IMG/VR virus record: IMGVR_UViG_3300031772_000014
Span: 11,151-75,150 of that record
Strand: one strand, 5' to 3'
DNA length: 64,000 bases
Source: a virus
Shown: positions 1 to 64,000 of the stretch, piece by piece
Position numbering within the stretch: position 1 is the stretch's first letter
Layout: each line of letters begins with the position of its first letter
Translations under genes and position numbers: made by a program
Notes under the pieces: model-generated
What the model was told of the DNA's origin: nothing
Database searches by the model: none
Seen by the model: the letters and a program-made list of their open reading frames with translations, nothing else

Positions 1-684
1 GATGAACTGCTTCAGGTTCTCGGGGGCGTGGCTGGTACACTGCTCGATGACGGGGATGTTGTCCGAGAGAAGGTCTTGGAACTCATCGCACTCCAGCATG
101 TACGCCGGGATACCTCGGGTTCGGTCGGCGTTCAGGAAGGCGTTGCGGAGCGTGATCTTGGAGAAGTTGTTGAACTGCTTCTCGAAGATGTTCTGCGCCA
201 TCATGTGGGCCGCGAAGGACTTCAACGTCGGGCTCGTCTCGATGGGCTCCTTGATTCGGTCGTTCGAGAACGTCTTCGTCTGGGTGCTCGTCGGGGAGAC
301 GTAGAGCGTCTTGTACCCAGGGATGAGGCACGAGAGCGAGACGGCCTTGTTCCCGAGGAAGGTCGACTTCTCAACCTGTCGAGCGCAGAAAAGAAAGATG
401 CGCCGCGCCGGCGTGTTGTAGATCGGGATCATGTGCCGACGACCCTCGAACGAGAAGTTCTCGTACGAGAGACCATCGGTCGTGGGCATCCTGAAAGCGA
501 ACTCAGTGAAGTGCGAAAGCATCACTGAAGCAGGAGGCTCTTCCTTCCTCTTCCCTCGAGGAATGAAGAAGGGGTTTACCTTCTGGTGCCTCCACTCGGA
601 AGGAAACCACTCGGTGAAAGAAGCCGAATCCTCCGAGTCGTCCGTGTCTTCCAGGTCTGCTTTACTGAACGTCGCATCGTCCAT
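1..684 (-). CDS. terL: Terminase large subunit, N-terminal ATPase part (truncated by window edge; absent from ORF track)
   Basis: Manual translation from ATG 684 is open to position 1: MDDATFSK...IFLFCARQVEKSTFLGN (Walker A-like)...TLYVSPTSTQ...DRTRGIPAYMLECDEFQDL (Walker B-like). Confidence 0.85.
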   Translation of the reverse strand, partial: MDDATFSKADLEDTDDSEDSASFTEWFPSEWRHQKVNPFFIPRGKRKEEPPASVMLSHFTEFAFRMPTTDGLSYENFSFEGRRHMIPIYNTPARRIFLFCARQVEKSTFLGNKAVSLSCLIPGYKTLYVSPTSTQTKTFSNDRIKEPIETSPTLKSFAAHMMAQNIFEKQFNNFSKITLRNAFLNADRTRGIPAYMLECDEFQDLLSDNIPVIEQCTSHAPENLKQFI

Positions 685-718
685 GTATTCAAACCCACCT
701 AGGTATCCCGAGCTAGTC

Positions 719-1009
719 ATGTTCCCACCAAAGTCTACCGAGGATCCCACAGAAGCCGTCAAAGGGCTCTGGGAAAGTATCTCGAGGGCTGGCGGTCATC
801 TCAGCGACCAGGCCATCAGCGAACCCACCGAGCATGGGATGAAGTTCGTGATCCGACTTGCTGAAGCCTTCACGGAAGACGGAAAGAGGTACGCCTTCGG
901 GTTCATGAAAGCGTACCTCTTGGAGTGCGGGTGGAGGGCCAGCCGCATGAAGGTGGAGGCGAACGGCTACGTGACGTTCGAGGTCAGACCGGCCTCGAGG
1001 GCACGGTAG
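719..1009 (+). CDS. Small hypothetical protein (96 aa), antisense to the late block
   Basis: ATG 719 MFPPKSTEDP... fills the gap between terL and the next minus-strand gene. The longer track ORF (431) is a shadow over terL. Confidence 0.55.
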   Translation: MFPPKSTEDPTEAVKGLWESISRAGGHLSDQAISEPTEHGMKFVIRLAEAFTEDGKRYAFGFMKAYLLECGWRASRMKVEANGYVTFEVRPASRAR

Positions 1010-1368
1010 AACTTGTCCACGAAGGCGTCGGCATCGAGGACGTGATCGTACCCACGAGCGATGAGGTACCAGGAGTCGAGCTCGTAGTCCTTGATGTACT
1101 CCGCCGAGAGGCGGTCCTGCCCGGCGGCGAAGTGCTTCTGGGCGACCGGGTCCATCACCGCGGGGAAGACCTTGAACCAGTAGCGGTTGTCCGCTTCCTC
1201 GGGCCGGAAGAAGTGAAACACCAAGTCCCGGTTGATCATCCGGTGCTCCGCGATGAAGCCCTTCCGTGCCTCCTTCCTGAATACACGGGCCTCGACTTCC
1301 TTGTCCCCGTCCCCGGAGATCAGATCTTTCGCGATACCGCGTCCCTTTGCCATGTCCAGGTCAGCCAT
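967..1368 (-). CDS. Hypothetical protein (133 aa)
   Basis: ATG 1368 (MADLDMAKG) has a purine-rich SD and overlaps the upstream stop (ATGGCTGA). Confidence 0.7.
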   Translation of the reverse strand: MADLDMAKGRGIAKDLISGDGDKEVEARVFRKEARKGFIAEHRMINRDLVFHFFRPEEADNRYWFKVFPAVMDPVAQKHFAAGQDRLSAEYIKDYELDSWYLIARGYDHVLDADAFVDKFYRALEAGLTSNVT

Positions 1369-2338
1369 CTTCCTCTTCCCTTCTCCCGATGCTTCCAGGA
1401 GGTTCTTCTTGTGGAGCAGCGAGATCAGTCGAGTGGTTGCCACCCGTCACAAGCTTCAAGGTTCTGATGGGTTCCGTGCTGTGCTTGATCTGGATGGCCT
1501 GGAGCTTCTTGCTCAAGGAGGTAGCTTCCTCCTGCATGGTCTCGGACATCTCCTTGGCCATCTTCGCGGCTCCGATCAACGAGTGAACCTCTGCGCCCAT
1601 CATCGGCATCCCCTTGCCGAGGGTCACGTAGGCAGCCGCGAGAGCACCCTGATGCAACCCCGCGTAGACCTCTTTCATGTCTTCCATCTCTGCTGGGAAG
1701 CCCATCTGGATCTGCGAGACCAGGGCGGTGATCCTGTTCTGAGGAAGAGTCGACGAGATGTACCGTGGGTCTCGGTACTTGTTCCGGTTGCCGATCTTGA
1801 TGAACTGCTCGCGCTCCGCCGCGGTGAGGCCGCTGGGTAGCTGGAGGTGGCGCATCTCGCAGAGCTCAACCATCTCCCGGCTGTCCACCAAGCTCTTGTC
1901 CCAGAAGAGGCTCTCGTACCTCTCCACGGATTCCTTCGGGAGGTCGCGGAAGATCCCCTTGGACATGCGGATGTAAAGCGCAATGTGCTCGGGGCTGGCA
2001 TTGTTGTTGAGCATGGCCTCGACCAGCTCCTTCTGGCGAGGGTGCGCCAGGATTTGGTGCGTGTAGTCGAGGGTCTTCTTGGAGCGTTCATCCAGGATGA
2101 ACATGTCCAGGATCTCCAGCTTCAAGAGGAACTCACGCGTGGGGCGGTGACGTTCCACATCTCGAAGCTGGAGAGGGAACCCCGCCTGGCATTCCTCGCG
2201 CAGGCGGGAGATGTACTCCAAGCTCACGAAGAGCAAGTCGAGCTGGGTCATCAGCTCCTTGATCTGCTCGTTCGTGTACTGGTTCGAGCAGACCAGGAGG
2301 AAGCGGATGTACCTCTCTGAGGGACTACGCCGTACCAT
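1361..2338 (-). CDS. Hypothetical helical protein (325 aa) upstream of terL
   Basis: ATG 2338 lies 1 nt after the upstream TGA; protein-like composition. Confidence 0.7.
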   Translation of the reverse strand: MVRRSPSERYIRFLLVCSNQYTNEQIKELMTQLDLLFVSLEYISRLREECQAGFPLQLRDVERHRPTREFLLKLEILDMFILDERSKKTLDYTHQILAHPRQKELVEAMLNNNASPEHIALYIRMSKGIFRDLPKESVERYESLFWDKSLVDSREMVELCEMRHLQLPSGLTAAEREQFIKIGNRNKYRDPRYISSTLPQNRITALVSQIQMGFPAEMEDMKEVYAGLHQGALAAAYVTLGKGMPMMGAEVHSLIGAAKMAKEMSETMQEEATSLSKKLQAIQIKHSTEPIRTLKLVTGGNHSTDLAAPQEEPPGSIGRREEEDG

Positions 2339-2339
2339 G

Positions 2340-4586
2340 TCAGTTCTGCTGGAAGGCAATCATCTTGAGGCCGTCGATGGTCTCCTCAAGAGAGCGGATG
2401 CAGCGTTCGACGGCGTACTCGGGGATCTCCCGAACGCCCATGCGGGATGCGATGAGCAGCTCACACAGGTGCTCCTGAGCCTCGTTCAAGGCTGGCAGGT
2501 AGGACACGAACGCCATGAGGTTCTCGGGGTTCAGGAACCCGAGGCTCAGCACGGCATCCACCGCCATGGGATCCGGGATCACCGCGGCCTCTTTGGTGAG
2601 GTCGTGGCGAACCGGAGTCCGTGCGGCGACCTTGCTGAAAGATGCACGGGCGTCCTGCATGCGGTCTTCGTAGCTCTGGATTGCTCGAGCGACCTTCACG
2701 GAGACCGGGCGACCTTCCGAGATCGACTGCCCGAGCTTCGCCATCGCGTAGCTGGGAGCCACCCCCAGACCCGCTAGGACGAAGAGCGCCTGGTCGAGGT
2801 TGACCATGCTCTTTTCGGAGGACGCGACCTTCGACAAGGACGCCCCATCGATGGAGAACACGCCGGCGTCGGAACCACGGACCACCACCTCAGCCAGGAT
2901 GGAGTGCGCCGCGGCTTCCTTGCTGAACTCCTCCGGGTGGCTCGCCAACGAGACCTGCTCGGTCTCATCGAGCGGCATCCACTCGAAGTTCTCGGGGACG
3001 ATGAGGGTGCCCTCGTCCACCTGCGTGACCTTCCGAACTCCAGGCTGCTGGAGGATCTCCACGGTGGTCCCATCCATGAGCTCCGCCATGAGCCCGACCC
3101 CGCGGTCCCCACGGGACTCGCCCTTCAGGGCCGCCTTGACGTGCATTGGCACCATGGCCTGAAGACGACCATTCGGGAGGGTCTCGACGAACGTCCCATA
3201 CCCGCGGGGATGTCCGGTCATGAAGTTGGCCCCGGTGCCCGCGTGGACGCCGACGATCTCCCCCTGAAGGGCGGTCTGGGACCCGTTCGTGAACAGAGCC
3301 AGGGGCACCGAGGCGCCCGTCACGTCGATGAGGTTCGGGAACACGTACCCGATGATGTGCGCGCCCTTCTCGTCCTGGACCTTGTAGATCCCAAAGTCTT
3401 TGATGAGCTCCGGGTGATCCCCCTCGGGATCGTCCGCGCTCACCTCGACATCGCCCATCGTGGCCCCGCCGGTCTTGTCGATGGCCAGCGCCATCTCGGG
3501 GCCCACGATGCCCACGAGCTGCCCGCGGTCCACCATCTTCTCCACGGGCGCCCAAGCGAGGTGGCTCGCGGTCTTCACGCAGTACCCGCCGGCCGTCTTG
3601 TTGATCTGGATCACCGAAGGCTTGATCCCCGCCGCGTAGCTCGCCATCTTCTCGCGAGGATTCGACGGCTCGTACCCCGAGAGGGAGTTGAGCGCCGGCT
3701 GCGTGGCGTTCTTGTTGGCCACGTACGCGGCCTTCATGAGCGGGGAGGACACCTGCCCGATGAAGCGGTCGAAGTCCGTGGCGTGGATGCTTGGCAGGAT
3801 GCTGCCCAGAATGCCCCAACCCGCGTGCTTCTTCTTCAAAGAAGCGTTGCTGTTCACCGCGGCATCAACAGCATCTTCGGGGTGTCGACCGTACAGGTGC
3901 ACGGTGCCCTTCTGCGTCGTCGCCGACCCATCACGCATCGTCCGCGCCACGTTCTCGGCGGTGTGGCCCGGCGGTCCTCCCTTGCTTGCCTTACGGGCCG
4001 CCATCTCTCCGAAGTCCTCTGCCTTCACGACCCCAGACTTGAGAGCACGCTGCCACGCAGCCGAGCCTTCCTTGCCCATGCCGGCGCTGACCGTCGAGCC
4101 ACCGCCGCCGAAGCCGTTGTTCTGTCGGTACGGCGGGTAGAGGGTCGAGATGATGCTCTGGTCGCCGGGCGTCCTCGAGGTCACATCGAACATCTGCGGG
4201 CGGAAGAGCGCCAGGCGCAGACGCTTCTCGTTCAGGGGGAGCATCTTCGAGTCCTCCGTGACGAGCGTGTCGAAGGGCTTCATCTTCCCCTCGCGGATGA
4301 TGATCGGGATGCGGACGTGGTGGATGCCTCCCACCTGCTCGCCGGCGGAGCCGGGGCCGCTCTGGATCTCGGTCTTGTTGCCGATCTCCACGTGCCCGAA
4401 CCCGAAGGCTCGCTCGGCGTCGATGCGGTCCATCACGACGTCGGGGCTGAAGTCGGCCACGTACGGGTGCTGCTTGTAGAGCTCCTGGAGCACTTCGTTC
4501 TGCCACTGGTTCGGGTCTTCGGGCAGGGTGACTTCCGCGGCGGAGACCTTCTCGAAGTCGAGCTGGGAGTCGATGAACAGGTCCAT
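2340..4586 (-). CDS. Putative head/virion protein with many K-x-[AGS] motifs
   Basis: 748-aa ORF with GGAG SD; motifs EKVSA, KEGS, EKMAS, KTAS, KEAA, KVAS, KVAA; late-block context. Confidence 0.6.
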   Translation of the reverse strand: MDLFIDSQLDFEKVSAAEVTLPEDPNQWQNEVLQELYKQHPYVADFSPDVVMDRIDAERAFGFGHVEIGNKTEIQSGPGSAGEQVGGIHHVRIPIIIREGKMKPFDTLVTEDSKMLPLNEKRLRLALFRPQMFDVTSRTPGDQSIISTLYPPYRQNNGFGGGGSTVSAGMGKEGSAAWQRALKSGVVKAEDFGEMAARKASKGGPPGHTAENVARTMRDGSATTQKGTVHLYGRHPEDAVDAAVNSNASLKKKHAGWGILGSILPSIHATDFDRFIGQVSSPLMKAAYVANKNATQPALNSLSGYEPSNPREKMASYAAGIKPSVIQINKTAGGYCVKTASHLAWAPVEKMVDRGQLVGIVGPEMALAIDKTGGATMGDVEVSADDPEGDHPELIKDFGIYKVQDEKGAHIIGYVFPNLIDVTGASVPLALFTNGSQTALQGEIVGVHAGTGANFMTGHPRGYGTFVETLPNGRLQAMVPMHVKAALKGESRGDRGVGLMAELMDGTTVEILQQPGVRKVTQVDEGTLIVPENFEWMPLDETEQVSLASHPEEFSKEAAAHSILAEVVVRGSDAGVFSIDGASLSKVASSEKSMVNLDQALFVLAGLGVAPSYAMAKLGQSISEGRPVSVKVARAIQSYEDRMQDARASFSKVAARTPVRHDLTKEAAVIPDPMAVDAVLSLGFLNPENLMAFVSYLPALNEAQEHLCELLIASRMGVREIPEYAVERCIRSLEETIDGLKMIAFQQN

Positions 4587-4599
4587 GATGGAATCTCCG

Positions 4600-5229
4600 T
4601 CAGATTGGGAAGTTGGGGGCGAACATGAACTGAAAGGCGCCTACGGCGGCCGGGGCCTTGGTGACTACCATGACACCATACGTGATGTCGGGAGGGTTGA
4701 AACCATCGGCCGGATAGGACGGGTACCCGACGATCTGCCCAAGGGCATTCACGAAAGGTTGCCCGGACCATCCGTACAAAGCGCAGCCACCCAAAGAAAG
4801 GGCCGCTTGAAGTTGAGCCAGGAAGTTGATGCCCGCCAATCGTATCCCGAGGGACAGGTCTATGAGAAGATTGATGCCGCCGATCTTCAGCAAGAGAGCC
4901 GCCGCGAGGGCGATGTTGACCGATACCTGGATGCTGATCGGAGGGATCCCGATGGCCAGGGAAGCCTGCAAGGCCGCGATGACGGAGATGCTCGCCGCGA
5001 TGGCCATCTTCAGCGCCGTCAGGGGATCCCCGAAGGCAATCGAGATCCCGATGGAGGCGTTGAACTGCGCGACCAGATCTGCCTTCAAGGGACCGAGCCC
5101 GAACGCCCCTGCGAGCATGAGCTGAATCTGGGCGAGTAGCGGGGGCAACGCGAGCGAAGCCTGGAGAGCCCCGGACACGCAGGCCGATAGGGGAACAGGA
5201 CCAGCAAGTTTAGCGAAAGGAGTGGGCAT
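4600..5229 (-). CDS. Hydrophobic Ala/Leu-rich putative virion protein (209 aa)
   Basis: ATG 5229 (MPTPFAKLAG) lies 2 nt after the TTA ending the upstream gene. The track's extra N-terminal 106 aa are off-frame overlap. Confidence 0.65.
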   Translation of the reverse strand: MPTPFAKLAGPVPLSACVSGALQASLALPPLLAQIQLMLAGAFGLGPLKADLVAQFNASIGISIAFGDPLTALKMAIAASISVIAALQASLAIGIPPISIQVSVNIALAAALLLKIGGINLLIDLSLGIRLAGINFLAQLQAALSLGGCALYGWSGQPFVNALGQIVGYPSYPADGFNPPDITYGVMVVTKAPAAVGAFQFMFAPNFPI

Positions 5230-5231
5230 CG

Positions 5232-6548
5232 TAAGGCCATGACAGCCGGATTGCCGGTCGTGATTGAACCAACCGCCGGGGTCGCAATCGTGATGACGCC
5301 CGTGAAAGGCGAACCGTTCAAGAGCCCAGATACCTGCGCGACCGGGATCACGATGGCCACGCTGTCGCCCATACGGGCCACGGGCTGCGTGCCTGACCCA
5401 AGACGAATCTGATCTCCAGATACCTCCGTGAGCGCTTGCCCGCCCACGACCATGCTGGTCTTGGCCTTCAACTCTGCGTTGTCGAACGCCAAGGAGAGGC
5501 TGCCGGCACCCTTGAGCGAGAGACCCTTCTTGAAGTCGATCACGCACCCGCCCTCGGACCTGATGAAGACCCCGCCGGCCCGGTCCATGATGAAGTGCAT
5601 GGTCATCTGCTTGGCCACCGCGGGGTTCGCCAGGTCTCCGGTACCGGCCTTGAAGCCACCTGGCGCGATGACGACCTCCATGACGACCGGGGCCGTGGTC
5701 CCGATACCGGCGTTCTGGAGGTCGCTCGTCGAGTCACCGAAGAACGTGCTCCCTACCTTGGGTGGCTCCGTGACGGGGTTGAGGACCTTGCCCTTCGCGA
5801 TGCGGATGTCGCAGAACTGATCGTTGGCGAAGAGCCGATAGGTCTCCATGTGCTGTGCGGCCGGGTTGTCGATGGATGGTCCTTCCTGGATCCCCCACTT
5901 GATGGCCCCGCCCACGTTCTGGTGCTCGTAGTCCCCGGACACGTCGAAGATCTTGTTCGCGAGCGGGATGTAGATGCGCTGCGCCAAGCTCGAGCCGCCG
6001 ATCTGAAGAACGCCGCCTCGATGAAGGATGACGAAGTTCCCGTCACGTCCCTTCATGAACACGTCGCCCGGCTTTATCTCCGGCCTACCGCCATCGAAGC
6101 GGGCGTCGTTATGCGGGAACTCCACCTTGCCGCTGCGGGAGCGTGTGCCCTGCGGGGCGTCGGTACCGGTCAGGTCACCCTGGTCCACGAGCTGATTGCT
6201 CTTGATGGACGTCGTGATGGCATCGTCAGGATTCCCGAGCGGCTTGGACGTGTTGCCAGCCTGCTGCATCGGCATGATGAACGAGTTCACGAACGGCGGA
6301 GACGAATCGCTGGGGATGCACACGAAGCACACCGCACCGACGTCAGGCATCACGAAGATGCCCTCACCGCTGTTGTAGTGCATGTACGGCGAGCTGACCT
6401 GGATGTCGTAGTAGTAGTGCCGGTCGAACTGCGAGATGCAGTCCACGGTGTAGTTCACCAGGTTCACGTTCATGACCCGGCACTGGACCATCTTCGACGG
6501 TCGCTGCCCTTCCGACCGGCCACCGCCACCATCATACCTACGCGTCAT
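5232..6548 (-). CDS. Baseplate central spike (gpV/gp5-like), 438 aa, ending at TTA
   Basis: N-terminal OB-fold-like segment (MPDVGAVCFV) and a C-terminal spike-tip-like motif PVARMGD...GSITTGNPAVMA directly before TTA 5232-5234. The standard code adds 49 junk residues to 5085. Confidence 0.65.
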
Positions 6549-9500
6549 AAGTACACGTGGGAGGGCACGACGTTTTCGCCCTTGGCGTTGCGAGCAAGCC
6601 GAGGAAGACCGAACTCAGCCCCGTAGACCACGCCAGGAATCGGATGGGCTCCGTGGATGCTGGAAACCATCCCCGTCGCGGCAGCTTCCGAGATGGTCGT
6701 ACGGAGACGTTGATGCTGAAGGCGGGCCATCCAATCATCATGCAGAGACAAGGGGAGCATGTCGACTCCCATGAGCACTGGGCTGTGCAGGATCTGACCC
6801 TTGCCACCGGTCTTCAAGTCTCGGTTCATCTGGTTGATCACAGACGTCGGATAGAACTCTCCCCGCATCAAGTGCGGGTGGTCGCCAGGATCTTCCACCT
6901 TCGTGATGTTCGACATCGCACGAACCATGACCTCTATGGCGCGTCGACGAACACCTTCAGCCTTGTAGAGATCGTGGATCTCATCGGCCAGATGGTTCTG
7001 TACGTGGTCCATGCTCTTGGTCGCCTTGTAGAGATCGTGCGGGTTCACGACCGTACGAAGCGGATCTGACAAGGAGCGCCCTGCCTCCACGTGCATCCCC
7101 ACGGTCGGTGGCGTCCACAGGGCCTGACCCTTCGGCGGAATGGCTCCTGGAAGATTGATGTGAAGGTCCAGACCATTGTCGTCCTTGCCGACGAAGTGCG
7201 ATGTGCCGCCGACCCAGATGCGCGTACCCGTGGACTCCTTGTCGATCTTGTCGATCTTCCCAGAGGCCATCGAGACCGTGGCGGAGTTCGGGATCTTCTT
7301 GTGCAGCTTCGTGAGCTGCTCGAAGCGAGCGAAGGAGTTCACGGCCTTTGAGCCGCCGCCAGACTCAGCAACGCCTCCCGTGTGGAAGAGCTTCAGGGTG
7401 AGCTGCACCGCCCGCTCCCCAACCGCGTGCGCGGCCTGGATGCCCACGTTGGTACCGAACTGGTGCTCCTCCCCATCGACAGAGGGCCCCATGCACTTCT
7501 GGCAGATCCCTTTCGGGCTGTCGCACTTCAGCGGACTTCGCACCAGCACCTTGGCGTTCTTGTCCACCGCACGCATCTGACCCACCAGGTCCGGGGTGAC
7601 CAGCGTCCCCGCGGGGATGTGGAGCCCACCGGACCTGAAGTCTGCTGCGAGGTGCCGGTCATGCACGTCATGCTCGGAGAGCGCCATCGAGATGCCCTTC
7701 GAGGTCCCGCAGTCGTGCTTGTCGATCATGAGGTTCATCGAGGTGTTCATCAAGAGTTTCGACATCGCGCCGGGCTCCTGGACCTCCTGGACCTTCATGA
7801 CGGTTCCTCGACGAGCTCCGTGGAGCTGCGTCCAGTACTCCCCTAGGTCGAGACCTTCCGCGTAGCTGTTCTTGATCGGAACCGGGATGTTCTGGCTCTT
7901 GGAGTCCTTCATGATGAGCGGGGACATCACCATCTGCTTGTACTGGTCCCAGCTCGGCTTGGTCCCGGCGGCGGCCATCATGAACAAGTTCGAGGGGTTC
8001 TTCTTCGCCTCCTCCTTGTGCTGCGTCTGCATGTCCTCGCCGGCCTTGAGCCAGACGTTCACGGACTGCCGGTCCTTATCCTTCTCGTTGATGGTCTTGC
8101 TGCCGTTGATGGCATCCACCTTCGTCTGCGCGGCCTTGAGGATGGGGTCCCTGACCGAACGGATGGGATCGAAGTCCTTCAGGCTGAGCGAGTGCGTCCC
8201 GATGGAGAGGTGCTTGTCGGGGATGAGGTTCGTCTTGATGATCCCGTACGAGGCGTCGTACCCCAAGTCCTTCACGTCGTTGATGACTCGACCGAAGTCA
8301 TGCCGGTGATCTTTGCCCAGGGTATCGAGCATGGTCACCAACCCCTTCTTGTCCACCTGGAAGTCCAAGTCATGCAGAATCTTGTTCTGCATCGGCTTCG
8401 GGAGGATGTTCGCCAAGAGCACGCGACCAGCCGTCGTCTCCTTGCCATTCAGGTGCACGATGTCCGTGTAGTCAATCTTGCCCGTGTGCAGGGCAGAAAC
8501 GACCGATGCGTGGTCGGCGAACTTCTTGTCCGTCTTCTTGTCCGTCCGCGAAAGCTTGTAGAGACCCAGAGCAGACTCCAACGTGGGGCGGTACATGACC
8601 TCCCCGGAGGACTCGCTGAAGATGTTCTTCGTCGGGTACATCCTCTCGGCTTCCTTCACGGCCTCGTGGCTGATGGGGACGTAGACCGACATCGCGTCTC
8701 CGTCGAAGTCAGCGTTGAAACCACCCGTCACGAGAGGGTGGATCTTGATGGCGCTGCCTTCGACCGTCTTCGCCTTGAACGCCTGGACGGAGTACTTGTG
8801 CAGCGCAGGGTCACGCTTCAAGATGACGGGGCGCTCGCTCATGACCTGGTCGAGAGCTTTCCAGACCATCGGGTCCTTCTTCCCACGGTGCACCTCAGAC
8901 AGCTTCTCCTGGGCATCGAGGGTGTGCGCGGCCGTGCCTTGCTGCACAAGCTGTCGAACCACGAACGGACGAAAGAGCGTGAGAGCGGCTTCCCTGGGAA
9001 GACCAACCTCGTCGAGCCCAAGGTTCGGCTCTGGGACGATGGTGGAGCGCATGGTCATGTCCTGCTTGCGCTGCGCCAACGTCTTCTGGAAGTAGCCTTC
9101 CTTCGGCTGAGAGCCGGCAATAACCTCGAGGATGCCCTTCTCCTTCTTGTCCTTGTTCACGCTCCCGATGCCCATGATGGCTTTCACGCCGTCGTAGTAG
9201 GAGGTGCGCTGCTCTACCTTCCCCGCATCCGTGAGGTTCTTGGAGAGGATGGGATCCTTGAGCTTGGTGTTGATCTGCGCGAACTTCATGTAGAGGCCGT
9301 TGATGTCCTCGTACTTGATGGCTCCCTGCTCCATCTGATTGATGGGACGGGTGTTCGGCGGCATCACGGGCAGGTTGTGGAGGATGTACGCCTCAGAGGG
9401 CTTCATCCCCAAGTCCTTGAGGACCGTGAGGTACTTCACTTTCTTGAGCGCTCGGTCCACGTTCCCAGGTGACGTGGACCCCAACTCGAGCTTCGCTTTC

Positions 9501-12500
9501 GCTAGGTCCTTGGTCACGTCGATCCTGTCGAGCAGCGTCTTGATACCGGGGCCTCCACGGACACCTGCCACGCTGGTAGTGATCTCTCCCGTCCCAGGCA
9601 CGACACCCTTGGTGCCGTCGATGATGGAGTTGAACTGCTTCTGGGTGATGCCCGTGAGCTTCTTGATCGGCTCCTGGAAGAGCGGGTTCGGAAGCGCTTC
9701 CGCGAGCGCGATGTGGGACCACTTAGTCCCACCGTGACCGCCGGTCACCTTGTCATCGAACAAGCCACCAGGCATCGGCTCGTACTCACCGCTCTTGTTC
9801 GTCTTCGCCCGGACGGGTGAGTTACCAGCCGTCTTCAACTCACCCGCGGACATGTTGAGGATGTGCTTGTCCGTCAAAGGGGAGACGTGGAACTCATGCC
9901 CCTTCTTCTCGATGTTGATGCCAGTACCTTGGAGCATCTGGGTGAAGCGGTGGAAAGCGAACGTCGGACGAGGCGGCGGCGGCGGCATCCCGTTCTGAAT
10001 CGCGTTCCAGATGTCGTTGTGCTGGTTTCCTTGCGTCCATCGCTTCGCTTCGTTCGTCTGGATGTCGTTGCCCTCGGACTTCCAGGTCTGCATCTCTCGG
10101 ATGTTCGCCTTCGCGCCGTGCGCGAGCATCGAGTAGAGCCCGAGAGCTCCCAGGCTCTGACCGCCGGCGTGACCGCCACCGGTAGGCTGGAGGAAGGAGT
10201 CGTACCCCTCCGCCTCGGTCAGCTTCGGCAAGCCCATCCCGGAACGTACCGAGAGCTTCTTGTCCACCTGGTGGACCAACTTCATCATGTACTGCTTGCC
10301 CACCAGAGCTTCCCCGATGGGGAGTTTCGTCATGGGATCGATCAGGTGCTCGGTGTCGCTGAGCCCGTGCTGCTTCAACTCACCCTTGACCTTCTCGAGG
10401 TAGTCCCCCGTGGTCGAGTCGAAGTTATGGACGAGGTACGGCTTGCCGGTCTTCTCGGCAATCTTGGACACAGCCGTCTCGAGCACCTGCCCGATGTTCA
10501 TGCGTCCAGGGACGCCAGCAGGGTTCAGCAAAACCTCGGTGGGCTTCCCGTCTGCCGTGTGCGGCATCTCCTTGTTTGGAAGCACCAAGGTCACGATGCC
10601 CTTGTTGCCGTAGCGCCCGGCAATCTTGTCACCGACCTGCATGGGCTCGATGGTGCGGACATGGACGGAGATGTTCTCTCCGGTCTTGTGGACCCCCACC
10701 ACCTCACCCTTGAAGTCAGACGTCCACCGGACGGACTTGTCCGTGTGCTGGTTGATCATGCTCTTCCGAAGAGCCGCCACACCCGTCCGGTCCTTGAGCT
10801 GGTACGGCATCGTCGCGAGGATGAGCGGGTCACCAGACTTGACCGTGGCCCCAATCTTCACGACCCCGTGCTCATCAACGTTCTTGTACTGCTCCGCCGT
10901 GAAGGCTGTGAGGTGTTGCTGCCGGAACTTCTCCGGAGAGAACACCATCCCCTCCTTCTTCTCGACGTCATGCTTGTGCAAGTGCTCGCTGGAGAGCATC
11001 TGCGCGGCTGTCTCGCTGATGACCACCCCGTCCTCGAAGTTGTAACCCTTGAAGGGGATGTACGCGACGCGGAGGTTGGTACCCAGCGCCAACGCCCCGT
11101 TCTTCGAGTAGTTCGTGTCCGCGACGATCTGCCCAGCCTTCACCTTGTCCCCAACCTTCACGAGCGGGGTCGAGTTCATCGAGCTCTTGGCGTCGTTCAA
11201 CGGGTAGTGATGGTAGAGCTGAATCTCGTGCTCGCCGTCCTTGCCCTTGATCGTGATGCCGTCCTTCGTGATCCCTGAGACGACGCCATCCGTCCTCGAG
11301 AAGTGCGCGGTCTGCTTCCCCACCAGATGCTCGAAGGAGTTGATCCCCGTGGTGGTGGGAGGCGTGGCCACCTGGACGAGCGGTGCTTGGCGACCGATGA
11401 GGGAAATCGCCTGCTCCATGTGACGGCTGCCCATGCTCGCGCGACCACCAGAGCTGTTGCCCAGGAACGGGATGAGGTTCGAGGTGACGTTGAATAGCTG
11501 TGACGAGTGCCGGAGCACGTAGTCGGCTTCGACGAACTTCTTCTCTTCGATCTTGTTCCCCTGCCCGACGATCTTGATCATGGGACCAGTCGGCACGGGC
11601 TTTCCGTCCTTCCAGGTCACCTGGTCCGGCAGGGCGACGTTCGAGGCGATGAACTGGTGCGGGCTGATGTCCTCCGTCTTCCCGGTGCGGATGTTGAAGA
11701 CCGGAATCTTCGCCTCGTTGCCGACCTTCTTCAAACCAATCGGCAGGCGCAGGGTCACGCCCGTCTTTTCACCCTCGGGGGTGTTGATGGGATCCAAGAA
11801 GCCGATGTGCGAGACGTTGATCATCTTCGCGTCAGCCGTCACCTGCCGGTCGCTCTTGATACCGCCCGGTCCCATGATGGTCGTCTGCATCGCCGCAGAC
11901 ACCATCTCGAGAGGATTGATCTGCTTGGCCGGGTTCGACAGGGCACTCTTCAAGAACAGGGTGCGGACGGGCTCGTTGAAGATGTCCGCTTTGATGACAT
12001 CTCGAACCCCCGTCGCCTTGGGGTTGTTGAGCTGCCGCTGCATCTTCATCTGGATGACCTTGGAGGACACCCGCATCTGATCCTGGATGAAGTCCCCTGT
12101 GGAGCGCAGGGTCTTGAACGTCAGGGAGTCCCGGTCGTCCTCTGGGGCACCACCGTGAAGGGCCAGCAACTTGTTGGACGCCCGGTGAAGAGCATCTCCG
12201 GTGACGTGCTCGAAAGCCTTACCCAGCGTGACCTGGGTCACGTCCGGGTTGATCTTCGACTCACCCATGACTTTGATGAGGTGGTCCTCCGCCGCTTCCT
12301 TGGAGGGAGCCGGGAGCTTGGTGGTGGTCTTGTAGAACTGCTCGACCGCACCATCCACCCGCTTGCCCTTCTTGTTGGCCTCGAAGATCTCCTTGCCCCA
12401 CGACTTCTCCAGAGCCTCGTCGCTGACACCCAACGTCTTCATCAGGGGGTAGAGGGGGATCTTGGCCTTCTTGTAGTCCGCGACGAAGACCTTCTTCTCC

Positions 12501-12943
12501 GGGTCGAAGACAACGTCGAAGGCAGAACGTCCAACGACGTTGAACCGGGACTCGAGCTCTCCGTTCGCTCGACGCCTCGTGTAGACGCCAGGCTTGAGCT
12601 GCCACTGGTTGTCCACCTGGTACTCCTGCCCGTCCAGGATGTAGGAGTACCGGCGGGTCATCTTCGGAAGGTCGGCCAGACGAACCTTCTTCTTGTCAAG
12701 GGTCTTGCCAGTCTCGTTGTCCTTCAACGAGAGCATCCCATGGATGGGAACGGTCCAGCTCTTGCCGTTGATCTTGGCCTCGTGCTGCGACTTGATGTCG
12801 TCCGGGTGAAGCTTGTCGTCGATCAAGACCTCGTCGAGATGCAGCGTCGTGGTCCTACCTTTGAAGGGGAACGAGGACTTCAACCCTTCCACGGTCTTGT
12901 CCCGAAGGTGGTCGAACGCATCTTGAGGATTCAGGTAGGCCAT
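6545..12943 (-). CDS. rpoBC: Single-chain multisubunit-type RNA polymerase (beta-beta' fusion), about 2132 aa
   Basis: Beta motifs TPEGEKTG, GYNFEDG, GDKIAGRYGNKG, YMMKLVHQVDKK, GGQSLG; then beta' motifs GGLFD, LPVMPPNTRP, KRDPALHK, catalytic NADFDGD, RSPLKC..C..C, GERAVQLTLKLFHTGG. Ends TAC TTA TGA. Confidence 0.95.
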   Translation of the reverse strand: MAYLNPQDAFDHLRDKTVEGLKSSFPFKGRTTTLHLDEVLIDDKLHPDDIKSQHEAKINGKSWTVPIHGMLSLKDNETGKTLDKKKVRLADLPKMTRRYSYILDGQEYQVDNQWQLKPGVYTRRRANGELESRFNVVGRSAFDVVFDPEKKVFVADYKKAKIPLYPLMKTLGVSDEALEKSWGKEIFEANKKGKRVDGAVEQFYKTTTKLPAPSKEAAEDHLIKVMGESKINPDVTQVTLGKAFEHVTGDALHRASNKLLALHGGAPEDDRDSLTFKTLRSTGDFIQDQMRVSSKVIQMKMQRQLNNPKATGVRDVIKADIFNEPVRTLFLKSALSNPAKQINPLEMVSAAMQTTIMGPGGIKSDRQVTADAKMINVSHIGFLDPINTPEGEKTGVTLRLPIGLKKVGNEAKIPVFNIRTGKTEDISPHQFIASNVALPDQVTWKDGKPVPTGPMIKIVGQGNKIEEKKFVEADYVLRHSSQLFNVTSNLIPFLGNSSGGRASMGSRHMEQAISLIGRQAPLVQVATPPTTTGINSFEHLVGKQTAHFSRTDGVVSGITKDGITIKGKDGEHEIQLYHHYPLNDAKSSMNSTPLVKVGDKVKAGQIVADTNYSKNGALALGTNLRVAYIPFKGYNFEDGVVISETAAQMLSSEHLHKHDVEKKEGMVFSPEKFRQQHLTAFTAEQYKNVDEHGVVKIGATVKSGDPLILATMPYQLKDRTGVAALRKSMINQHTDKSVRWTSDFKGEVVGVHKTGENISVHVRTIEPMQVGDKIAGRYGNKGIVTLVLPNKEMPHTADGKPTEVLLNPAGVPGRMNIGQVLETAVSKIAEKTGKPYLVHNFDSTTGDYLEKVKGELKQHGLSDTEHLIDPMTKLPIGEALVGKQYMMKLVHQVDKKLSVRSGMGLPKLTEAEGYDSFLQPTGGGHAGGQSLGALGLYSMLAHGAKANIREMQTWKSEGNDIQTNEAKRWTQGNQHNDIWNAIQNGMPPPPPRPTFAFHRFTQMLQGTGINIEKKGHEFHVSPLTDKHILNMSAGELKTAGNSPVRAKTNKSGEYEPMPGGLFDDKVTGGHGGTKWSHIALAEALPNPLFQEPIKKLTGITQKQFNSIIDGTKGVVPGTGEITTSVAGVRGGPGIKTLLDRIDVTKDLAKAKLELGSTSPGNVDRALKKVKYLTVLKDLGMKPSEAYILHNLPVMPPNTRPINQMEQGAIKYEDINGLYMKFAQINTKLKDPILSKNLTDAGKVEQRTSYYDGVKAIMGIGSVNKDKKEKGILEVIAGSQPKEGYFQKTLAQRKQDMTMRSTIVPEPNLGLDEVGLPREAALTLFRPFVVRQLVQQGTAAHTLDAQEKLSEVHRGKKDPMVWKALDQVMSERPVILKRDPALHKYSVQAFKAKTVEGSAIKIHPLVTGGFNADFDGDAMSVYVPISHEAVKEAERMYPTKNIFSESSGEVMYRPTLESALGLYKLSRTDKKTDKKFADHASVVSALHTGKIDYTDIVHLNGKETTAGRVLLANILPKPMQNKILHDLDFQVDKKGLVTMLDTLGKDHRHDFGRVINDVKDLGYDASYGIIKTNLIPDKHLSIGTHSLSLKDFDPIRSVRDPILKAAQTKVDAINGSKTINEKDKDRQSVNVWLKAGEDMQTQHKEEAKKNPSNLFMMAAAGTKPSWDQYKQMVMSPLIMKDSKSQNIPVPIKNSYAEGLDLGEYWTQLHGARRGTVMKVQEVQEPGAMSKLLMNTSMNLMIDKHDCGTSKGISMALSEHDVHDRHLAADFRSGGLHIPAGTLVTPDLVGQMRAVDKNAKVLVRSPLKCDSPKGICQKCMGPSVDGEEHQFGTNVGIQAAHAVGERAVQLTLKLFHTGGVAESGGGSKAVNSFARFEQLTKLHKKIPNSATVSMASGKIDKIDKESTGTRIWVGGTSHFVGKDDNGLDLHINLPGAIPPKGQALWTPPTVGMHVEAGRSLSDPLRTVVNPHDLYKATKSMDHVQNHLADEIHDLYKAEGVRRRAIEVMVRAMSNITKVEDPGDHPHLMRGEFYPTSVINQMNRDLKTGGKGQILHSPVLMGVDMLPLSLHDDWMARLQHQRLRTTISEAAATGMVSSIHGAHPIPGVVYGAEFGLPRLARNAKGENVVPSHVYL

Positions 12944-13006
12944 CGGTAGGAACCTCTTGGCACGGTACAGCACCGGCGAGTAGCCGAGCAAGAAGACGTG
13001 AAGATA

Positions 13007-13036
13007 GGGAACAAGAGTAGCGCAGGAACTTCACGC
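13007..13036 (+). promoter_or_regulatory. Conserved leader/promoter motif, copy 1
   Basis: GGGAACAAG...CACGC (30 nt) followed by SD AAGGAG; same length and ends as copies at 23027 and 27955. Confidence 0.5.
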
Positions 13037-13048
13037 AAGGAGAACGCC

Positions 13049-13135
13049 ATGGATCCCGAAGAAAACTCAGGAAGCGACTACGAATCCGACATCGACGACA
13101 TGTACCGGCCGAGCGACAACCAGGACAGCGAATGA
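13049..13135 (+). CDS. 28-aa acidic micro-protein MDPEENSGSDYESDIDDMYRPSDNQDSE
   Basis: SD AAGGAG 6 nt before ATG; ATGA coupling to the next ORF; below the track cutoff. Confidence 0.5.
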   Translation: MDPEENSGSDYESDIDDMYRPSDNQDSE

Positions 13136-13248
13136 TCAAGTTGCTCTTCCTCGCTATCGTAGCGGCTCTGCTGAAGGGCTGCATCGACGGACTGCGGGAA
13201 GCTTTCAACAGGAGGTTCCATGATAGTGAACCCAAGTACGGCTGGTAG
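13132..13248 (+). CDS. 38-aa membrane/lipoprotein-like micro-protein MIKLLFLAIVAALLKGCIDG...
   Basis: ATGA overlap with the previous stop; basic N-terminus, hydrophobic stretch, then Cys. Confidence 0.4.
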   Translation: MIKLLFLAIVAALLKGCIDGLREAFNRRFHDSEPKYGW

Positions 13249-13813
13249 CTTGAGCATCATCAGCGGGCGAATGCTCGCTGAGACGTTCGGCCTCATCGGG
13301 GAGACCATCAAGGACGCCGGAAATCCCAGGAGGCTCTGGTCCATCACGGGGTTCTACGCTCCGCTCAACATGGCCATCAGCGGCATCAGGGCCCGCCTCC
13401 AGGACCAGAAGGACTTCATCGCCTTCGTGAACCAGAGGGACCTCGAGGTCTTGCTCGGGATTGGAATCCCAGGAGAGTACTGCGCGTGGCTCGGGGAGGA
13501 CTACGTGAGCACCTTTGACAGAAGTTGGCTGGGCATCTGCACGGACACCGAAGACCTCGAAGATGATCTCTTCGGCAGAGAGGCGGAGCTCAGGAACCTC
13601 CAGACGGAGATCACCGGTAGTCCGTTGCTTCCCACCGGGTTGGAGATCACCAGAAGGGTTTGCCTGAACGAGAACACGGACTGCGAGGAGCTCCACTACC
13701 TGCGGGGAGACTTCAACAACGAAACGGGCACGTACCCGGACCTGCGGTTTCAAACCCTGACGGAACGATGGATCAGGGTAGAGAGGAGATCTATGGTGTG
13801 GCGCCAAACATAG
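13220..13813 (+). CDS. Hypothetical acidic protein
   Basis: GGAGG SD; protein-like 197-aa ORF in operon orientation. Confidence 0.65.
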   Translation: MIVNPSTAGSLSIISGRMLAETFGLIGETIKDAGNPRRLWSITGFYAPLNMAISGIRARLQDQKDFIAFVNQRDLEVLLGIGIPGEYCAWLGEDYVSTFDRSWLGICTDTEDLEDDLFGREAELRNLQTEITGSPLLPTGLEITRRVCLNENTDCEELHYLRGDFNNETGTYPDLRFQTLTERWIRVERRSMVWRQT

Positions 13814-14379
13814 GTTGGTCGTCGTGGAAGGACGCAGAAAGTGAAGAAGAGGTGGAAAACCTCTCCGAGCACCTCTGTGCTTGCTGCGAGGAACCCATCA
13901 AGTTCAACGAGGAGATCATCCTCCTTCAAGGCGCCTACCCGCACTTTGATGGAGAAGACATCCACTACAACATGGCGCTGGATGACGACGGTGAGCCTGA
14001 CGTCATGCCCGTGTTCATGCACATCGACTGCTGGGACCACGTCGGAGAGACCATCTGCGAGATACGTGAAGATACTCCTCCCATCAACGAACCAGGAACC
14101 ATCATCGAATGTGACACTTGCCTGTGCTCAGTACGCATGGGCGAGAAGGTAGTCATCGCGGAGTCGGGAACGTTCATTCAAAACCCAAGAGGAGGTGGGC
14201 CCAAGTTCCAGACCAGGGTCATCACCAACATCCTCTGTCTGCCCTGTGCGACGATTGTATCCGACGTTTCGGAGATCGAATCCTGGGTGGACATCAACCA
14301 GCAAGGTGAGTGCTTCCACTGCACCAAAGCCCATTGCTGGCGAATCGGTAAGTGTTTCTGTGTGTGCCACGTCACCTGA
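13768..14379 (+). CDS. Cys/His-rich putative zinc-binding protein with two similar modules
   Basis: CACC...HIDC, CDTC...CLPC and CFHC..HC...CFCVCH motifs; start uncertain. Confidence 0.65.
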   Translation: MDQGREEIYGVAPNIGWSSWKDAESEEEVENLSEHLCACCEEPIKFNEEIILLQGAYPHFDGEDIHYNMALDDDGEPDVMPVFMHIDCWDHVGETICEIREDTPPINEPGTIIECDTCLCSVRMGEKVVIAESGTFIQNPRGGGPKFQTRVITNILCLPCATIVSDVSEIESWVDINQQGECFHCTKAHCWRIGKCFCVCHVT

Positions 14380-14405
14380 ACAACCGCTCGTAGCGGTTGT
14401 TCTTT
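14378..14405 (+). terminator. Intrinsic terminator-like hairpin
   Basis: GAACAACCGCT-cgt-AGCGGTTGTTC followed by TTT. Confidence 0.6.
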
Positions 14406-14421
14406 ACCAAAGGAATCCAAC

Positions 14422-15624
14422 ATGCTCAATCCGAACGTGCTCATCACCGCGCTCTGCGTCCCGATGGAGAAGAACAAAGCTGTCGATGACCCCACCCATC
14501 GTATGGGTCTTCCGGTGAACCTCATCGGGGGCTCCGGCGTCGGCAAGTCGGAGTACGTGGAAGATGTCGGGGAAGCACTGAGGTTCTTCGTTCACACGGT
14601 CATCCCCGCCACCTCGAACCCCGAGGACATCGGAGGCTACCCCGTGCAGGACGGAAAGGGCGGGCTCACCCGCCTGTGCGATGACGCCGGCATCTACCAG
14701 CTCATCGATACCGGGGAAGGCATCCTCTTCCTCGACGAGGTGAACACCAACCGAGCCGCCATGCAGGCGGCCTACCTGCGCGTGGTCCTGAAGCGCATCT
14801 ACGGCGGCATGTCGCTGCCCAACCGATGCCGCATCATATCGGCCATGAACCCCCCGGAGCTCTCGGCCGGCGGCATCCCGCTAACGCCACCGATGGCGAA
14901 CCGCTTCTGCCACATCCCGTTCTCGGCCGGCACCCCACGAGAGTGGTCGGACTGGTTGCTCGACTACGACGGCGAGAAGGTGGAGAGCATGTACGACGCC
15001 GAGAAGAAGGTCGTGAACAACTGGTCGAAGTCCTGGGCGCTCTCGGCCAACCAAATCGCCGGGTTCGTCCGAGCGAAGTCGGACTCGCTCAACAAGCAGC
15101 CGCTCCCTGGAGACCCCAAGGGAAGCGGGGCATGGCCGTCAAGCCGCACCAACTTCTGGGCGGCCAGGACCTTGGCGACGGCACGAGCCCTCGGGCAGGA
15201 CGGGCTCGTGGAGGACATTCTCCTCCAGGGGCTGTGCGGTGAAGCATGGCTGACGGAGTTCAGGGCGTACGTGAAGGCCGCGGACCTCCCGGACCCCGAG
15301 ACCATGCTCACCAAGGGATGGGAGATCGATACGCGGCGGCTCGACCGCACCATGACGGCCCTCGAGACGCTCGGCAGGTACGTGGCCGACATCCCGGTGA
15401 CCGACCCCACCAGGATCGACAAGGCCGAGAAGGCATGGGATTTCCTGCACCGGGCGTGCTCGTCCGGTCTCGGAGACCTGTGCTACCGACCAGCACGGAT
15501 GCTGGTCAACGCGAAGCTCTCGGCTCTCAGTGGGTCGGCGGTTCTCGAGAAGGCAGCGAGGCCGGTCCTCGAGCGCCTCTACAAGACCAACGAGATTGGT
15601 CAGAAGATTGCGAGCCTCACGTGA
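14422..15624 (+). CDS. MoxR-like AAA+ ATPase
   Basis: Walker A GGSGVGKS, EDIGGYP, Walker B ILFLDEV, SAMNP, PMANRF. Confidence 0.85.
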   Translation: MLNPNVLITALCVPMEKNKAVDDPTHRMGLPVNLIGGSGVGKSEYVEDVGEALRFFVHTVIPATSNPEDIGGYPVQDGKGGLTRLCDDAGIYQLIDTGEGILFLDEVNTNRAAMQAAYLRVVLKRIYGGMSLPNRCRIISAMNPPELSAGGIPLTPPMANRFCHIPFSAGTPREWSDWLLDYDGEKVESMYDAEKKVVNNWSKSWALSANQIAGFVRAKSDSLNKQPLPGDPKGSGAWPSSRTNFWAARTLATARALGQDGLVEDILLQGLCGEAWLTEFRAYVKAADLPDPETMLTKGWEIDTRRLDRTMTALETLGRYVADIPVTDPTRIDKAEKAWDFLHRACSSGLGDLCYRPARMLVNAKLSALSGSAVLEKAARPVLERLYKTNEIGQKIASLT

Positions 15625-16862
15625 GCATCGAAGAGAAGATGATGATGGCCCGGATGATCATGCGTGCGGAAGCCCAGTACTTCACCGCCGCCCTGATGGG
15701 CCTCATCCCGTACTACACGGAGGAAGTACCGACTTGTGCGGTCACGAAGGGGATGGTGCTCATCATCAACCCCACCTACCTCTTGTCCCTCACGGACATG
15801 CAGGCAGCTACCAGGCTGTGGCACGAAGTTCAACACGTCCTCCGGGACAGCTTCGAGATGTTCTCGTCGTACGACAAGGTAGCCGACATGATGGCGTTCA
15901 TGGACGTGGCGAACCGTGGGCAGGACCTCGCCATCAACTCCAGCGGGAGAACGGGCCCATGGGACTTCGGTCCCGACGGGCTGCTACCGGCGCAGTTCGG
16001 TTTCCCCGAGGGACTGACCGCACAGGAGTACATCCTGCTCCTCCTGGACGACCAAGGTAAGCAGCAGCAGCAGAAGAAGGAGAAGTGGGGAGGTTGCCAC
16101 GGGTGCGGGTCGGCCTCCGGAAAGCCAGCCGACAAGGAGCTCGAGGAGAAGATCGATGCCCAGATGGGGAGAGCACCCAGCGACGTGAAGGAGATCGAGC
16201 GCCAAGTCGCTCGAGACATCATCAAGCACAACGCGAAGTATCCGGGGACCATGACGGGAGCCTGGGAGGAGTGGGCGAAGGCCAAGCTCGAGCCCGCCAA
16301 GGTCCCGTGGGAACAGAAGTTCGCCAACATGGTCCGACACTGCTTGGCGGTGTACACGCCCGGCGGAGGGGTCGACAACAGCTACCAGCACCCCGCCAGG
16401 AGGTCGTACGTGGGGCCCATCGGCTCCCCGTCCGTCCTGTACCCAGGGCCCGTCGATCCTGTCATCGAGGCAGCGTTGATCCTCGACACCAGCGGGTCGA
16501 TGGGGATCAGCACGGACATCGCCATCGCTCTTCGTGAGATGCGTGCGGTGGTCGAGTCAGTAGGGCAACGAGAATGCTGGCTCCTCGAGGTCGACGCCGA
16601 AGAGGCCGCGAAGGCCAGGAGGGTTACGCCTCCTGAACTGATCAGCCTCAACATCCACGGCCGCGGCGGTACGGACTTCCGCCCGGCCTTCACGGCCATC
16701 GAGAAGCTCAACCCAAAGCCCTCGGTGGCCATCTACATGACGGACGGCATGGGGCCGGCTCCGACAAACAAGCCCGCAAACCTGGAGGTGATCTGGTGCC
16801 TAGTCGGAGAGGGGAGAAAAGCTCCGACGTCTTGGGGTCACGTGGTGCACGTAAAAGACTGA
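15621..16862 (+). CDS. HExxH metallopeptidase-like plus VWA domain protein (MoxR partner)
   Basis: GTGA overlap start; WHEVQH; MIDAS motifs DTSGSM, GGTDF, MTDG. Confidence 0.8.
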   Translation: MSIEEKMMMARMIMRAEAQYFTAALMGLIPYYTEEVPTCAVTKGMVLIINPTYLLSLTDMQAATRLWHEVQHVLRDSFEMFSSYDKVADMMAFMDVANRGQDLAINSSGRTGPWDFGPDGLLPAQFGFPEGLTAQEYILLLLDDQGKQQQQKKEKWGGCHGCGSASGKPADKELEEKIDAQMGRAPSDVKEIERQVARDIIKHNAKYPGTMTGAWEEWAKAKLEPAKVPWEQKFANMVRHCLAVYTPGGGVDNSYQHPARRSYVGPIGSPSVLYPGPVDPVIEAALILDTSGSMGISTDIAIALREMRAVVESVGQRECWLLEVDAEEAAKARRVTPPELISLNIHGRGGTDFRPAFTAIEKLNPKPSVAIYMTDGMGPAPTNKPANLEVIWCLVGEGRKAPTSWGHVVHVKD

Positions 16863-16870
16863 GACGGAAC

Positions 16871-17599
16871 GTGCCGACAAGCCCCATCGGGATGATCACG
16901 GTCCCGTGCTGCGGTGAGAACCACCTCATCTACGTCAGCCCGAAGATGAAGGTCGTCTGCCTCAATCACACGATTCCCCCGAAGACCTTGGCCGCTGAGG
17001 CAGTAATCGGTGAGGACGTCAAAGGTTGCCCGGCCGCCGTGGCGGCGCTCATCGGCGCTAAGCCTATCGAGAGCTACAACTTTGAACTCTGGGTTCATCG
17101 AATCCTCGAAGCCACCGTGCACAAGCAGCAAGGCTGGCACAACTTCCAGCAGGCACGTACGGCTGATCCGTTGCAGCAGAAGTTCGGAGAACGCCCCTCG
17201 CTACTACTTGCCAAGGCCACCAGTATCCTGTGGGGGCTCAAGTTCCGTACAACGAAAACAAGCGTAGGGCACGCCCTCTTCATCAAGGAGGTAACGGGCA
17301 TCCCGTGGGCGATTGGAGACAGGAGAACGGTAAACCCCACGTCCAGTAAGAAGAAGGCGTTCGCGAACATCCAGCAGCAGGTACACGTCAACCTCAACCC
17401 AAAGATGTGGGCCCGCGTGCTGAAGCTGTGCGGACCTGTCGTCGACGGCTTGTTCATCCTCCGCGTCAACAACGTGTGGAGCAAGAACGACATCGAAGTC
17501 ACGGTCATGTACCAGTCCAAGGGGTACGCCATCGCCACCGCTCCCAGACGCATTCGGCGTGGGAATGATGGCGTGTGGAGGACCCACGAGAAGCTGTAA
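16871..17599 (+). CDS. Hypothetical basic protein with N-terminal Cys/His cluster
   Basis: GTG 16871 after the VWA stop; PCCGENH...CLNH...GCP. Confidence 0.6.
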   Translation: MPTSPIGMITVPCCGENHLIYVSPKMKVVCLNHTIPPKTLAAEAVIGEDVKGCPAAVAALIGAKPIESYNFELWVHRILEATVHKQQGWHNFQQARTADPLQQKFGERPSLLLAKATSILWGLKFRTTKTSVGHALFIKEVTGIPWAIGDRRTVNPTSSKKKAFANIQQQVHVNLNPKMWARVLKLCGPVVDGLFILRVNNVWSKNDIEVTVMYQSKGYAIATAPRRIRRGNDGVWRTHEKL

Positions 17600-17603
17600 G
17601 TAG

Positions 17604-17635
17604 GAGAGGCCCGCAAGGGCCTCTTCTTCTAGCCC
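17604..17635. terminator. Terminator hairpin at convergent junction
   Basis: AGAGGCCC-gcaa-GGGCCTCT then TCTTCTAGCCC. Confidence 0.7.
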
Positions 17636-19735
17636 TCAGACGGAAGAGTTCGTACGTCGAGGTGACCGCTGCTCTGGTAGCGGGCGGGTATCCACCTGCG
17701 GCCCAGAACCACCACCAGGGCTGCCCTTGCCAGGAGAGACCCCCATACCCTTGAGCATCTGCATGACCAGGTCCGCGAGCTCAGGGCTCTGGGCCCGGAG
17801 GTTCTGAATCGCGAGGGCCTGCATGACGGGATCCATCCTGGAGATGACCTGCGCTTGCTGCCCCGCCATCGAGTTGATGTCGACGTTGAGCCCTCCGGCC
17901 ATGCGCTGCCCGCCGTTCATCTTGCTGCTGATGAGATCGTCGAACTCCTGGCTCGGGGTCTGCTGTGGCTGCATCATCCCGATCTGCGGAGCATTCGGAT
18001 CCTGCCCAGGGGCCCCAGGCGCTACAGCACCGTCTGCCGTGGGGGCTTGACCGGCCGGTAGGTCGGCTGGCGCCGCCGCGGTAGCACCCCCAGGAGACCC
18101 GCCACCTTGCTGGAGGGCAGCGTCGGGGGCCCCGGGCTCTCCGGGGGCGGGGGCGGCCTGCTGGGCTTGCTGAGCGTCCAGTTGAGCCTTGTTCTGGTAC
18201 TTCATCATCACCGCCTGAACCTTGCCCTGCACCTCCGCCATGGCGAGCTGCTGCTTCTCCGTGGCCTTGATGCGGGACTCCGTCTCCCGCTCCATGAGGG
18301 AGTTCTCCTCTTCCTGGGAGAGGTCGCTGTCCGCCAGGAGGGTCGTGTCAGAGACCTTGTTGCCCTGGTTGAGCTGCGAGAGGAACGCCTTCCGCTGGAT
18401 GTCGTCGGCCATCTTGAACGGCTTGAATCGTCCACGGACGACGGGCCAGTCCAGGAAGTCCGCTACCTCCTGCATGACGAAGCGCAGGAGACCCTTGTGC
18501 CGGATCACGTAACCCAGGAACGAGTTCTCGAGCATCCGCATCGAGACGTTCGTGCCCGCGTACGAGAGCCCACCCTCGAGGAACTCTCTGGGGACCCCCA
18601 TGCCCATCATGATGACCTGGTTCATGGACTGCATCTCCTGGGTCATCAGGAGAGCTTTGCCGTCACCGCCGATGGTTTGGTTCCCGATGGGAAGCGGGAG
18701 GATCGGGATGTAGTTCGGGTCGTATCGCCAGCGGGCAATCTCCGTCGCGACATGGTCGCGCCAGTCCACGAGGTTGATGCTCGTGTACGGGTCGGCGGTC
18801 CCTGATCCTGCCTGCGGGAAGATGATCCGAAGAGGGATGATGTGCTCTAGGAGGATGGTCTCCTGAGCCTTCTTCATGATCTGGAGGTAGTAAGTGTCCT
18901 TCAGGACAGGTAGAAGAAGCGGGATCCCCCAGCCACGGTCTTGCGTGGCCAAGGTGGGCCGGCGCAGGTGGAAGAGCTTCTCGGCCGAGAACATCAGGCC
19001 CTTCTGATCCTTCAGCGCCTGGATGAAGATCTGCGGGGTGTCCTCGACGATCTCCTTCCGACCGATGATGATGTCGTTCCGGATGAGCGCCGGTATCGTG
19101 TAGAAGTACGAGTAGTGCCCGGTGATGTCGTTGTAGGTGACCTCGATGTCCTCGGGGTTCCACCGGATGAGCTTCACCCCCGAGGCGTTCTTCACCGAGA
19201 CGTCCTGCACCTTGGCGTCGCCCGTCAAGCCGCACTGCGGGCACCCGAGCCGAAACTGGTAGCTCGAGAAGACCCACTTGTCCCTGCACTTCTTCGCCTC
19301 TGATTTCCAGGAACAGTTCGGGCATGAGAGCCACTTCACGAACGGGGTACCGACGCTGATGAACGCGTTCCCGTAGGCGAAGTAGTCGAGCCCAACCTCG
19401 ATCTGGAAAGAGCGGTAGCGGAGGTGGTCCTCGAAGTAGTCGCTCCACTTCTTGACCGCGTCCCTGCTGTCGCTCTCGAACACGATGTCCGTGATCGGGT
19501 ACTCGCTCAGCTTGAACACCGTCGCGTTGATGAGCGGGTTCGTGAGGAAGTAGTACCGGCACCACCGGAACATCTGCTTGACCGTGGCCGGCAGATACGT
19601 GTGCGCGATGTCGAAGAACGGGCTTGGGTAGTTGACCCCTCCACCGACACCGTTCTGGATGCGTCCGCGCGTGTGCGAGAACCGCATCCCGTTCGCGGGA
19701 CCGGCGACATTCAAACCGCCACCGATGAGAGTCAT
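17636..19735 (-). CDS. Putative portal protein with zinc-ribbon insertion and Q/P/G-rich tail
   Basis: Portal-like segments (YYFLTNPLINATV, DYFAYGNAF, LFHLRRP..RGWGIPLL, MGVPREFL); CPNC/CPQC insert. Confidence 0.65.
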   Translation of the reverse strand: MTLIGGGLNVAGPANGMRFSHTRGRIQNGVGGGVNYPSPFFDIAHTYLPATVKQMFRWCRYYFLTNPLINATVFKLSEYPITDIVFESDSRDAVKKWSDYFEDHLRYRSFQIEVGLDYFAYGNAFISVGTPFVKWLSCPNCSWKSEAKKCRDKWVFSSYQFRLGCPQCGLTGDAKVQDVSVKNASGVKLIRWNPEDIEVTYNDITGHYSYFYTIPALIRNDIIIGRKEIVEDTPQIFIQALKDQKGLMFSAEKLFHLRRPTLATQDRGWGIPLLLPVLKDTYYLQIMKKAQETILLEHIIPLRIIFPQAGSGTADPYTSINLVDWRDHVATEIARWRYDPNYIPILPLPIGNQTIGGDGKALLMTQEMQSMNQVIMMGMGVPREFLEGGLSYAGTNVSMRMLENSFLGYVIRHKGLLRFVMQEVADFLDWPVVRGRFKPFKMADDIQRKAFLSQLNQGNKVSDTTLLADSDLSQEEENSLMERETESRIKATEKQQLAMAEVQGKVQAVMMKYQNKAQLDAQQAQQAAPAPGEPGAPDAALQQGGGSPGGATAAAPADLPAGQAPTADGAVAPGAPGQDPNAPQIGMMQPQQTPSQEFDDLISSKMNGGQRMAGGLNVDINSMAGQQAQVISRMDPVMQALAIQNLRAQSPELADLVMQMLKGMGVSPGKGSPGGGSGPQVDTRPLPEQRSPRRTNSSV

Positions 19736-20700
19736 CCTGTTCCCCCGCCTTCCATGGCCGTGCCGCTGTAGCGCGGGCTCATCTCAACTTCGTGTCTCAC
19801 GTTGCCCTGCCCGTTCGTGAGGTCGGTCGATGTGGCACCCGTGGCGGCCTGGACCGCCGGCGCCGGGCGTACACCGGGACGAACGCCACGAAGACGGTCG
19901 ATGCCCCTTCCGACCATCTTGCCGGCTCCCTCGGCGGCCCCACCGATCACCGTCTGCCCGATCACCGGCAGAGGTCCACCAACAAGATTGCCGACCACGT
20001 TACCGACAGCACGCCCAATCCGCTCCCCTTTACCGGCGTTCGGATCTGAGTCTTCACGGGAGAGCGCCGAGTGCGCGATACCTATTGCTGGGAGACCCAA
20101 CATCATGGCCTTGCTGGCCGCAGTGGTTCCGTGAAGCTGCTCGGCGGCCCCGGCCCTGACGGTGTTCATCAGACCATGCTCCTTCACGGACTTAGCGATG
20201 CCGGGCAGGCTGGTGATCCCCATCCGCTCAGCCTCCTGGGCGGCGTGCATGCCCTTCCGGGTGTTCTCCAAGTTCTTCAAGTTCTCCGGTGAGGCTTCCA
20301 GGATGCTCTTGACATGAGCGTCGTTGAACCTCTTGGTCGCATCATGCGCGCCGTGCTCGATGGAGTGCAGACCTTCCGCGGGCGTCCAGCCCGTGAGCCC
20401 GTGGACTTGTCGTTGCCCGAAGTTGCTCAACTCCTTGCCGACGTTCGGTGCGACATGAGCCAGGCCAGCACCAAGGGCTGCACCACCGGCCGCCCCCACC
20501 GCGCCAGATTGAAGACCGTGCCCAAGGGCTTGACCTGTGGTCGCTCCTTCGGCCTTGGCTTTCCGGTACCCGAGGTACCCGGTCCCAAGACCACTGACAC
20601 CACCCAGGAGAGCCGCCGAACCTACCATGGGGTTCAAGCCGCCGAGCTTCTCCAGTTCATCCTGAAACGCGAGCATCGTCGGCAAGGAGAGCTTAGGCAT
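19732..20700 (-). CDS. Gly/Ala-rich putative internal virion protein with N-terminal FQDELEKLG motif
   Basis: 322-aa ORF with glycine-zipper-like hydrophobic segments; ATGA coupling to portal. Confidence 0.6.
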   Translation of the reverse strand: MPKLSLPTMLAFQDELEKLGGLNPMVGSAALLGGVSGLGTGYLGYRKAKAEGATTGQALGHGLQSGAVGAAGGAALGAGLAHVAPNVGKELSNFGQRQVHGLTGWTPAEGLHSIEHGAHDATKRFNDAHVKSILEASPENLKNLENTRKGMHAAQEAERMGITSLPGIAKSVKEHGLMNTVRAGAAEQLHGTTAASKAMMLGLPAIGIAHSALSREDSDPNAGKGERIGRAVGNVVGNLVGGPLPVIGQTVIGGAAEGAGKMVGRGIDRLRGVRPGVRPAPAVQAATGATSTDLTNGQGNVRHEVEMSPRYSGTAMEGGGTG

Positions 20701-21481
20701 GTTGCACCAAGGGTAGCTGACTCCGAAGGCGGTTCCTACTAGCCTCCAAGTGCAGGTGAACTTCTAGCATACGTCGAAGTTGCTCATCTTCGACAGAAGC
20801 ATCCGTGGGCGCCTTACCGGACACCCGAACGCCAGGCCACTGCTGCTTGATGGCCTGGACGTTGACGTCGTAGTGGCTGGTGTCGATGTCCACGAAGTCC
20901 AGCGGCGGGGTGGGGACCACGATGCTCTCGTGCTCGAACACCGTCCGGATGTACAGCCGAACTTCATCCGACCACTTCACGTCATCTCGCAGGCGGTTCG
21001 CGATGTCGACGGAGATGGCGACCTGCGAGACGTTCGGTACCTGCATGGTATCGAAGTCCGGGAAGATCCCGTTGAAGGCCATCGTGCACCACCCGAACAC
21101 GTGCCACTCGTTCCAGTACGGCTCCCCGAGGTGCAGCGTCTTGCACGCTTGAATCTTCGACATGTTCAAGTCGGAGAGCGGCCCGAAGTCCGCTTCGATC
21201 TGGCGATGAAGAACTTCAGGCTCCCAACCCAACCACTCGACCCCGTGCTTGACGATGAGAGCGATGTCCAGCGCGATGGGGTGAGAGTCAGGGTGGGAGA
21301 AGAAGGTCTTCCTCGTGATGTTCGTAGGCAGCGGAGGAAGAGACACCTCATTGTGCTGGTGCTCCGACTTGTCGATCTCCTCGAGCTCGATGGTCGGGTC
21401 TTCCTTCTTGGGCTCTTCCGAATCTACACGGCGGGTAATCCGCAGGATTCGGTCGATGTCGCTTTCCGCTACCGCGGACAT
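20693..21481 (-). CDS. Hypothetical head-region protein
   Basis: 262 aa, translationally coupled on both sides. Confidence 0.7.
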   Translation of the reverse strand: MSAVAESDIDRILRITRRVDSEEPKKEDPTIELEEIDKSEHQHNEVSLPPLPTNITRKTFFSHPDSHPIALDIALIVKHGVEWLGWEPEVLHRQIEADFGPLSDLNMSKIQACKTLHLGEPYWNEWHVFGWCTMAFNGIFPDFDTMQVPNVSQVAISVDIANRLRDDVKWSDEVRLYIRTVFEHESIVVPTPPLDFVDIDTSHYDVNVQAIKQQWPGVRVSGKAPTDASVEDEQLRRMLEVHLHLEASRNRLRSQLPLVQHA

Positions 21482-22437
21482 CAGGAGATGTTGTCCGCGG
21501 TGCTCTTGTCACGAGCCAGCTTGCCGAGGATCTTCCGCTGGTCCACCGGCATCGACTTGTAGATGCCCACGGGGTCCTTCTGGAACTCCTCCGCCACCTC
21601 TTCGTTGAAGACCTTCTTCACCGATGAGATGCCCACACGGGCAAGGAAGACCAGGTCGCTCTCGGCCACCTGCATGTTCCCGATGACCTCGGTGTACTCC
21701 GCCGTCTTCGACATCGCGAAGACCGTCGTCCACGGATCCGGGACATCCCCGTCGTAGTGGGAGTCGAGACCGGCCGTCTTGTCGAACTCATGCACGAGCT
21801 CGACGAAGATCTCCGGGTCCACGTGACCGGCCTGGCTCGCCACCTTGTCCAGGAGGACCTTGAGCCCGGCCTCGTCATCCTGGACGAGCAGGGAACGCCG
21901 AGCGTCCATGCAGACCTTGATACGCTCCGCCGAGGCATACTTCTCCGAGCCGTACTCGAGCGCGGCGTCAGGAACCTCCACGCCGATCTTGCTGGCTTCC
22001 TTCACCAGGTTCTTCGCGAACTCGTGGCGGTCCTCGGGGGAGAACATCTTCCAGTAGTCCGAGAAGTAGGCGCTCGCCATCTTGACCTGGGCGTAGTTCC
22101 CGAGCGGATACCTTCCTCTCAGGGCCGTCACGGACGCCTCCTTCTTCTCGATCTTCGAGACCGGGTCCTTGTCCGAGACGTCCACGTGGGGCTTCATGAC
22201 CTTCATCTGCGGAAGAGCTTCCATGTTCTTGCCTGGGATGAACGAGCGGTAGGGCGGACCTTCCTCGGGTCCGAAGTAGCTGCGGTCAGGCTGCCCGTTG
22301 GGCACGAGGTGGCCCATCGACGCGCCGGTCTTCTTGATCACGGCCTTGGTGGGTTCGACCTTGGGGTCAGCGGGAGGAGCTGCGGGCATGGTCTTGGTGT
22401 ACGACAGATCGGCTTGCTTTTGCATGGTGTTCCTCAC
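21481..22437 (-). CDS. Putative head protein with repeated K-x-A motifs
   Basis: QKQAD, KEASV, KMASA, KEASK, KYASA, KVASQ, DKTAG, SKTAE. Confidence 0.65.
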   Translation of the reverse strand: MRNTMQKQADLSYTKTMPAAPPADPKVEPTKAVIKKTGASMGHLVPNGQPDRSYFGPEEGPPYRSFIPGKNMEALPQMKVMKPHVDVSDKDPVSKIEKKEASVTALRGRYPLGNYAQVKMASAYFSDYWKMFSPEDRHEFAKNLVKEASKIGVEVPDAALEYGSEKYASAERIKVCMDARRSLLVQDDEAGLKVLLDKVASQAGHVDPEIFVELVHEFDKTAGLDSHYDGDVPDPWTTVFAMSKTAEYTEVIGNMQVAESDLVFLARVGISSVKKVFNEEVAEEFQKDPVGIYKSMPVDQRKILGKLARDKSTADNIS

Positions 22438-22967
22438 AGCGCATTCCCGAAGCCGCGCCCAGCTTCCTGTGCGTTCACGCCCTTGAGGTTACCGCCGATC
22501 TCACTCGCGGCACCCGCGACCCCTAGAGCGGTCATCCCGGCCCCCAGGGCCTTTCCAGGGTTTCTGCGAATCATGCCGGGGATCTTGGCCGCGAAGCTTC
22601 CGATGCCGGCCACCTTCTTGAGCTCCTTGGGGTGGTCGAGCTTGTACCAGTCGCAGGCCACGAGCAGGTTGGCCGCCGCGACCTTCTGAGCTTCCTCGGG
22701 GAGGCGGTCCATGGTCTGGAGGAAGTAGTCGATGGACATCCGGGTGTTCCCGACGTCCGTGCAGGCGTACTTCCGAAGAACCACGTCTCCGTCGCGCATC
22801 ACGAGGGCGAAGAGGTCATCTGGAAGGCTGCTGCGTTCCTCCCCGCTCAGCATGTGAGCGTTCTTCACCATCGAGGGGACTTCCGCCTTGGTCGGGTAGA
22901 CCTGGCGAAAGACTTCACCTTCCTGGTCATCGTACACGTCGAGAAGTAGACCGCTCAGCTTTTCCAT
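22434..22967 (-). CDS. Putative head protein with K-x-[AS] motifs (177 aa)
   Basis: ATG 22967 with AAGGAG SD (MEKLSG); LKKVAG is followed by a Gly/Ala-rich tail. Confidence 0.65.
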   Translation of the reverse strand: MEKLSGLLLDVYDDQEGEVFRQVYPTKAEVPSMVKNAHMLSGEERSSLPDDLFALVMRDGDVVLRKYACTDVGNTRMSIDYFLQTMDRLPEEAQKVAAANLLVACDWYKLDHPKELKKVAGIGSFAAKIPGMIRRNPGKALGAGMTALGVAGAASEIGGNLKGVNAQEAGRGFGNAL

Positions 22968-23026
22968 GAAGCTCCTTTTACCAGCATCCGACCATCGGAC
23001 GTATCCGCAAGAATAGCCCTTTGCTT

Positions 23027-23056
23027 GGGATAAGAGAACCGCAGCGAAGTTCACGC
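23027..23056 (+). promoter_or_regulatory. Conserved leader/promoter motif, copy 2
   Basis: GGGATAAG...CACGC (30 nt), then AGGAGG and ATG 23074. Confidence 0.55.
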
Positions 23057-23073
23057 CCTGCCTAGGAGGTAAA

Positions 23074-23715
23074 ATGACGAACATGCCCGAGTGTTTCGGG
23101 AAGTACTGGGATGAGTCGGAAGTCGTATGTAGCGGGGGTTATGACCCGTCCTACGTGGCCTTGAACGGAAGCAAGAACAGGGAGCGGTGCCCTGGGTTCA
23201 ACACCTGCCGGACCCGCACGTCGCTCGTGAAGGCCAACGAGCAGTTGAAGCAGCAGCAGGTCATACCGCCAAGCCAGCTCTTCCGAGGACAAGCTCAACC
23301 TGCGCAACAAGCCCCGGCGGCATGGAGACCTCCGACGCCCGTAGCACCACCGGCACCGGCTCCAACGGTACCGACCGCCCCGCTGACGTGGGCGCAGCAC
23401 CAGCAGTGGCAGCAGGCCCAGCAAGCGCAGCAGGCGCAGATGCAGCAGTGGCAGCAACAGCAGTGGCAGCAGATGCAGATGCAGCAGCAGATGCCTCCTT
23501 GGCTTCAGTACCCGCAGCAGTTCCAAGCGCAGGTGCAGCAGCAGCCGTTGCAGATGATGCCCGTCTCGTACGACATGCCGTCGTATCTCACCGTCACGGA
23601 AGACCGAAACCCTGGGACGTTCTGGACCAACCTCCTCCACGAGCTGCTTCGAGGAATGGGCAAAGCTGCCGGGCATAGCCTGGCGTCGTTCTTCGACCAC
23701 GTGAAGTTCAGGTAA
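23074..23715 (+). CDS. Glutamine/proline-rich low-complexity protein with N-terminal 4-Cys domain
   Basis: Strong SD; ECFG...C...CPGFNTC; long Q/W/M tract. Confidence 0.75.
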   Translation: MTNMPECFGKYWDESEVVCSGGYDPSYVALNGSKNRERCPGFNTCRTRTSLVKANEQLKQQQVIPPSQLFRGQAQPAQQAPAAWRPPTPVAPPAPAPTVPTAPLTWAQHQQWQQAQQAQQAQMQQWQQQQWQQMQMQQQMPPWLQYPQQFQAQVQQQPLQMMPVSYDMPSYLTVTEDRNPGTFWTNLLHELLRGMGKAAGHSLASFFDHVKFR

Positions 23716-23717
23716 CC

Positions 23718-25445
23718 ATGAAGAGCATCCGCAAGCATCCCGACAAGGCGTACCTGGGTCTGGACCTGTGGGTGCCAAAGGCTGGGTTGAACGTGGAGGG
23801 CGTGAAGAGCGCCCTCCGGTTCCCCTACACCGTTGGCCAAGGTGAAGTCCGCATCCTCGAGCTGTTCAAGGAAGCGGCCAACCACATCCAAGTCCCTCGT
23901 GAGTTCTGGCAGTACGGCCAGCACTTCAACTTCGAGATCATCGACCTTCGCCCGAGGTCGTACAAGAAGGTCGGCTTTCGTAGCCGCATCAAGCTCGACC
24001 ACGAGATGAAAGGCGGCAAGCTCGTACCCACCGGCAAGACCTACCAGCAGGAAGCCATCACGGCTCTTCACGGAGCTCGTGGCGGTGTGCTCGAGCTTGC
24101 CTGCGGGCTCGGGAAGACCGTCATCGCCCTCCAGTTCATCGCCGAGAAGAACACCCCGGCCCTAATCCTGGTAGACAACACCCAGCTACTCGACCAGTGG
24201 CAGAAGGCCGTCGCGAACACGCTGAGCATCCCCGGTGGGGTGGGGCTCATCCAAGGAGACTCCTTCGACTGGAAGAAGGGGCTCGTGATCGGCACCTACC
24301 AGACAGTGGCCAAGCGGGTCGCTGAAGGTAGGTGGACAGACCAGATGGCGAGGTGGTTCGGAATCGTGGTCGGGGATGAAGGTCATCACATCAACGCCCC
24401 CACCTTCTCGTACTCCTCGAACTGCATCTACGGCTACCGGCTCATCTTGAGCGCCACGCCCTTCCGGGATGATGGCCTTCACGTCATCGCCCACTTCCAC
24501 ATGGGCAACACGATCTACCGGGACCTCAAGCAGGACCTGAAGCCGGAGATCACGTTCCACTGGACGGGGTTCGCACTCGACCTGAACAACGCTGCCACGA
24601 TAGCGGGCACGCACACCATCGGAGGAAAGCTCAGCATCTCGAAGTTGGCCGTGTGGTTCGGAAGATGTCGTCCACGCCTCGACTTCATCCTCAACCGCAT
24701 CCGTGTGCGGCTTGCGGAAGGTAGGAAGATCCTCGTCCTATCGAACTCCGTGGATGAGCTCGTGAACCTGCTCGCCATCTGGAACGGAGCACCCGACCTC
24801 TACTCAGCGGTCCCATACCCGACCGAGCAGGACGTGGGGGAAACCGTACCGGGGGAGAAGCTCGACGGCGATGAGCTAGAAAGCATCGAGAACCGGTACA
24901 AGCTCCTTGAGGAAGTGCTGAAGTCAAAGCACTTGGGGGAGTTGAAGAAGCAAACCACCCTCAACGAGATGCAGGACATCGAGCTTGTCCTGAAGATGCA
25001 TGAGGTGGGGTGCAAGATCGAGAAACTCTGGAACGAGCGTCAGAAGGACTACCGAGAGCAGCTACTCGCGATGCCGTCTGACGCTGGACTGATGATCCGC
25101 AAGGTAGCCGTGCAGGACCGGATGCGGATGCTCAAAGAGAAGCGGGTCACCTTCGCCATCATGAAGTACGGGAAGGAAGGACTCGACGAACCCACCATCG
25201 ACACGGTCATCGCCTGCGAGCCGATGTCCTCGAGGAACACCCTCCAGCAGGTGATGGGGAGGGCACTACGAAAGGAAGACAAGAAGAAGACACCAGTGTT
25301 CGAGGTCATGGAAGACGACATCGGACCCATGATCGGGATGTGCAAGAAGATGCGCGGGCACCTGCGCCACTGGTCCGTCGATGACGGCGGGCCCTACGAC
25401 TACACGTTCCTGGGATATCCGGAGCGGGCAAGGAAACTACGATGA
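23718..25445 (+). CDS. Superfamily 2 helicase (UvsW/XPB-like)
   Basis: LACGLGKT, DEGHH, SAT, EGLD, QVMGRALR. Confidence 0.9.
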   Translation: MKSIRKHPDKAYLGLDLWVPKAGLNVEGVKSALRFPYTVGQGEVRILELFKEAANHIQVPREFWQYGQHFNFEIIDLRPRSYKKVGFRSRIKLDHEMKGGKLVPTGKTYQQEAITALHGARGGVLELACGLGKTVIALQFIAEKNTPALILVDNTQLLDQWQKAVANTLSIPGGVGLIQGDSFDWKKGLVIGTYQTVAKRVAEGRWTDQMARWFGIVVGDEGHHINAPTFSYSSNCIYGYRLILSATPFRDDGLHVIAHFHMGNTIYRDLKQDLKPEITFHWTGFALDLNNAATIAGTHTIGGKLSISKLAVWFGRCRPRLDFILNRIRVRLAEGRKILVLSNSVDELVNLLAIWNGAPDLYSAVPYPTEQDVGETVPGEKLDGDELESIENRYKLLEEVLKSKHLGELKKQTTLNEMQDIELVLKMHEVGCKIEKLWNERQKDYREQLLAMPSDAGLMIRKVAVQDRMRMLKEKRVTFAIMKYGKEGLDEPTIDTVIACEPMSSRNTLQQVMGRALRKEDKKKTPVFEVMEDDIGPMIGMCKKMRGHLRHWSVDDGGPYDYTFLGYPERARKLR

Positions 25446-25849
25446 GCAATGAATACAGGAGTTGGGCGTTGATCTGGACCGTGTGCGGAAGGTCGTACCT
25501 CGCAGACGTCGCCACGCTCAACGAGCAGGACGTGAGGGACTTCCTCCAGGCGTCCGAGGACAGCTTCGTACGCATCGGGGCGGGCGGGGCGTACGAGTAC
25601 CAGAACCCCGTGGGGATGAACCAGCAGGGGAAGCTCTCCAGGCAGACCCTGGTGCTCCCCGTGGACTCCATGCTCGACAGCATCGGCTTCTTCGTGAGGA
25701 TCTCCGAGGTGTTCTTCTTCTGCCAGTTGTCCGACGACGACTACGCGCACTACGTGAAGCTCGTCGAGTCGGGGAACAGCATGAGGACGCAGACCAAGGC
25801 CGCGAAGGCTGGGCTCGTGCTCTCCACCGAGATGCCGAAGGTTCGGTAG
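25442..25849 (+). CDS. Hypothetical protein
   Basis: 135 aa with ATGA coupling. Confidence 0.7.
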   Translation: MSNEYRSWALIWTVCGRSYLADVATLNEQDVRDFLQASEDSFVRIGAGGAYEYQNPVGMNQQGKLSRQTLVLPVDSMLDSIGFFVRISEVFFFCQLSDDDYAHYVKLVESGNSMRTQTKAAKAGLVLSTEMPKVR

Positions 25850-26688
25850 TGTTCGACTCCAGGAAGAGCCTCCCGCAACTTCGCCACGAGTGGAAAGACT
25901 GCACCAAGTGCGGTCTTGGTGTTCTACGAGAGGCGAACAACGGGAGGTTCGTCTTTGGGGAAGGTTCGCCAGGTGGGTTGATGTTCATCGGGGAAAGCCC
26001 CGGGTTTGCGGACGAAGAACTTGGCCGGCCCTTCATGAGTGAGTCTGGCCAGCTCCTGCACAAGGTACTGGCCAAGCTCGGGGTCTCCCACAGCTCCTGC
26101 TACTTCACGAACGTCGTTACCTGTCGTTCCTGTGAAGCCGTGATGAACGACAAGGGGCTTCCGCTGATTCGCAGGAAGCAGCCGGTCTACAGAGACTTGG
26201 CTCCCCTCCCACCACACATCGAGGCGTGCTTGCCACGCCTGCACGAAGAGATCTACATCGTGGACCCCGTGATCATCGTGGCTCTTGGGGCCACGGCCGC
26301 GAAGGCCGTCACCGGTGGAAACCTCTCCATCATGGGGGAGCGCGGTAAGGAGAGGTTCATCGAGATCCCTGGAGCCAGCAAGCGGGCCGTCTTCACAGAC
26401 AAGAAGCGGTCCTGGGTTCACAAGGTACGCGGGGAACTGATCACGCCGACTGAGACGAACACGGTGAGCTATCTCCTGATACCCACCCTGCACCCGAACC
26501 ACGCGTACTCCCAGCAGGAGGACTTGAGTCGGGAAAGCCCGCTGAAGCTCATCATCAAAGACCTTCGCTTCGCCGTGAAGGTCTACGAACGCTACCGGCT
26601 CGAAGTCTTCGGGACTTTGCCGACTGGCGCAAGCGACGTATCCGAAGAGAGCATCGAAGAGGAAGTAGGAGACAACGATGGCAACTAA
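25849..26688 (+). CDS. Uracil-DNA glycosylase family 4-like protein
   Basis: GTG overlaps the upstream TAG; CTKCGL, FIGESPG..DE..GRPF, TNVVTCR, IVALGA, TLHP. Confidence 0.85.
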   Translation: MFDSRKSLPQLRHEWKDCTKCGLGVLREANNGRFVFGEGSPGGLMFIGESPGFADEELGRPFMSESGQLLHKVLAKLGVSHSSCYFTNVVTCRSCEAVMNDKGLPLIRRKQPVYRDLAPLPPHIEACLPRLHEEIYIVDPVIIVALGATAAKAVTGGNLSIMGERGKERFIEIPGASKRAVFTDKKRSWVHKVRGELITPTETNTVSYLLIPTLHPNHAYSQQEDLSRESPLKLIIKDLRFAVKVYERYRLEVFGTLPTGASDVSEESIEEEVGDNDGN

Positions 26689-27118
26689 GCGTTCCCCCGT
26701 GTCGGTACCTGTGGACCAGGTCATCGAAGTCATGGAGTTCGTCGAAGCCCAGGACGAGCTCGAGCAGTTCATCGCGAACAACCAGGACCTCTACGACGAG
26801 CTCTGTCGTCTGGCCCAGGAGCGGAACACCAGGCTGGAAGCAGCAGACAAGGTTGTGCGTGCCGCCGGCGTGTCCGCGGGTCCGTTCAACAAGATCTCCG
26901 AGTCGAAGAAGATCAACGCCGAGAAACTCTACGAGGAGATCGGCGCGGAAGACTTCGTCAAGGTCGGCGGGTACACGGAGACCGTTACCGCGTACAAGGT
27001 TGACCGTGAGCGCTTCCTCTCTCTCGTGCGGGCCAGCCAGGTCCCGCAGGAGATTGTCGAAGTCGTGGTCAAAGACACGGCCAGCTACGCGAACATCCCG
27101 CGGTACGTGCTTCCGTGA
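26678..27118 (+). CDS. Hypothetical protein
   Basis: AGGAG SD; 146 aa. Confidence 0.7.
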   Translation: MATKRSPVSVPVDQVIEVMEFVEAQDELEQFIANNQDLYDELCRLAQERNTRLEAADKVVRAAGVSAGPFNKISESKKINAEKLYEEIGAEDFVKVGGYTETVTAYKVDRERFLSLVRASQVPQEIVEVVVKDTASYANIPRYVLP

Positions 27119-27423
27119 AAGCCACGTACGTCATCACCACCGACGCACAGGGAAGGGAAACAAAGATGGAACAAGGTGAGGTAGAGGTGGAGGACCTGAA
27201 GGTCGATACCGAAAGCCACTTCAAGACGGCCGAAGTCGAGATGGCCGTGGGGTTCGCCCGCGGGTACGGCGAGGTGAAGGTGACCGCACTAGTCAGGTTG
27301 CACTGCACGCAGTCCACCTTCTCGGTCAAGCAGGCCGGTAAAGCCGCGCACCTTCTGGCCTACGAGCTTGCGCTCGATGGGTTCAACATGGTGTGCGCCG
27401 ACGTGGACTCGGTGACCAAGTGA
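27115..27423 (+). CDS. Hypothetical protein
   Basis: GTGA coupling; 102 aa. Confidence 0.65.
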   Translation: MKATYVITTDAQGRETKMEQGEVEVEDLKVDTESHFKTAEVEMAVGFARGYGEVKVTALVRLHCTQSTFSVKQAGKAAHLLAYELALDGFNMVCADVDSVTK

Positions 27424-27773
27424 TTCAATCCGGCGTACTGAAGGCGAACATGGTGGCGGTGGGGGAGCTCTCCGTGAGCTTCCTCGGCACCACCTTGAAG
27501 TTCACCGCAAAGGCCGCGTTCCTGAACAAGGACACCCGCGAGACCCATGGGTGGACCGAGAACACGAACTGGAGCCCGTCCACGATACAGAAGTTGCGTG
27601 AACTCAAGGAGGCCATGGAGACTGACCTCGCGAACATCCATTTCGTCACTGGTACAAGCTCAGAAGTGACCGGCAAGGTCGGTCTGACACTACGTGGCGA
27701 TGCACCACCTGAAGAGGATGGTGGGCTCGGAAGCTTCCTCGGTGTCGAAGGCCCTGATGCTGATCCTGCGTAG
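27420..27773 (+). CDS. Hypothetical protein
   Basis: GTGA coupling at 27420; acidic C-terminus. Confidence 0.65.
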   Translation: MIQSGVLKANMVAVGELSVSFLGTTLKFTAKAAFLNKDTRETHGWTENTNWSPSTIQKLRELKEAMETDLANIHFVTGTSSEVTGKVGLTLRGDAPPEEDGGLGSFLGVEGPDADPA

Positions 27774-27927
27774 TTGACTTCGACGGTCCAGACCTGCATC
27801 GTCGTCGGTCCATTGAGAAGGGGCTTACGCAGATCTTGCCGTCACGTACGACTACTCAGCGTACTCGGTGCCTGTGCTTCATGCATGGGTGCCGAGTACG
27901 TGCGCGTCAACATTGGCGCGCTCTTTT
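27774..27927 (+). ncRNA. Candidate structured small RNA or cis-element ending in a terminator
   Basis: 18-bp stem with 4 G-U pairs (27860-27900), then hairpin 27902-27921 plus TCTTTT; TTGACT at 27774. Confidence 0.35.
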
Positions 27928-27954
27928 AGGCACAGCTAACAGACCCACTTCCAC

Positions 27955-27984
27955 GGGATAAGCAATCCGTGTGAAGGACCACGC
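27955..27984 (+). promoter_or_regulatory. Conserved leader/promoter motif, copy 3
   Basis: GGGATAAG...CACGC (30 nt), then AGGAGG and ATG 28002. Confidence 0.55.
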
Positions 27985-28001
27985 CCTAGGAGGAAGCAAA
28001 G

Positions 28002-29423
28002 ATGTCGCATCCTGAAACACAGCTACTGAGCAAGATCATCCGAACCGGTAACCTGAGGATGGTCATCGAGTGGGGCATCACCGAGGCTGACTTCTGTACC
28101 GTTGAAGGTAAGGCGATGTTCCGCCACCTTCGAGGCTTCTACATGGAGCACAACGGGTCGGTCATCGGAGAGAACATGCTGCCGCACACGTTCGGTACAT
28201 TCGAGCTGTGTGATGACCCAGGAGTAAACCTACCCACGTACTGCACCATCGTGCGTACGAACCGACTCACGAGGAACTACGAAGACGCCTTGATAGAGGC
28301 GAACGACTTGGCGAAGAAGGATCCCATCGCGGCGATGACCTTCATGCAAGCCAAGACTCAAGAGCTCATGTCTCTGGGGATCACCACCAAGGACATGAAG
28401 CTGTCAGAGGGCGCGAGAGAAGCTGGGCGCCGGCACGACGACGCAGCGGCTGGGGGAGGGATGACGTCCCCCCTGGAGTGGCCATGGCCCCCCGTGAACG
28501 AAGTAACCCTCGGCATCCAGCAGGATGACTACATCGTCGTCTACGGGCGACCCAAGAGCATGAAGTCGTTCGTGGTCAGTAAGATGGCCGCGCACCTGTA
28601 CGAGTGCGGGATGAACCACGTGATGATCTACACGAAGGAGATGCCGGCCTGGCAGCTCTTCCGACGAACCGCTGGCTTCATCGCCCGGGTACCTTACGAC
28701 AACCTCCGCCTCGGCCGACTCACGGCACGGGACCGTGCGGCCCTTCAGGGCGTCATCGACGAAGTAGCTGAAGAGGAAACCCGCACGGACGGGAAGCACA
28801 CCATCACGGTCGTCAGCGGGCGGGATGCCCCTGGAGGTGTGGACAGCATCGGGTGGCTTCGCAGCAAGGTCGAGAAGTACAAGCCCGACGTCATCATGAT
28901 CGACGGCCTCTACCTCATGTCCTCCGACAAGAAGACCATGAAGGACGAGGAACGTGTCCGCACCATCTCCAGAGCCGCAAGGCAGATGGTGCTCGACTAC
29001 GAGACCCCGCTCATCGCCACCATGCAGGCCACCAGGGCAGCAGCGAAGAACAGCACGGCCGAGCTGGATGAGATTGCCTACTCGGATGCCATCGGACAGG
29101 ACGCCACGGCGCTCATCCGGTGCATCAACGAGAAGACCGGGCCCACCTTGGCACTGGTCTTCGGCGGTGCTCGAGAGTTCACCCTCCACGGCATCCGCAT
29201 CAACGGAGTCCCCTGCACGGACTTCACCTACAAGGAGATGATGACCGAGAAGGAGATCAACAAGGCTACCGAGACGGACGCGAAGGGCGAGGAAGGGGAG
29301 AAGAACCCAGACGCCCACGTGAAGAAGCCGCTGCGTATGGGGGCCCCAGCCAACCCATCGAAGGCGGCGAAGGAAGCCGACAAGGCCATCGACAAGAAGA
29401 TCGATGCAGCCCTAGGCGACTAG
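28002..29423 (+). CDS. dnaB: Replicative DnaB-like helicase
   Basis: YGRPKSMKS (Walker A variant), TKEM, IMIDGLYLM, TMQATR, AYSDAIGQDA. Confidence 0.85.
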   Translation: MSHPETQLLSKIIRTGNLRMVIEWGITEADFCTVEGKAMFRHLRGFYMEHNGSVIGENMLPHTFGTFELCDDPGVNLPTYCTIVRTNRLTRNYEDALIEANDLAKKDPIAAMTFMQAKTQELMSLGITTKDMKLSEGAREAGRRHDDAAAGGGMTSPLEWPWPPVNEVTLGIQQDDYIVVYGRPKSMKSFVVSKMAAHLYECGMNHVMIYTKEMPAWQLFRRTAGFIARVPYDNLRLGRLTARDRAALQGVIDEVAEEETRTDGKHTITVVSGRDAPGGVDSIGWLRSKVEKYKPDVIMIDGLYLMSSDKKTMKDEERVRTISRAARQMVLDYETPLIATMQATRAAAKNSTAELDEIAYSDAIGQDATALIRCINEKTGPTLALVFGGAREFTLHGIRINGVPCTDFTYKEMMTEKEINKATETDAKGEEGEKNPDAHVKKPLRMGAPANPSKAAKEADKAIDKKIDAALGD

Positions 29424-29424
29424 G

Positions 29425-30396
29425 ATGGGCATCGACTCGAGCGTGCTCGAGGTCGCCAACACATACCTGGCGGGAATCAAACGCAGCGGGCCTGAGAACA
29501 TCATGGCCATCTGTCCCTGGCACACCCGTCAGGATGGGTCACCCGAGAGAAACCCGTCGTTCGCGCTGTCGCTGACGACGGGCTTGTGGATCTGCCACAC
29601 GTGCAAGGAGCGTGGAACCTTCCGGTCCCTGCTCAAGGCATTCGACCTTCCTGCCAACATCATCCAGGCAAGGTACGAGGTTCTCTTCGAGGAGCTTGCC
29701 CAGAACCTCGACAGGAAGCCCAGGCCCGAAAGGGTCATCATCGAAGACACCCCGCCCCTGGATGAATCCTGCCTGGGGCTCTTCGACTACATCTCCGAGC
29801 AGATGCTCGACTGGGGGTTCACGGAGGAGACCATCCAAGCCTTCAACGTGGGCTTCGACAAGAAGAACCTCCGCATCACCTTTCCACTCCGGGACTTCTC
29901 CGGGAGGTTGAGAGGTATCAGCGGACGCACGGTAGTAGACGCGGTTCCGAGGTATAAGATCTACGACGACAAAGACCTAGGCCCATGGGGTGTCCAAGCC
30001 CCAAAGGTCGAAAGGTCTGGGCTTCTCTGGAACGCGGAGCGGGTCTACCCCGCCACGTACTTCAGGCCCGGGGTGGACGTGGTCGTCGTGGAGGGGTTCA
30101 AGGCGTGCATGTGGGTCTACCAAGCCGGTGTCCAGAACGTAGTGTCTCTGGTCGGATCTTATCTGTCAGACCAGCAGTGCATGATCCTTGAACGCATGGG
30201 CGGCCCGTTCTACTTCTTCTTGGACAACGACCTCGCTGGTCAGAAAGGAACCGCGTATGGGATGAAACGCCTCGCGAAGAGTTGCGAGGTCAAGGTAGCG
30301 CTGTACGAAGAGAAGCAACCAACCGATCTAAGTGAAGAAGGCGTCCTATTGGCCCTTGATGGGGCTCAGGACTTTTTTACGTGGGCTAGGAGATAA
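29425..30396 (+). CDS. dnaG: DnaG-like primase (Zn finger plus TOPRIM)
   Basis: CPWH...PSF...CHTC, RITFP..GISGR, VVVEG, LDNDLAG. Confidence 0.88.
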   Translation: MGIDSSVLEVANTYLAGIKRSGPENIMAICPWHTRQDGSPERNPSFALSLTTGLWICHTCKERGTFRSLLKAFDLPANIIQARYEVLFEELAQNLDRKPRPERVIIEDTPPLDESCLGLFDYISEQMLDWGFTEETIQAFNVGFDKKNLRITFPLRDFSGRLRGISGRTVVDAVPRYKIYDDKDLGPWGVQAPKVERSGLLWNAERVYPATYFRPGVDVVVVEGFKACMWVYQAGVQNVVSLVGSYLSDQQCMILERMGGPFYFFLDNDLAGQKGTAYGMKRLAKSCEVKVALYEEKQPTDLSEEGVLLALDGAQDFFTWARR

Positions 30397-30398
30397 CC

Positions 30399-31535
30399 AT
30401 GAGTGGCTTTGGCAAGAAGACGGAAGACGCAGAGGGCGTTGGGCGGTTCGGCGGCACGTTGCGCCAGCGGGCAGCACAGACCCGCGCGAACATCGAGTCT
30501 ACGCACAAGAAGAAGGGCGGAGGTTCCCGGCGGTTCGGGGACCAGTTCAAACCCGTGACCGTGGGCTCGGATAAGATCCGGGTTGTTGCCGGTGACTACA
30601 AGTACATCGGCGCGGACTCGAACGGGAACATCTACGAGGAGCCGTTGCAGTACTGGCCCTACGTGGAGCACTACCACGGGGTCAAGAAGCGGAGCATCAT
30701 CTGCTCGGGCGGCCCGAAGCACTTCGTGAAGGGGCAGCGCGACCCCTGCTACGGCTGCGACAAGTTCTACGCGGGCGGCGGCAAGGACTCTGACGGGAAG
30801 TACAAGAAGGGACCCATCTCGAAGCGCGAGATGTTCGCCTTCACGGTGTGGCACTACCACAAGTACCACAAGATCGAGCAGATGGACGACGCAGGGGTCG
30901 TGCAGAAGAACGACAAGAACGAGCCCTATTACAACTGGGTTCGGTGCGACAACCGCGGCTGCAAGATGTGCAAGGAGCAGAAGGAGTTCGTCGAAGGGCG
31001 CCTGCTGTACTGGCCCATGGGCGTCACGCACTTCAAGACCCTCACGGACGACCTCGACCAGCTCATTGGCCGCTCCTGCAAGACGTGCGGCACGAAGGAC
31101 TCCATCGAGTCCGTGGCTTGGCTCTGTGACTCGTGCGGGGAGGCCATCGTGGACTTCGCGACCACTGAGCTCATGGATGAGCAGATCCTCGAGCTGACCG
31201 CGAAGAAGAACCGCTGTTCTACCTGCGGGCACACGGGCTTCCTCAAGGAGCTGGTGCAGTGCAACACGTGCGAGGAGCCCGAGCGGGCCACCATCTTCGA
31301 CGTGGACATCGACGTGAAGCGGTCTGAGGGCGCGAGCGAAGAGTCCAGCGCGACGACGCTCATGGCAACGGGCTGGAGTGCGCCGTGCGGTTTGGCCGAG
31401 AACCTCAAGGACAAAATCAAGCCTCTCGACCTACCCGGCATCCACACGCCGACTCCGTTCGAGTCGCAACCCAGAGCGCTCGGTGAAGAGGGCGCGAGTG
31501 CAGGGAACCCCGGCTTCCGGGACTTCAAGAAGTAA
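30399..31535 (+). CDS. Cys-rich replication protein, possibly gp32-like ssDNA-binding
   Basis: Lies between primase and polymerase; EHYH..IICS..PCYGC and several CxxC pairs. SSB role is inference. Confidence 0.45.
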   Translation: MSGFGKKTEDAEGVGRFGGTLRQRAAQTRANIESTHKKKGGGSRRFGDQFKPVTVGSDKIRVVAGDYKYIGADSNGNIYEEPLQYWPYVEHYHGVKKRSIICSGGPKHFVKGQRDPCYGCDKFYAGGGKDSDGKYKKGPISKREMFAFTVWHYHKYHKIEQMDDAGVVQKNDKNEPYYNWVRCDNRGCKMCKEQKEFVEGRLLYWPMGVTHFKTLTDDLDQLIGRSCKTCGTKDSIESVAWLCDSCGEAIVDFATTELMDEQILELTAKKNRCSTCGHTGFLKELVQCNTCEEPERATIFDVDIDVKRSEGASEESSATTLMATGWSAPCGLAENLKDKIKPLDLPGIHTPTPFESQPRALGEEGASAGNPGFRDFKK

Positions 31536-31549
31536 GAGATGTACCACCG

Positions 31550-31577
31550 GGGGCCTCGGGAAACCGGGGCCCCTTCT
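31550..31577 (+). terminator. Terminator-like hairpin
   Basis: GGGGCCTCGG-gaaa-CCGGGGCCCC then TTCT. Confidence 0.6.
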
Positions 31578-31591
31578 GGCGGGGAGCAACA

Positions 31592-33550
31592 ATGAGTTGG
31601 AACATCGAAATGCCGGATGCCGTCTGGCTTTCCGGAGATTCACCTGCGCACGAGATTCAAGAGTTCGTCAATGAGGTGGCTGATTGCAAAGAAGTCGCCA
31701 TCGACACAGAGACCACGGGGCTGAACATCTCGAAGGACACCGTCCTGTACTGGTCGGTGGCCTGGTACCGGCCGAATGGTTCAACCGTCAGAGCGTGTCT
31801 GCGGGCAGACCTCCTCTACCGGTTCGAGGACATCTTCCACGAGAAGGACCGCAACTGGATCTTCTGTAACGCGAAGTTCGACGCCCACATGTGCAAGAAC
31901 ACGGGCATCGACATCGACGGGGAGTATCACGACATCTCGGTCATGCACTCCCTCCTGTACGAGGAGATGCCGCACGGCCTGAAGGAGATGACCGCGCAGC
32001 TACAGGGCTGGAAGTGGCGGGGCTTCACGGACACCTTCGGGAAGGTTGACCGCAAGGATCCGAAGTGGATTCAGAACGCCCTCATCACGGCCGAGAAGGA
32101 GAACCTCGCCCTCCTTACCGAGTACGCATCGAACGATGCCTTTGGGACGCTCGAGAACTATCGAACCCTCAAGGCTCAACTCCAGGAGGCCGGTACCTGG
32201 TCGCTCTACCCGGAGCTCTACGGAAACCTCTGGGACCTCTTCAAGAAGGTGGAGGTACCCTTCACGAAGGTGCTCTGGAAGTGCGAGCGGGCAGGGATGC
32301 GCGTGGACCTTGGCTACCTGTCTGCCATCGAGGGCCCGGTGAAGATGGAGATCGAGAAGCTCGAGCGCGAACTCGTTCGTATGCGAGGTAAGCCCGTCAA
32401 CCCCAACTCCACCATGCAGCTACGGCAGTGGTTCTTCGAGGAGCTTGGGATCAAGCCAACCAAGTTCACGAAGGGTGGCGCCAAGGGGGTGAAGGAGCCC
32501 TCGCTGGACTTCGACGCCCTCACGGCACTCGCGGACGACGGGGTCACGGCCGCCATCGCGCTGCTTCGCTACCGCGACCTCACGAAGCTGTACGGCACCT
32601 ACGTGATCGGGCTCCAGGACAAGGTCGACCAGTACAGCCGGGTTCACACCCGCTTCAACCAGGACGTGGCACGTACGGGCCGGCTCTCATCATCGGACCC
32701 GAACCTCCAGAACATCCCGTCGCCCGACAACGACAAGTTCAAGATCCGCAAGGCGTTCACGTGCGAGCCAGGGAACTGTCTCATCGTGGCCGACTACGAA
32801 CAGCTCGAGATGCGCTTGCTCGCCGCCGCGGCGATGGAGCAGGACATGATCGACATCTTCCTCAAGGGCTGGGACATCCACATGGGCAACGCATCGCTCG
32901 TGTTCGGTCTCCCCTACGAGGACATCGCGAACGCGAAGAAGACCGACAAGAAGGTCAAGGAAGGGTTGCTGCCTGAATCCGAGATGACCGAGTACGTACA
33001 CAAGTGCCTGTACGCCAGGCAGGCCGCCAAGACCATTGGGTTCGGGCTGAACTACGGGATGGGTGCCAAGCGCCTCGCAGCGACCCTCGGGCGCACCGTC
33101 GAGGAAGCAGAGGCACTCATTGACCAGTACATGTCCCGCTACCCCACCGTGAAGCAGTTCTTCAAGGACTCCACCAACACGGCACTGGAGTACGGGTACG
33201 CCTTCACGATTCTCGGACGACGACGGTTCCTCCCAGGGATCAAGTCGAACAGGATGGTGGACCGAAGCCGCGCCGAGCGGCAGGCGTCCAACCTACCCAT
33301 TCAGGGCACCGCGGCAGACGTGGCCAAGATGGCCATGATTCGCTGCGACGAAGCAAACCTCCACGACAGGTTCGGATGGCACATGATCTCCCAGGTTCAT
33401 GACGAACTCATCTTCGAGGGACCTGAAGAGACCGTGGACGACGTAATCCCCATCGTCCGGGAGTGCATGATGCATCCCCTCCCTACCGACCTAGCGGTGC
33501 CGCTCACCATCAGCATCGGCAAGGGTCACACATGGGTCGATGCGAAGTAA
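31592..33550 (+). CDS. polA: Family A DNA polymerase with 3'-5' exonuclease
   Basis: IDTETTG, NAKFD, TGRLSSSDPNLQNIP, ADYEQLEMR, RQAAKTIGFGLNYG, IQGTAAD, QVHDEL. Confidence 0.95.
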   Translation: MSWNIEMPDAVWLSGDSPAHEIQEFVNEVADCKEVAIDTETTGLNISKDTVLYWSVAWYRPNGSTVRACLRADLLYRFEDIFHEKDRNWIFCNAKFDAHMCKNTGIDIDGEYHDISVMHSLLYEEMPHGLKEMTAQLQGWKWRGFTDTFGKVDRKDPKWIQNALITAEKENLALLTEYASNDAFGTLENYRTLKAQLQEAGTWSLYPELYGNLWDLFKKVEVPFTKVLWKCERAGMRVDLGYLSAIEGPVKMEIEKLERELVRMRGKPVNPNSTMQLRQWFFEELGIKPTKFTKGGAKGVKEPSLDFDALTALADDGVTAAIALLRYRDLTKLYGTYVIGLQDKVDQYSRVHTRFNQDVARTGRLSSSDPNLQNIPSPDNDKFKIRKAFTCEPGNCLIVADYEQLEMRLLAAAAMEQDMIDIFLKGWDIHMGNASLVFGLPYEDIANAKKTDKKVKEGLLPESEMTEYVHKCLYARQAAKTIGFGLNYGMGAKRLAATLGRTVEEAEALIDQYMSRYPTVKQFFKDSTNTALEYGYAFTILGRRRFLPGIKSNRMVDRSRAERQASNLPIQGTAADVAKMAMIRCDEANLHDRFGWHMISQVHDELIFEGPEETVDDVIPIVRECMMHPLPTDLAVPLTISIGKGHTWVDAK

Positions 33551-34001
33551 GCGTCGAACCTCGAAGAAGATGATCGATACGCGTGTGGCTGCCACGCTGG
33601 GAAGGACGCAGCCACACGTGGCACTCATCACGTCCATCTTTCTTCGTAAGGTCGTCGAGGAGCTCATAGCCGGCAACGAGGTGTACCTGGATGAAGTAGG
33701 GATCCTCCGGCTGGAAATGACCAAGGAAGACATCACGAGCAGGCTCAACGCGAAGGTTCACTTCACCAAGAGAGCCTACTTCGTGCGTCGCCTACGAGAG
33801 ACCCACGTGCGACAATCAGAAGAGAAAGGTCAGGTATTTCCCATGGACAAGTTCGGAGTCGATGAGTCGGTAGATCAGAGCGCCCTCGAGAAGGCGGCGT
33901 CGCAAGGCTGCCCGGAGTGCGGGTCGAAGGTCGAGCAGCACGGCAAGGTACTCGCGTGCCCAAAGTGCGGCACGGAGCCCTTCGAGGGCAAGAAGAAGTA
34001 G
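33540..34001 (+). CDS. HU/IHF-like domain joined to a C-terminal zinc ribbon
   Basis: EELIAGNEVYLDEVGILRL (HU-like), then CPECG...CPKCG. Confidence 0.55.
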   Translation: MRSKRRTSKKMIDTRVAATLGRTQPHVALITSIFLRKVVEELIAGNEVYLDEVGILRLEMTKEDITSRLNAKVHFTKRAYFVRRLRETHVRQSEEKGQVFPMDKFGVDESVDQSALEKAASQGCPECGSKVEQHGKVLACPKCGTEPFEGKKK

Positions 34002-34073
34002 TTACACGGGACAAGGTAGACGGTGAACGGCTTCTCGCTCTGCGAGGAGCCGTTCCTATTTCCAAGGAGATAC

Positions 34074-35342
34074 ATGGCCACCAAGAAGACCGAAGCAGCA
34101 GAAGACGTGAGCGACGCCACCATGAAGGGACTCTCCCTGCGGGAAGCCAGGAAGGTAGACCCCGACAAGCTCAAGGCCCTCCAGGCTCTCATCAAGCGAG
34201 AGAACGCCAGGGCCAAGCACACCGTGCTGGAGTTCGCGGACAAGGTCCCGAACCCGTACATGAACCGCAAGCCCTTCGGGGTCATGCAGCTCGACATCGA
34301 CCTCGCGGGCGGGCTCCCGTGCGGGGGGCTCTCCATCGTGGCGGGGCCTGACGGGGCGGGCAAGACGGCCCTTCTGTACAAGCTGATGGCCATGCAGCAG
34401 CGCATCTACGGGGAGGCGGCGATGCTCGCCTTGGCGCCCGTCGAGCAGCCCGTGGACCACTTCTTCATGCGGGGCTGCGGGATGCAGATAGCGGTCCCGG
34501 ACGAAGTCATCGACCAGAAGCAGGAAGCCCGGGAACGTGTCGGGCTCCCGCTCTACACCAAGGACGAGATCCGCGACCTGAAGAAGAAGGTCGGGAGCAT
34601 CGTGCTCATCCAGGAGGACACGGCCGAGAGCTACCTCAACGCCGTGCTGGACCTCTTCGCCATGAAGGCGTTCCACGTCATCGGGGTCGATTCCTTCTCG
34701 GCCTTCCAGACAGAAGCCGAGGCTGACGCCAAGGACGGGCTCGAGCAGAACATCCGACAGGCTGCCGCGGCTGGGATCCTGACCAGGTTCTCGCAGCGGT
34801 TCCACCCGCTCACCCACGGGGACAACTACACGTGCCTGGTCGGTACCTGCCAGGTCAGGGCCAACCGGGAAAGAGCGAACGCACCAGGGCACCTCCAGAA
34901 GTACATCCGGCCCTACATCCCCGTGATCCCTTGGGCTCTTCGGCACGCCATGCTCATCGCCCTCCTGGTGTGGCCAGGGGAGAAGATGAAGGACAAGGAC
35001 GAGGAAGGTGAGCGCGTCCAGACCGGCAAGGTCCTCAACTGGGAGACCTTCAAGGGGAAGGTCGGCGTCCACGAAGGTATCCGTGGAGAGGCCGACTTCA
35101 AGTTCGGGGAGTACATCAACAACGAGGACAGCATCGTGGAGGCGGGCATCCGCCACGGCGTCATCCGTGAACGGGACGGCATCATCGACATCGTCTCGCA
35201 CTTCGACAAGACGAAGCTCATCTACACGAAGATCCCCGGCGTGCTCGTCCTCAAGAAGTACCTCGTGTCCGACCCGGAGTTCGAGATGAGGATCCGCCAG
35301 GAGATCCTGGCAGCAGCAGGGGTCTCGTGCGTCTACTGGTGA
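34074..35342 (+). CDS. recA: RecA/UvsX-like recombinase
   Basis: AAGGAG SD; LDIDLAGGLP, GPDGAGKT, IGVDS, CQVRAN, KGKVG. Confidence 0.85.
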   Translation: MATKKTEAAEDVSDATMKGLSLREARKVDPDKLKALQALIKRENARAKHTVLEFADKVPNPYMNRKPFGVMQLDIDLAGGLPCGGLSIVAGPDGAGKTALLYKLMAMQQRIYGEAAMLALAPVEQPVDHFFMRGCGMQIAVPDEVIDQKQEARERVGLPLYTKDEIRDLKKKVGSIVLIQEDTAESYLNAVLDLFAMKAFHVIGVDSFSAFQTEAEADAKDGLEQNIRQAAAAGILTRFSQRFHPLTHGDNYTCLVGTCQVRANRERANAPGHLQKYIRPYIPVIPWALRHAMLIALLVWPGEKMKDKDEEGERVQTGKVLNWETFKGKVGVHEGIRGEADFKFGEYINNEDSIVEAGIRHGVIRERDGIIDIVSHFDKTKLIYTKIPGVLVLKKYLVSDPEFEMRIRQEILAAAGVSCVYW

Positions 35343-35836
35343 AGGTCATCCGAGAAGTGGTACGTGGTGAAGGGGAGTTCCTCAACGTCTTCATCGGAAA
35401 CGAGTCGGCTCGGGTAGGTCCGCTTCAAGATGGGGAACCCGTCGACATCGTGCTCGAGATGACGGAAACACCCAAAGGTGGACCGCCCACCAAGAGGATG
35501 AGGAAGCACGTCCGCGAAAGCGAGCGTCAAATCGGCAAGGACATCGGGGGCCGGGCTCAGCCGGCTTCCGGTGCCCTACCGGGCATGAAGGGTGACGCGA
35601 GAGCTCGAGGTCGAGTCAGGGTCGAGTCAAAGACCACGAAGACGTTGTCGTACTCGGTTGACCGCCGAGAGCTGAACAAGATCCGCAGCGAATGCACCGG
35701 GCTAGAGAAGCCAGTGTTCGTGGTGGAGTTCGTGAACCCCACGACACTTCGTGAGGAAGACAAATGGGTATTGGTACCCTACGAGGACTGGCATGAAACT
35801 TACGTCAATCAAGGACCTGGAAAGCGGAGCGGCTGA
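35327..35836 (+). CDS. PD-(D/E)xK nuclease, Holliday-junction-resolvase-like
   Basis: SERQI...QPASGA...KGD...VESKTT. Confidence 0.65.
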   Translation: MRLLVKVIREVVRGEGEFLNVFIGNESARVGPLQDGEPVDIVLEMTETPKGGPPTKRMRKHVRESERQIGKDIGGRAQPASGALPGMKGDARARGRVRVESKTTKTLSYSVDRRELNKIRSECTGLEKPVFVVEFVNPTTLREEDKWVLVPYEDWHETYVNQGPGKRSG

Positions 35837-36617
35837 CCAGATCATTCTGGACAAGAGCGTGAACCTCGGGGCGCTCTACGATGAGCTCCTCGATTCGTAT
35901 GAAGAGGGGGAAGACGACCACAGGGCGCCCGGCGTTCATGCCTCCGAGGTTGCGTCGTGCAAGAGGCACGTCGTCTACACCCTCTACGCGACGGAGAAGA
36001 AGAAGACCACGAAGCGCGACATGCAGAAGCGCTTCAACGTAGGTAATGCCATCCACGGGATGCTCCAGTCTGACTTCGCCAAGATGGCCAAGCGGTCAGG
36101 AGGCACCATCATATTCAAAGATGAAGTGAAGATGACCGGTTCGCCCTTGGCGGAGAAGTACGACATCCACTCGTCCTGCGACGGGGTGTTCGAGTTCCTC
36201 AACCCCTCGGGTGAGGTCTACCTCCGTATCGGCCTCGAGATCAAAAGCAAGGCGCCGGATGACTACGCCAAGCTGAAGGAGCCAGAGAAGAAGCACATCG
36301 AGCAGGCACACCTCTACCAGGCGTGCCTGGATCTTCCACTCGTCTGGTACGTGTACTGGAACAAGGGGAACCAGAACTACACCCCGATGACCTTCCCGTG
36401 GCTCAGGAAGTTCGACCACAACGTGTGGAACCGACTCGAGAAGCGCATCATCGAATCCCTGGAGGCCGCACACGCAGACGTACTCCCCGAAAGGGAGGAA
36501 GCGTTCCACTGCACGTGGTGCCCGTACGCATGGACCTGCGAGCCCTCGACCATAAAGAAGCAGAACAACGGTGGTCAGAGGATCACGCCCCGCTCACTGA
36601 CGAATCGAAGGAGATAG
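35793..36617 (+). CDS. Cas4-like PD-(D/E)xK exonuclease
   Basis: HASEVASCKR, GNAIH, CDG, LEIKS, QAHLY, CTWCPYAWTC. Confidence 0.8.
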   Translation: MKLTSIKDLESGAADQIILDKSVNLGALYDELLDSYEEGEDDHRAPGVHASEVASCKRHVVYTLYATEKKKTTKRDMQKRFNVGNAIHGMLQSDFAKMAKRSGGTIIFKDEVKMTGSPLAEKYDIHSSCDGVFEFLNPSGEVYLRIGLEIKSKAPDDYAKLKEPEKKHIEQAHLYQACLDLPLVWYVYWNKGNQNYTPMTFPWLRKFDHNVWNRLEKRIIESLEAAHADVLPEREEAFHCTWCPYAWTCEPSTIKKQNNGGQRITPRSLTNRRR

Positions 36618-36618
36618 C

Positions 36619-37476
36619 ATGGACGACTTCAACAACACCCGCGTGGTCATCACGAACGACATCGACCCGAACCTGGCAGGCGCCTTCGTGTGGTGGCGCC
36701 TGTCCGGGGACATGAACATCATGAGCCTCGAGGCCACCTGGGCAGAGAACCATCTCAAGGAGCCCATGCCCTCGAAGCCCTCCTTCCAGGTGGCGCTGCG
36801 CCGGGCCGTGAACGAGCAGGCGAACCGGCGCCGACTCATCAGGCCGCTTCCCAAGGACCAGTCCGGGTACGCCATCGTGGACGAGTCCCCCGACCACGAG
36901 AAAACGCTGAACTACGACATCGCCTGCAAGGTGTACTTCGAGCGCAGCGGCAAGGTCGCCATCTCGGGCGGCTCGGACGTGATGCGGTCGGAGATCCTGG
37001 CCGCGTACGAACGCCACCTCTCCACCGTGTCCGCTTCGGACGTACGGGAGTGGCTCACGGGGGTCATCATCCCCACGGTCCTCGCGCTCAAGCTCCGTGA
37101 CGGCGGAGGGGTCTACTTCATCCCCCAGCCCACGTTGGCGAAGTTCAGGGCCATCGTGCGGTGCGTGAAGTGGTCCTCCGACCACGCCATCTTCGCGGTC
37201 CCGGCCATGAAGACCGAGGACGCGGTGGAGGGCATCATCGACGCCCTTCGGCACGAGTCCGAGACAACCCTCCAGAAGCTCAAGGAGGACCTGGACAAGG
37301 GCGAGCTCGGGGTCAGGGCCCTGAAGAGCCGGCTGGATGCCTGCGCCCAGCAGGAGAAGAAGCTCACGCAGTACGAACTCATGTTGGGTCGTAAGCAGAT
37401 GGGGATCAGCAACGACCTCCACATGATGCGGTCCAGCCTCATGGAAGCCATGCTCACCCAAGGAGAAGAAGGGTGA
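36619..37476 (+). CDS. Hypothetical protein with C-terminal coiled coil
   Basis: AAGGAG SD; 285 aa; LRDGGGVYFIP motif. Confidence 0.7.
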   Translation: MDDFNNTRVVITNDIDPNLAGAFVWWRLSGDMNIMSLEATWAENHLKEPMPSKPSFQVALRRAVNEQANRRRLIRPLPKDQSGYAIVDESPDHEKTLNYDIACKVYFERSGKVAISGGSDVMRSEILAAYERHLSTVSASDVREWLTGVIIPTVLALKLRDGGGVYFIPQPTLAKFRAIVRCVKWSSDHAIFAVPAMKTEDAVEGIIDALRHESETTLQKLKEDLDKGELGVRALKSRLDACAQQEKKLTQYELMLGRKQMGISNDLHMMRSSLMEAMLTQGEEG

Positions 37477-37976
37477 CCCGTCCTTCGTTCCACCAGATCT
37501 ACATGGACTTGGCCACGAGCCTGTCCCAGCGTTCGACCTGCTCCCGCCTCTCGGTGGGGGCAGTGATCACGAGTCCCGACTTCCGGAAGGTCTACGCGGT
37601 CGGGTACAACGGCAACGTGTCCGGCGGAAAGAACGACTGCGACCGTCACGGGGAAGAAGCCGTGGGCAACTGCGGATGCATCCACGCCGAGCAAAACGCG
37701 GTCATCAACTGCGACACGGCCCGGCACCATGAGAAGATCGTGTTCTGCACGCACCTACCCTGCATGCAGTGTGCGAAGTTCCTCATCAACCTCGGGGGCG
37801 TGAATGGGGTCTACTACCAGACCGACTACAGGCTGAAGGACTCGCTCCACCTGTTCGCCTTCCACAACATCCTGACCGGGCACCTCAGCGGTCCCGACGT
37901 TCACCCCAACGACGCGTACCAGGCCAGCCTGTCGGCGTTGGCCAAGTACACCCTGGAGAAGGAGAAGAAGCCATGA
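37473..37976 (+). CDS. dCMP deaminase
   Basis: RSTC.R..VGA, GYNG, HAEQNA, PCMQC. Confidence 0.9.
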   Translation: MTRPSFHQIYMDLATSLSQRSTCSRLSVGAVITSPDFRKVYAVGYNGNVSGGKNDCDRHGEEAVGNCGCIHAEQNAVINCDTARHHEKIVFCTHLPCMQCAKFLINLGGVNGVYYQTDYRLKDSLHLFAFHNILTGHLSGPDVHPNDAYQASLSALAKYTLEKEKKP

Positions 37977-38734
37977 TCATCGGAATCGCCGGCAACGCCG
38001 GCGTGGGTAAGGACACGGTGGCGGACCACCTCGTGAAGAACCACGGCTGCGTGAAGGTCAGTCTCGCGGACCCCTTGAAGCGCATCTGCCGGGACGTCTT
38101 CAACTTCTCGGAGGATCAGCTCTGGGGTCCGAGCGAGAAGAGGAACGAGCCGGACAGGCGGTATCCGCGCACGTACGCTGTAGCGGTCCCGGAAGGCAGT
38201 GATTACGTACTCCTGCGGGAGGACGGCACGGTGAAACCTAAGGCCGAGTGGCCGGTACTGGAGTACCTCACGCCTCGCCACGCCCTCCAGCAGCTCGGGA
38301 CTCAGTGGGGGCGGTCCTGCTACCCAGACATCTGGGTCGACTACGCACTGCGGGTCGCGCAGGCGTTGCTCAAAGGGTCAGCTACGCAAGCTACCAAGTA
38401 CGAGGCCCCGACGTATGAAGACTGGGAGCACCCCGGGTACGACCCACGCGTAGGGCTGGAAGCCTGGAGAGTCAGAACGAAGGCATCCATCGCCAAAGGT
38501 GTCGTCATCCCCGACGTTCGCTTCAATAACGAGGTGGAGGCCATCCGGGCAGCCGGCGGGGAGGTCTGGAAGATCACCCGGCCGATCCCCCGACTCGAGG
38601 GCGCGGCAGGGCAGCATCAGTCCGAGACCGAGCTGGACGGCATCGACCCCAAGCTGTTCCACGCCTTCATCGAGAACAGCGCGACCCTCGAGAAGCTCTA
38701 CCAGTCCGTCGAGTTCTGCCTGGAGAAGAAATGA
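37973..38734 (+). CDS. Deoxynucleoside monophosphate kinase
   Basis: MIIGIAGNAGVGKDT, LADPLK, PRHALQQLGT, DVRFNNE, HQSE. Confidence 0.9.
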   Translation: MIIGIAGNAGVGKDTVADHLVKNHGCVKVSLADPLKRICRDVFNFSEDQLWGPSEKRNEPDRRYPRTYAVAVPEGSDYVLLREDGTVKPKAEWPVLEYLTPRHALQQLGTQWGRSCYPDIWVDYALRVAQALLKGSATQATKYEAPTYEDWEHPGYDPRVGLEAWRVRTKASIAKGVVIPDVRFNNEVEAIRAAGGEVWKITRPIPRLEGAAGQHQSETELDGIDPKLFHAFIENSATLEKLYQSVEFCLEKK

Positions 38735-39399
38735 ACGACCCATTCGCCAAGAAGCCCCACGGGGTAAGGCAGCAGGTTGCTTCCGGTGGTCTCAGCATCG
38801 GCAAGAGCGTCGGCATCGCGAACTCGAAGCTCGAAGAGATCGTGATGAAGTTCCGGACGCTCGGCGGTCCCAATGGGATCGAGGCCGACATGAAGACGAA
38901 GGGGCCGGCTGAGTTCTCGAAGCCGAGCTCGGCCCCGATGGAGATCACCCCGGAGATGCTCTCCACCACCAACCCGGACGAGCTCAGCCGAGCGCTCGCT
39001 GAGCAGAACGCCTGGCTGAACTACTACTCGCCCATGATGGCAACCGTGGAGTCCGGGCTCGCAGAGAGCGAGAACATCATCACGCTGGTCGAGGCGCAGA
39101 TCCGCAAGGACATGCTCGAGATCAACAAGACCACGAACAAGGGGGAGAAGTTCTCGAAAGAAGAGATCGACGCGGAGGTACTCACGAACCCGACCTACCA
39201 GGACTGCCTTCTGGAGGTTCAGAAGATGAAGCAGTACCGGTTTCAGATCGACGGGTACATCAACATCGCGAACAGGAACGTCCGCACGGTCTCGAGGCAA
39301 ATCTCCTTGCGAGGGCAGGAGTTGGACGGGAGCAACCGGGAGGCCAACGTCGCGAAAGCGGGAGGCGGGGGTCGTCGCTACGGCCCACTGCGCGGCTAA
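38731..39399 (+). CDS. Helical hypothetical protein (possibly UvsY-like mediator)
   Basis: Coiled-coil character, recombination context; function is inference. Confidence 0.5.
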   Translation: MNDPFAKKPHGVRQQVASGGLSIGKSVGIANSKLEEIVMKFRTLGGPNGIEADMKTKGPAEFSKPSSAPMEITPEMLSTTNPDELSRALAEQNAWLNYYSPMMATVESGLAESENIITLVEAQIRKDMLEINKTTNKGEKFSKEEIDAEVLTNPTYQDCLLEVQKMKQYRFQIDGYINIANRNVRTVSRQISLRGQELDGSNREANVAKAGGGGRRYGPLRG

Positions 39400-39878
39400 T
39401 GATTCGCATCGACCTCGTGGGCCTTCCGCCGTCGTCCAACAACGCCTACGTGGAACTGCCACCTATCGTGAGGGGAAAGAAAGTCATCCCCCGCGGTAGG
39501 CGGCTCTCGGCGGAAGGTGAGAAGTACAAGCGGGAGACCATCACGCACATCGTGAGGAACTACCCGAATGAGCTCTCGCAGGTAAAGCCCGACGTTGGGT
39601 TGTTCCTGTACGTGCGCTTCTTCTTCGAGGCGCTCTACAACAAGGGGTGGCCAAAAACAGCGGAAACACGGTACAAGAGGATTGACGTTACGAACCGGGT
39701 CAAGCTCCTCGAGGACTGCGTGAAAGATGCCTGCGGCATCGATGACTCGCAGAACGAGTTCGTTCTCCTCGAGAAGCGCCAAGGCCCGGACGCGACGGTT
39801 GTATTCATCTGGAACCTAGACAAGGAGGTGCCCCCTGGACTTGACGAGCTCTCACGACTCTTACTGGGACCGTTGTAA
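39399..39878 (+). CDS. rusA: RusA-like resolvase (ends at 39863 if TTA is a stop)
   Basis: PPSSNNAY, DVTNRVKLLED...IDDSQ; in-frame TTA at 39861, five codons before TAA. Confidence 0.7.
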   Translation: MIRIDLVGLPPSSNNAYVELPPIVRGKKVIPRGRRLSAEGEKYKRETITHIVRNYPNELSQVKPDVGLFLYVRFFFEALYNKGWPKTAETRYKRIDVTNRVKLLEDCVKDACGIDDSQNEFVLLEKRQGPDATVVFIWNLDKEVPPGLDELSRLLLGPL

Positions 39879-40191
39879 CCTGACGGAGCTTTACCAAGTA
39901 TGCCGTCGAGCGGGGCTACAAGTTCTCCCGAGCTACCCTCGCGAGAAGCTGATTGCCCTACTCGAGGGTGAAGAAGTAGAAGAAGAAATCAGTCATCCCG
40001 TTGACGCCTGGCGGGATGCACTCATGCGATTCATCGATGACTACTGGGTGAAGATCCAGAGCCAGATAACGTGTCCGGCAAAGAGCCGAGATCCGAAGGC
40101 ATGTTACGGATGTACCGATACCCAGGTGTACTCGTGCCTGGTGAAGAACGAACCGTTGTTGACTCAGATCACGAAAAGGAAAAGACCATGA
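39841..40191 (+). CDS. Hypothetical Cys-containing protein
   Basis: TTG start with AAGGAGG upstream; CPA...CYGC...C. Confidence 0.6.
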   Translation: MTSSHDSYWDRCNLTELYQVCRRAGLQVLPSYPREKLIALLEGEEVEEEISHPVDAWRDALMRFIDDYWVKIQSQITCPAKSRDPKACYGCTDTQVYSCLVKNEPLLTQITKRKRP

Positions 40192-40760
40192 CCACTGTCG
40201 GCAAGACCACCGTGAACACCGCTCCCCGTGACAAGGGGCAGCTCGTCCGCCTCGGACGTTTCCAGCTTCGCGCCCTCGCGCTCGAACTCGGGCTGGTGGC
40301 CACCGAGGACAGCAAGACCGCCTACGCGGCCATGACCGTGGAGGACCAGGCCCAGGCAATCCTGGATGCTCTGAAGGCACAGGGCGGTGCCCCCTCGGCC
40401 CCCTCGGCGCCTGCCGCTCCCGCGGCCGACAAGCCGAAGCGCACCCCGGTGGGCGCTCCCCAGACCCAGGCCCCCACGCAAGCCCCCGCGGACACGAGCG
40501 GCAACCTCGACGTCGTGATGGAGGTGCTGACCAAGGTCCTCGAGAACACGGCGCTCCTCCACGAGAAGATCGACGCCATCAACGAGAAGCTCGGTCGCTC
40601 GGAGATCGACTCCGCGCTGGGGCTCACGCTGGGACTCATGCTCGCGGAACAGAGCATGGGCGCCGGGCGGGACGACATCCTCACGGCCGTCTTCGAGGAT
40701 GCCCCCGGCATCCAGGCGAAGGTGACCGCGACCCTGGGAAAAGGGAAGAAGAAGAAGTAA
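40188..40760 (+). CDS. Hypothetical two-domain protein with Pro/Ala linker (possible -1 frameshift isoform to 40813)
   Basis: ATGA-coupled start 40188 with AAGGA SD; ends GKGKKKK. Confidence 0.7.
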   Translation: MTTVGKTTVNTAPRDKGQLVRLGRFQLRALALELGLVATEDSKTAYAAMTVEDQAQAILDALKAQGGAPSAPSAPAAPAADKPKRTPVGAPQTQAPTQAPADTSGNLDVVMEVLTKVLENTALLHEKIDAINEKLGRSEIDSALGLTLGLMLAEQSMGAGRDDILTAVFEDAPGIQAKVTATLGKGKKKK

Positions 40761-40811
40761 GGGCGTGGCCGGGCGCCAGGTGGCCGACACCTGAAGAGCT
40801 CGAGGACGAGT

Positions 40812-40842
40812 AGAAGGGCGGGGGTAACTCCCCGCCTTTTCT
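40812..40842 (+). terminator. Intrinsic terminator ending the replication operon
   Basis: AAGGGCGGGG-gtaact-CCCCGCCTTTT. Confidence 0.7.
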
Positions 40843-40843
40843 C

Positions 40844-40990
40844 TAGCCCTGCTTGTAGGTCACAGGACACATCCGTGTAGCGGCGGCTAAACAGCCAGGT
40901 GGAAGACACGAAAACACGAGCCCAAGCCACCACCCCTCGAATGCCTGACGTGTCTCTTCTTCGTTGTCCTGTGACCTACAAGTAGAGCTA
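40844..40990. repeat. 147-bp element bounded by long inverted repeats
   Basis: CTTGTAGGTCACAGGACA (40852-40869) and its perfect reverse complement (40965-40982), extendable to 26 bp with 2 mismatches. Confidence 0.85.
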
Positions 40991-41437
40991 CCGGGAACGT
41001 AGCAGGTACGCGGTGGTGAACCCCACCGCCAAGGTTCCCGTGACCCCCACCGCAACCCCAAACCAGGTGGTGCGGTAGAACGCGGGGCTCTGGGCTTCAG
41101 CAAGCTGCCGCTGGTAGTCGCTGGTCACGACCTTGAACTGCTCCTCCCGTACCGACAGGGAGGTCTTCAGGAAGTCGATCTGGGCCTGGTCGGTCTTCCG
41201 CTGAAGCTCCACGTCGGCCACCAGGCGAACCCGGCACTGCTCGAGGTAGTGCCCCCACCGGATGGCGGTTGGGTTGTCGAAGAGCTGCCCGGAGTACGGG
41301 GCCGGCTGACCCTGCCCCACGGGCTCGATACGGTCCTCCCCGGGCGGGATGGGGACCAGAGGGGCCACGGGGTCCGCCAGGGCCCTCGTGGACAGCGTGA
41401 GGGCCATCAGGGCGGCCAGGAGGGCGCGGTGGTTCAC
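40988..41437 (-). CDS. Signal peptide, coiled coil and C-terminal TM protein (spanin-like?)
   Basis: N-terminal signal ending ALA-D; C-terminal hydrophobic helix; lysis-like cluster. Confidence 0.55.
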   Translation of the reverse strand: MNHRALLAALMALTLSTRALADPVAPLVPIPPGEDRIEPVGQGQPAPYSGQLFDNPTAIRWGHYLEQCRVRLVADVELQRKTDQAQIDFLKTSLSVREEQFKVVTSDYQRQLAEAQSPAFYRTTWFGVAVGVTGTLAVGFTTAYLLRSR

Positions 41438-42003
41438 CGGGGCACCGGGGCAGGCTGGTTGGGGGTTACGGCATGCAGAACCCCTGCCCCAAGAGCACCG
41501 GCCCCGAGACCCGCCGCGGCCCCCATCGCACCGTAGGTTGCCCCACCGATGTTCTGGATGTGCGGATGGACGATCTTGAGGGCCTCCGCGCCGCCGGCTC
41601 CTTGTAGGGCCGCCCGCGCGTGCATGTTGTTGCTAAGGGTGGCGTGCATAGCTGTACCTGGTGCCGTGATGGAGCGCCCCCTGAGCACACCCGCTGTACC
41701 CAGCGCGGCTGCACCAAGCCCAGCCCCGATCATGAGCTTCTTCCCAAGGCCCATCCCCTGCTGCTGCGGTGGCGGCTGGGGTGGCACCGGAGCCCCGAAG
41801 GCAATCTTCTGGAGCTCATCCGCCATGGCCCCGTACGTGACCGAGGACATCTTCCGGAGGTTCCGCTCGTGGTTCAGGATGGACCCCACGACGAACAGGG
41901 CTGGGTTCTTCGCGGCAAGGCGTGCCTTCATGCCGGCCTGCATCCCCTTGTTGCTCATGACTGGAGGCGGGGACCATCCCTCCTCGTGGGCTTGCTTGTT
42001 CAT
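41434..42003 (-). CDS. Gly/Ala-rich protein with MADELQKIAFG motif
   Basis: Same motif and glycine-zipper segments as 19732..20700. Confidence 0.6.
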   Translation of the reverse strand: MNKQAHEEGWSPPPVMSNKGMQAGMKARLAAKNPALFVVGSILNHERNLRKMSSVTYGAMADELQKIAFGAPVPPQPPPQQQGMGLGKKLMIGAGLGAAALGTAGVLRGRSITAPGTAMHATLSNNMHARAALQGAGGAEALKIVHPHIQNIGGATYGAMGAAAGLGAGALGAGVLHAVTPNQPAPVPR

Positions 42004-42323
42004 GACTGGACCTTCTTTCCGATGTCCTTGAGGAAGTCGTTCACGGCCTTGCCGTCGTCACCCAGCTTGTCGGCTTCCTTCTTCTGCCCGACCACGACGT
42101 TCTCGGTGATCTCGTCGTGGTCATCCTTGGCCTTCTGGATGTCCACGACCTCCTTGACCTCGGCCGCTTCGATCTTCTTCTGGGCCTCGTCGGCTGCCTT
42201 CTTCTCCACCGGGGCCACGACGGGCGTGACGGGCTTCCCACGAAGGGTAGCCACCAAGGCGACCACGATGGCGATGATGGCGATGAGACCGCTACCAACC
42301 ACCATCAACGTGTCAGAGCTCAT
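42000..42323 (-). CDS. N-terminal TM plus charged coiled coil (i-spanin-like)
   Basis: Topology read from sequence; next to the holin-like gene. Confidence 0.5.
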   Translation of the reverse strand: MSSDTLMVVGSGLIAIIAIVVALVATLRGKPVTPVVAPVEKKAADEAQKKIEAAEVKEVVDIQKAKDDHDEITENVVVGQKKEADKLGDDGKAVNDFLKDIGKKVQS

Positions 42324-42715
42324 GCCTTGGGTCCCTGGGGCGGGTCACTGTCTCCGATGACCGCGTCGGGGATCTTGACCCCGGCCTCCTCGGCCTTCTT
42401 CTTCAGCACGCTCTTCGCCATCTTGTACACGAACCCCGAGAATCCCCCGCAGACGATCCCGTACACGAACCGGGTCGAGTGCGCGGTCACGAGCGCGGGG
42501 AACGGGTACTTGATGAAGATCGAAGCCGCCGCGGCCCCGACCACCATGGGGAGCATGTAGAGCACGATCTCGTTCCACCACCAGTTCTCTCGAGCGCCCC
42601 TCCAGACACGCTCGATGACCTTGCGAAGCCCCACGACCAGCAGGGCCACGAACAGGCAGAAGATGAGCGTCCAGGGCCACACGAATGCCACGAGGTCTGT
42701 GATGAAGGTGTCCAT
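42320..42715 (-). CDS. Holin-like protein with 3 TM segments
   Basis: Three hydrophobic segments, basic C-terminal patch, AGGAG SD. Confidence 0.55.
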   Translation of the reverse strand: MDTFITDLVAFVWPWTLIFCLFVALLVVGLRKVIERVWRGARENWWWNEIVLYMLPMVVGAAAASIFIKYPFPALVTAHSTRFVYGIVCGGFSGFVYKMAKSVLKKKAEEAGVKIPDAVIGDSDPPQGPKA

Positions 42716-42729
42716 GTTGATCTCCTAGG

Positions 42730-42927
42730 TTACCTGTTCGGGACGTGGTCCGCGATGATCACTTCACCGTTCGCGTGAACGGTAATGACCCCCACGGTAC
42801 CCTTGCGTTGACCCACGGCCTGGATGGCCTGCCAGATCTTGATCCCAAGTGCCTGGTCCATCATCGGGTCCACGTTGTTCACGTTGATTACCTGATGTGG
42901 CCCGAAGGTGAAGCTGTATGTCGACAT
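42730..42927 (-). CDS. Small hypothetical protein (65 aa)
   Basis: GAGG SD; fills the gap in the late operon. Confidence 0.6.
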   Translation of the reverse strand: MSTYSFTFGPHQVINVNNVDPMMDQALGIKIWQAIQAVGQRKGTVGVITVHANGEVIIADHVPNR

Positions 42928-42936
42928 ATCGTGACC

Positions 42937-43950
42937 TCAGAAGGCAGGGAGGACAGTTCCGTTGACCCACACCGTGACCCGCCCAGAGCTCAGGACATGC
43001 GGTGCGGCGGTCTCGAAGGTGGTCTTGAGGGTGATCCTATCCACGGCAATCACACCCACAGTCCCTGGGAAACTTACCAGGGCTTGTTGACTTCCACCGC
43101 TTATCGCAGTCCACGCTGACAATCGGTCAGCGGATGGCCATCCCTCGTTCACGGAGAAGTTCCTGTCAGATAGGCCTGCCCCGTATGACCTGTCTGGCCC
43201 AGTAACTTGGAAGTCCCTGAGCGTGGTGGGGCTCCTTTGTCCAGCGGAGAACCCTAGCCAGTAAAGAGTCCAAGGGTCTCCGTAAAGGATCTCGAAGCTA
43301 CCGGCTGGGTTCAGGGACTTGATTTTCAGGAAGTTGCCGACAAGGCTCACCGAGGCCCCGCCACCAAGTTGAACCTGTAGCGCGACCTGTAGCGCCAGGA
43401 GACTGGTCCAGTTTAGGGTAGTTACAGTGACTACCCCGACCACCCCATCCAACTTGTATCCGAAGAGACCGTCGTAGGTCACGAAGGGGTACGTGTAGAG
43501 CCCTACATCCGCGCCAAGGATGGACGGTTCCAGCGCACCGATCCGCAGCGTACAAAGAGGGACCAACAAGGTCCCGGCAGCAGCAAGTCCTGCCGAGAGC
43601 GTAGCGGTGGTGGTCGTGTCTCCGGCCGAACCAGGGACGATGATTGGGTGCGACAACGCCAGGCCGATTGACTCGATGAGGAACGCCGGTTTCTGCGGAA
43701 CCGCCACGGTGTCGACAAGGTGCCCCGGGTTCAGCGGCGGCAACCAGATGTCATTGAAAAGGACAACCCCACCAGGCCCAGACGAAAGACCATTGAGCAC
43801 GATGTCTCGCGCGAAGGAGAACTTGGCCCCAACGCCACCACGTAGGTCAGCGTTCGTGGTACCGACACCGTTGGGGTACGTGGTGATCTCCGGGTCGTAC
43901 AGGAAACCACGCTGCGTGTTGACGAAGAACTTTGGGTAGGTGCGGTCCAT
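42937..43950 (-). CDS. Tail-associated protein (337 aa; MDRTYPKFF...), merged with the upstream gene in the ORF track
   Basis: TTAGGA-tcgaac-ATG: an SD-like site and ATG follow the in-frame TTA at 43960. Confidence 0.6.
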   Translation of the reverse strand: MDRTYPKFFVNTQRGFLYDPEITTYPNGVGTTNADLRGGVGAKFSFARDIVLNGLSSGPGGVVLFNDIWLPPLNPGHLVDTVAVPQKPAFLIESIGLALSHPIIVPGSAGDTTTTATLSAGLAAAGTLLVPLCTLRIGALEPSILGADVGLYTYPFVTYDGLFGYKLDGVVGVVTVTTLNWTSLLALQVALQVQLGGGASVSLVGNFLKIKSLNPAGSFEILYGDPWTLYWLGFSAGQRSPTTLRDFQVTGPDRSYGAGLSDRNFSVNEGWPSADRLSAWTAISGGSQQALVSFPGTVGVIAVDRITLKTTFETAAPHVLSSGRVTVWVNGTVLPAF

Positions 43951-43959
43951 GTTCGATCC

Positions 43960-46293
43960 TAACGGTACCGGGTAACCGCCGGTCCTCTCCCAGAAGATGT
44001 TGTTTCCTAGCTGCCTGCCCACGTAAACGTCGATGGCCCCATTCGGCCCAAAGGTCGGGGTCAAGAAGATGTCCAGTAGGTTGAAGAACGTGGGGACCGG
44101 TACCAGGAAGGCGCTATCGGAGAAACATCCGATGAGAACCAATGAAAGGCTGGTGAGTGGGTTCTGTCGGTGGATCACCAACCTCACCTCGCTATCGATC
44201 AGCGCATTGATCGACACGTTCCTGAGAGCAACAACCAGTAGCGGGCTTGGACCCACGTACGAGGTAGAGATGAAGATGGACAGACCATCGTAGGTGGGGA
44301 CCGGGACGATGTTGCTCGCGGTAACGATGGTCTGGATGCTCTGGCCAAGCTGCTTGCCGGCCACGATGCCGTTGTAGTTGTTGAGCGGCCCGTACGCCAA
44401 CACGTTGCCGGCAAGGGCCAGGATGTTGCCCTGCTGGGAGATGATATCGTCGATGAAGGTGGCGGACTTCATGGAGATGCTGCCCACGAATGAGAAGATC
44501 CCACCAGAGCCGGTAAGTATCGACTTGGTTTCGTACGTGGACCCGGTGTTGCCGACCGACAACACTCTGTTGAAACCACCCCACGCGAAGGCGGTGTCGT
44601 TGAAGGGATCTTGACCTTGCGCGTATACCTGCATGAACCCGGTCGGTACTTGTTGAAGCAGCAAATCTGTAACCTTGGGGGGTTGGGCGTACACCATTCC
44701 CCGCGGGATGCTGCCGAACGGAAGCGAGCCGTCTGCCTCTCGCTTCTCGTCGATGCCATCACCCACGAAGAACTCCATGCTGAGCCAACGCGTGAGTAGT
44801 CCCTGGGTGCCCGTGAGGACATCCGGTTGCTCCCCATCGACAGACACAATCAAGCAGTTCTGCGCCGAAGAGGCGAAGAGCTTCTCGATGAAGTACGTCC
44901 GGCGGCGTAGCGCAAGGCCGGTCGAGTCGACGTGCTCTATCTCGAGCATGTCGTACCCAACAGAGATGGCCGAGATGCGGTCAGGACCAACCGTCAGCCA
45001 GAACCGGTTTGGTGCGGTCATGGTCAGAAGGGTTCGCCCCGGTACCGTGACCTTGTCGAATACCACCAGGGAGTTGGGCGTGATGGCCGTGAAGTTGCTG
45101 GACTCTGAGGGCTGCGTGTCCGTCCGGGGAGATACCCCCAGGAACTTCGCCATGCCCGGAAGCGGGGCACTGTGGGTAAGGCTGATCAGAGCGTTGGTCA
45201 GCGAACGACCACCGTAAGCCACGAACCCAGAACCGCCGCCGAAACCCTTCTGGGCACCAGGACCGGAGATGTCGAAAAAGTCATCGAGATGCGCGGTCCA
45301 GATGGCATCCAGAGGATCCAGGTACATGGTCCGGTACGCAGAGTCGGTGTTCCAGAAGTCACGCTGGCTCCACCCGCTCATGGCCGGGCCGGTACGCTGG
45401 TACCAGCTACCACCACCGGCCTGGTTGTGCTGGATGGCCGGCAGCCCGCTGTTGGTCGGTACCGTCGCGGGGATGTCGGCCACGGTACCCCGGCGATACC
45501 GCTCGTTCATGCCACTCAGCGCCAGGTCCCAGACCGTCGACACGTAGGGGCTGTTCCACCACGTGGATACACTGGGGGTTCCGTTCAACCTGAAGAGCTG
45601 CTTGACTACTTGATCCGCGGCCCCGACCTGCCGGCGCCCGATGGGGTCCGGGGTAGCGGTGCTGAGGTACCGGTGGACCCGGTAGTGAACCCGGAAGACC
45701 GACCAGGGCCGACCAGGCACGATGGGGACGTTGAGGTTGAGCGTCACCGCGCCGGCGGGAAACCCGGAACCGATCACCGCGCCCGCGATGCTCGCCACCA
45801 CGACCTTCGTGGCCGGGGGCACGAAGAGCTCATTCCCGAGCGTGTCCGTGACGACGAATAGTTCCTGCGGGCTCGTGGCAGGTGCATCACTCACAAACGG
45901 GAAGTCCGCGGCAGGGATGACCACACTGGTAAGGTTGCCAGGGCCTGCATTGCTGTACCCACGGAAGGTAGGAACCGCAAAGCTGTTGTGGAGGAGGTCA
46001 TCGAGGTAGTCGATGTTCTCCGCCAGGGCGCCATGGCCCCTGTTCGCGTCTGACGCGGTCGCGTCCTCCCCGAAGGCCCAGAAGTACGTGCCCTGGTTCG
46101 GCCCACCGATCTTCTGCCCCACAGCACCGAGGAAGTTGTCCACCGGGGCCGAGCCGAGACCACCCACACCACCGCTCGCGACGTTGATGTAGTCGTAGGT
46201 CTTGCCGGTGGTCTGTGCGGCCGAACCGCCAGTCGGAATCGAAACGGCGAAGAGCCAGGCGGGGTTCGTGAAACGGTGAAAGCGGGTGGGCAT
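43960..46293 (-). CDS. Tail-fibre-like protein 2 (777 aa), ending at TTA
   Basis: Full-length paralog of 46989..49181 (FHRF, NRG..AL.EN.D.LDD, DPL.A.W, GYD..EI, AWGGF, DVY.G). Confidence 0.65.
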
Positions 46294-46303
46294 CTGCGGC
46301 TCC

Positions 46304-46978
46304 TAACGGGAGGGCTGCGAAGTCGATGACTTCGTGACCGATGATGTTGACGAGGAGCACCGGCGGAACCCCAGCAAACCCCGTGATGGCGTTCACGAAG
46401 CTTTCGTTCCTGACCTTGATGGCAAGCTCGAAGGAAGTGAGAAAGCCTCCGATGGCCAGCGGGACAGCTACAGTTTCGAGCGTTCCTGGGATGGCGAGCA
46501 AGAGCGTCTGAGCGGCAGGTAGCGCGACACCCGTACTTGACCAGATGGCGCCGCCAAAGTCGTTCTTGGGGGTGGTGTCGTTACGACGAATCTCGATGAA
46601 GAACGACGCACCAGCGGTCTGCGGGTTGATGAGCCCGATAGCCCCACCGGTCAGGACTTCCACCTGATCGATGACGAAGAATGTCTTGTCAGTCGAGAAC
46701 TTGTCAACCGGGCGAGAGAACTGAAGGATACGGGTCCAGAAGTTCGCAGGCCCAGGGTTGAAGAACTCCGTGGGGTAGATGAGCGCGAAGTCGTTCACCG
46801 CACCAGCCGCGATGTTGTTCTGTAGCTGTACCCGCGTCTGGATGCGAACCTGGTTGCCCGTGTACCCCCTGGGACGAGGAGGGTCTCCACTTCCGTTCAC
46901 GCCCACAGGCGCAGGCGAACCCCCCGAGGTTGGGATCCACTGGTAGCGCGACGAGTACCCTGAAGAGACCTTGGACAT
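46304..46978 (-). CDS. Tail-associated beta-rich protein (224 aa), ending at TTA
   Basis: Protein-like up to ...VIDFAALP, then TTAGGAG and the next ATG 10 nt later. The standard code adds 102 junk residues. Confidence 0.65.
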
Positions 46979-46988
46979 GGTGGATACC

Positions 46989-49181
46989 TAACGTAGCGTT
47001 GTAACGTTTCACCGACATGAGGATCTTGCTCATACCACCAGCACCGTGGGTAACCAGGCCCGTGTAGACGTCGACGTACCCGACCGCGTTCGAGAACCAG
47101 CAGTCCGACAAGTTCTCGAACACGTAGTTGCCGGGCCATGCGCTCAAGTCTGCAATCTGCATTGGTGCACCGTCGTGTCGAATGACCCACGTGATCACGC
47201 GACCCATGTCGTTCGAGTTCACGTTCAACGACGGGAACGTGATGGCCACGATGGGGGACGTGGTGGGGCCCACCGTGGAGTACTCGTTGTAGTCGGACGT
47301 CTCCGCGTCAGCCCCGAACAGCAAGGTCACGATGAACGGGAGGATGAACGTGGTCGTCGCCCCAGGATCCCTGGCCACGACCTTCTTGGCCTCCACGGCA
47401 CCGTCGCCACGGAGCACGCCGTTGTCGAAGTACTTCCCGGTGACCGCGAAGTTCAAAGACGAAGTTCGGAACCCGCCCCACGCCAGGGCATTCGTCTTCC
47501 CGGTCTCATTTGAAGCGTAGAGCTTCGCGGAGTAGTCATTCCTGTCCGCGTTGGTTGGGATGGGCGTTGTATCCAACTGGTGCGGGGCCGCGTAGAAGAG
47601 CCCGTCGAACTTCAGCTTGCTGGTCGTCCCGATGTCGTACCCGGCCACGCCGTCGCTGACCCCGAACACCATCGAGCGCCATCGAATCGTGCAAGGCGTG
47701 TTGGGCAGGAACGTGGGGGTCGTGCCGTCCATGTTCTGGATCATGGCGACCGTGCCGCTGAAGAGGTCCACGATCACGTACGTCTTCGGGGCAGCCCCGG
47801 GGGAGAGCTGGATCTCCACTAGGTCGTACCCCTTGGCCACGGAGGTCCGCCACTCACCGAGGACGTTCGCGGCCCAGAAGTCCGGGATCGACAGGATGAC
47901 CCAGCAGTCCGCTCCAGCGTTGAGCAACACCGCCGCGGTGTCTTGTCCAACGAACGTGAACGAGCTTCCGGGGATGATGCCGGACATCGGGTGGTTGGAG
48001 GTATGCAGGAAGGAGGAGTACCCGGACCCCTGCCGGTTGACCCCGAACCCAGTGTCGTGGGCCCCGTAGGTCATGCGGCGCTGCCCGTAGACCACGAACC
48101 CGGAGGAGCCTCCCTTGTGGAGGTTTCCCTTGTCCTCAATCCAGGCAGACCAAAGAGCATTGAGGGGATCGAAGTACTCGAAAGTTGCACTTAGCTGGCT
48201 CAAGGCGCTCACCATCATGGGTGAGTGCCTGGATAGGTAGTTGCGCTCTCCCCAGAACCCGGGCTGTGCTCCGGGCGCCGCGTTCGCGGCGTTCGGGGTC
48301 ATGTACGAAATGGGCGCCGGCACCGTGTCGATGAGCGGGTCGGTGTTCCGCAGCAACATCTGGTTGAGCCCGTGATGGTTCAACTGCCAGAGGCTGTGCT
48401 CTCCGCTCCCAACACCGTCGCCAGAGTACCAGGTGGAGTGCGCGTACGCCTCGGGCTTCCCATCAAGTCGGTACAGGAAGCGGGCCACCGCACCATCAAT
48501 GCCGTTCGGGTACGGGCCATGAATGTCGGGCGTGATGAGCGCCAGGTTGCTGGCCCTACGGTAGTTGACGAAGATGCCCCCGCTGAACGGAGGGGTGGGC
48601 GTGAACCCGTTGAACGTGACCGTGACCGGGCCAGGCACGAACCCGCTCCCGATGGGGGACGTGCTGGCCACCACACGTAGGTTGTCGTTCAACGCAGGGA
48701 TGAAGTACGCATCCGGGCTGAACACGCCACCGACAAACCCATTCGTGATCGTGAAGAGATCATCGAAGGTCTCCGGGCCAGACCCAAGCCACACGTATGA
48801 CCCAGGCGGGAACGTGTATGAGTTGATAGCGGGACCGAAGAGCGGAGTGGCCACGAAGACAGACTCACGTACCCCGAAGACCTGGTGCACGACGTCATCT
48901 AGGAAGTCGGTGTTCTCCCCGAGGGCCTTGAAGCCACGATTGACGTTCGCGCTGTACCCCGGGTCGTCAAAGCCGACCCAGTACGTGAACGGCGTCGGCC
49001 CAACCAGCGGGGGAGGGTTCGCGAACGCCGTACCGCCACCACCGGTCGCCCCGGAGACGATGTTGACTCGGTCATAGACCACACCGCCCGAGGCAGGTTG
49101 AGGCTGCGAGGTACCGGGACCCAGAGGAATCGCGACGTACCCGGTCCAGGTCGGATCTACGAATCGGTGGAAGTTCGACAT
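46989..49181 (-). CDS. Tail-fibre-like protein 1 (730 aa), ending at TTA
   Basis: Protein-like up to ...KRYNAT; TTA 46989-46991, next ATG 10 nt later. The standard code adds 95 junk residues. Confidence 0.65.
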
Positions 49182-49191
49182 TCAGGTGGCC

Positions 49192-49884
49192 TCAGAACTT
49201 GATCGTCCAATCCACTTCCAACGAGAAGGCGTTGGTCTTGGATAGGCTGTCGAAGGTGTCATACGCCACGCAGGTGTTGTGCGGCTGGTTCACGTACGTG
49301 GCGATGGGGCTGTGGAGAAAGAGGCCGATCTCGGAGATGGGCACCGTGAGGAACGGCCCGTAACTGATCTCGATCTCCGGGAAGACCCTGACGAACTTCA
49401 CCGAGGTCGTGGTCGGGTACACGGCCGGCGACTGCACCTGCCCGAGCCAGATGTCCGCGATGTTGTAGAAAGGCGGAGGGTCAGGGACAGCCGGGATGGG
49501 GCTCAGGATTCGAACAGGCCGCTCGAGACGGAGCACCGTGGGGTCCGTGTCGGTCTGGATGTTCGGCCCCGGGTAGTGCCCGGCGGGCGCGGGTGGCGCG
49601 GCCCCGAGAGGCGTCGCGTTCGCGACCGCGAGCTGGAGCTGCCTCGTGCCGCCGATGCCGAGGCCCATGTACCTGATGCCCCGGTCGTCCTTCAAGGTCA
49701 CGGGGAGCGGGGGCTGCGGGGGCGGACCTCCCGGCAAGGCGAAGTACGAGATGTGCTGCGGCAACCACTCACGCCCGAGGTTCAAGAAGATGTTGTGACC
49801 GCGGATGCGGCGCACGATCTTGCCCCGAGAGCGCAAGGTGAGCTCCAAGTTGCTCGCTACCTCGATTAGAACTTTGTCGCTCAT
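49192..49884 (-). CDS. Baseplate/tail-collar-type structural protein
   Basis: HNIFLNLGR, YMGLGIGG, ISEIGLF, FDSLSKT...VDWTIKF pattern typical of fibre-attachment proteins. Confidence 0.6.
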   Translation of the reverse strand: MSDKVLIEVASNLELTLRSRGKIVRRIRGHNIFLNLGREWLPQHISYFALPGGPPPQPPLPVTLKDDRGIRYMGLGIGGTRQLQLAVANATPLGAAPPAPAGHYPGPNIQTDTDPTVLRLERPVRILSPIPAVPDPPPFYNIADIWLGQVQSPAVYPTTTSVKFVRVFPEIEISYGPFLTVPISEIGLFLHSPIATYVNQPHNTCVAYDTFDSLSKTNAFSLEVDWTIKF

Positions 49885-49928
49885 CTTGTCCTCTTGATAC
49901 TACCTGAAGTCCGTCAAGCCTAGTTCTG

Positions 49929-52900
49929 TCAGATGTCGATGACCCTGTAGAGCGTCCCAGCGGGCAACGCGGGGTGGCCACCTGGCAGGCCCATGTCGAA
50001 CCACCAACCTACCGCTTCACCGACCGTGACGAGCGCAGAGTGCAGGAAAGGCTTCAAAGGAAGCAACCCGTCAGGGACTAGACGAACGTCAACCACGTCT
50101 CCTGGGTTGATCGTAAAGGCACCTGGTAGCGGCAGCGGCGAAGGCGGCGGCCCCCACGCGACCGTCTGCCCGTCACCAAAATGAATGAACGGAAGGTCCG
50201 CCTCGAGCACCGCGTTGACGGTGATCTGGAGACGCATGTTCGTACTGCCGAGCGTGGGCTTGCCCTTCAGGTAGATGGCCACGCCCGTGACCGGGATAGC
50301 GACCAGTACGGGCCCGTCATCCCGGAGCTCGTGCCCGGTCATCGGCACGAACGTCAGGAACTTCATCCCCCAGACGTGCTTCTCGCCGTTGAGCAGGAAC
50401 TCGTCGAAGACGAAGAAGTCATCGAAGACCATCGGGCCGCCGGCGAAGATCTCCGACCCGATGGCGTAGGACAGGACCTCCGGACGGATGAACTCCCTGT
50501 CGATACCCCAGGTGACGTCCAGGTCCGAGAGGGGGAACGTCGGGTAGGGCTGCGTGGGGTCTGAGCCCGTATCAGAGGCGTTGACGATGTGACCGCTCAG
50601 CAGACCCGCCGGAGGACCAACGGGACCACCAGGAGCCAGTAGGACGCCGGGCGACGGGTCCGGCTGGTCGATCATCGTGGCGGAGCCGACCTTCTGCGCG
50701 AGGGAGTCGTAGAGGAACTCCGACCAGGACAGCTCGAAGAGCTCGAGGAGGCCCTTGTAATGAATCTCGTCCGAAACATCGACCTCGGTATCCCCGATTT
50801 CAATCTGCACAAGGAAGATCGGGTACGTGTACGCGGGCTTGATTCGGAGGATGAAGTTCCTGGTGAACAACAACGACGGCAGGTTGAATGCCGGGCTCTT
50901 CACTCGAACCATGAAGCGGTGGAACTTCTCGACCTCGTACAGAAGCCCTTGTCCCATCAGGCCCTGGAACCATGCCGGGTCCTTGATGTAATCGAGGGCC
51001 TCCACGCCGGTCACGAGCGGAGCGAACTGCGAGACCGTGTCGCCTACCGCGTAGGTCTTACCGGTAGCCGGATTGACCTCCAGCGGGAGCTTCTTCGGGA
51101 AGTTGTACGACCTGACGATCTCGGTGTTCTTGTTGTCTTGAAGTAGGAGACGCCCCTTGTTCGGGGAGAAGTCGATGCTGATCTCCACGATGGTGCTGTC
51201 CTCCTCCGCGAACGGAAGACCCAGCAAGATCTGCGAACCGACCCGCATGTTGAACACGGTCGGGCCGTTCAGGTACGCGTACCAGAGCCCCTGCACGGCA
51301 CTCAGATAGTCGAAGTTCGAAGGTAGCTTGGAAAGGTCGTCGAGCGAGAAGTCCACCGCGATACCGAAGTTGCCCTCGATGGTCGGACGGTTGTCCAGGT
51401 ACGTGTACTCAGCCCAGAGGCGAGGCACGAGGACCGTGGGCTCCCTCTCGCCGGTCCCGAGGAATACACTGTCAAACCTGATGCACGCCTTCTCCCTGAA
51501 CCTCTCGATGTAGAAGTCCGCGTTCCTGCGAAGTACTTCGCTCTCAGGGGAGTCTTTGATGACACGTTGCAGGAACGGGATGTCGAGGATCACGTCCTCG
51601 ATGGGCATGTAATGACGGCGGTAGATACCCCAGAAGTAGAGCTCGAACCTGTCCGGGTACTTGGAGAAGTACGACTGGAACAGCGGGTCTATCTTCAGCG
51701 CGACCGAGTTCGCCTCGGCCTTGACGACACCCATGTGGTTGGTGGCCACGTAGGACACCCCCTGGATGGCCACGTCGAAGACCTCGATGATGGCCCAATC
51801 AAACTTGGCGGTCAGGCCGTTGTAGAAGTCGATCTGGGTGGAGGTCACCTTCATGGGGATGGACCACTCACTGGAAGCCGTGAGGGGGATCTCATCCTTC
51901 AAGGTGAACCGCTGGAACCTGAGAGGATCGAGCGGGTCATCCGCGATGCTCGCGATACGAACGCAGTCGTTCTCAGCGCCGAAGTTGTCGAGAACCAGGA
52001 AGTCGTTCTCTTTGATGTCCAACCCGGCCAACGAGATCCCGGTGTTGTAGGTCTTCGTGCTGGTCGCCGCGCCACCAGATCCGCCGAGCGGCTGGCAGCT
52101 ATCTCCGATGTTGAACGGACCCGTGGTCCCAGCGACCACCGTGAACTCGAACGGGGCGTACACGACAACCCTGGAGGTGGTCGGCGGGAAGGGGAGCAGG
52201 GGACCCGGCTCTCCAATCACCGCCGTGCACTTGAAGCGCTTGTCGACCGCCTTGAGCAGCTTATCTAGCTGCGTCGCGAAGGCACCAGGTGTGACAAGGT
52301 TCGGACCTGGCAAGGTCACGACGACGATGTCGTTGAAGAACGGGATCGACAGAGCGAGCGTGGTCCCGGCAAAAGCCCCGCCGGCGTTCGGGAGATCTGT
52401 CGTGGTGACTCCCGTCCACACCGTGCGGATCTTCGCGAGCTCCACGAAGGGCTCACGGAGCAGGAGGTCGTAGTGGAGCCACCTGCGGTTGAACTGCCGC
52501 TGGATGTCCCGGAGGCTCTTCGAGTACTCGATCTGCCAGAGCGTGAAGAGCTCCGTGGCGGCCACTTGTGCGGCACCGCTCCACACGGTCTCGATACGCT
52601 CCCGGTCTTCGACGAGACGCCAGAAGTCCGAGAGGTAATCCCAGATGAACTTCAGGTCAGGCGTGCATCCTCGGGGGAGCACGGACTGCACGACGTTGAT
52701 GGCCGTCACGGACGGGGCCGAGAAAAGCTGCCCGTTCGAGACGATGAGCTGGAACTTGTAGAAGCCCGAGACGTCCGGGTAGAAGGTCGGCTTCACGGAG
52801 AGCGGCTGGTAGACGCCGTTCTGCGTGAGGACCTTGAAAGCCGCGTTGACGAGGTTGTCCGGGATGGTCGGGGTGGTGACCTGCGCGTACGGCCCTGGAA

Positions 52901-53990
52901 GACCCGCCGGGAAGATGTTCAAGATCTCGTAGACCTTGCCACCGACCACCAGCATGTCCCCTGGGTTGGCAGGGATGGGATTCAACCCACCGAACACGCT
53001 CGAGTAGAACTTGTCCGTGAACCCCGTGGGGATGAACTCCGGGAAGGTTCCACCATCGGTACCTTGGAAGAGGTACTGACTCCCAAGCGGCGCATCGATG
53101 AGCTTCCACGAGTACGTGAGCGGGAGCCCCTGCGGGTCGAAGCTCGCGCTGCCATCAAGCTGAAGGATACGGCAAGTCCGGATAGCTTGGTCCGGGCCCG
53201 CGTCCGCGACAGGGGGAAGGTTCGGGACGATGAACGTGCTCGCCAAGCAGATCGAATCGATCTGAACCTGCGAGACGTTCGCCAAGGTCCCGATGATGTG
53301 AACGCTCGTACCTCCCGGAATCGTGATGGGGATCGAGGACGCCTGGATGATCGGAAGGATGGCCTGGAGGACCTGGCCCGTGTTGACGGCCTGGTTGAAC
53401 TCCGTGAAGTAGATGAAGACCGCGCCGATGCTCTGGCTGACCGCGATGCGGCAGACATAGTAGTTGCCGGGTACTGGTGCCCACGCGGCAGAGCCGGGGA
53501 TGACCTGCGGGATGGACAGGTTGCTACCCGCATACGCGACGCCGATCTGCGAGAAGAAGAGACCTGCCGCGGGACCAGGAGGATCGACGACGCCGAAGAA
53601 GACCTGGTTGGTCACTGGCGTGGCGAAGTTCACCGGGATGTAGTTGAACATCGCCACGAACTCGAACGTGAAGTTCGCGCCCGGGATGGGGTTCAGCTCG
53701 AGTGTGACGTCCGTGGCGTCCGCGGAGGTTCCGACAAGGTCACTGCTCGGAACATCTACCGACCAGTACAGCGGCCATGGAGGCGGGTTCGCACCACCGG
53801 GGATCTGCACGACCCCCGCGTACGAACTGAGGAACGGCATCCCGTTGTCGCACACGCAGTAGAGGTCGAACGGAAGCGCGGTAGGCAGCGCACCGCCCGG
53901 TGCAAAGCCTCCACCACCGCCACCCCACGGGACGAACCCGTAGGCCCCGTTACCCCATCCCGTAAGTGTCTGACATCCTGAGACCGGCAT
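49929..53990 (-). CDS. Large baseplate wedge-like protein with PKD/Ig-like domain
   Basis: PPVADAGPDQ...LDGSASFDP...TYSWKL; YLNGPT..NMRVG...LLGLPF; RIKPAYT. Confidence 0.6.
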   Translation of the reverse strand: MPVSGCQTLTGWGNGAYGFVPWGGGGGGFAPGGALPTALPFDLYCVCDNGMPFLSSYAGVVQIPGGANPPPWPLYWSVDVPSSDLVGTSADATDVTLELNPIPGANFTFEFVAMFNYIPVNFATPVTNQVFFGVVDPPGPAAGLFFSQIGVAYAGSNLSIPQVIPGSAAWAPVPGNYYVCRIAVSQSIGAVFIYFTEFNQAVNTGQVLQAILPIIQASSIPITIPGGTSVHIIGTLANVSQVQIDSICLASTFIVPNLPPVADAGPDQAIRTCRILQLDGSASFDPQGLPLTYSWKLIDAPLGSQYLFQGTDGGTFPEFIPTGFTDKFYSSVFGGLNPIPANPGDMLVVGGKVYEILNIFPAGLPGPYAQVTTPTIPDNLVNAAFKVLTQNGVYQPLSVKPTFYPDVSGFYKFQLIVSNGQLFSAPSVTAINVVQSVLPRGCTPDLKFIWDYLSDFWRLVEDRERIETVWSGAAQVAATELFTLWQIEYSKSLRDIQRQFNRRWLHYDLLLREPFVELAKIRTVWTGVTTTDLPNAGGAFAGTTLALSIPFFNDIVVVTLPGPNLVTPGAFATQLDKLLKAVDKRFKCTAVIGEPGPLLPFPPTTSRVVVYAPFEFTVVAGTTGPFNIGDSCQPLGGSGGAATSTKTYNTGISLAGLDIKENDFLVLDNFGAENDCVRIASIADDPLDPLRFQRFTLKDEIPLTASSEWSIPMKVTSTQIDFYNGLTAKFDWAIIEVFDVAIQGVSYVATNHMGVVKAEANSVALKIDPLFQSYFSKYPDRFELYFWGIYRRHYMPIEDVILDIPFLQRVIKDSPESEVLRRNADFYIERFREKACIRFDSVFLGTGEREPTVLVPRLWAEYTYLDNRPTIEGNFGIAVDFSLDDLSKLPSNFDYLSAVQGLWYAYLNGPTVFNMRVGSQILLGLPFAEEDSTIVEISIDFSPNKGRLLLQDNKNTEIVRSYNFPKKLPLEVNPATGKTYAVGDTVSQFAPLVTGVEALDYIKDPAWFQGLMGQGLLYEVEKFHRFMVRVKSPAFNLPSLLFTRNFILRIKPAYTYPIFLVQIEIGDTEVDVSDEIHYKGLLELFELSWSEFLYDSLAQKVGSATMIDQPDPSPGVLLAPGGPVGPPAGLLSGHIVNASDTGSDPTQPYPTFPLSDLDVTWGIDREFIRPEVLSYAIGSEIFAGGPMVFDDFFVFDEFLLNGEKHVWGMKFLTFVPMTGHELRDDGPVLVAIPVTGVAIYLKGKPTLGSTNMRLQITVNAVLEADLPFIHFGDGQTVAWGPPPSPLPLPGAFTINPGDVVDVRLVPDGLLPLKPFLHSALVTVGEAVGWWFDMGLPGGHPALPAGTLYRVIDI

Positions 53991-53997
53991 GACGGCC

Positions 53998-55872
53998 TCA
54001 GATCACCGACCACTCAGACGGCCCCCGTACGAAGGTTCGACTCTCGTACAGGACTCGCAGAGTTCTACTGACGCTCCCGTCGATGTTGACCCCACCGGCA
54101 GCTGTCACCGTGGCACCTGGACCAGCCACGTTCTTGACGATGATAGATTGCCCAAGTGGAGCTGGGTTTGGGAGAACCACGTTCACCGCCCCGCCAGAGC
54201 TGTCTGCCAGGATCACTGGGACCGGGAAGTACAGGAGGTCGCTGTCCAGGGTGATTGTGGCCGGACCCACCACCACCGCATCGCTGAAGATGGAGTGCGG
54301 GATGAGTGGAGCCCAACCGATGGTACCTCCCGCGAACGAATGGTCCGCCGTGGCGATGCCGCCACTCGCAGCCCCGAAGTAAGATATCGAGTCCGTCTCG
54401 GGGAGCAGGATGAAGGGCGTCAACCCATCCGTGATCGACATGTAGCCGACCTGCGTGGGTAGTGGTCGCAGGGTCCCCAGAGACATTACGACCTGCGGGG
54501 TATTGATGACCTGGATGGAGTCGCCGTTGTCCTGGAGGACGTAGAGGTAGTCCGGGCTGAACCCGATCACCGGCAAGTAGCGCACGATGGTGGGCGCCAA
54601 GCCCGCCAGGCTAATGGTCCCGCTCACGGCCAACGTGGTGGCGTCGCACCGGACGACGTTGTTCCCGTCCGTGACCCACACGAACCCGCCGCCACCATGA
54701 ACGCTCCGGAGATCCCCGAGGGCCACTGTGGCAGTCGTGACCGTGTTCCCAGCAGGGTCCACGCGCCACAGAAGGCCAGCATCCCCGCACACGTAGATGA
54801 ACCCGTTGAGCGCGTAGACGTCGTTGGTGAGGTTCCCTCCAGGCAACGTCACCGCGATGAACGCGAAGGTGACGGGATCGATCCTGAAGACCTTCGTGAG
54901 AATGCCGCCATCGTTACCAAGGCTCCACAACGTGTTCGAGACCGTCTCGTAGACGATCTTGGTGGCGTTGATGATGGCGACTTCAGCCGTGAGCTCCGTG
55001 ATGCCTGTGGTCCTGTCCACCCTGGCGAACGGGGTAGACACGAGGGTGTTCGCGTCCGCCACCGCGTACACCTTGTTCGCATGCCCTGCCACGTACTCCA
55101 CCAGGAAGTCGTTCCTGAACTTCACGGACCCCACGGGGTGGTACTGACCCAAGAACTCCCCACCGGTAACCGTCTGGTAGATCGTCGCATCCCGAGAACC
55201 CTTGCGAACGAGCATGGACTCTTGAACGACATCCGTCGTGGGGACGAAGTCTCCAATCTGCGTGGTGCCGGGAAGGACCTGGATGACGTGCCCCGGCCGC
55301 ATGTACTCGCCGATCGTCTCCACGTACGCGCCGTTGAGGCGGTACACCGTGGGCGCCGGATAGTCCCCACCGAGGTCTCCGTCCGCGATACCCGAAGCAC
55401 CGCCGCCTCCCACGAACGCGTTCGCGATGAGGTCGTCGAGGATGGCCTCGAACTCGGGCGTCCACCCCCTGAAGTTCGTCGTGAAGCCATCGAAGAAGTT
55501 CGTCTCGTCAGGTCGCTCATCGAACGACGGGTAGCCCCAGTTCCGTTTGACGGTTGCCCCGAAGGCGTCCTTCGTGACCCGGATGACCTTCGTGGAGACC
55601 CGTCCAGGTCCTCCCCCGTTCCAGAGCAACCGCACGCGGTAGCTGCCTGGAAGATCGAAGCTGACGTTCGCCTGCTGGAGCGTGGAGTCGTTGATGACCG
55701 CCGTAGAACCTGGAGGGATCCCACCCGGCTCGAACTCCCACACGTACCCACCAGGGGAGAGGTCGACAGCCGTGAGCAAAACCGTCTGCGTGAGCCAGAT
55801 ATCCCTGCGAGCTATCCCAGGAGATCCCGGACCGGCGCCAGTCGGTTGATCAATGGTGAAGGTTGCAGTCAT
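53998..55872 (-). CDS. Tail fibre/adhesin with PKD-like N-terminus and beta-propeller-like repeats
   Basis: Blade-like repeats (VFRIDP, LWRVDP, VWVTDG); C-terminal ADSSGGAVNVVLP module. Confidence 0.6.
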   Translation of the reverse strand: MTATFTIDQPTGAGPGSPGIARRDIWLTQTVLLTAVDLSPGGYVWEFEPGGIPPGSTAVINDSTLQQANVSFDLPGSYRVRLLWNGGGPGRVSTKVIRVTKDAFGATVKRNWGYPSFDERPDETNFFDGFTTNFRGWTPEFEAILDDLIANAFVGGGGASGIADGDLGGDYPAPTVYRLNGAYVETIGEYMRPGHVIQVLPGTTQIGDFVPTTDVVQESMLVRKGSRDATIYQTVTGGEFLGQYHPVGSVKFRNDFLVEYVAGHANKVYAVADANTLVSTPFARVDRTTGITELTAEVAIINATKIVYETVSNTLWSLGNDGGILTKVFRIDPVTFAFIAVTLPGGNLTNDVYALNGFIYVCGDAGLLWRVDPAGNTVTTATVALGDLRSVHGGGGFVWVTDGNNVVRCDATTLAVSGTISLAGLAPTIVRYLPVIGFSPDYLYVLQDNGDSIQVINTPQVVMSLGTLRPLPTQVGYMSITDGLTPFILLPETDSISYFGAASGGIATADHSFAGGTIGWAPLIPHSIFSDAVVVGPATITLDSDLLYFPVPVILADSSGGAVNVVLPNPAPLGQSIIVKNVAGPGATVTAAGGVNIDGSVSRTLRVLYESRTFVRGPSEWSVI

Positions 55873-55938
55873 GTCTTTCCTCGCGAAGAGTACTACGACT
55901 TGTACCGGACCACCTGATAGAAGCGAAGGAAAGCCGAC

Positions 55939-56262
55939 ATGCCCGCCTTCAAAGAGATGGACCCAGAACTAGTTACGAAGCTCCTGGAAGGATACGAGAA
56001 CGAGCTAGGGCCCGCGACCACAAAGCTCGAAGCGTTCTACAGGCAGTTCAAATGCCCTAAATGCAGCGGGCATATGAACAAGCACTTCATCAGCGTCCAG
56101 CACGCCTTCGGGGATGAAGAACTTCCGATACCTAGGTCCGGGTTGAAGTGCCTGACCTGCGACCTCATCGTAGATCCGCACAGCGGCATCCTTCTGGGCC
56201 TCGGGACTGCCGCCGCTGAGGTGGCCCAGAAGGTAGCGGTCGGGTACAAAGAAGAAGGTTAG
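55939..56262 (+). CDS. Small zinc-ribbon protein antisense to the tail block
   Basis: AAGGA SD; CPKC...CLTC. Confidence 0.7.
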   Translation: MPAFKEMDPELVTKLLEGYENELGPATTKLEAFYRQFKCPKCSGHMNKHFISVQHAFGDEELPIPRSGLKCLTCDLIVDPHSGILLGLGTAAAEVAQKVAVGYKEEG

Positions 56263-59200
56263 ATGAGGTTCCTGGTCAGGTTGATCCGGTCTGGGATGAA
56301 CGCCGCCAGCCTGCCCAGGTTGATACGGTCCTCGCTCTTCTCGAGGGACACCGACCGGTCGTTCTCGTAGACGATGCCGTAGAGCGTGATGGGGTTCACG
56401 ATGCTCTCGGTACCACGCTGCACGAGGATGGCCGAGATGTCCGAGACCTCTAGCTGCTGCTCCGGGAAGGTCGCCTGGATGAGCGTCTCGATGGCGGGCT
56501 GAACGTCCGCGACCTTCGGGCCTCCGGAGTACTGGAGGTCGAAGCGGATGAAGTGCGGCATGAGGTGCCGGGCCAGCGGGCTCGAGCAGATGACCCGCTC
56601 TGTCTCGGCCAGGAGGAAGCTGTTGATGCTCCCAGTGAGCGACGAGTACTCGTAGTTCACCTGGATGTTCTGCCCGGACACCTGCGTGGAGTTCACGGGG
56701 TCGTCGTCCGTCCCGATCTCGTTGATGGTCCGAGACACGTGCAGACGCACCTCCTCCGCGGCGGAGAAGACCAGGTCCTCGTTGTCGGTCGTGAGGTAGT
56801 ACCCGTCAGACTTGTACTTCCCCGGCTCCATGTAGATGTCGTTGCCGATGTTGTACACGTCGCCCGCTCCCTCTGAGACGAGCTCGACGTCCCAGTAGTA
56901 GAAGCCCGCGGGGCCGATGTTCAGCGACATCGAGGTAGCTCCGATCCTCTGTGAGCCAGGACGGAACACCTTGAACTGCTGGTTGGGGACGGTGAGCGGG
57001 ATGGCGGGGAACGCCGGCGAGACCGTCACGAGGTTGCCAGCAAGAGCCGTGATCAAATACCTACCAGCGTGCGGGGACTGATTGTTGACGTCCGTCAGGG
57101 GGAGGCCGAGGACCGCGTTCGCGGTACCGAAACCACGGATGATGATCAGAACCTCCGGGTCGAACTTGATGGCGTTCGTGCCCGTCAGGCTCGCGATGGT
57201 CTTCCCGATGTTGCTGTTGATCTGGGAGATGATCCCAGCACGCGTGACCTCCGTGGGGAGAATCGCGTTCGAGTCGTGGATGAACGTGATGACTCGATCA
57301 GCCGCGTTGTCGAACGAGATGATCAGCGTCTTGAGGTTCGCAACTACCGGATCAGGTAGCGGGATGGTTCCGAAGATGGGGCGGTAGTCGACAACCAGGA
57401 TGTCGAGACCCGCGATGATCTGCTTGTTGATGAAGTCCGTGCTGACCGACGACAACGTGTTTACCGTACTGAACCCATCATGCGGCTTTGGTCCCGCCGG
57501 CAACGCGGGGATGTGCTGCGAGTCCAGGGTGGGGTCTGGGTAGTACCGAAGCACGGACTGCGTGTCCGGGTTCGTGGCCGTGAAGACCGTGTCCTGCGAT
57601 ACCTCCACGGTGGTGGGCTCTAGGAAGTAGAGACGGGTCTTCCCAAGGGACCTGGCACCAATCTCCGAATGCACGAAGACCTCTGGGGCGAAGTCGTGGT
57701 TGACCGAGATACCCTTGGGGTACGTGAGTCCCACGATGGGCGAAGCCAGCGCGGTGCCGGGGTACGGGTTCACGCCCGCCATCGTGAAGAAGCCGGTCTG
57801 CTTCCCATCGATGGTCTGGAAGACATCGAAGGTCAGGTCGATGGGAGGGCGAACCGAGTCCACGAAGAAGTTCGCCGCAGCAGAGACCAGGTCAGACCTG
57901 GCCATCGTGGAGTCGACGTAGATCAGAGCTCCAGGGAAACCACCGTCACCAAAGATCTCCGGGATGGCCGAGGTCGCCAGGGCCGTGTCACCGATGATCT
58001 GCACCTTGCCGTTCACGGGAATGATGCCCACGCGGTTACCGGGCAGCAGGACAGCGGCCGGACCCACGACGGGGTTCAAGACAGCGTTGATCTCCAGGAC
58101 GATGTTCGCCGCAGAGATTGGGTTCGCGCCCGCGAAGACAATGGAGAAGTCAGGCAGCGGAGGTAGCGGCGGAGCTGGCTGCGCGAAGCGGATGACCAGC
58201 AACTTGCCCTGTAGCGCGGCAGCCCCCGTGGGCAGCTTGGTACCCACGACGCCCAGCAAGGTGTCGGTGATGTCGACCTTGATCCCCTTCGCGGGGTTCG
58301 AGAACGCCAAGGAGTACCCACCGAGCGTCTTCGCGTAGGGGATGTTCGATCCGATGGGCTGGCTGCTCGCATCCAGGAGGTTGATGCTCGTGACCCGCAC
58401 GAACGGACGAATCACTCCCCCGCCCTTGTTCGGCTTGAAGACCGTGAAGATCACCCCAGAGGTCGTGTGCGGTACCGCGTGATCCAGAACGAGTTGCGAG
58501 AAGTTCGGGAACGGGGTCACGGCCGTGATCGTGTAGTCCCCGACATCCGCCCCCGACTCGATACGGAGTACATCCCCGATGGCGGTCCCGTACTGGTCGA
58601 AGTTCACGCCCGACGCGGTCGTCACGGTCGTGGAAGCCTGGAAGGTCTGGAGGTCGCTTCCGCTGATCCTCGTCTCCTTGGGTTCCACGAAGTCGATGTC
58701 GATGATGTCGAGGAGACGCCAGCGGAAAGGTCCAGCCAGAACCGGGAACGGCGCGTACACGGCAAACGCCGGGTTGCCGAGGATCGTGAAGGGCTGTGCC
58801 GCCGCGGCTATCCGGTAGATACCCGCCGCAGGGCCATCCATGATCTGAAGCGTGTAGAGCTTCTGGGCCGCGGTCGCGATGGCCTCGTAGGTGTTGTCCC
58901 CGTTGATGTAGTTGGCACCAGGGAAGGGGGAGAGGATGAGGTCCTCGAGGGTCACGGTGCCGCCGCCGCTGGAAGACCCAAGCACCCCTGAAAGCACGGG
59001 CCTGTCGTCCACGACGTTGTTGATCACAAGAGCATTCGTGTCGAGGACCGTACCCCTCACGTAGGTGTCCGCAGAGCCACCGACGTGGATGGTCCCATCG
59101 GGGATCGTCACGGTTCCGTTCGGGCTGTCTGGGAACAGGATCCCGCCTGGGATCTTGGACAACGTGAGCTCGCTCTTCCTGAAACTCCAGGTGATGTTGA

Positions 59201-60335
59201 ACAGCGCGAGAGGCAACGTCTGGTCCACGAAGTCCACAGTGGTGGGGTCCACGACGGATTTGATCACGAAGTCACGCGCGGGAGGCGCACCAAGGAAAGC
59301 TCCGCTCAGGGTGATCGTGTAGCCCTTCGCGGACACGTCGAAGCCCGGTGGACCGATCAACGCCACGAAGTCGATCAGGCCATCCAGTGCGGTGTCCACC
59401 TTGAAGCGCCTGGTGGTTGCCTTGTTGTCGCCGTCGTTCTGACTCAGTCCATGGAGGCCGGCACGAACCAACTTGCCAAGGCCCCCGCCCTCGATGATGT
59501 CCCGATGCATCTCCGGGTCGTTGAACCCCACCACGTTCAGGCGGGTCATCTCCGGGAAGTTCTTCATGAGCTGGGCGACGATGCCCCGCTTCGTGACCAG
59601 GGACCGCTCCGTGAGCTCCTGCTGGACGCGGTTGATGTAGTCGACCGCGGTCTCTGCCGCGATGCCGTTCTTGAAGCGTCCCTTGTTGGTGACCCTCACC
59701 GCTGAGTCGAGACCCTGGATGGTCGCAAGCTCGCCGGGCTCGATGTTGTACTGGTCGCCTGCCTGCTCGGCCGAGACGTTCACGTCGAAGTAGTAGAGAC
59801 CGCCCTCGACGTTGAAGAGCATCTCGTCCACGGAGATGCTCTGCACAGACGTGGGGAAGAAGCTCAGACCCGACCTCGAGATACACACGTTGGCCGGGTT
59901 GATGCTCTTGCTCTGTGGCTGGGAGAAGTACACCCGGCAAACTCCGCTCGCGAACTTCCCGGTGTGACGCTCGCTGAAGAAGTTCGCCCCCAGGGCCTCG
60001 GCCTCGTCCACGGTGAGCGTGGCTGGGTCCCTGAAAGAAAGGTTGTTCTTCACCCGCTGGTTCTCCCGGACCACTGGGTCCAGGAAGAGCTCCGTGGGCT
60101 TCACGAGCATGTCCGTGAGCGCATCACCATCGCGCGTGGAGAAGTCCGGGAACTCCTGCGTGAGTCGGTCGAGCAGGAACGCCCGGACATCCACCGCGAA
60201 CGGATCTGGGCCTAGCCGCCGCAAGAGCGGTTGGATCACGATGTTGTCTACGTTCGACCCCGAACCCGTGTCGATGTTCGCGTCGTACAGAGACAGACGT
60301 TCCTGAAGGAACGCTTGGAGATCCAGAATCGACAT
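56259..60335 (-). CDS. Baseplate J-like protein, greatly enlarged (1358 aa)
   Basis: LGANFFSERHTGKFASG, AEQAGDQYNI, NGIAAET...YINR, GGSADTYVRG. Confidence 0.75.
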   Translation of the reverse strand: MSILDLQAFLQERLSLYDANIDTGSGSNVDNIVIQPLLRRLGPDPFAVDVRAFLLDRLTQEFPDFSTRDGDALTDMLVKPTELFLDPVVRENQRVKNNLSFRDPATLTVDEAEALGANFFSERHTGKFASGVCRVYFSQPQSKSINPANVCISRSGLSFFPTSVQSISVDEMLFNVEGGLYYFDVNVSAEQAGDQYNIEPGELATIQGLDSAVRVTNKGRFKNGIAAETAVDYINRVQQELTERSLVTKRGIVAQLMKNFPEMTRLNVVGFNDPEMHRDIIEGGGLGKLVRAGLHGLSQNDGDNKATTRRFKVDTALDGLIDFVALIGPPGFDVSAKGYTITLSGAFLGAPPARDFVIKSVVDPTTVDFVDQTLPLALFNITWSFRKSELTLSKIPGGILFPDSPNGTVTIPDGTIHVGGSADTYVRGTVLDTNALVINNVVDDRPVLSGVLGSSSGGGTVTLEDLILSPFPGANYINGDNTYEAIATAAQKLYTLQIMDGPAAGIYRIAAAAQPFTILGNPAFAVYAPFPVLAGPFRWRLLDIIDIDFVEPKETRISGSDLQTFQASTTVTTASGVNFDQYGTAIGDVLRIESGADVGDYTITAVTPFPNFSQLVLDHAVPHTTSGVIFTVFKPNKGGGVIRPFVRVTSINLLDASSQPIGSNIPYAKTLGGYSLAFSNPAKGIKVDITDTLLGVVGTKLPTGAAALQGKLLVIRFAQPAPPLPPLPDFSIVFAGANPISAANIVLEINAVLNPVVGPAAVLLPGNRVGIIPVNGKVQIIGDTALATSAIPEIFGDGGFPGALIYVDSTMARSDLVSAAANFFVDSVRPPIDLTFDVFQTIDGKQTGFFTMAGVNPYPGTALASPIVGLTYPKGISVNHDFAPEVFVHSEIGARSLGKTRLYFLEPTTVEVSQDTVFTATNPDTQSVLRYYPDPTLDSQHIPALPAGPKPHDGFSTVNTLSSVSTDFINKQIIAGLDILVVDYRPIFGTIPLPDPVVANLKTLIISFDNAADRVITFIHDSNAILPTEVTRAGIISQINSNIGKTIASLTGTNAIKFDPEVLIIIRGFGTANAVLGLPLTDVNNQSPHAGRYLITALAGNLVTVSPAFPAIPLTVPNQQFKVFRPGSQRIGATSMSLNIGPAGFYYWDVELVSEGAGDVYNIGNDIYMEPGKYKSDGYYLTTDNEDLVFSAAEEVRLHVSRTINEIGTDDDPVNSTQVSGQNIQVNYEYSSLTGSINSFLLAETERVICSSPLARHLMPHFIRFDLQYSGGPKVADVQPAIETLIQATFPEQQLEVSDISAILVQRGTESIVNPITLYGIVYENDRSVSLEKSEDRINLGRLAAFIPDRINLTRNLI

Positions 60336-60380
60336 GGGAGGGAGCCTACCAGGGGCGGGCTCCCTAGCCCAAGTTCATCA

Positions 60381-60578
60381 TCACGCGGCTTGAAGAACGA
60401 GCGTCATCGCTCGGCTGCGGAACGGGTTCCGGACGTCCTTCGCGACTGCCTTCAGGGCCTTGTAGACACAGGGCTCCAGCACCTTGCGGTTCGAGGCGAA
60501 CTGCATCTCGATCTCCGACAGGAAGTGCTCAGACGTGGTCATCGCGGTCTCGTGGTTCTCGTGGATCTGGTGTGCCAT
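60381..60578 (-). CDS. Small hypothetical protein (65 aa)
   Basis: ATG 60578 with AAGGGGG upstream. Confidence 0.5.
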   Translation of the reverse strand: MAHQIHENHETAMTTSEHFLSEIEMQFASNRKVLEPCVYKALKAVAKDVRNPFRSRAMTLVLQAA

Positions 60579-60636
60579 GGTGGACCCCCTTCGTGGGTGT
60601 CTTACAAGGCTACTTTGACGTAAGAGGTTCGCCTTG

Positions 60637-60939
60637 TCACGTAACATCTGCATGTACTGGAACGTAAGCCTCCGAAACCTTCGCGGCAACCTCGGCTCCC
60701 ACTTCCTCGATCACCATCGCGAGCATCCGAACATCGGTGATGTTCTCTGGAAGCAGTAGACCGATGTGCCTGTCCAGTAGAGACGTCGTGAGTTGGGTGA
60801 GGGTCCCGTAGTAGCCAACCGTGGACCACACCTCGTTGCCCTGCGTGGGCCCTTCCTTCTTGATCACCGACCGCTTCTGGAGCTGCTTGTCAGAGCCGTC
60901 GATCTCGATACGGAGGTTCTCGTTGAGCTGGATGATCAT
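60637..60939 (-). CDS. Hypothetical protein
   Basis: ATGA coupling; W.TVGYY motif. Confidence 0.65.
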   Translation of the reverse strand: MIIQLNENLRIEIDGSDKQLQKRSVIKKEGPTQGNEVWSTVGYYGTLTQLTTSLLDRHIGLLLPENITDVRMLAMVIEEVGAEVAAKVSEAYVPVHADVT

Positions 60940-61541
60940 CGCTTCTTCCCCTTGGACTTCCAGTGAGTGATGGCCTGCTCGGCAAACTTGGTCATCTCGG
61001 TCATCTCTTCTGGAAGCTTGCCGAGCTGCTTCGTGAAGAGCATCCCTGCCGTCTTCGCGTCCGCCAGCGCTCGGTGCGCGGGCTCTTGCTGTGGTACCCC
61101 GTACCTTGAGGAAAGGTCACCGAGCTTCCAACCACGACCCGCGGCATCCGTCTTGAAGTCGATGCACTGCGTGCACGCGTGAACCTCCACCGCTGGGAGC
61201 TTCATACCCAAGCGGTCGAACTCCTGCCGGAGCATCCGCAGATCGAAGTCGATGTTGTGAGCCACCCACACGTCCGCCTTGTTGAACTCCGACCAGACCA
61301 GGTTGGCCATGTCCCCGAAGTGCGGGGCGTCCTCGAGCATGTCGAGCGTGATGTGATTGATCCCCAAGGCTTCCTGCACCCTCGGGTTCGACCAGTCCAC
61401 GTCAGGGCTAAAGAAGGACGACCACTCGTCCACGGCCTCGCCGTTGACGAACTCCACGATGGCGAGCTCGAGGATCCTCGCGTCAGGACCGAAGCCCGTG
61501 GTCTCGGTATCGAACGCGATGAAGTAGTCCTTCCATGGCAT
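60936..61541 (-). CDS. DEDDh 3'-5' exonuclease (DnaQ-like)
   Basis: AFDTETTG, VAHNIDFD, HRALADA. Confidence 0.9.
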   Translation of the reverse strand: MPWKDYFIAFDTETTGFGPDARILELAIVEFVNGEAVDEWSSFFSPDVDWSNPRVQEALGINHITLDMLEDAPHFGDMANLVWSEFNKADVWVAHNIDFDLRMLRQEFDRLGMKLPAVEVHACTQCIDFKTDAAGRGWKLGDLSSRYGVPQQEPAHRALADAKTAGMLFTKQLGKLPEEMTEMTKFAEQAITHWKSKGKKR

Positions 61542-61555
61542 GGAAGGGTTGTAGC

Positions 61556-61575
61556 TGTCTTACGGGCGTAAGACA
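61556..61575. promoter_or_regulatory. Perfect 9-bp inverted repeat (operator/promoter-like)
   Basis: TGTCTTACG-gg-CGTAAGACA; related half-sites at 60598-60625. Confidence 0.5.
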
Positions 61576-61580
61576 ATAAC

Positions 61581-61748
61581 TTACTTCTGCTTCGTGGCCA
61601 GCAAGTACTCCACGCCCTGCGCGTCCACGAGCACGATGGAACCCTCGTGGTAAACGGGCTTCATGTCCTCGAGCTTCACCTGCAAAACCTTGCGCGCGAG
61701 GTACACCGAAGGCTTCTCGGCCACGACCTTGATCTCGTCACTCGCCAT
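61581..61748 (-). CDS. 55-aa hypothetical protein MASDEIKVV...LATKQK (not in track)
   Basis: GGAAGGA SD; fills the gap; ends TAA. Confidence 0.6.
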   Translation of the reverse strand: MASDEIKVVAEKPSVYLARKVLQVKLEDMKPVYHEGSIVLVDAQGVEYLLATKQK

Positions 61749-62013
61749 CTTGTTCCTTCCAGCAACCTCGGTCCACGAGGATCATACGGAGCGCGTAGGC
61801 ATCCTGAAGAGGTACGCCGTAGCTACGAAGCTTGTGGATCGTGTGGTCCACGTAGTCCTTGACGTACTGGGGCAGCGGGTAGTTGCCAGCGGTTTCAACC
61901 ATGTCCGTCAAGGCCATGGTCAACCCCTCCAGGAGTTTGAGCTGACCCTCCTCGGACCGCATGAGGATGTCGATGATCTCCCGCCCGAGCTGTAGTCCCC
62001 GTTCTTGCTTCAT
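61738..62013 (-). CDS. Hypothetical protein (91 aa)
   Basis: ATGA coupling to the upstream gene. Confidence 0.6.
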   Translation of the reverse strand: MKQERGLQLGREIIDILMRSEEGQLKLLEGLTMALTDMVETAGNYPLPQYVKDYVDHTIHKLRSYGVPLQDAYALRMILVDRGCWKEQDGE

Positions 62014-63491
62014 GGCTTCTTCTTCTTGCTTCTACCAGAGGGTACCTTTGGAGGTGTCGGCTTTTGCGGGGTGAAGGTCACGCTCGAAACCCTAGTGACA
62101 GACACGGAGGTCGGGGGCGGCCTCTTTTGCACGGTCGGCGGCACCGAGCCCCGAAGGACATGATCCGGTGGAGGCTTGGGTACGAAGGGATGCAACTCCA
62201 CGCCGATAAAGAACCCCGCCGAAGAGGCAAACCCCAGAGAGTCGAAGAACGCCTTCGTGCCGTTGGACAGGAACGTGGGGCTGGACGTGAAGGCCATGGA
62301 AGCTTCCATGACGTTGGCGGTCGAGAAGGTAAGCGCTGTCGTGGCCCCAAGAGTTCTGGATGCGACCAAGTCCGCCAGTGCAAAGCTCGACAAGCCCGAC
62401 ACGGCAACGAAGACCGCCTGGACGAGCTGCTCTGTCGTTACATCAAGCACCAGATCGGCCGTGACGTTCGACAACGTCTGGTTGCTCAAGAACGCCGCGT
62501 TCGAGGTATCCCCGAACTGCGCGGACGCATCCATGGATTGGGAGGCTTCGAGGACCAACCCGGCGCTCGAGCTCATCGAGGCCACGACCGAGTAGAACCC
62601 AGAGGCGACCATGTCCACGATGGCCGTCGATGTAAGGCCGCTCCCCGACGCGAGGGTGGTGCTCGCCACCGCGTCGAGCACCGAGGCAGGCAGGAACCCC
62701 GAAGCACTCAACAGCGCCAAGGACGCCACGGCATCGTGCGAGGCGCTGAGCTGCACGGCCGAGGTGGCGGGGAGGGTCAAGAAGCCAACCAGGTCCGCGT
62801 TGACCGAGGACGAGAAGCCCGTGCTCGAGAGCAACGACAAGTCCGCCACGAAGGCCAAACCCCCAGTGGACGCCACCGCCGCAGAAGACACCAGAGACAG
62901 GTCTACGGGAAAGGTTGCCGTCGTGTCGCTGGCGTAGCTCTCGCTGGAGCTCGACAGCGATAGGTCTGCCAGGAAGTCGACCAGCACCTCCGGCGTGAGG
63001 AACCCCGAGGAGGTCAAGGTCAACGACCCCGAGAGGATCACCGGGACGTTGTAGAGGCGTACGTCCGCCGCGTTGGGATCTGGCGGGACGCGCAGCCAGA
63101 CGTCGTTCCTGTCGGAGGGACGGTCAGACACGAACGCCAGCGGGACCAGGGGCATCCTGGCCGCCACCGACACGGTCGAGGTGGGCGTGACGACCACCGA
63201 TGGCTGAGGGGCCATCAGGGCGCTGGAGACGACGGTGATCCCTGGCGCGACGGGCGGTACCCCGATCTTGACGTCGTTCGCCCGAACGGTCGGGCTGGTC
63301 ACGAACGATGTGGCCTGGAGGGCCAGGCTGGGCGTCGCCGGTGAGGGCAGGAGCCCCGACACCGCAACCACGGCCGAGAGGACCAGCAGGGGCGCGGCCA
63401 CGCCGGCAAGACTGGTCTCCGTGGCAGGAGCCCGTAGTCGAACGTCCTCTCTGGCTACTTCTCCGCTGAATAGCCGGACATCGACCGCCAT
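62010..63491 (-). CDS. Ser/Ala-rich repetitive virion fibre-like protein
   Basis: Likely start ATG 63491 (MAVDVRLF); roughly 20-aa degenerate repeats; Pro/Lys-rich tail. Confidence 0.55.
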   Translation of the reverse strand: MAVDVRLFSGEVAREDVRLRAPATETSLAGVAAPLLVLSAVVAVSGLLPSPATPSLALQATSFVTSPTVRANDVKIGVPPVAPGITVVSSALMAPQPSVVVTPTSTVSVAARMPLVPLAFVSDRPSDRNDVWLRVPPDPNAADVRLYNVPVILSGSLTLTSSGFLTPEVLVDFLADLSLSSSSESYASDTTATFPVDLSLVSSAAVASTGGLAFVADLSLLSSTGFSSSVNADLVGFLTLPATSAVQLSASHDAVASLALLSASGFLPASVLDAVASTTLASGSGLTSTAIVDMVASGFYSVVASMSSSAGLVLEASQSMDASAQFGDTSNAAFLSNQTLSNVTADLVLDVTTEQLVQAVFVAVSGLSSFALADLVASRTLGATTALTFSTANVMEASMAFTSSPTFLSNGTKAFFDSLGFASSAGFFIGVELHPFVPKPPPDHVLRGSVPPTVQKRPPPTSVSVTRVSSVTFTPQKPTPPKVPSGRSKKKKP

Positions 63492-63511
63492 GGCTAACCC
63501 TACATCAAGCA

Positions 63512-64000
63512 TCACGTAGATGTCGCCTGGGTGTGTGTAAGCTCCACCCAGAGTGCGCCGGTGAAGATGAGAGACATGCTACCGCCCTCATCGATCCGCG
63601 AGTTGGCGTTCGAGAGCATGAGCCCGAACGCCACACCTCTGTCCAGCGTCAGATGCCCTGTACCTGGTGCACCCACGTTGTGCAGGATCACGACCTGACC
63701 CGCGACTGCCCCCACCCAGTTGACTATGGGCGTGCTGGTCAGCGACAAGTTACCCGCACAGGTAAACCGATGATAGGTCCCCACCGGGAGGAGCTGCTCC
63801 GTCACCAGGGTCAGGGCCTGGACGGGATTCAGGGTGTAGACCTGCGTCCCGGTACTTCCTGTACTTCCGCCATTCGTCGCCCAAGCGGCCCCATCCCAGA
63901 TGTAGAGGGTCGCGAGCGTCTGGTCGAAGAACGTGTGTCCTCGGTCAGCTACGCCAAGCAACGCACCGAGAGCTGTACGGTCTGCGGTGGTCCCGCCTGA
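63512..64000 (-). CDS. Virion fibre/decoration-type protein, C-terminal part (truncated by window edge)
   Basis: FFDQTLATLYIWDGAAW motif; GQVVILHN...LIFTGALWVE module. Confidence 0.6.
   Translation of the reverse strand, partial: SGGTTADRTALGALLGVADRGHTFFDQTLATLYIWDGAAWATNGGSTGSTGTQVYTLNPVQALTLVTEQLLPVGTYHRFTCAGNLSLTSTPIVNWVGAVAGQVVILHNVGAPGTGHLTLDRGVAFGLMLSNANSRIDEGGSMSLIFTGALWVELTHTQATST

Follow-up and report, generated by a model that had tools for sequence, protein, structure and literature searches.

Genes that end in TTA

The window (the whole stretch of 64,000 nt analyzed here) contains six well-supported genes that run in frame into the triplet TTA, as shown below. The first-pass annotation had listed in-frame TTAs at these six sites, five of them exactly where a stop would be expected, and both the coordinates and the frames were verified. 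Since the plus strand reads TAA at 5232, 6548, 43960, 46304, and 46989, the genes concerned lie on the minus strand and their codon is TTA; at 39861 it is the plus strand that reads TTA.

46989..46991, minus strand: TTA ending a 730-aa tail-fibre-like gene (46989..49181), with GGTATCCACC after it and the next gene's ATG at 46978
46304..46306, minus strand: TTA ending a 224-aa gene (46304..46978), followed by GGAGCCGCAG and an ATG at 46293
43960..43962, minus strand: TTA ending a second fibre-like gene of 777 aa (43960..46293), with GGATCGAAC after it and then an ATG in the same frame at 43950
39861..39863, plus strand: TTA ending a 154-aa RusA-like gene (39399..39863; PF05866, E=1.6e-5)
6548..6550, minus strand: TTA as last triplet of the gene for a fused beta/beta' RNA polymerase of 2,131 aa (6548..12943); ambiguous
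5232..5234, minus strand: TTA ending a 438-aa spike-like gene (5232..6548), after which come CG and the start codon (ATG at 5229) of the next gene, 4600..5229

For two other TTAs, at 662 and 63495, the best gene starts lie farther downstream, just as had been described.

The contig that holds the window (G000; 75,150 bp, GC 61.6%, 70 genes) comes from a large uncultured phage of sediment, present as a fragment of an implied full size of about 180–190 kb. It was compared with a sister phage contig (G001; 123 genes), drawn from another metagenome and a separate assembly and sharing about 73% nucleotide identity with it; CheckV completeness is only 41% and 50% for the two contigs, respectively. 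G001 was found by an alignment-based scan of IMG/VR, and a scan with a single protein recovered no relative. Phages of the same family and of equal GC (G002–G004) served as controls, a third family member (L026) was compared at gene ends, and contigs were taken from two other sediment runs (X2 and X3). Among phage relatives in the family, tmRNA genes and unusual tRNA-like genes occur. The fibre region gave no match by nucleotide or protein BLAST against 50,697 phage records, the TTA-ended genes found no match in PHROGs apart from the RNA polymerase, and when the other half of the genome was sought, only a distant 315-kb contig turned up.

Genes ending in TTA number 9 of 70 in G000 (six inside the window, the others at contig positions 2107, 2669, and 10005) and 18 of 123 in G001. 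Three of these 27 ends are uninformative, because a standard stop lies within 0–1 codons.

The five junctions of the window that can be compared all keep their TTA in G001, despite the divergence of the two contigs. The TTA at 46989 recurs at 47351, where the gene has the same length (730 aa), and is also kept in a homologous protein, P0002; substitutions downstream of it track the frame of the following gene. The TTA at 46304 recurs at 46666, again after a gene of 224 aa, and past it the coding score shifts to the +1 frame. At 43960 the in-frame ATG (43950) starts a 337-aa gene (42937..43950) that code 11 merges with the fibre-like gene into a single ORF of 1118 aa, a layout repeated in G001 (44355). 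The spike TTA at 5232 is kept at 4561, with a spacer of CAG, and the resulting 1-nt indel between the sisters puts the tail in another frame; the +1 frame offers no stop here, and the downstream periodicity is that of the next gene. The RusA-like gene has a backup TAA four codons beyond its TTA. G001 keeps the TTA (40180) and has CAA in place of the backup TAA, which leaves the next stop 23 codons away, and the periodicity past 39861 is not in the frame of the TTA.

The end of the RNA polymerase gene is a different matter. The TTA at 6548 is followed directly by TGA (6545–6547) and overlaps the ATG of the spike-like gene (6548–6546) in TTATGA, and G001 reads TAC TGA at this point, with no TTA. 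The sequence TAC TTA TGA with its overlapping ATG is as the first-pass annotation gave it, but as an instance of a TTA stop it fits either code.

If TTA is read as leucine, the genes run on for 48, 101, and 94 codons and, in one case, into an in-frame fusion (777+337 aa), which reproduces the junk tails and the artificial fusion reported earlier. Homologues do not conserve these tails: their lengths in the window and in G001 are 48 vs 210, 101 vs 30, and 94 vs 81 codons, a 1-nt indel follows the spike TTA, and the periodicity of substitutions switches past the TTA to the frame of the next gene. Nor do other assemblies give a different sequence at the two sites that they cover. The contigs of runs X2 and X3 span 46304 and 46989 without any difference at either site, X2 agreeing at 46989 and both at 46304.

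TTA inside genes and at the gene ends of relatives

The absence of in-frame TTA from gene bodies, claimed at first for the window, holds over the entire 75-kb contig: there is none in the 23,823 codons of G000, and none in the 28,616 codons of G001. Five seemingly early TTAs in G000 were discarded, as they fall in spurious antisense ORFs nested within large genes. TTA contributes 0 of the 240 TTA and TTG codons in G000, while the remaining NNA/NNG pairs range from 7 to 21%. In the control phages in-frame TTA occurs at 0.54–0.88 per 1000 codons (about 0.6 overall), is read as ordinary leucine, and is placed uniformly along genes (KS p=0.77); in this lineage TTA positions pile up at gene ends (KS p=1e-6). 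At the pooled control rate one would expect 14.8 internal TTAs in G000 (Poisson P(0)=3.6e-7) and 17.8 in G001 (P=1.8e-8). In RNA polymerase, some conserved leucine columns hold TTA in relatives and CTG, CTC, or TTG in this lineage, and no in-frame TTA of the lineage was found aligned to a conserved leucine.

Re-calling genes with TTA as a stop, as had been suggested, raised the total coding score by 207 in G000 and by 203 in G001 and raised the gene count; in the three controls the score fell (−59, −53, and −61). The standard stops are all in use, in accord with the earlier claim: TGA ends 36 genes of G000, TAA 14, and TAG 11. Code 11 gives a coding fraction of 93% in G000, with genes long and intact. 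A phage in which TAG or TGA is recoded as sense is ruled out, since genes are intact under code 11 and all three stops end genes.

Alignment of homologues placed TTAs of G001 opposite TAA, TAA, and TGA in the window, at the ends of orthologues of equal length (652, 190, and 65 aa):

33548..33550, plus strand: ordinary TAA of the DNA polymerase A gene (31592..33550; 652 aa, ending ...WVDAK), aligned with a G001 TTA
40758..40760, plus strand: ordinary TAA of a 190-aa gene (40188..40760), aligned with a G001 TTA
60381..60383, minus strand: ordinary TGA of a 65-aa gene (60381..60578), aligned with a G001 TTA

The DNA polymerase A gene of G001 ends in GCT AAG TTA at 32877, and similarity collapses past the TTA. 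The match to the Pfam DNA_pol_A model (381 positions) extends to position 380, at residue 649 of the protein; among 120 homologues the median length is 655 aa, and their ends read ...DAK. A database entry of the G001 type (P0009) is 843 aa long, with L at position 653. The counterparts of the other two genes in G001 are 40516..41088 (likewise 190 aa, ending AAG TTA) and 60706..60903 (likewise 65 aa, ending GCG TTA). A further candidate gene end in G001, at 22306, was dropped when the site proved to be intergenic. L026 has TTA at a gene end where at least eight relatives show TAG, TGA, or TAA. On a tree of RNA polymerases the TTA trait requires at least two changes, and its distribution is patchy.

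Given that TTA is absent within genes, stands exactly at gene ends, and is matched with TAA or TGA between the sister phages, it is most likely, as far as comparison of sequences can tell, a fourth stop signal in this phage. The original proposal that UUA terminates translation is supported, each of the tests brought against it having come out in its favor.

How UUA may end translation

The reading that I prefer, with a probability of about 0.65, is that UUA is a stop codon in this lineage, recognized by a relaxed class I release factor in a cell devoid of tRNA-Leu(UAA). Instead of being decoded as leucine, UUA would close roughly every seventh gene and be exchangeable with UAA, UAG, and UGA; like them, it stands just before the Shine-Dalgarno sequence and ATG of the next gene. 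Release of the peptide would fall to a class I factor with a relaxed reading of the second codon base, on the model of RF2-type factors in which Ser204 is substituted and to which the UUA stops of labyrinthulean mitochondria and of peDinoflagellate plastids have been linked, and the translating cell would have no tRNA-Leu(UAA).

Such a factor is more likely encoded by the host than by the phage, since the phage tree shows the trait only in patches and the roughly 107 kb of the lineage covered here contains no gene of this kind. The RF-1 domain was sought in G000–G004, and no release factor was found. Searches for tRNA genes and, with Rfam, for tmRNA found no gene in G000 or G001 (contigs 41–50% complete), and Pfam screens of 131 predicted proteins found no translation factor, Pth, or tRNA nuclease. 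It may be that the host itself stops at UUA as well as at the standard three codons, with tRNA-Leu(UAA) gone and an RF2 whose reading of the second base is relaxed, and that phages of several unrelated families have adapted to this code, an extension that I offer tentatively and judge somewhat short of an even chance. When genome contigs were searched for the host, the sole match was 2 kb long, belonged to a Myxococcota MAG, and had an RNA polymerase identity of 40%, and an atlas search gave viral clusters only. No RF2 with Ala or Gly in place of the SPF serine appeared in 401 Myxococcota genomes, by a DNA pattern that finds the normal motif in only two of five genomes.

The lack of internal TTA and its tolerance at gene ends would be accounted for equally well if UUA were an unassigned (hungry) codon, with no tRNA to read it through loss by the host or destruction by the phage, at which ribosomes stall and are rescued by near-cognate action of a release factor, by peptidyl-tRNA drop-off with Pth, or by ArfB-type hydrolysis. 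Comparative data look alike for release by a factor and for stalling with rescue, the fragments contain no release-factor gene, and the tmRNA and odd tRNA-like genes of family relatives speak of an interest in translation and rescue. However, stalls on intact mRNA normally lead to cleavage of the mRNA and tmRNA tagging for degradation (PMC10732093), which is a poor route to abundant fibres, polymerase, and terminase. Roughly 14% of genes depend on TTA, most with no backup stop, and TTA swaps with real stops and is kept over long divergence, as for an efficient signal. Stalling at an unread codon is, in my judgment, unlikely, though it deserves the most attention among the alternatives.

It is considerably more doubtful that UUA is still leucine, decoded only with a regulated or phage-supplied tRNA in the manner of bldA, so that short products would give way later to extended or fused ones. 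In Streptomyces and its phage Hau3 there are precedents in UUA regulation, in a uORF that ends in UUA before a main start, and in bypassing (PMC10732093), and some in-frame junctions (43960; 73342 and 90294 in G001) could give clean fusions. Yet the frame relation to the next gene varies (at the spike junction the two genes share a frame in G001 but not in the window), the tails are mostly junk in another frame and differ in length, G000 and G001 (41–50% complete) show no tRNA gene, TTA aligns with an ordinary stop where DNA polymerase A naturally ends, and UUA occupies no functional position within genes. A +1 slip on UUA-G that brings UAG into the A site, the true stop being a standard one, would be analogous to the −1 shift proposed for AGA and AGG in human mitochondria; the idea has been raised for the adpA uORF (PMC10732093). 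CGTTAGG is common to three sites of the window, and G follows TTA in 12 of the 27 ends of the two contigs. But this share (44%) is not clearly higher than the 28% after standard stops and is accounted for by the GGAG that comes next, and the next base is C in 13 of 27 and T in 2 (giving UAC or UAU) and A in none, the TTAC sites including the conserved spike site and both sites aligned with TAA; such a slip is very improbable. Hardly credible at all is an artefact, whether systematic error in sequencing or assembly, DNA modification, or editing of the RNA to UAA. The sites are known from assembled contigs alone, but the TTAs recur in the separately assembled G001, in L026, and in contigs of two further runs, and errors would neither spare gene bodies nor keep to reading frames. 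U-to-A editing is not known from either phages or bacteria.

Known uses of UUA and implications

A stop at UUA read by a release factor, as proposed here, has counterparts in organelles. UUA is a stop in the mitochondria of labyrinthuleans (Thraustochytrium; NCBI table 23) and in peDinoflagellate plastids (PMC12574857), which use a bacterial-type RF2 whose Ser204 substitution is the proposed cause (PMC12574857). The likeness is close: the same codon has gone from leucine to stop, is absent within genes, and replaces the stops of homologues, and the three standard stops are kept. The organelles, however, have small genomes and factors encoded in the nucleus, whereas a tailed phage implies bacterial translation, and UCA is a further stop in the plastids, while TCA is an ordinary sense codon in this phage. 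Mitochondria of Marsupiomonadales and Pseudoscourfieldia, with an altered mtRF1a, stop at both UUA and UUG (PMC12574857). They show the same change from leucine to stop with the same comparative signature, and have no cognate tRNA gene, but they have lost UUG as well, whereas TTG is a common leucine codon here (240 in G000). The first-pass annotation, in tracing sense-to-stop change to Thraustochytrium alone, was therefore too narrow, given the UUA and UUR stops of peDinoflagellate plastids and some green-algal mitochondria (PMC12574857). Its statement that no phage or bacterial case is known agrees with a search of the literature, which found no report of a UUA stop in either, and sense-to-stop change is so far published only for organelles (some mitochondria and plastids).

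In human mitochondria, the AGA and AGG "stops" are proposed to involve a −1 shift onto UAG. The two codons are also assigned to a specialised mtRF1 paralogue (PMC12574857). They have no cognate tRNA, and they resemble TTA here as sense codons at gene ends; the difference is that in this lineage fewer than half of the sites would allow a shift onto a standard stop. Phages are known that read TAG or TGA as an amino acid (bioRxiv 10.1101/2021.08.26.457843, PMC9523058). They too have genes mis-called under code 11 and a patchy phylogenetic spread, but the change runs in the opposite direction, and here no stop is read through and no suppressor tRNA comes into play. In Streptomyces UUA is rare and read by the bldA tRNA, the adpA uORF ends in UUA 5 nt before the main start, and UUA triggers bypassing in the terminase of phage Hau3 (PMC10732093). 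High GC, the near absence of UUA, and effects near a downstream start are shared features, but UUA there is leucine and regulatory at a few sites, whereas here it concerns some 14% of genes, in all classes, and is swapped with real stops.

If UUA is indeed a stop in this lineage, bacterial termination machinery can gain a fourth stop in nature. The mis-annotated proteins in databases (an 843-aa "DNA polymerase" cluster and fibre entries of 796 and 825 aa) would be explained, and gene calling in metagenomes would require a new translation table. The patchiness of the trait on the phage tree offers a handle for matching phage to host and for tracing the responsible release factor, which, if found, would be of interest for genetic-code engineering. 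Should the host share the code, free-living bacteria would have their first case of a sense-to-stop genetic code, one missed by standard gene callers and by code inference based on amino acids.

The phage and its relatives

The window comes from a single viral contig (G000; 75,150 bp, GC 61.6%), of which it occupies bases 11,151 to 75,150, and whose completeness is put at 41% by CheckV. The beta and beta' subunits of RNA polymerase are encoded there as a single chain of 2,131 amino acids (window 6548-12943, minus strand), and the contig further encodes DNA polymerase A, a DnaB-like helicase, a primase, a RusA-like nuclease, baseplate proteins and tail proteins of very large size. Scans with its polymerase sequence place the phage in an extensive family of uncultured phages with genomes of about 185-195 kb and a GC content ranging from 41% to 66%, found in metagenomes of soil, sediment and freshwater. 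The closest isolates, Vibrio phage D69 and Salmonella phage Arash, have an identity of only about 31%. DNA nearly identical to that of the window is present in sediment metagenome runs. Phages of roughly 185 kb keep the beta-beta' fusion (about 2,130 amino acids) at over 50 metagenomic loci, and some members contain large insertions (2,500-2,900 amino acids), possibly inteins or homing elements.

TTA at the ends of genes

The first-pass annotation had claimed that TTA acts as a fourth stop codon in this phage, is absent from gene bodies, and stands where a stop would be expected. The re-calling of genes that it proposed was run on G000 with a codon-usage model trained on the contig. Adding TTA to the standard stops increased the number of genes from 67 to 70, the summed coding score by 207 and the coding fraction from 93% to 95%. 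In these calls TTA ends nine genes (six within the window), and no in-frame TTA is left inside any gene of the contig, bearing out the claim about gene bodies. Five seemingly early in-frame TTAs were rejected as belonging to weak antisense reading frames that lie within the polymerase and tail genes. TTA makes up 0 of the 240 TTA and TTG codons, an absence not due just to GC bias, since AAA, CAA, GAA, AGA, CTA and GTA each account for 7-21% of their A/G pairs. The occurrence of TTA at gene ends is real. The triplets lie where they had been reported, that at 39861 reading TTA on the plus strand and the following five, on the minus strand, reading TAA on the plus strand:

Minus-strand TTA junctions in the window
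5232, minus strand: GCC TTA CG ATG
6548, minus strand: TAC TTA TGA (ambiguous)
43960, minus strand: CCG TTA GGATCGAAC ATG
46304, minus strand: CCG TTA GGAGCCGCAG ATG
46989, minus strand: ACG TTA GGTATCCACC ATG

At four of the five, TTA occupies the position where a stop usually runs into the next Shine-Dalgarno sequence; at 6548 the reading is ambiguous, TGA coming directly after TTA and being overlapped by the next ATG. The TTAs at 46304 and 46989 are also spanned by contigs from two further sediment runs, which differ from the window elsewhere but not at these triplets, making an artefact very unlikely.

An alignment-based scan of IMG/VR recovered a sister phage contig, G001 (94,293 bp), collinear with G000 positions 11,571-72,898 at a nucleotide identity of about 70-76%. 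All five comparable junction TTAs are kept as TTA in G001, each again followed by the start of the next gene; TTA ends 18 of its 123 genes and is internal to none. The homologue alignment that had been suggested came out in favor of termination, G001 having TTA where the window has a standard stop, at equal protein lengths, in DNA polymerase A (AAG TTA vs AAG TAA; both 652 amino acids), a 190-amino-acid gene (AAG TTA vs AAG TAA) and a 65-amino-acid gene (GCG TTA vs GCG TGA). Nucleotide similarity drops past the ends of the polymerase and the 65-amino-acid gene. DNA polymerase A is the clearest of the three: residue 649 of the 652 in the window protein matches position 380 of the 381 in the Pfam DNA_pol_A model, and the median length of the best 120 homologues is 655 amino acids, the nearest ending in DAK or in something close to it. 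The database entry for the G001-type polymerase (P0009) has 843 amino acids, with L at 653 and unrelated sequence beyond. Public entries P0009, P0002 (a fibre homologue) and P0001 are over-extended through a TTA read as leucine; such entries include the 843-amino-acid polymerase cluster (9 member sequences) and fibre entries of 796 and 825 amino acids. About 60 small genes form a block in G001 (60,700-93,400; L009-L010) that is lacking at that place in G000; among their products are a protein with a Tad2-like (anti-Thoeris) domain, ParB and a phage ProQ-C-like protein.

The tails produced by the standard code, described earlier as junk, vary in length between the two phages (G000 vs G001: 48 vs 210, 101 vs 30 and 94 vs 81 codons). 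Immediately past the TTA of the 438-amino-acid spike-like gene lies a 1-nt indel that leaves the following gene out of frame in G000 but in frame in G001. Ahead of TTA, the two phages mismatch most often at the third codon position of the TTA frame; past it, the peak is at the third position of the frame in which the next gene is read. The sequence beyond TTA would therefore not be protein.

TTA elsewhere in the family

Three phages of the same family served as controls: G002 (190 kb, GC 63.7%) and G003 (187 kb, GC 60.5%), both complete, and G004, a 103-kb fragment. They contain 0.54-0.88 in-frame TTAs per 1000 codons, evenly distributed along genes (KS p=0.77), and calling TTA as a stop reduces their coding scores. 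TTAs in G000 and G001 are skewed toward gene ends (KS p=1e-6; Mann-Whitney p=3e-5); at the pooled control rate, 14.8 internal TTAs would be expected in G000 (P(0)=3.6e-7) and 17.8 in G001 (P(0)=1.8e-8). In an alignment of RNA polymerases, the TTAs of the high-GC loci L024, L029/G003 and L040 fall in columns with leucine in 24-28 of 29 sequences, where G000 and G001 carry CTG, CTC or TTG. These rates, positions and columns indicate that TTA is ordinary leucine in the family and that its meaning has changed in the G000/G001 lineage.

The three controls have tmRNA genes (L072:17402-17751, L084:3109-3475 and L087:8522-8890) with tags ANDNATAALPIAA, ANDNATPALAVDKAA and ANDNANQAAA. G002 and G003 also have tRNA-like genes (L069:12983-13178 and L082:15052-15205) with A34 or 4-base anticodons according to ARAGORN.

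A second lineage is represented by L026, whose RNA polymerase is 55% identical to that of the window. TTA ends two of its genes, where at least eight relatives have TAG, TGA or TAA, and one gene end is a tandem TTA GCC TTA (L026:20420-20428), resembling the tandem stops that safeguard against leaky termination. The TTA end of a terminase-like gene is common to G000 (L066:10005-10007, a contig position 1,144 bases ahead of the window) and L026 (24663-24665); in these two, and not in other relatives, the triplet, read on the opposite strand, is also the TAA that stops a convergent HTH-type gene. On the RNA polymerase tree the sister group of G000 and G001 is L014-L016, and that of L026 is L040, so the trait requires at least two changes. 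At L015:4470-4700 (minus strand), three tRNA-like genes stand in tandem (Rfam tRNA, 37-49 bits), and the anticodon arm of each is abnormal, with an 8-9-nt loop in one, a GAAA tetraloop replacing the anticodon in another, and an 18-nt insert in the remaining one.

How UUA might end translation

These comparisons give good support to the ending of genes at TTA. The main rival to true termination, stalling of ribosomes at an unassigned UUA codon followed by rescue, fits the sequence equally well. A +1 slip from UUA onto UAG would account for only the 12 of 27 ends where G follows TTA; C follows at 13, among them conserved sites and ones that align with TAA. UUA might alternatively be a regulated leucine codon, on the model of Streptomyces biology (PMC10732093), but the tails past TTA are not conserved. 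A literature search found no published UUA stop in a phage or bacterium, in keeping with the earlier statement that no sense-to-stop case was known there.

The readable DNA of G000 and G001 (about half of the genome) yielded no tRNA, tmRNA or Rfam family; G000-G004 gave no match to the RF-1 domain, and the 131 predicted proteins screened gave none to a translation-related Pfam family. UUA termination in organelles is associated with substitution of Ser204 in a bacterial-type RF2 (PMC12574857), which makes a slightly altered RF2, of host or phage, a plausible route to termination at UUA. I favor a code determined by the host, since the trait is patchy across the phage phylogeny.

Follow-up and report, generated by a model that had tools for sequence, protein, structure and literature searches.

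The tail cassette of an uncultured sediment phage (G000), as read in a 64-kb window, the whole stretch of its DNA that was analysed, very probably consists of four separate, coupled late genes, the first three of which appear to be closed by UUA, a codon that this lineage would use as a stop alongside TGA, TAA and TAG. If TTA marks the protein end, what is annotated as a single protein of 1118 residues represents two, and the cassette encodes proteins of 730, 224, 777 and 337 aa.

The cassette and its three TTA junctions

The order, coordinates and frames of the four genes proved to be as originally predicted, with TTA-GG followed on the minus strand by an ATG after 10, 10 and 9 nt at the three internal boundaries. 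The features, including the ordinary junctions on either side, are as follows.

49179..49194, minus strand: upstream junction, from a 230-aa gene to fibre 1, closed by a standard TGA (TGA-ggccacctga-ATG)
46992..49181, minus strand: fibre 1 CDS (730 aa, P0001; tail-fibre-like), from its translation and from family homologues ending at the same position
46976..46991, minus strand: junction 1, in-frame TTA (46991-46989), overlapping Shine-Dalgarno-like AGGT and partner 1 ATG (46978-46976)
46704..46988, minus strand: standard-code continuation of the fibre 1 ORF past its TTA, out of frame with partner 1, which it overlaps (94 codons)
46307..46978, minus strand: partner 1 CDS (224 aa, P0002), from its translation
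46291..46306, minus strand: junction 2, in-frame TTA (46306-46304), overlapping Shine-Dalgarno AGGAG and fibre 2 ATG (46293-46291)
45998..46303, minus strand: standard-code continuation of the partner 1 ORF past its TTA, out of frame with fibre 2, which it overlaps (101 codons)
43963..46293, minus strand: fibre 2 CDS (777 aa, P0003), paralogous to fibre 1 across ~600 N-terminal residues
43948..43962, minus strand: junction 3, in-frame TTA (43962-43960), AGGA and partner 2 ATG (43950-43948)
42937..43950, minus strand: partner 2 CDS (337 aa, P0004), with an ordinary TGA stop (42939-42937)
42925..42939, minus strand: downstream junction, from partner 2 to a 65-aa gene, closed by a standard TGA (TGA-ggtcacgat-ATG)

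Under the standard code, the in-frame TTAs are codon 731 of an 825-aa ORF (49181..46704), codon 225 of a 326-aa ORF (46978..45998) and codon 778 of the 1118-aa ORF (46293..42937). Junctions 1, 2 and 3 read TTAGGTATCCACCATG, TTAGGAGCCGCAGATG and TTAGGATCGAACATG, respectively, and have the same build as the TGA-GG...ATG junctions on either side of them in the operon. Because the spacing from TTA to ATG is 9 nt at junction 3, fibre 2 and partner 2 share a frame there, and at junction 2 the coding potential changes frame, into that of fibre 2. The pattern TTAGGN{7,8}ATG has three matches in the window, every one at a cassette junction; considering that shuffled sequences gave a mean of 0.77 matches and reached three in 4 of 100 cases, the count by itself is weak evidence. 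What goes beyond chance is that all three sites are in frame, ORF-terminal, on one strand, within 3 kb and kept in a relative. This relative, G001, is a collinear IMG/VR record of 94 kb, in which all three TTAGG..ATG junctions are preserved (TTAGGTCACACCCATG, TTAGGAGCGCTCGATG and TTAGGATTCAATATG at junctions 1, 2 and 3).

Protein ends, read-through tails and paralogy

The prediction that the proteins truly end at the TTAs, with the 1118-aa ORF divided into two genes, is supported by the G001 junctions, by the ends of homologues, by the protein P0013 and by the unconserved tails. The fibre 1 family comprises 211 representatives, and 46 of the 55 aligned homologues end no more than 4 residues from the TTA position; in about 20 of these, which include distant homologues of full length, the terminal motif ..[MW]SV.R[YF] of fibre 1 is followed by only 0-3 residues, and fibre 1 itself reads ...MSVKRYNAT before its TTA. 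The final beta-strand of the fibre 1 AF2 model (pLDDT 69.8) comprises residues 718-728. On the side of fibre 2, whose N-terminus directly after junction 2 is that of the family (M..FHRF), residues 1-784 of P0013 (784 aa, 36% identical) align to residues 1-777 of the 1118-aa ORF, placing its last residue one before the TTA, although this end may be the end of its 10,263-bp contig; its terminus is ...GHYAVP, compared to ...GGYPVP in fibre 2. The homologues are thus not always fused, which had been named as an outcome that would speak against two genes: P0013 is unfused, and P0007 carries past its fibre 2 part an 84-aa tail that is unrelated to partner 2 and out of register with it. P0008 and P0009 keep the frame of partner 2 across junction 3, and P0006 matches fibre 2 letter for letter over ~560 residues of printed alignment and then diverges.

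The tail beyond the fibre 1 TTA, rich in Arg, Gly, Pro and His, measures 94 aa in G000 but 81 aa in G001, the two sequences sharing little identity, and that of partner 1 is 101 aa compared to 30 aa. Where these tails overlap the next gene, conservation between the two phages is found only in the frame of the downstream gene, and in the fibre 1 tail region the most variable positions are the third ones of the partner 1 frame. Judging from the sequences, the off-frame tails of fibre 1 and partner 1 are likely not translated within the main product.

The two fibres had been described as paralogous end to end. This holds for the ~600 N-terminal residues, which BLASTP aligns at 29% identity (residues 2-596 with 3-599, E 1e-42) and which a profile-profile alignment spans over columns 1-581, but the C-terminal ~130-180 residues align weakly (forced global hhalign, E 2.6e-4, probability 19%). 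The C-terminal motifs ..D.Y.G...[IL].[WM]....[YF] line up, homologues with IYWSVQRY ends bridge both types, and TTA does follow VDVYTG after 22 residues and IDVYVG after 18, as claimed. On these alignments, the C-terminal paralogy, which had been offered as database-free evidence for the protein ends, is the weakest part of the argument, and it is the external comparison that carries the conclusion.

Gene position, together with weak fold matches, suggests a tail-fibre role for both large proteins. The tail module includes a 1371-aa protein with a Baseplate_J domain (60374..56262) and, directly upstream, a 1357-aa protein with a PKD domain. The fibres gave no sequence match in Pfam, PHROG or PDB; Foldseek searches returned tail fibre and tail proteins in BFVD with E of 1e-5 to 4e-9 but TM <= 0.19, and nothing under E 0.001 in PDB, while VIA-align reached Z <= 6.1. 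Many of the 211 fibre homologues match the N-terminal ~100-220 residues only, consistent with a conserved N-terminus and a variable or mosaic C-terminal part. From their position, the two partners would be assembly helpers or perhaps fibre-tip proteins. They show no similarity to each other and no match in Pfam or PHROG; the AF2 model of partner 2 was unusable (pLDDT 37.5), and G001-type proteins (67% identical) are the only homologues of partner 1.

TTA across the genomes and the alternative readings

In both G000 and G001, an in-frame TTA is found only at the end of a gene or ahead of a start, never within a gene body, and, with TTA included among the stops, 7 of 57 genes in G000, 11 of 76 in G001 and 1 of 137 in the relative G002 terminate at it. 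Comparison of orthologous gene ends has shown TTA to be interchangeable with TAA and TGA. The DNA polymerase PolA ends with ...DAK-TAA in G000 and with ...DAK-TTA in G001, and the gene end at window position 40758 likewise has TAA in the former and TTA in the latter; the RNAP reads ...SHVY-TTA-TGA in G000 and ...SHVY-TGA in G001, and the gene end at window position ~60383 reads ...QAA-TGA and ...RAA-TTA, respectively. A spike-like gene is followed by TTA-cg-ATG in G000 and by TTA-cag-ATG in G001, so that the frame relation to the next gene is not kept. Relatives at 52-64% RNAP identity have TTA inside the RNAP gene, read as leucine; since more distant relatives read the codon in this way, the change must be recent and lineage-specific. 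The complete relative G002, with 7 TTA per 52,093 codons, reads them as sense and not as stop, and for this reason the absence of TTA inside genes is no evidence by itself.

The same four proteins would be produced by a hungry-codon +1 slip, in which UUA is slow or unreadable and the ribosome shifts to the overlapping UAG (T-TAG-G), to be served by release factor 1. All three cassette junctions read TTAG-G in both phages, as do positions 73344 and 90296 of G001, the equivalent junctions of G002 (TAG-gagcgcggc-ATG and TAG-cgaggggcc-ATG) have the same build counted from TAG, and a similar idea has been considered for the upstream ORF of Streptomyces adpA, with UUA followed by G or A (PMC10732093). 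We nevertheless consider such a slip unlikely: about nine further TTA gene ends in the two phages, including that of the spike-like gene in both and that of PolA in G001, are TTA-C, where the +1 frame gives TAC and no stop; the codons preceding TTA at the cassette junctions (ACG, CCG, CCC) are unable to re-pair in the +1 frame; and the G after TTA is accounted for by the Shine-Dalgarno of the following gene, which overlaps the TTA. Much less plausible still is the reading of UUA as leucine with the long ORFs real, that is, an 825-aa fibre 1, a 326-aa partner 1 and a 1118-aa fusion of fibre 2 with partner 2. The standard code does leave these frames open, the reading frame is kept across junction 3 in G000, G001, P0008 and P0009, and the more distant relatives do decode TTA as leucine; yet chance alone predicts open off-frame stretches in DNA of 61% GC, the TTA is where homologues have their ends, P0007 does not keep the register, the tails differ in length and sequence between phages, and the G001 PolA would be fused to the next gene at a point where G000 has TAA.

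The form of the junctions, UUA with a gap of ~10 nt and a Shine-Dalgarno-like sequence, also resembles that of the phiHau3 terminase (PMC10732093), and translational bypassing of UUA and the 9-10-nt gap might in principle join the frames into polyproteins. Junction 2 of G000 even has a CCG 4 nt past the TTA, sharing its frame with the ATG that follows, as a possible landing site, but such a match of take-off and landing codons (CCG...CCG) is found only there, with none at junctions 1 and 3 or, in G001, at junctions 2 and 3. Moreover, the ORFs on either side are separate proteins, with homologues that have their own starts and ends at the junction, and we consider bypassing extremely improbable. 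A sequencing or assembly artefact has practically no chance of being correct. TAA and TTA differ by a single base and TAAGGAG would be an ordinary junction, but a misread TAA is refuted by independent assemblies: the same TTAs occur in G001, which comes from another metagenome and whose fibre proteins are 49-64% identical to those of G000, and in contigs of two other samples, the junction 1 TTA being present in a contig covering 45709-48109 from the independent sediment metagenome of run X2 and the junction 2 letters being identical in contigs of runs X2 and X3, both independent sediment metagenomes. In the same genome, TAA stops are called normally elsewhere.

Each TTA overlaps a Shine-Dalgarno (T-T-AGGAG, AGGT or AGGA) that belongs to the gene after it, with the ATG 9-10 nt on, and if UUA is a genuine stop, as we favour, this overlap and proximity would place a ribosome finishing one gene to start the next. 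The infected cell would have no efficient UUA reader, and the peptide would be released at UUA by a release-factor-type activity, either of the host or of a part of the phage not sequenced; that UUA goes unread and that release takes place there is suggested by essential proteins, PolA in G001 and the spike-like protein, which end at TTA-C without a shifted stop. ARAGORN found no tRNA, and domain searches no RF-1 domain, in G000 or G001, whose records are 41-50% complete. A scan for RF2 with the serine of its SPF motif replaced returned four Armatimonadia MAGs with GPF, in which the TTAs are internal and sense. There is a small but real chance that UUA acts as a conditional stop, its strength set by the level of the UUA-reading tRNA, which would make the junctions a regulatory device and not the product of neutral stop-codon drift. 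UUA would then normally end fibre 2, with occasional read-through of junction 3 yielding a minor 1118-aa fusion as an alternative fibre tip. An abundant reader tRNA would in that case wreck the tail genes and the polymerase together by read-through, making the codon a sensor of the host's state or identity.

Comparison with known systems

The arrangement of the cassette, a large fibre gene followed by a small one downstream of baseplate genes, with the N-terminal part of the fibre conserved and the C-terminal part variable or mosaic, is like that of the fibre and accessory or chaperone gene pairs T4 gp37/gp38, lambda stf/tfa and Mu S/U. In contrast to these pairs, neither partner has a sequence match or a confident structural match to a known chaperone family. 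The phage stop-codon recoding that Ivanova in 2014 and Borges in 2022 are said to have described, TAG to Gln and TGA to Trp, shares with this lineage that the standard code mis-calls genes; if UUA is a stop, standard-code annotation gives wrong protein lengths here as well. The direction of change is opposite, however: stop-to-sense by phage suppressor tRNAs in those phages, and sense-to-stop, with no visible machinery, in this one.

The UUA-G recoding of the Streptomyces adpA upstream ORF and the UUA with 10-nt bypass of the phiHau3 terminase (PMC10732093) have in common with the present case that a very rare UUA occupies a decisive position ahead of a short gap and a Shine-Dalgarno-like sequence, and that a shortage of the UUA reader is proposed to lie behind a non-standard event. 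In phiHau3, however, UUA interrupts one protein, whose pieces are contiguous in homologues, and must be bypassed, whereas the UUAs of this phage stand at the ends of complete proteins and align with the ordinary stops of orthologues. We found no link of this phage to Streptomyces; its nearest cultured-phage RNAP matches are from Vibrio and Salmonella phages, at ~31% identity.

We found no publication describing a UUA stop in phages or bacteria, and the published UUA stops are only those of some mitochondria and plastids. UUA is a stop in labyrinthulean (Thraustochytrium) mitochondria, the code of NCBI table 23. The same holds for the plastids of peDinoflagellates (PMC12574857). In these organelles, as in this phage, UUA is missing from gene bodies and found at the stops or ends of homologues, so that the comparative argument is of the same kind; the organellar RF2 carries a matching substitution ('Ser204'), for which no counterpart is known in the phage. 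The present case differs from the organelles in being a tailed phage, in which TTA closes ~12-14% of the genes and whose relatives at 52-64% RNAP identity keep TTA as leucine.

The cassette and its junctions

Under the standard code, three overlapping ORFs cover the cassette in G000, the record containing the window (75,150 bp, window = bases 11151-75150, 61.6% GC; completeness ~41% by the CheckV estimate), and each carries only one in-frame TTA in its body:

49181..46704, minus strand, 825-aa ORF; in-frame TTA is codon 731 (46991-46989)
46978..45998, minus strand, 326-aa ORF; in-frame TTA is codon 225 (46306-46304)
46293..42937, minus strand, 1118-aa ORF; in-frame TTA is codon 778 (43962-43960)

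Each TTA is followed by GG and then by an ATG 10, 10 and 9 nt downstream, at junctions 1 (fibre 1/partner 1), 2 (partner 1/fibre 2) and 3 (fibre 2/partner 2), respectively, and the window has just three occurrences of the pattern TTAGGN{7,8}ATG, one at each of these junctions. Cutting the ORFs at the TTAs yields neatly abutting genes with products of 730, 224, 777 and 337 aa. The operon junctions flanking the cassette have the same build, with TGA as the stop:

Upstream flanking junction: TGA-ggccacctga-ATG
Downstream flanking junction: TGA-ggtcacgat-ATG

The coordinates and the three TTAGG..ATG boundaries of the original prediction are thereby confirmed, and the reading of the cassette as four proteins, of which TTA closes the first three, is supported.

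All three junctions are also present in G001, an IMG/VR contig of 94,293 bp that is collinear with G000 from ~11.6 kb on and whose core genes match those of G000 in best-frame tblastx segments that are mostly 65-90% identical:

G001 cassette junction, first listed: TTAGGTCACACCCATG
G001 cassette junction, second listed: TTAGGAGCGCTCGATG
G001 cassette junction, third listed: TTAGGATTCAATATG

Between the two records the TTA, the GG and the ATG are conserved and the spacer letters differ. Junctions 1 and 2 are covered, with identical TTAs, by Logan contigs from other sediment metagenomes; the contig of run X2 (2401 bp) differs by 11 SNPs, none of them at the TTAs, and run X3 covers 46230-46455. 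Because the TTAs recur unchanged in G001 and in these independent contigs, a sequencing or assembly artefact is ruled out.

Upstream of the cassette lie, in order, a Baseplate_J-containing protein of 1371 aa, a 656-aa protein, a PKD-containing protein of 1357 aa and a 230-aa protein. Fibres 1 and 2 share ~600 N-terminal residues at 29% identity (E 1e-42; hhalign probability 100% over columns 1-581) and both fall into a large family of viral proteins whose N-terminus is conserved and whose C-termini vary. In BFVD, the fold matches of fibre 1 were to tail fibres and tail proteins but had low TM, and PDB Foldseek with VIA-align returned weak domain-level matches only; 'tail-fibre-like' is perhaps a reasonable label for both. 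The partners matched no known family, and partner 2 met only unnamed viral clusters in the protein atlas. The AF2 model of partner 2 was unusable (pLDDT 37.5), and so was a complex prediction that paired residues 390-730 of fibre 1 with partner 1. Sequence search of the PDB with fibre 1 and partner 2, DNA and protein comparison of the cassette with the cultured-phage collection, and a scan of metagenome and genome contigs with the fibre 2 alignment all returned no match. The printed alignment shows one relative, P0006 (ENA contig, 4,650 bp), to be identical to fibre 2 over roughly the first 560 residues, past which its C-terminal part is different and longer, a pattern that resembles the exchange of a receptor-binding domain among closely related strains.

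Protein ends at TTA

Among 1.84 billion representatives searched, 211 were homologous to fibre 1. Distant full-length members (23-30% identity) end in ...LMSVRRYG, ...VRRYSA and ...SVRRYSY; directly before the TTA, fibre 1 reads ...LMSVKRYNAT and its G001 counterpart ...MSVQRFAAP. In an alignment of 56 sequences, 46 of the 55 homologues terminate within 4 residues of the fibre 1 TTA point. The AF2 model of fibre 1 (mean pLDDT 69.8, ~75-91 across the last 90 residues) places its last strand at residues 718-728.

For fibre 2, the orthologue P0013 (784 aa, 36% identity, E 2e-120) aligns over residues 1-784 with residues 1-777 of the 1118-aa ORF, and its predicted terminus ...GHYAVP aligns with the ...GGYPVP directly before the TTA. 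Among other relatives, P0007 has, past a shared P-L-G, an 84-residue tail that bears no relation to partner 2, whereas in P0008 and P0009 the reading frame runs on into partner 2; the frame relation at junction 3 is therefore not conserved, and the fibre 2-partner 2 fusion is, by this comparison, not a conserved protein. The original prediction had taken TTA for the true C-terminus and the 1118-aa ORF for two genes. The ends of the fibre 1 family and of P0013 support the former, and the end of P0013 with the off-register tail of P0007 supports the latter; homologues are not always fused.

The read-through tail of partner 1 would be 101 aa in G000 versus 30 aa in G001, and the gene after partner 1 opens with the N-terminus of the fibre family, M..FHRF. 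When G000 and G001 are compared where the ORFs overlap, variation in both regions is greatest at third codon positions in the frame of the downstream gene, as it is across the remainder of the downstream genes, and no sign of a second coding constraint was found there. On sequence grounds, these comparisons show the translation end point to lie at the TTA.

TTA across the two genomes and their relatives

Judged with a self-trained codon model, all in-frame TTAs in G000 and G001 stand just before a start, at the end of a coding frame or at the beginning of a new gene. At orthologous gene ends TTA interchanges with ordinary stops:

Orthologous gene ends in G000 and G001
DNA polymerase I: G000 ...VDAK-TAA; G001 ...MDAK-TTA, followed in frame by 190 further codons belonging to the next gene
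Gene ending at window 40758: G000 TAA; G001 TTA
Fused beta/beta' RNA polymerase: G000 ...SHVY-TTA-TGA; G001 ...SHVY-TGA
Small gene at window ~60383: G000 ...QAA-TGA; G001 ...RAA-TTA

At the end of the spike-like gene, G000 reads TTA-cg-ATG and G001 reads TTA-cag-ATG, so that the frame relation of the next gene differs between the two. With TTA counted as a stop, it ends 7 of the 57 G000 genes and 11 of the 76 G001 genes called by a crude in-house gene finder. Individual sites are:

Window 5232-5234, minus strand: spike-like gene end, TTA-cg-ATG
Window 6548-6550, minus strand: RNA polymerase end, TTA-TGA
Window 39861-39863, plus strand: small gene end; a TAA four codons after it is CAA in G001
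G001 32877: DNA polymerase I end; a standard-code ORF of 859 codons continues into the next gene
G000 10005-10007 (1,143 bases before the window): TAA stop of a plus-strand gene that is also the in-frame TTA of a convergent minus-strand ORF of 695 codons

If TTA is a stop, the convergent genes at the last site would share a single 3-bp stop. The polymerase itself (window 6548-13030, minus strand) is a single 2161-aa ORF with beta (Rpb2) and beta' (Rpb1) domains, a fused multisubunit-type enzyme found on no fewer than 14 IMG/VR contigs, the longest of them 194 kb; its nearest cultured-phage matches are in Vibrio and Salmonella phages (~31% identity).

Thirteen further relatives, reached through this polymerase at 52-64% identity and with genomes up to 194 kb, set a limit on the TTA usage. 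In four of them TTA aligns with conserved leucines inside the polymerase. One complete relative, G002 (185 kb), has 52,093 codons, of which 7 are in-frame TTAs, one within the polymerase and none at gene ends, and its equivalent fibre junctions read TAG-gagcgcggc-ATG and TAG-cgaggggcc-ATG. Since TTA is scarce in G002 without TTA stops, intragenic scarcity alone is no evidence for stop use. Judged by these genomes, the scarcity arose earlier in the group, and only the G000/G001 sublineage uses TTA to mark gene ends.

In G002, ARAGORN also reports a tRNA-like gene (97360-97445, complementary strand) whose anticodon, 'actc', has four bases; it lies between tRNA-Tyr(GTA) and tRNA-Arg(TCT). On its minus strand, at ~95,100 and ~142,030, a common motif (TTTTTAGCCCCGAGGT / TTTCTTAGCCCCGAGGT) lies about 15-20 nt upstream of two large genes and is a candidate promoter or leader element of the phage.

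Probable termination at UUA

Peptide release at UUA needs an agent, whether a release factor of the host, a factor encoded by the phage or a rescue system. No RF-1-domain gene and no tRNA gene were found in the two fragments G000 and G001. Stalling at UUA followed by tmRNA rescue is one conceivable route; rescue by tmRNA, however, tags the protein for degradation, which here would befall essential proteins. All three cassette sites would be compatible with a +1 slip onto the UAG that overlaps the TTA, but such a slip would be useless at TTA-C ends (DNA polymerase I, the spike-like gene and one further gene), and we consider it unlikely. Translational bypassing at UUA, as proposed for the phiHau3 terminase (PMC10732093), seems far less probable still, considering that the flanking ORFs are complete, separate proteins and that matching take-off and landing codons are mostly absent at the cassette junctions. 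We therefore favour recognition of UUA by a release-factor-type activity, perhaps in an infected cell that has no efficient UUA reader.

In organelles, UUA stops accompany an RF2 substitution (PMC12574857); the serine of the SPF motif is, we infer, the 'Ser204' of organelle RF2. Screening for RF2 with this serine replaced, across 185,579 species of bacteria and archaea, gave 46 DNA matches versus ~35 expected by our own estimate; six of the 46 are genuine RF2 genes, in four Armatimonadia MAGs (GPF), one Pseudomonas isolate and one Oscillospiraceae MAG. Armatimonadia as a host lead are unsupported, since on their contigs the coding frame carries on through internal TTA in 11/11 cases and TTA is an ordinary sense codon there. 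In these MAGs (L052, L062, L075, L083), where GPF replaces a near-universal codon-recognition motif, TAG is the most frequent stop and TAA is rare.

Standard gene callers join the TTA-ended genes or make them too long (825, 326 and 1118 versus 730, 224, 777 and 337 aa), so that tail-fibre sequences of this lineage would be wrong in protein databases. With three consecutive TTA sites in what would be abundant virion proteins, and one of the sites in frame, the cassette is a convenient test case. Our literature searches turned up no account of UUA serving as a stop in a phage or a bacterium; the published sense-to-stop code changes are those of mitochondria and, since 2025, of one plastid group (PMC12574857), only these. 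The sequence evidence supports the cassette as a clean local case of sense-to-stop UUA use in a phage lineage, and with UUA ending roughly one gene in eight of a tailed phage, this kind of code change would enter the bacterial and phage world.
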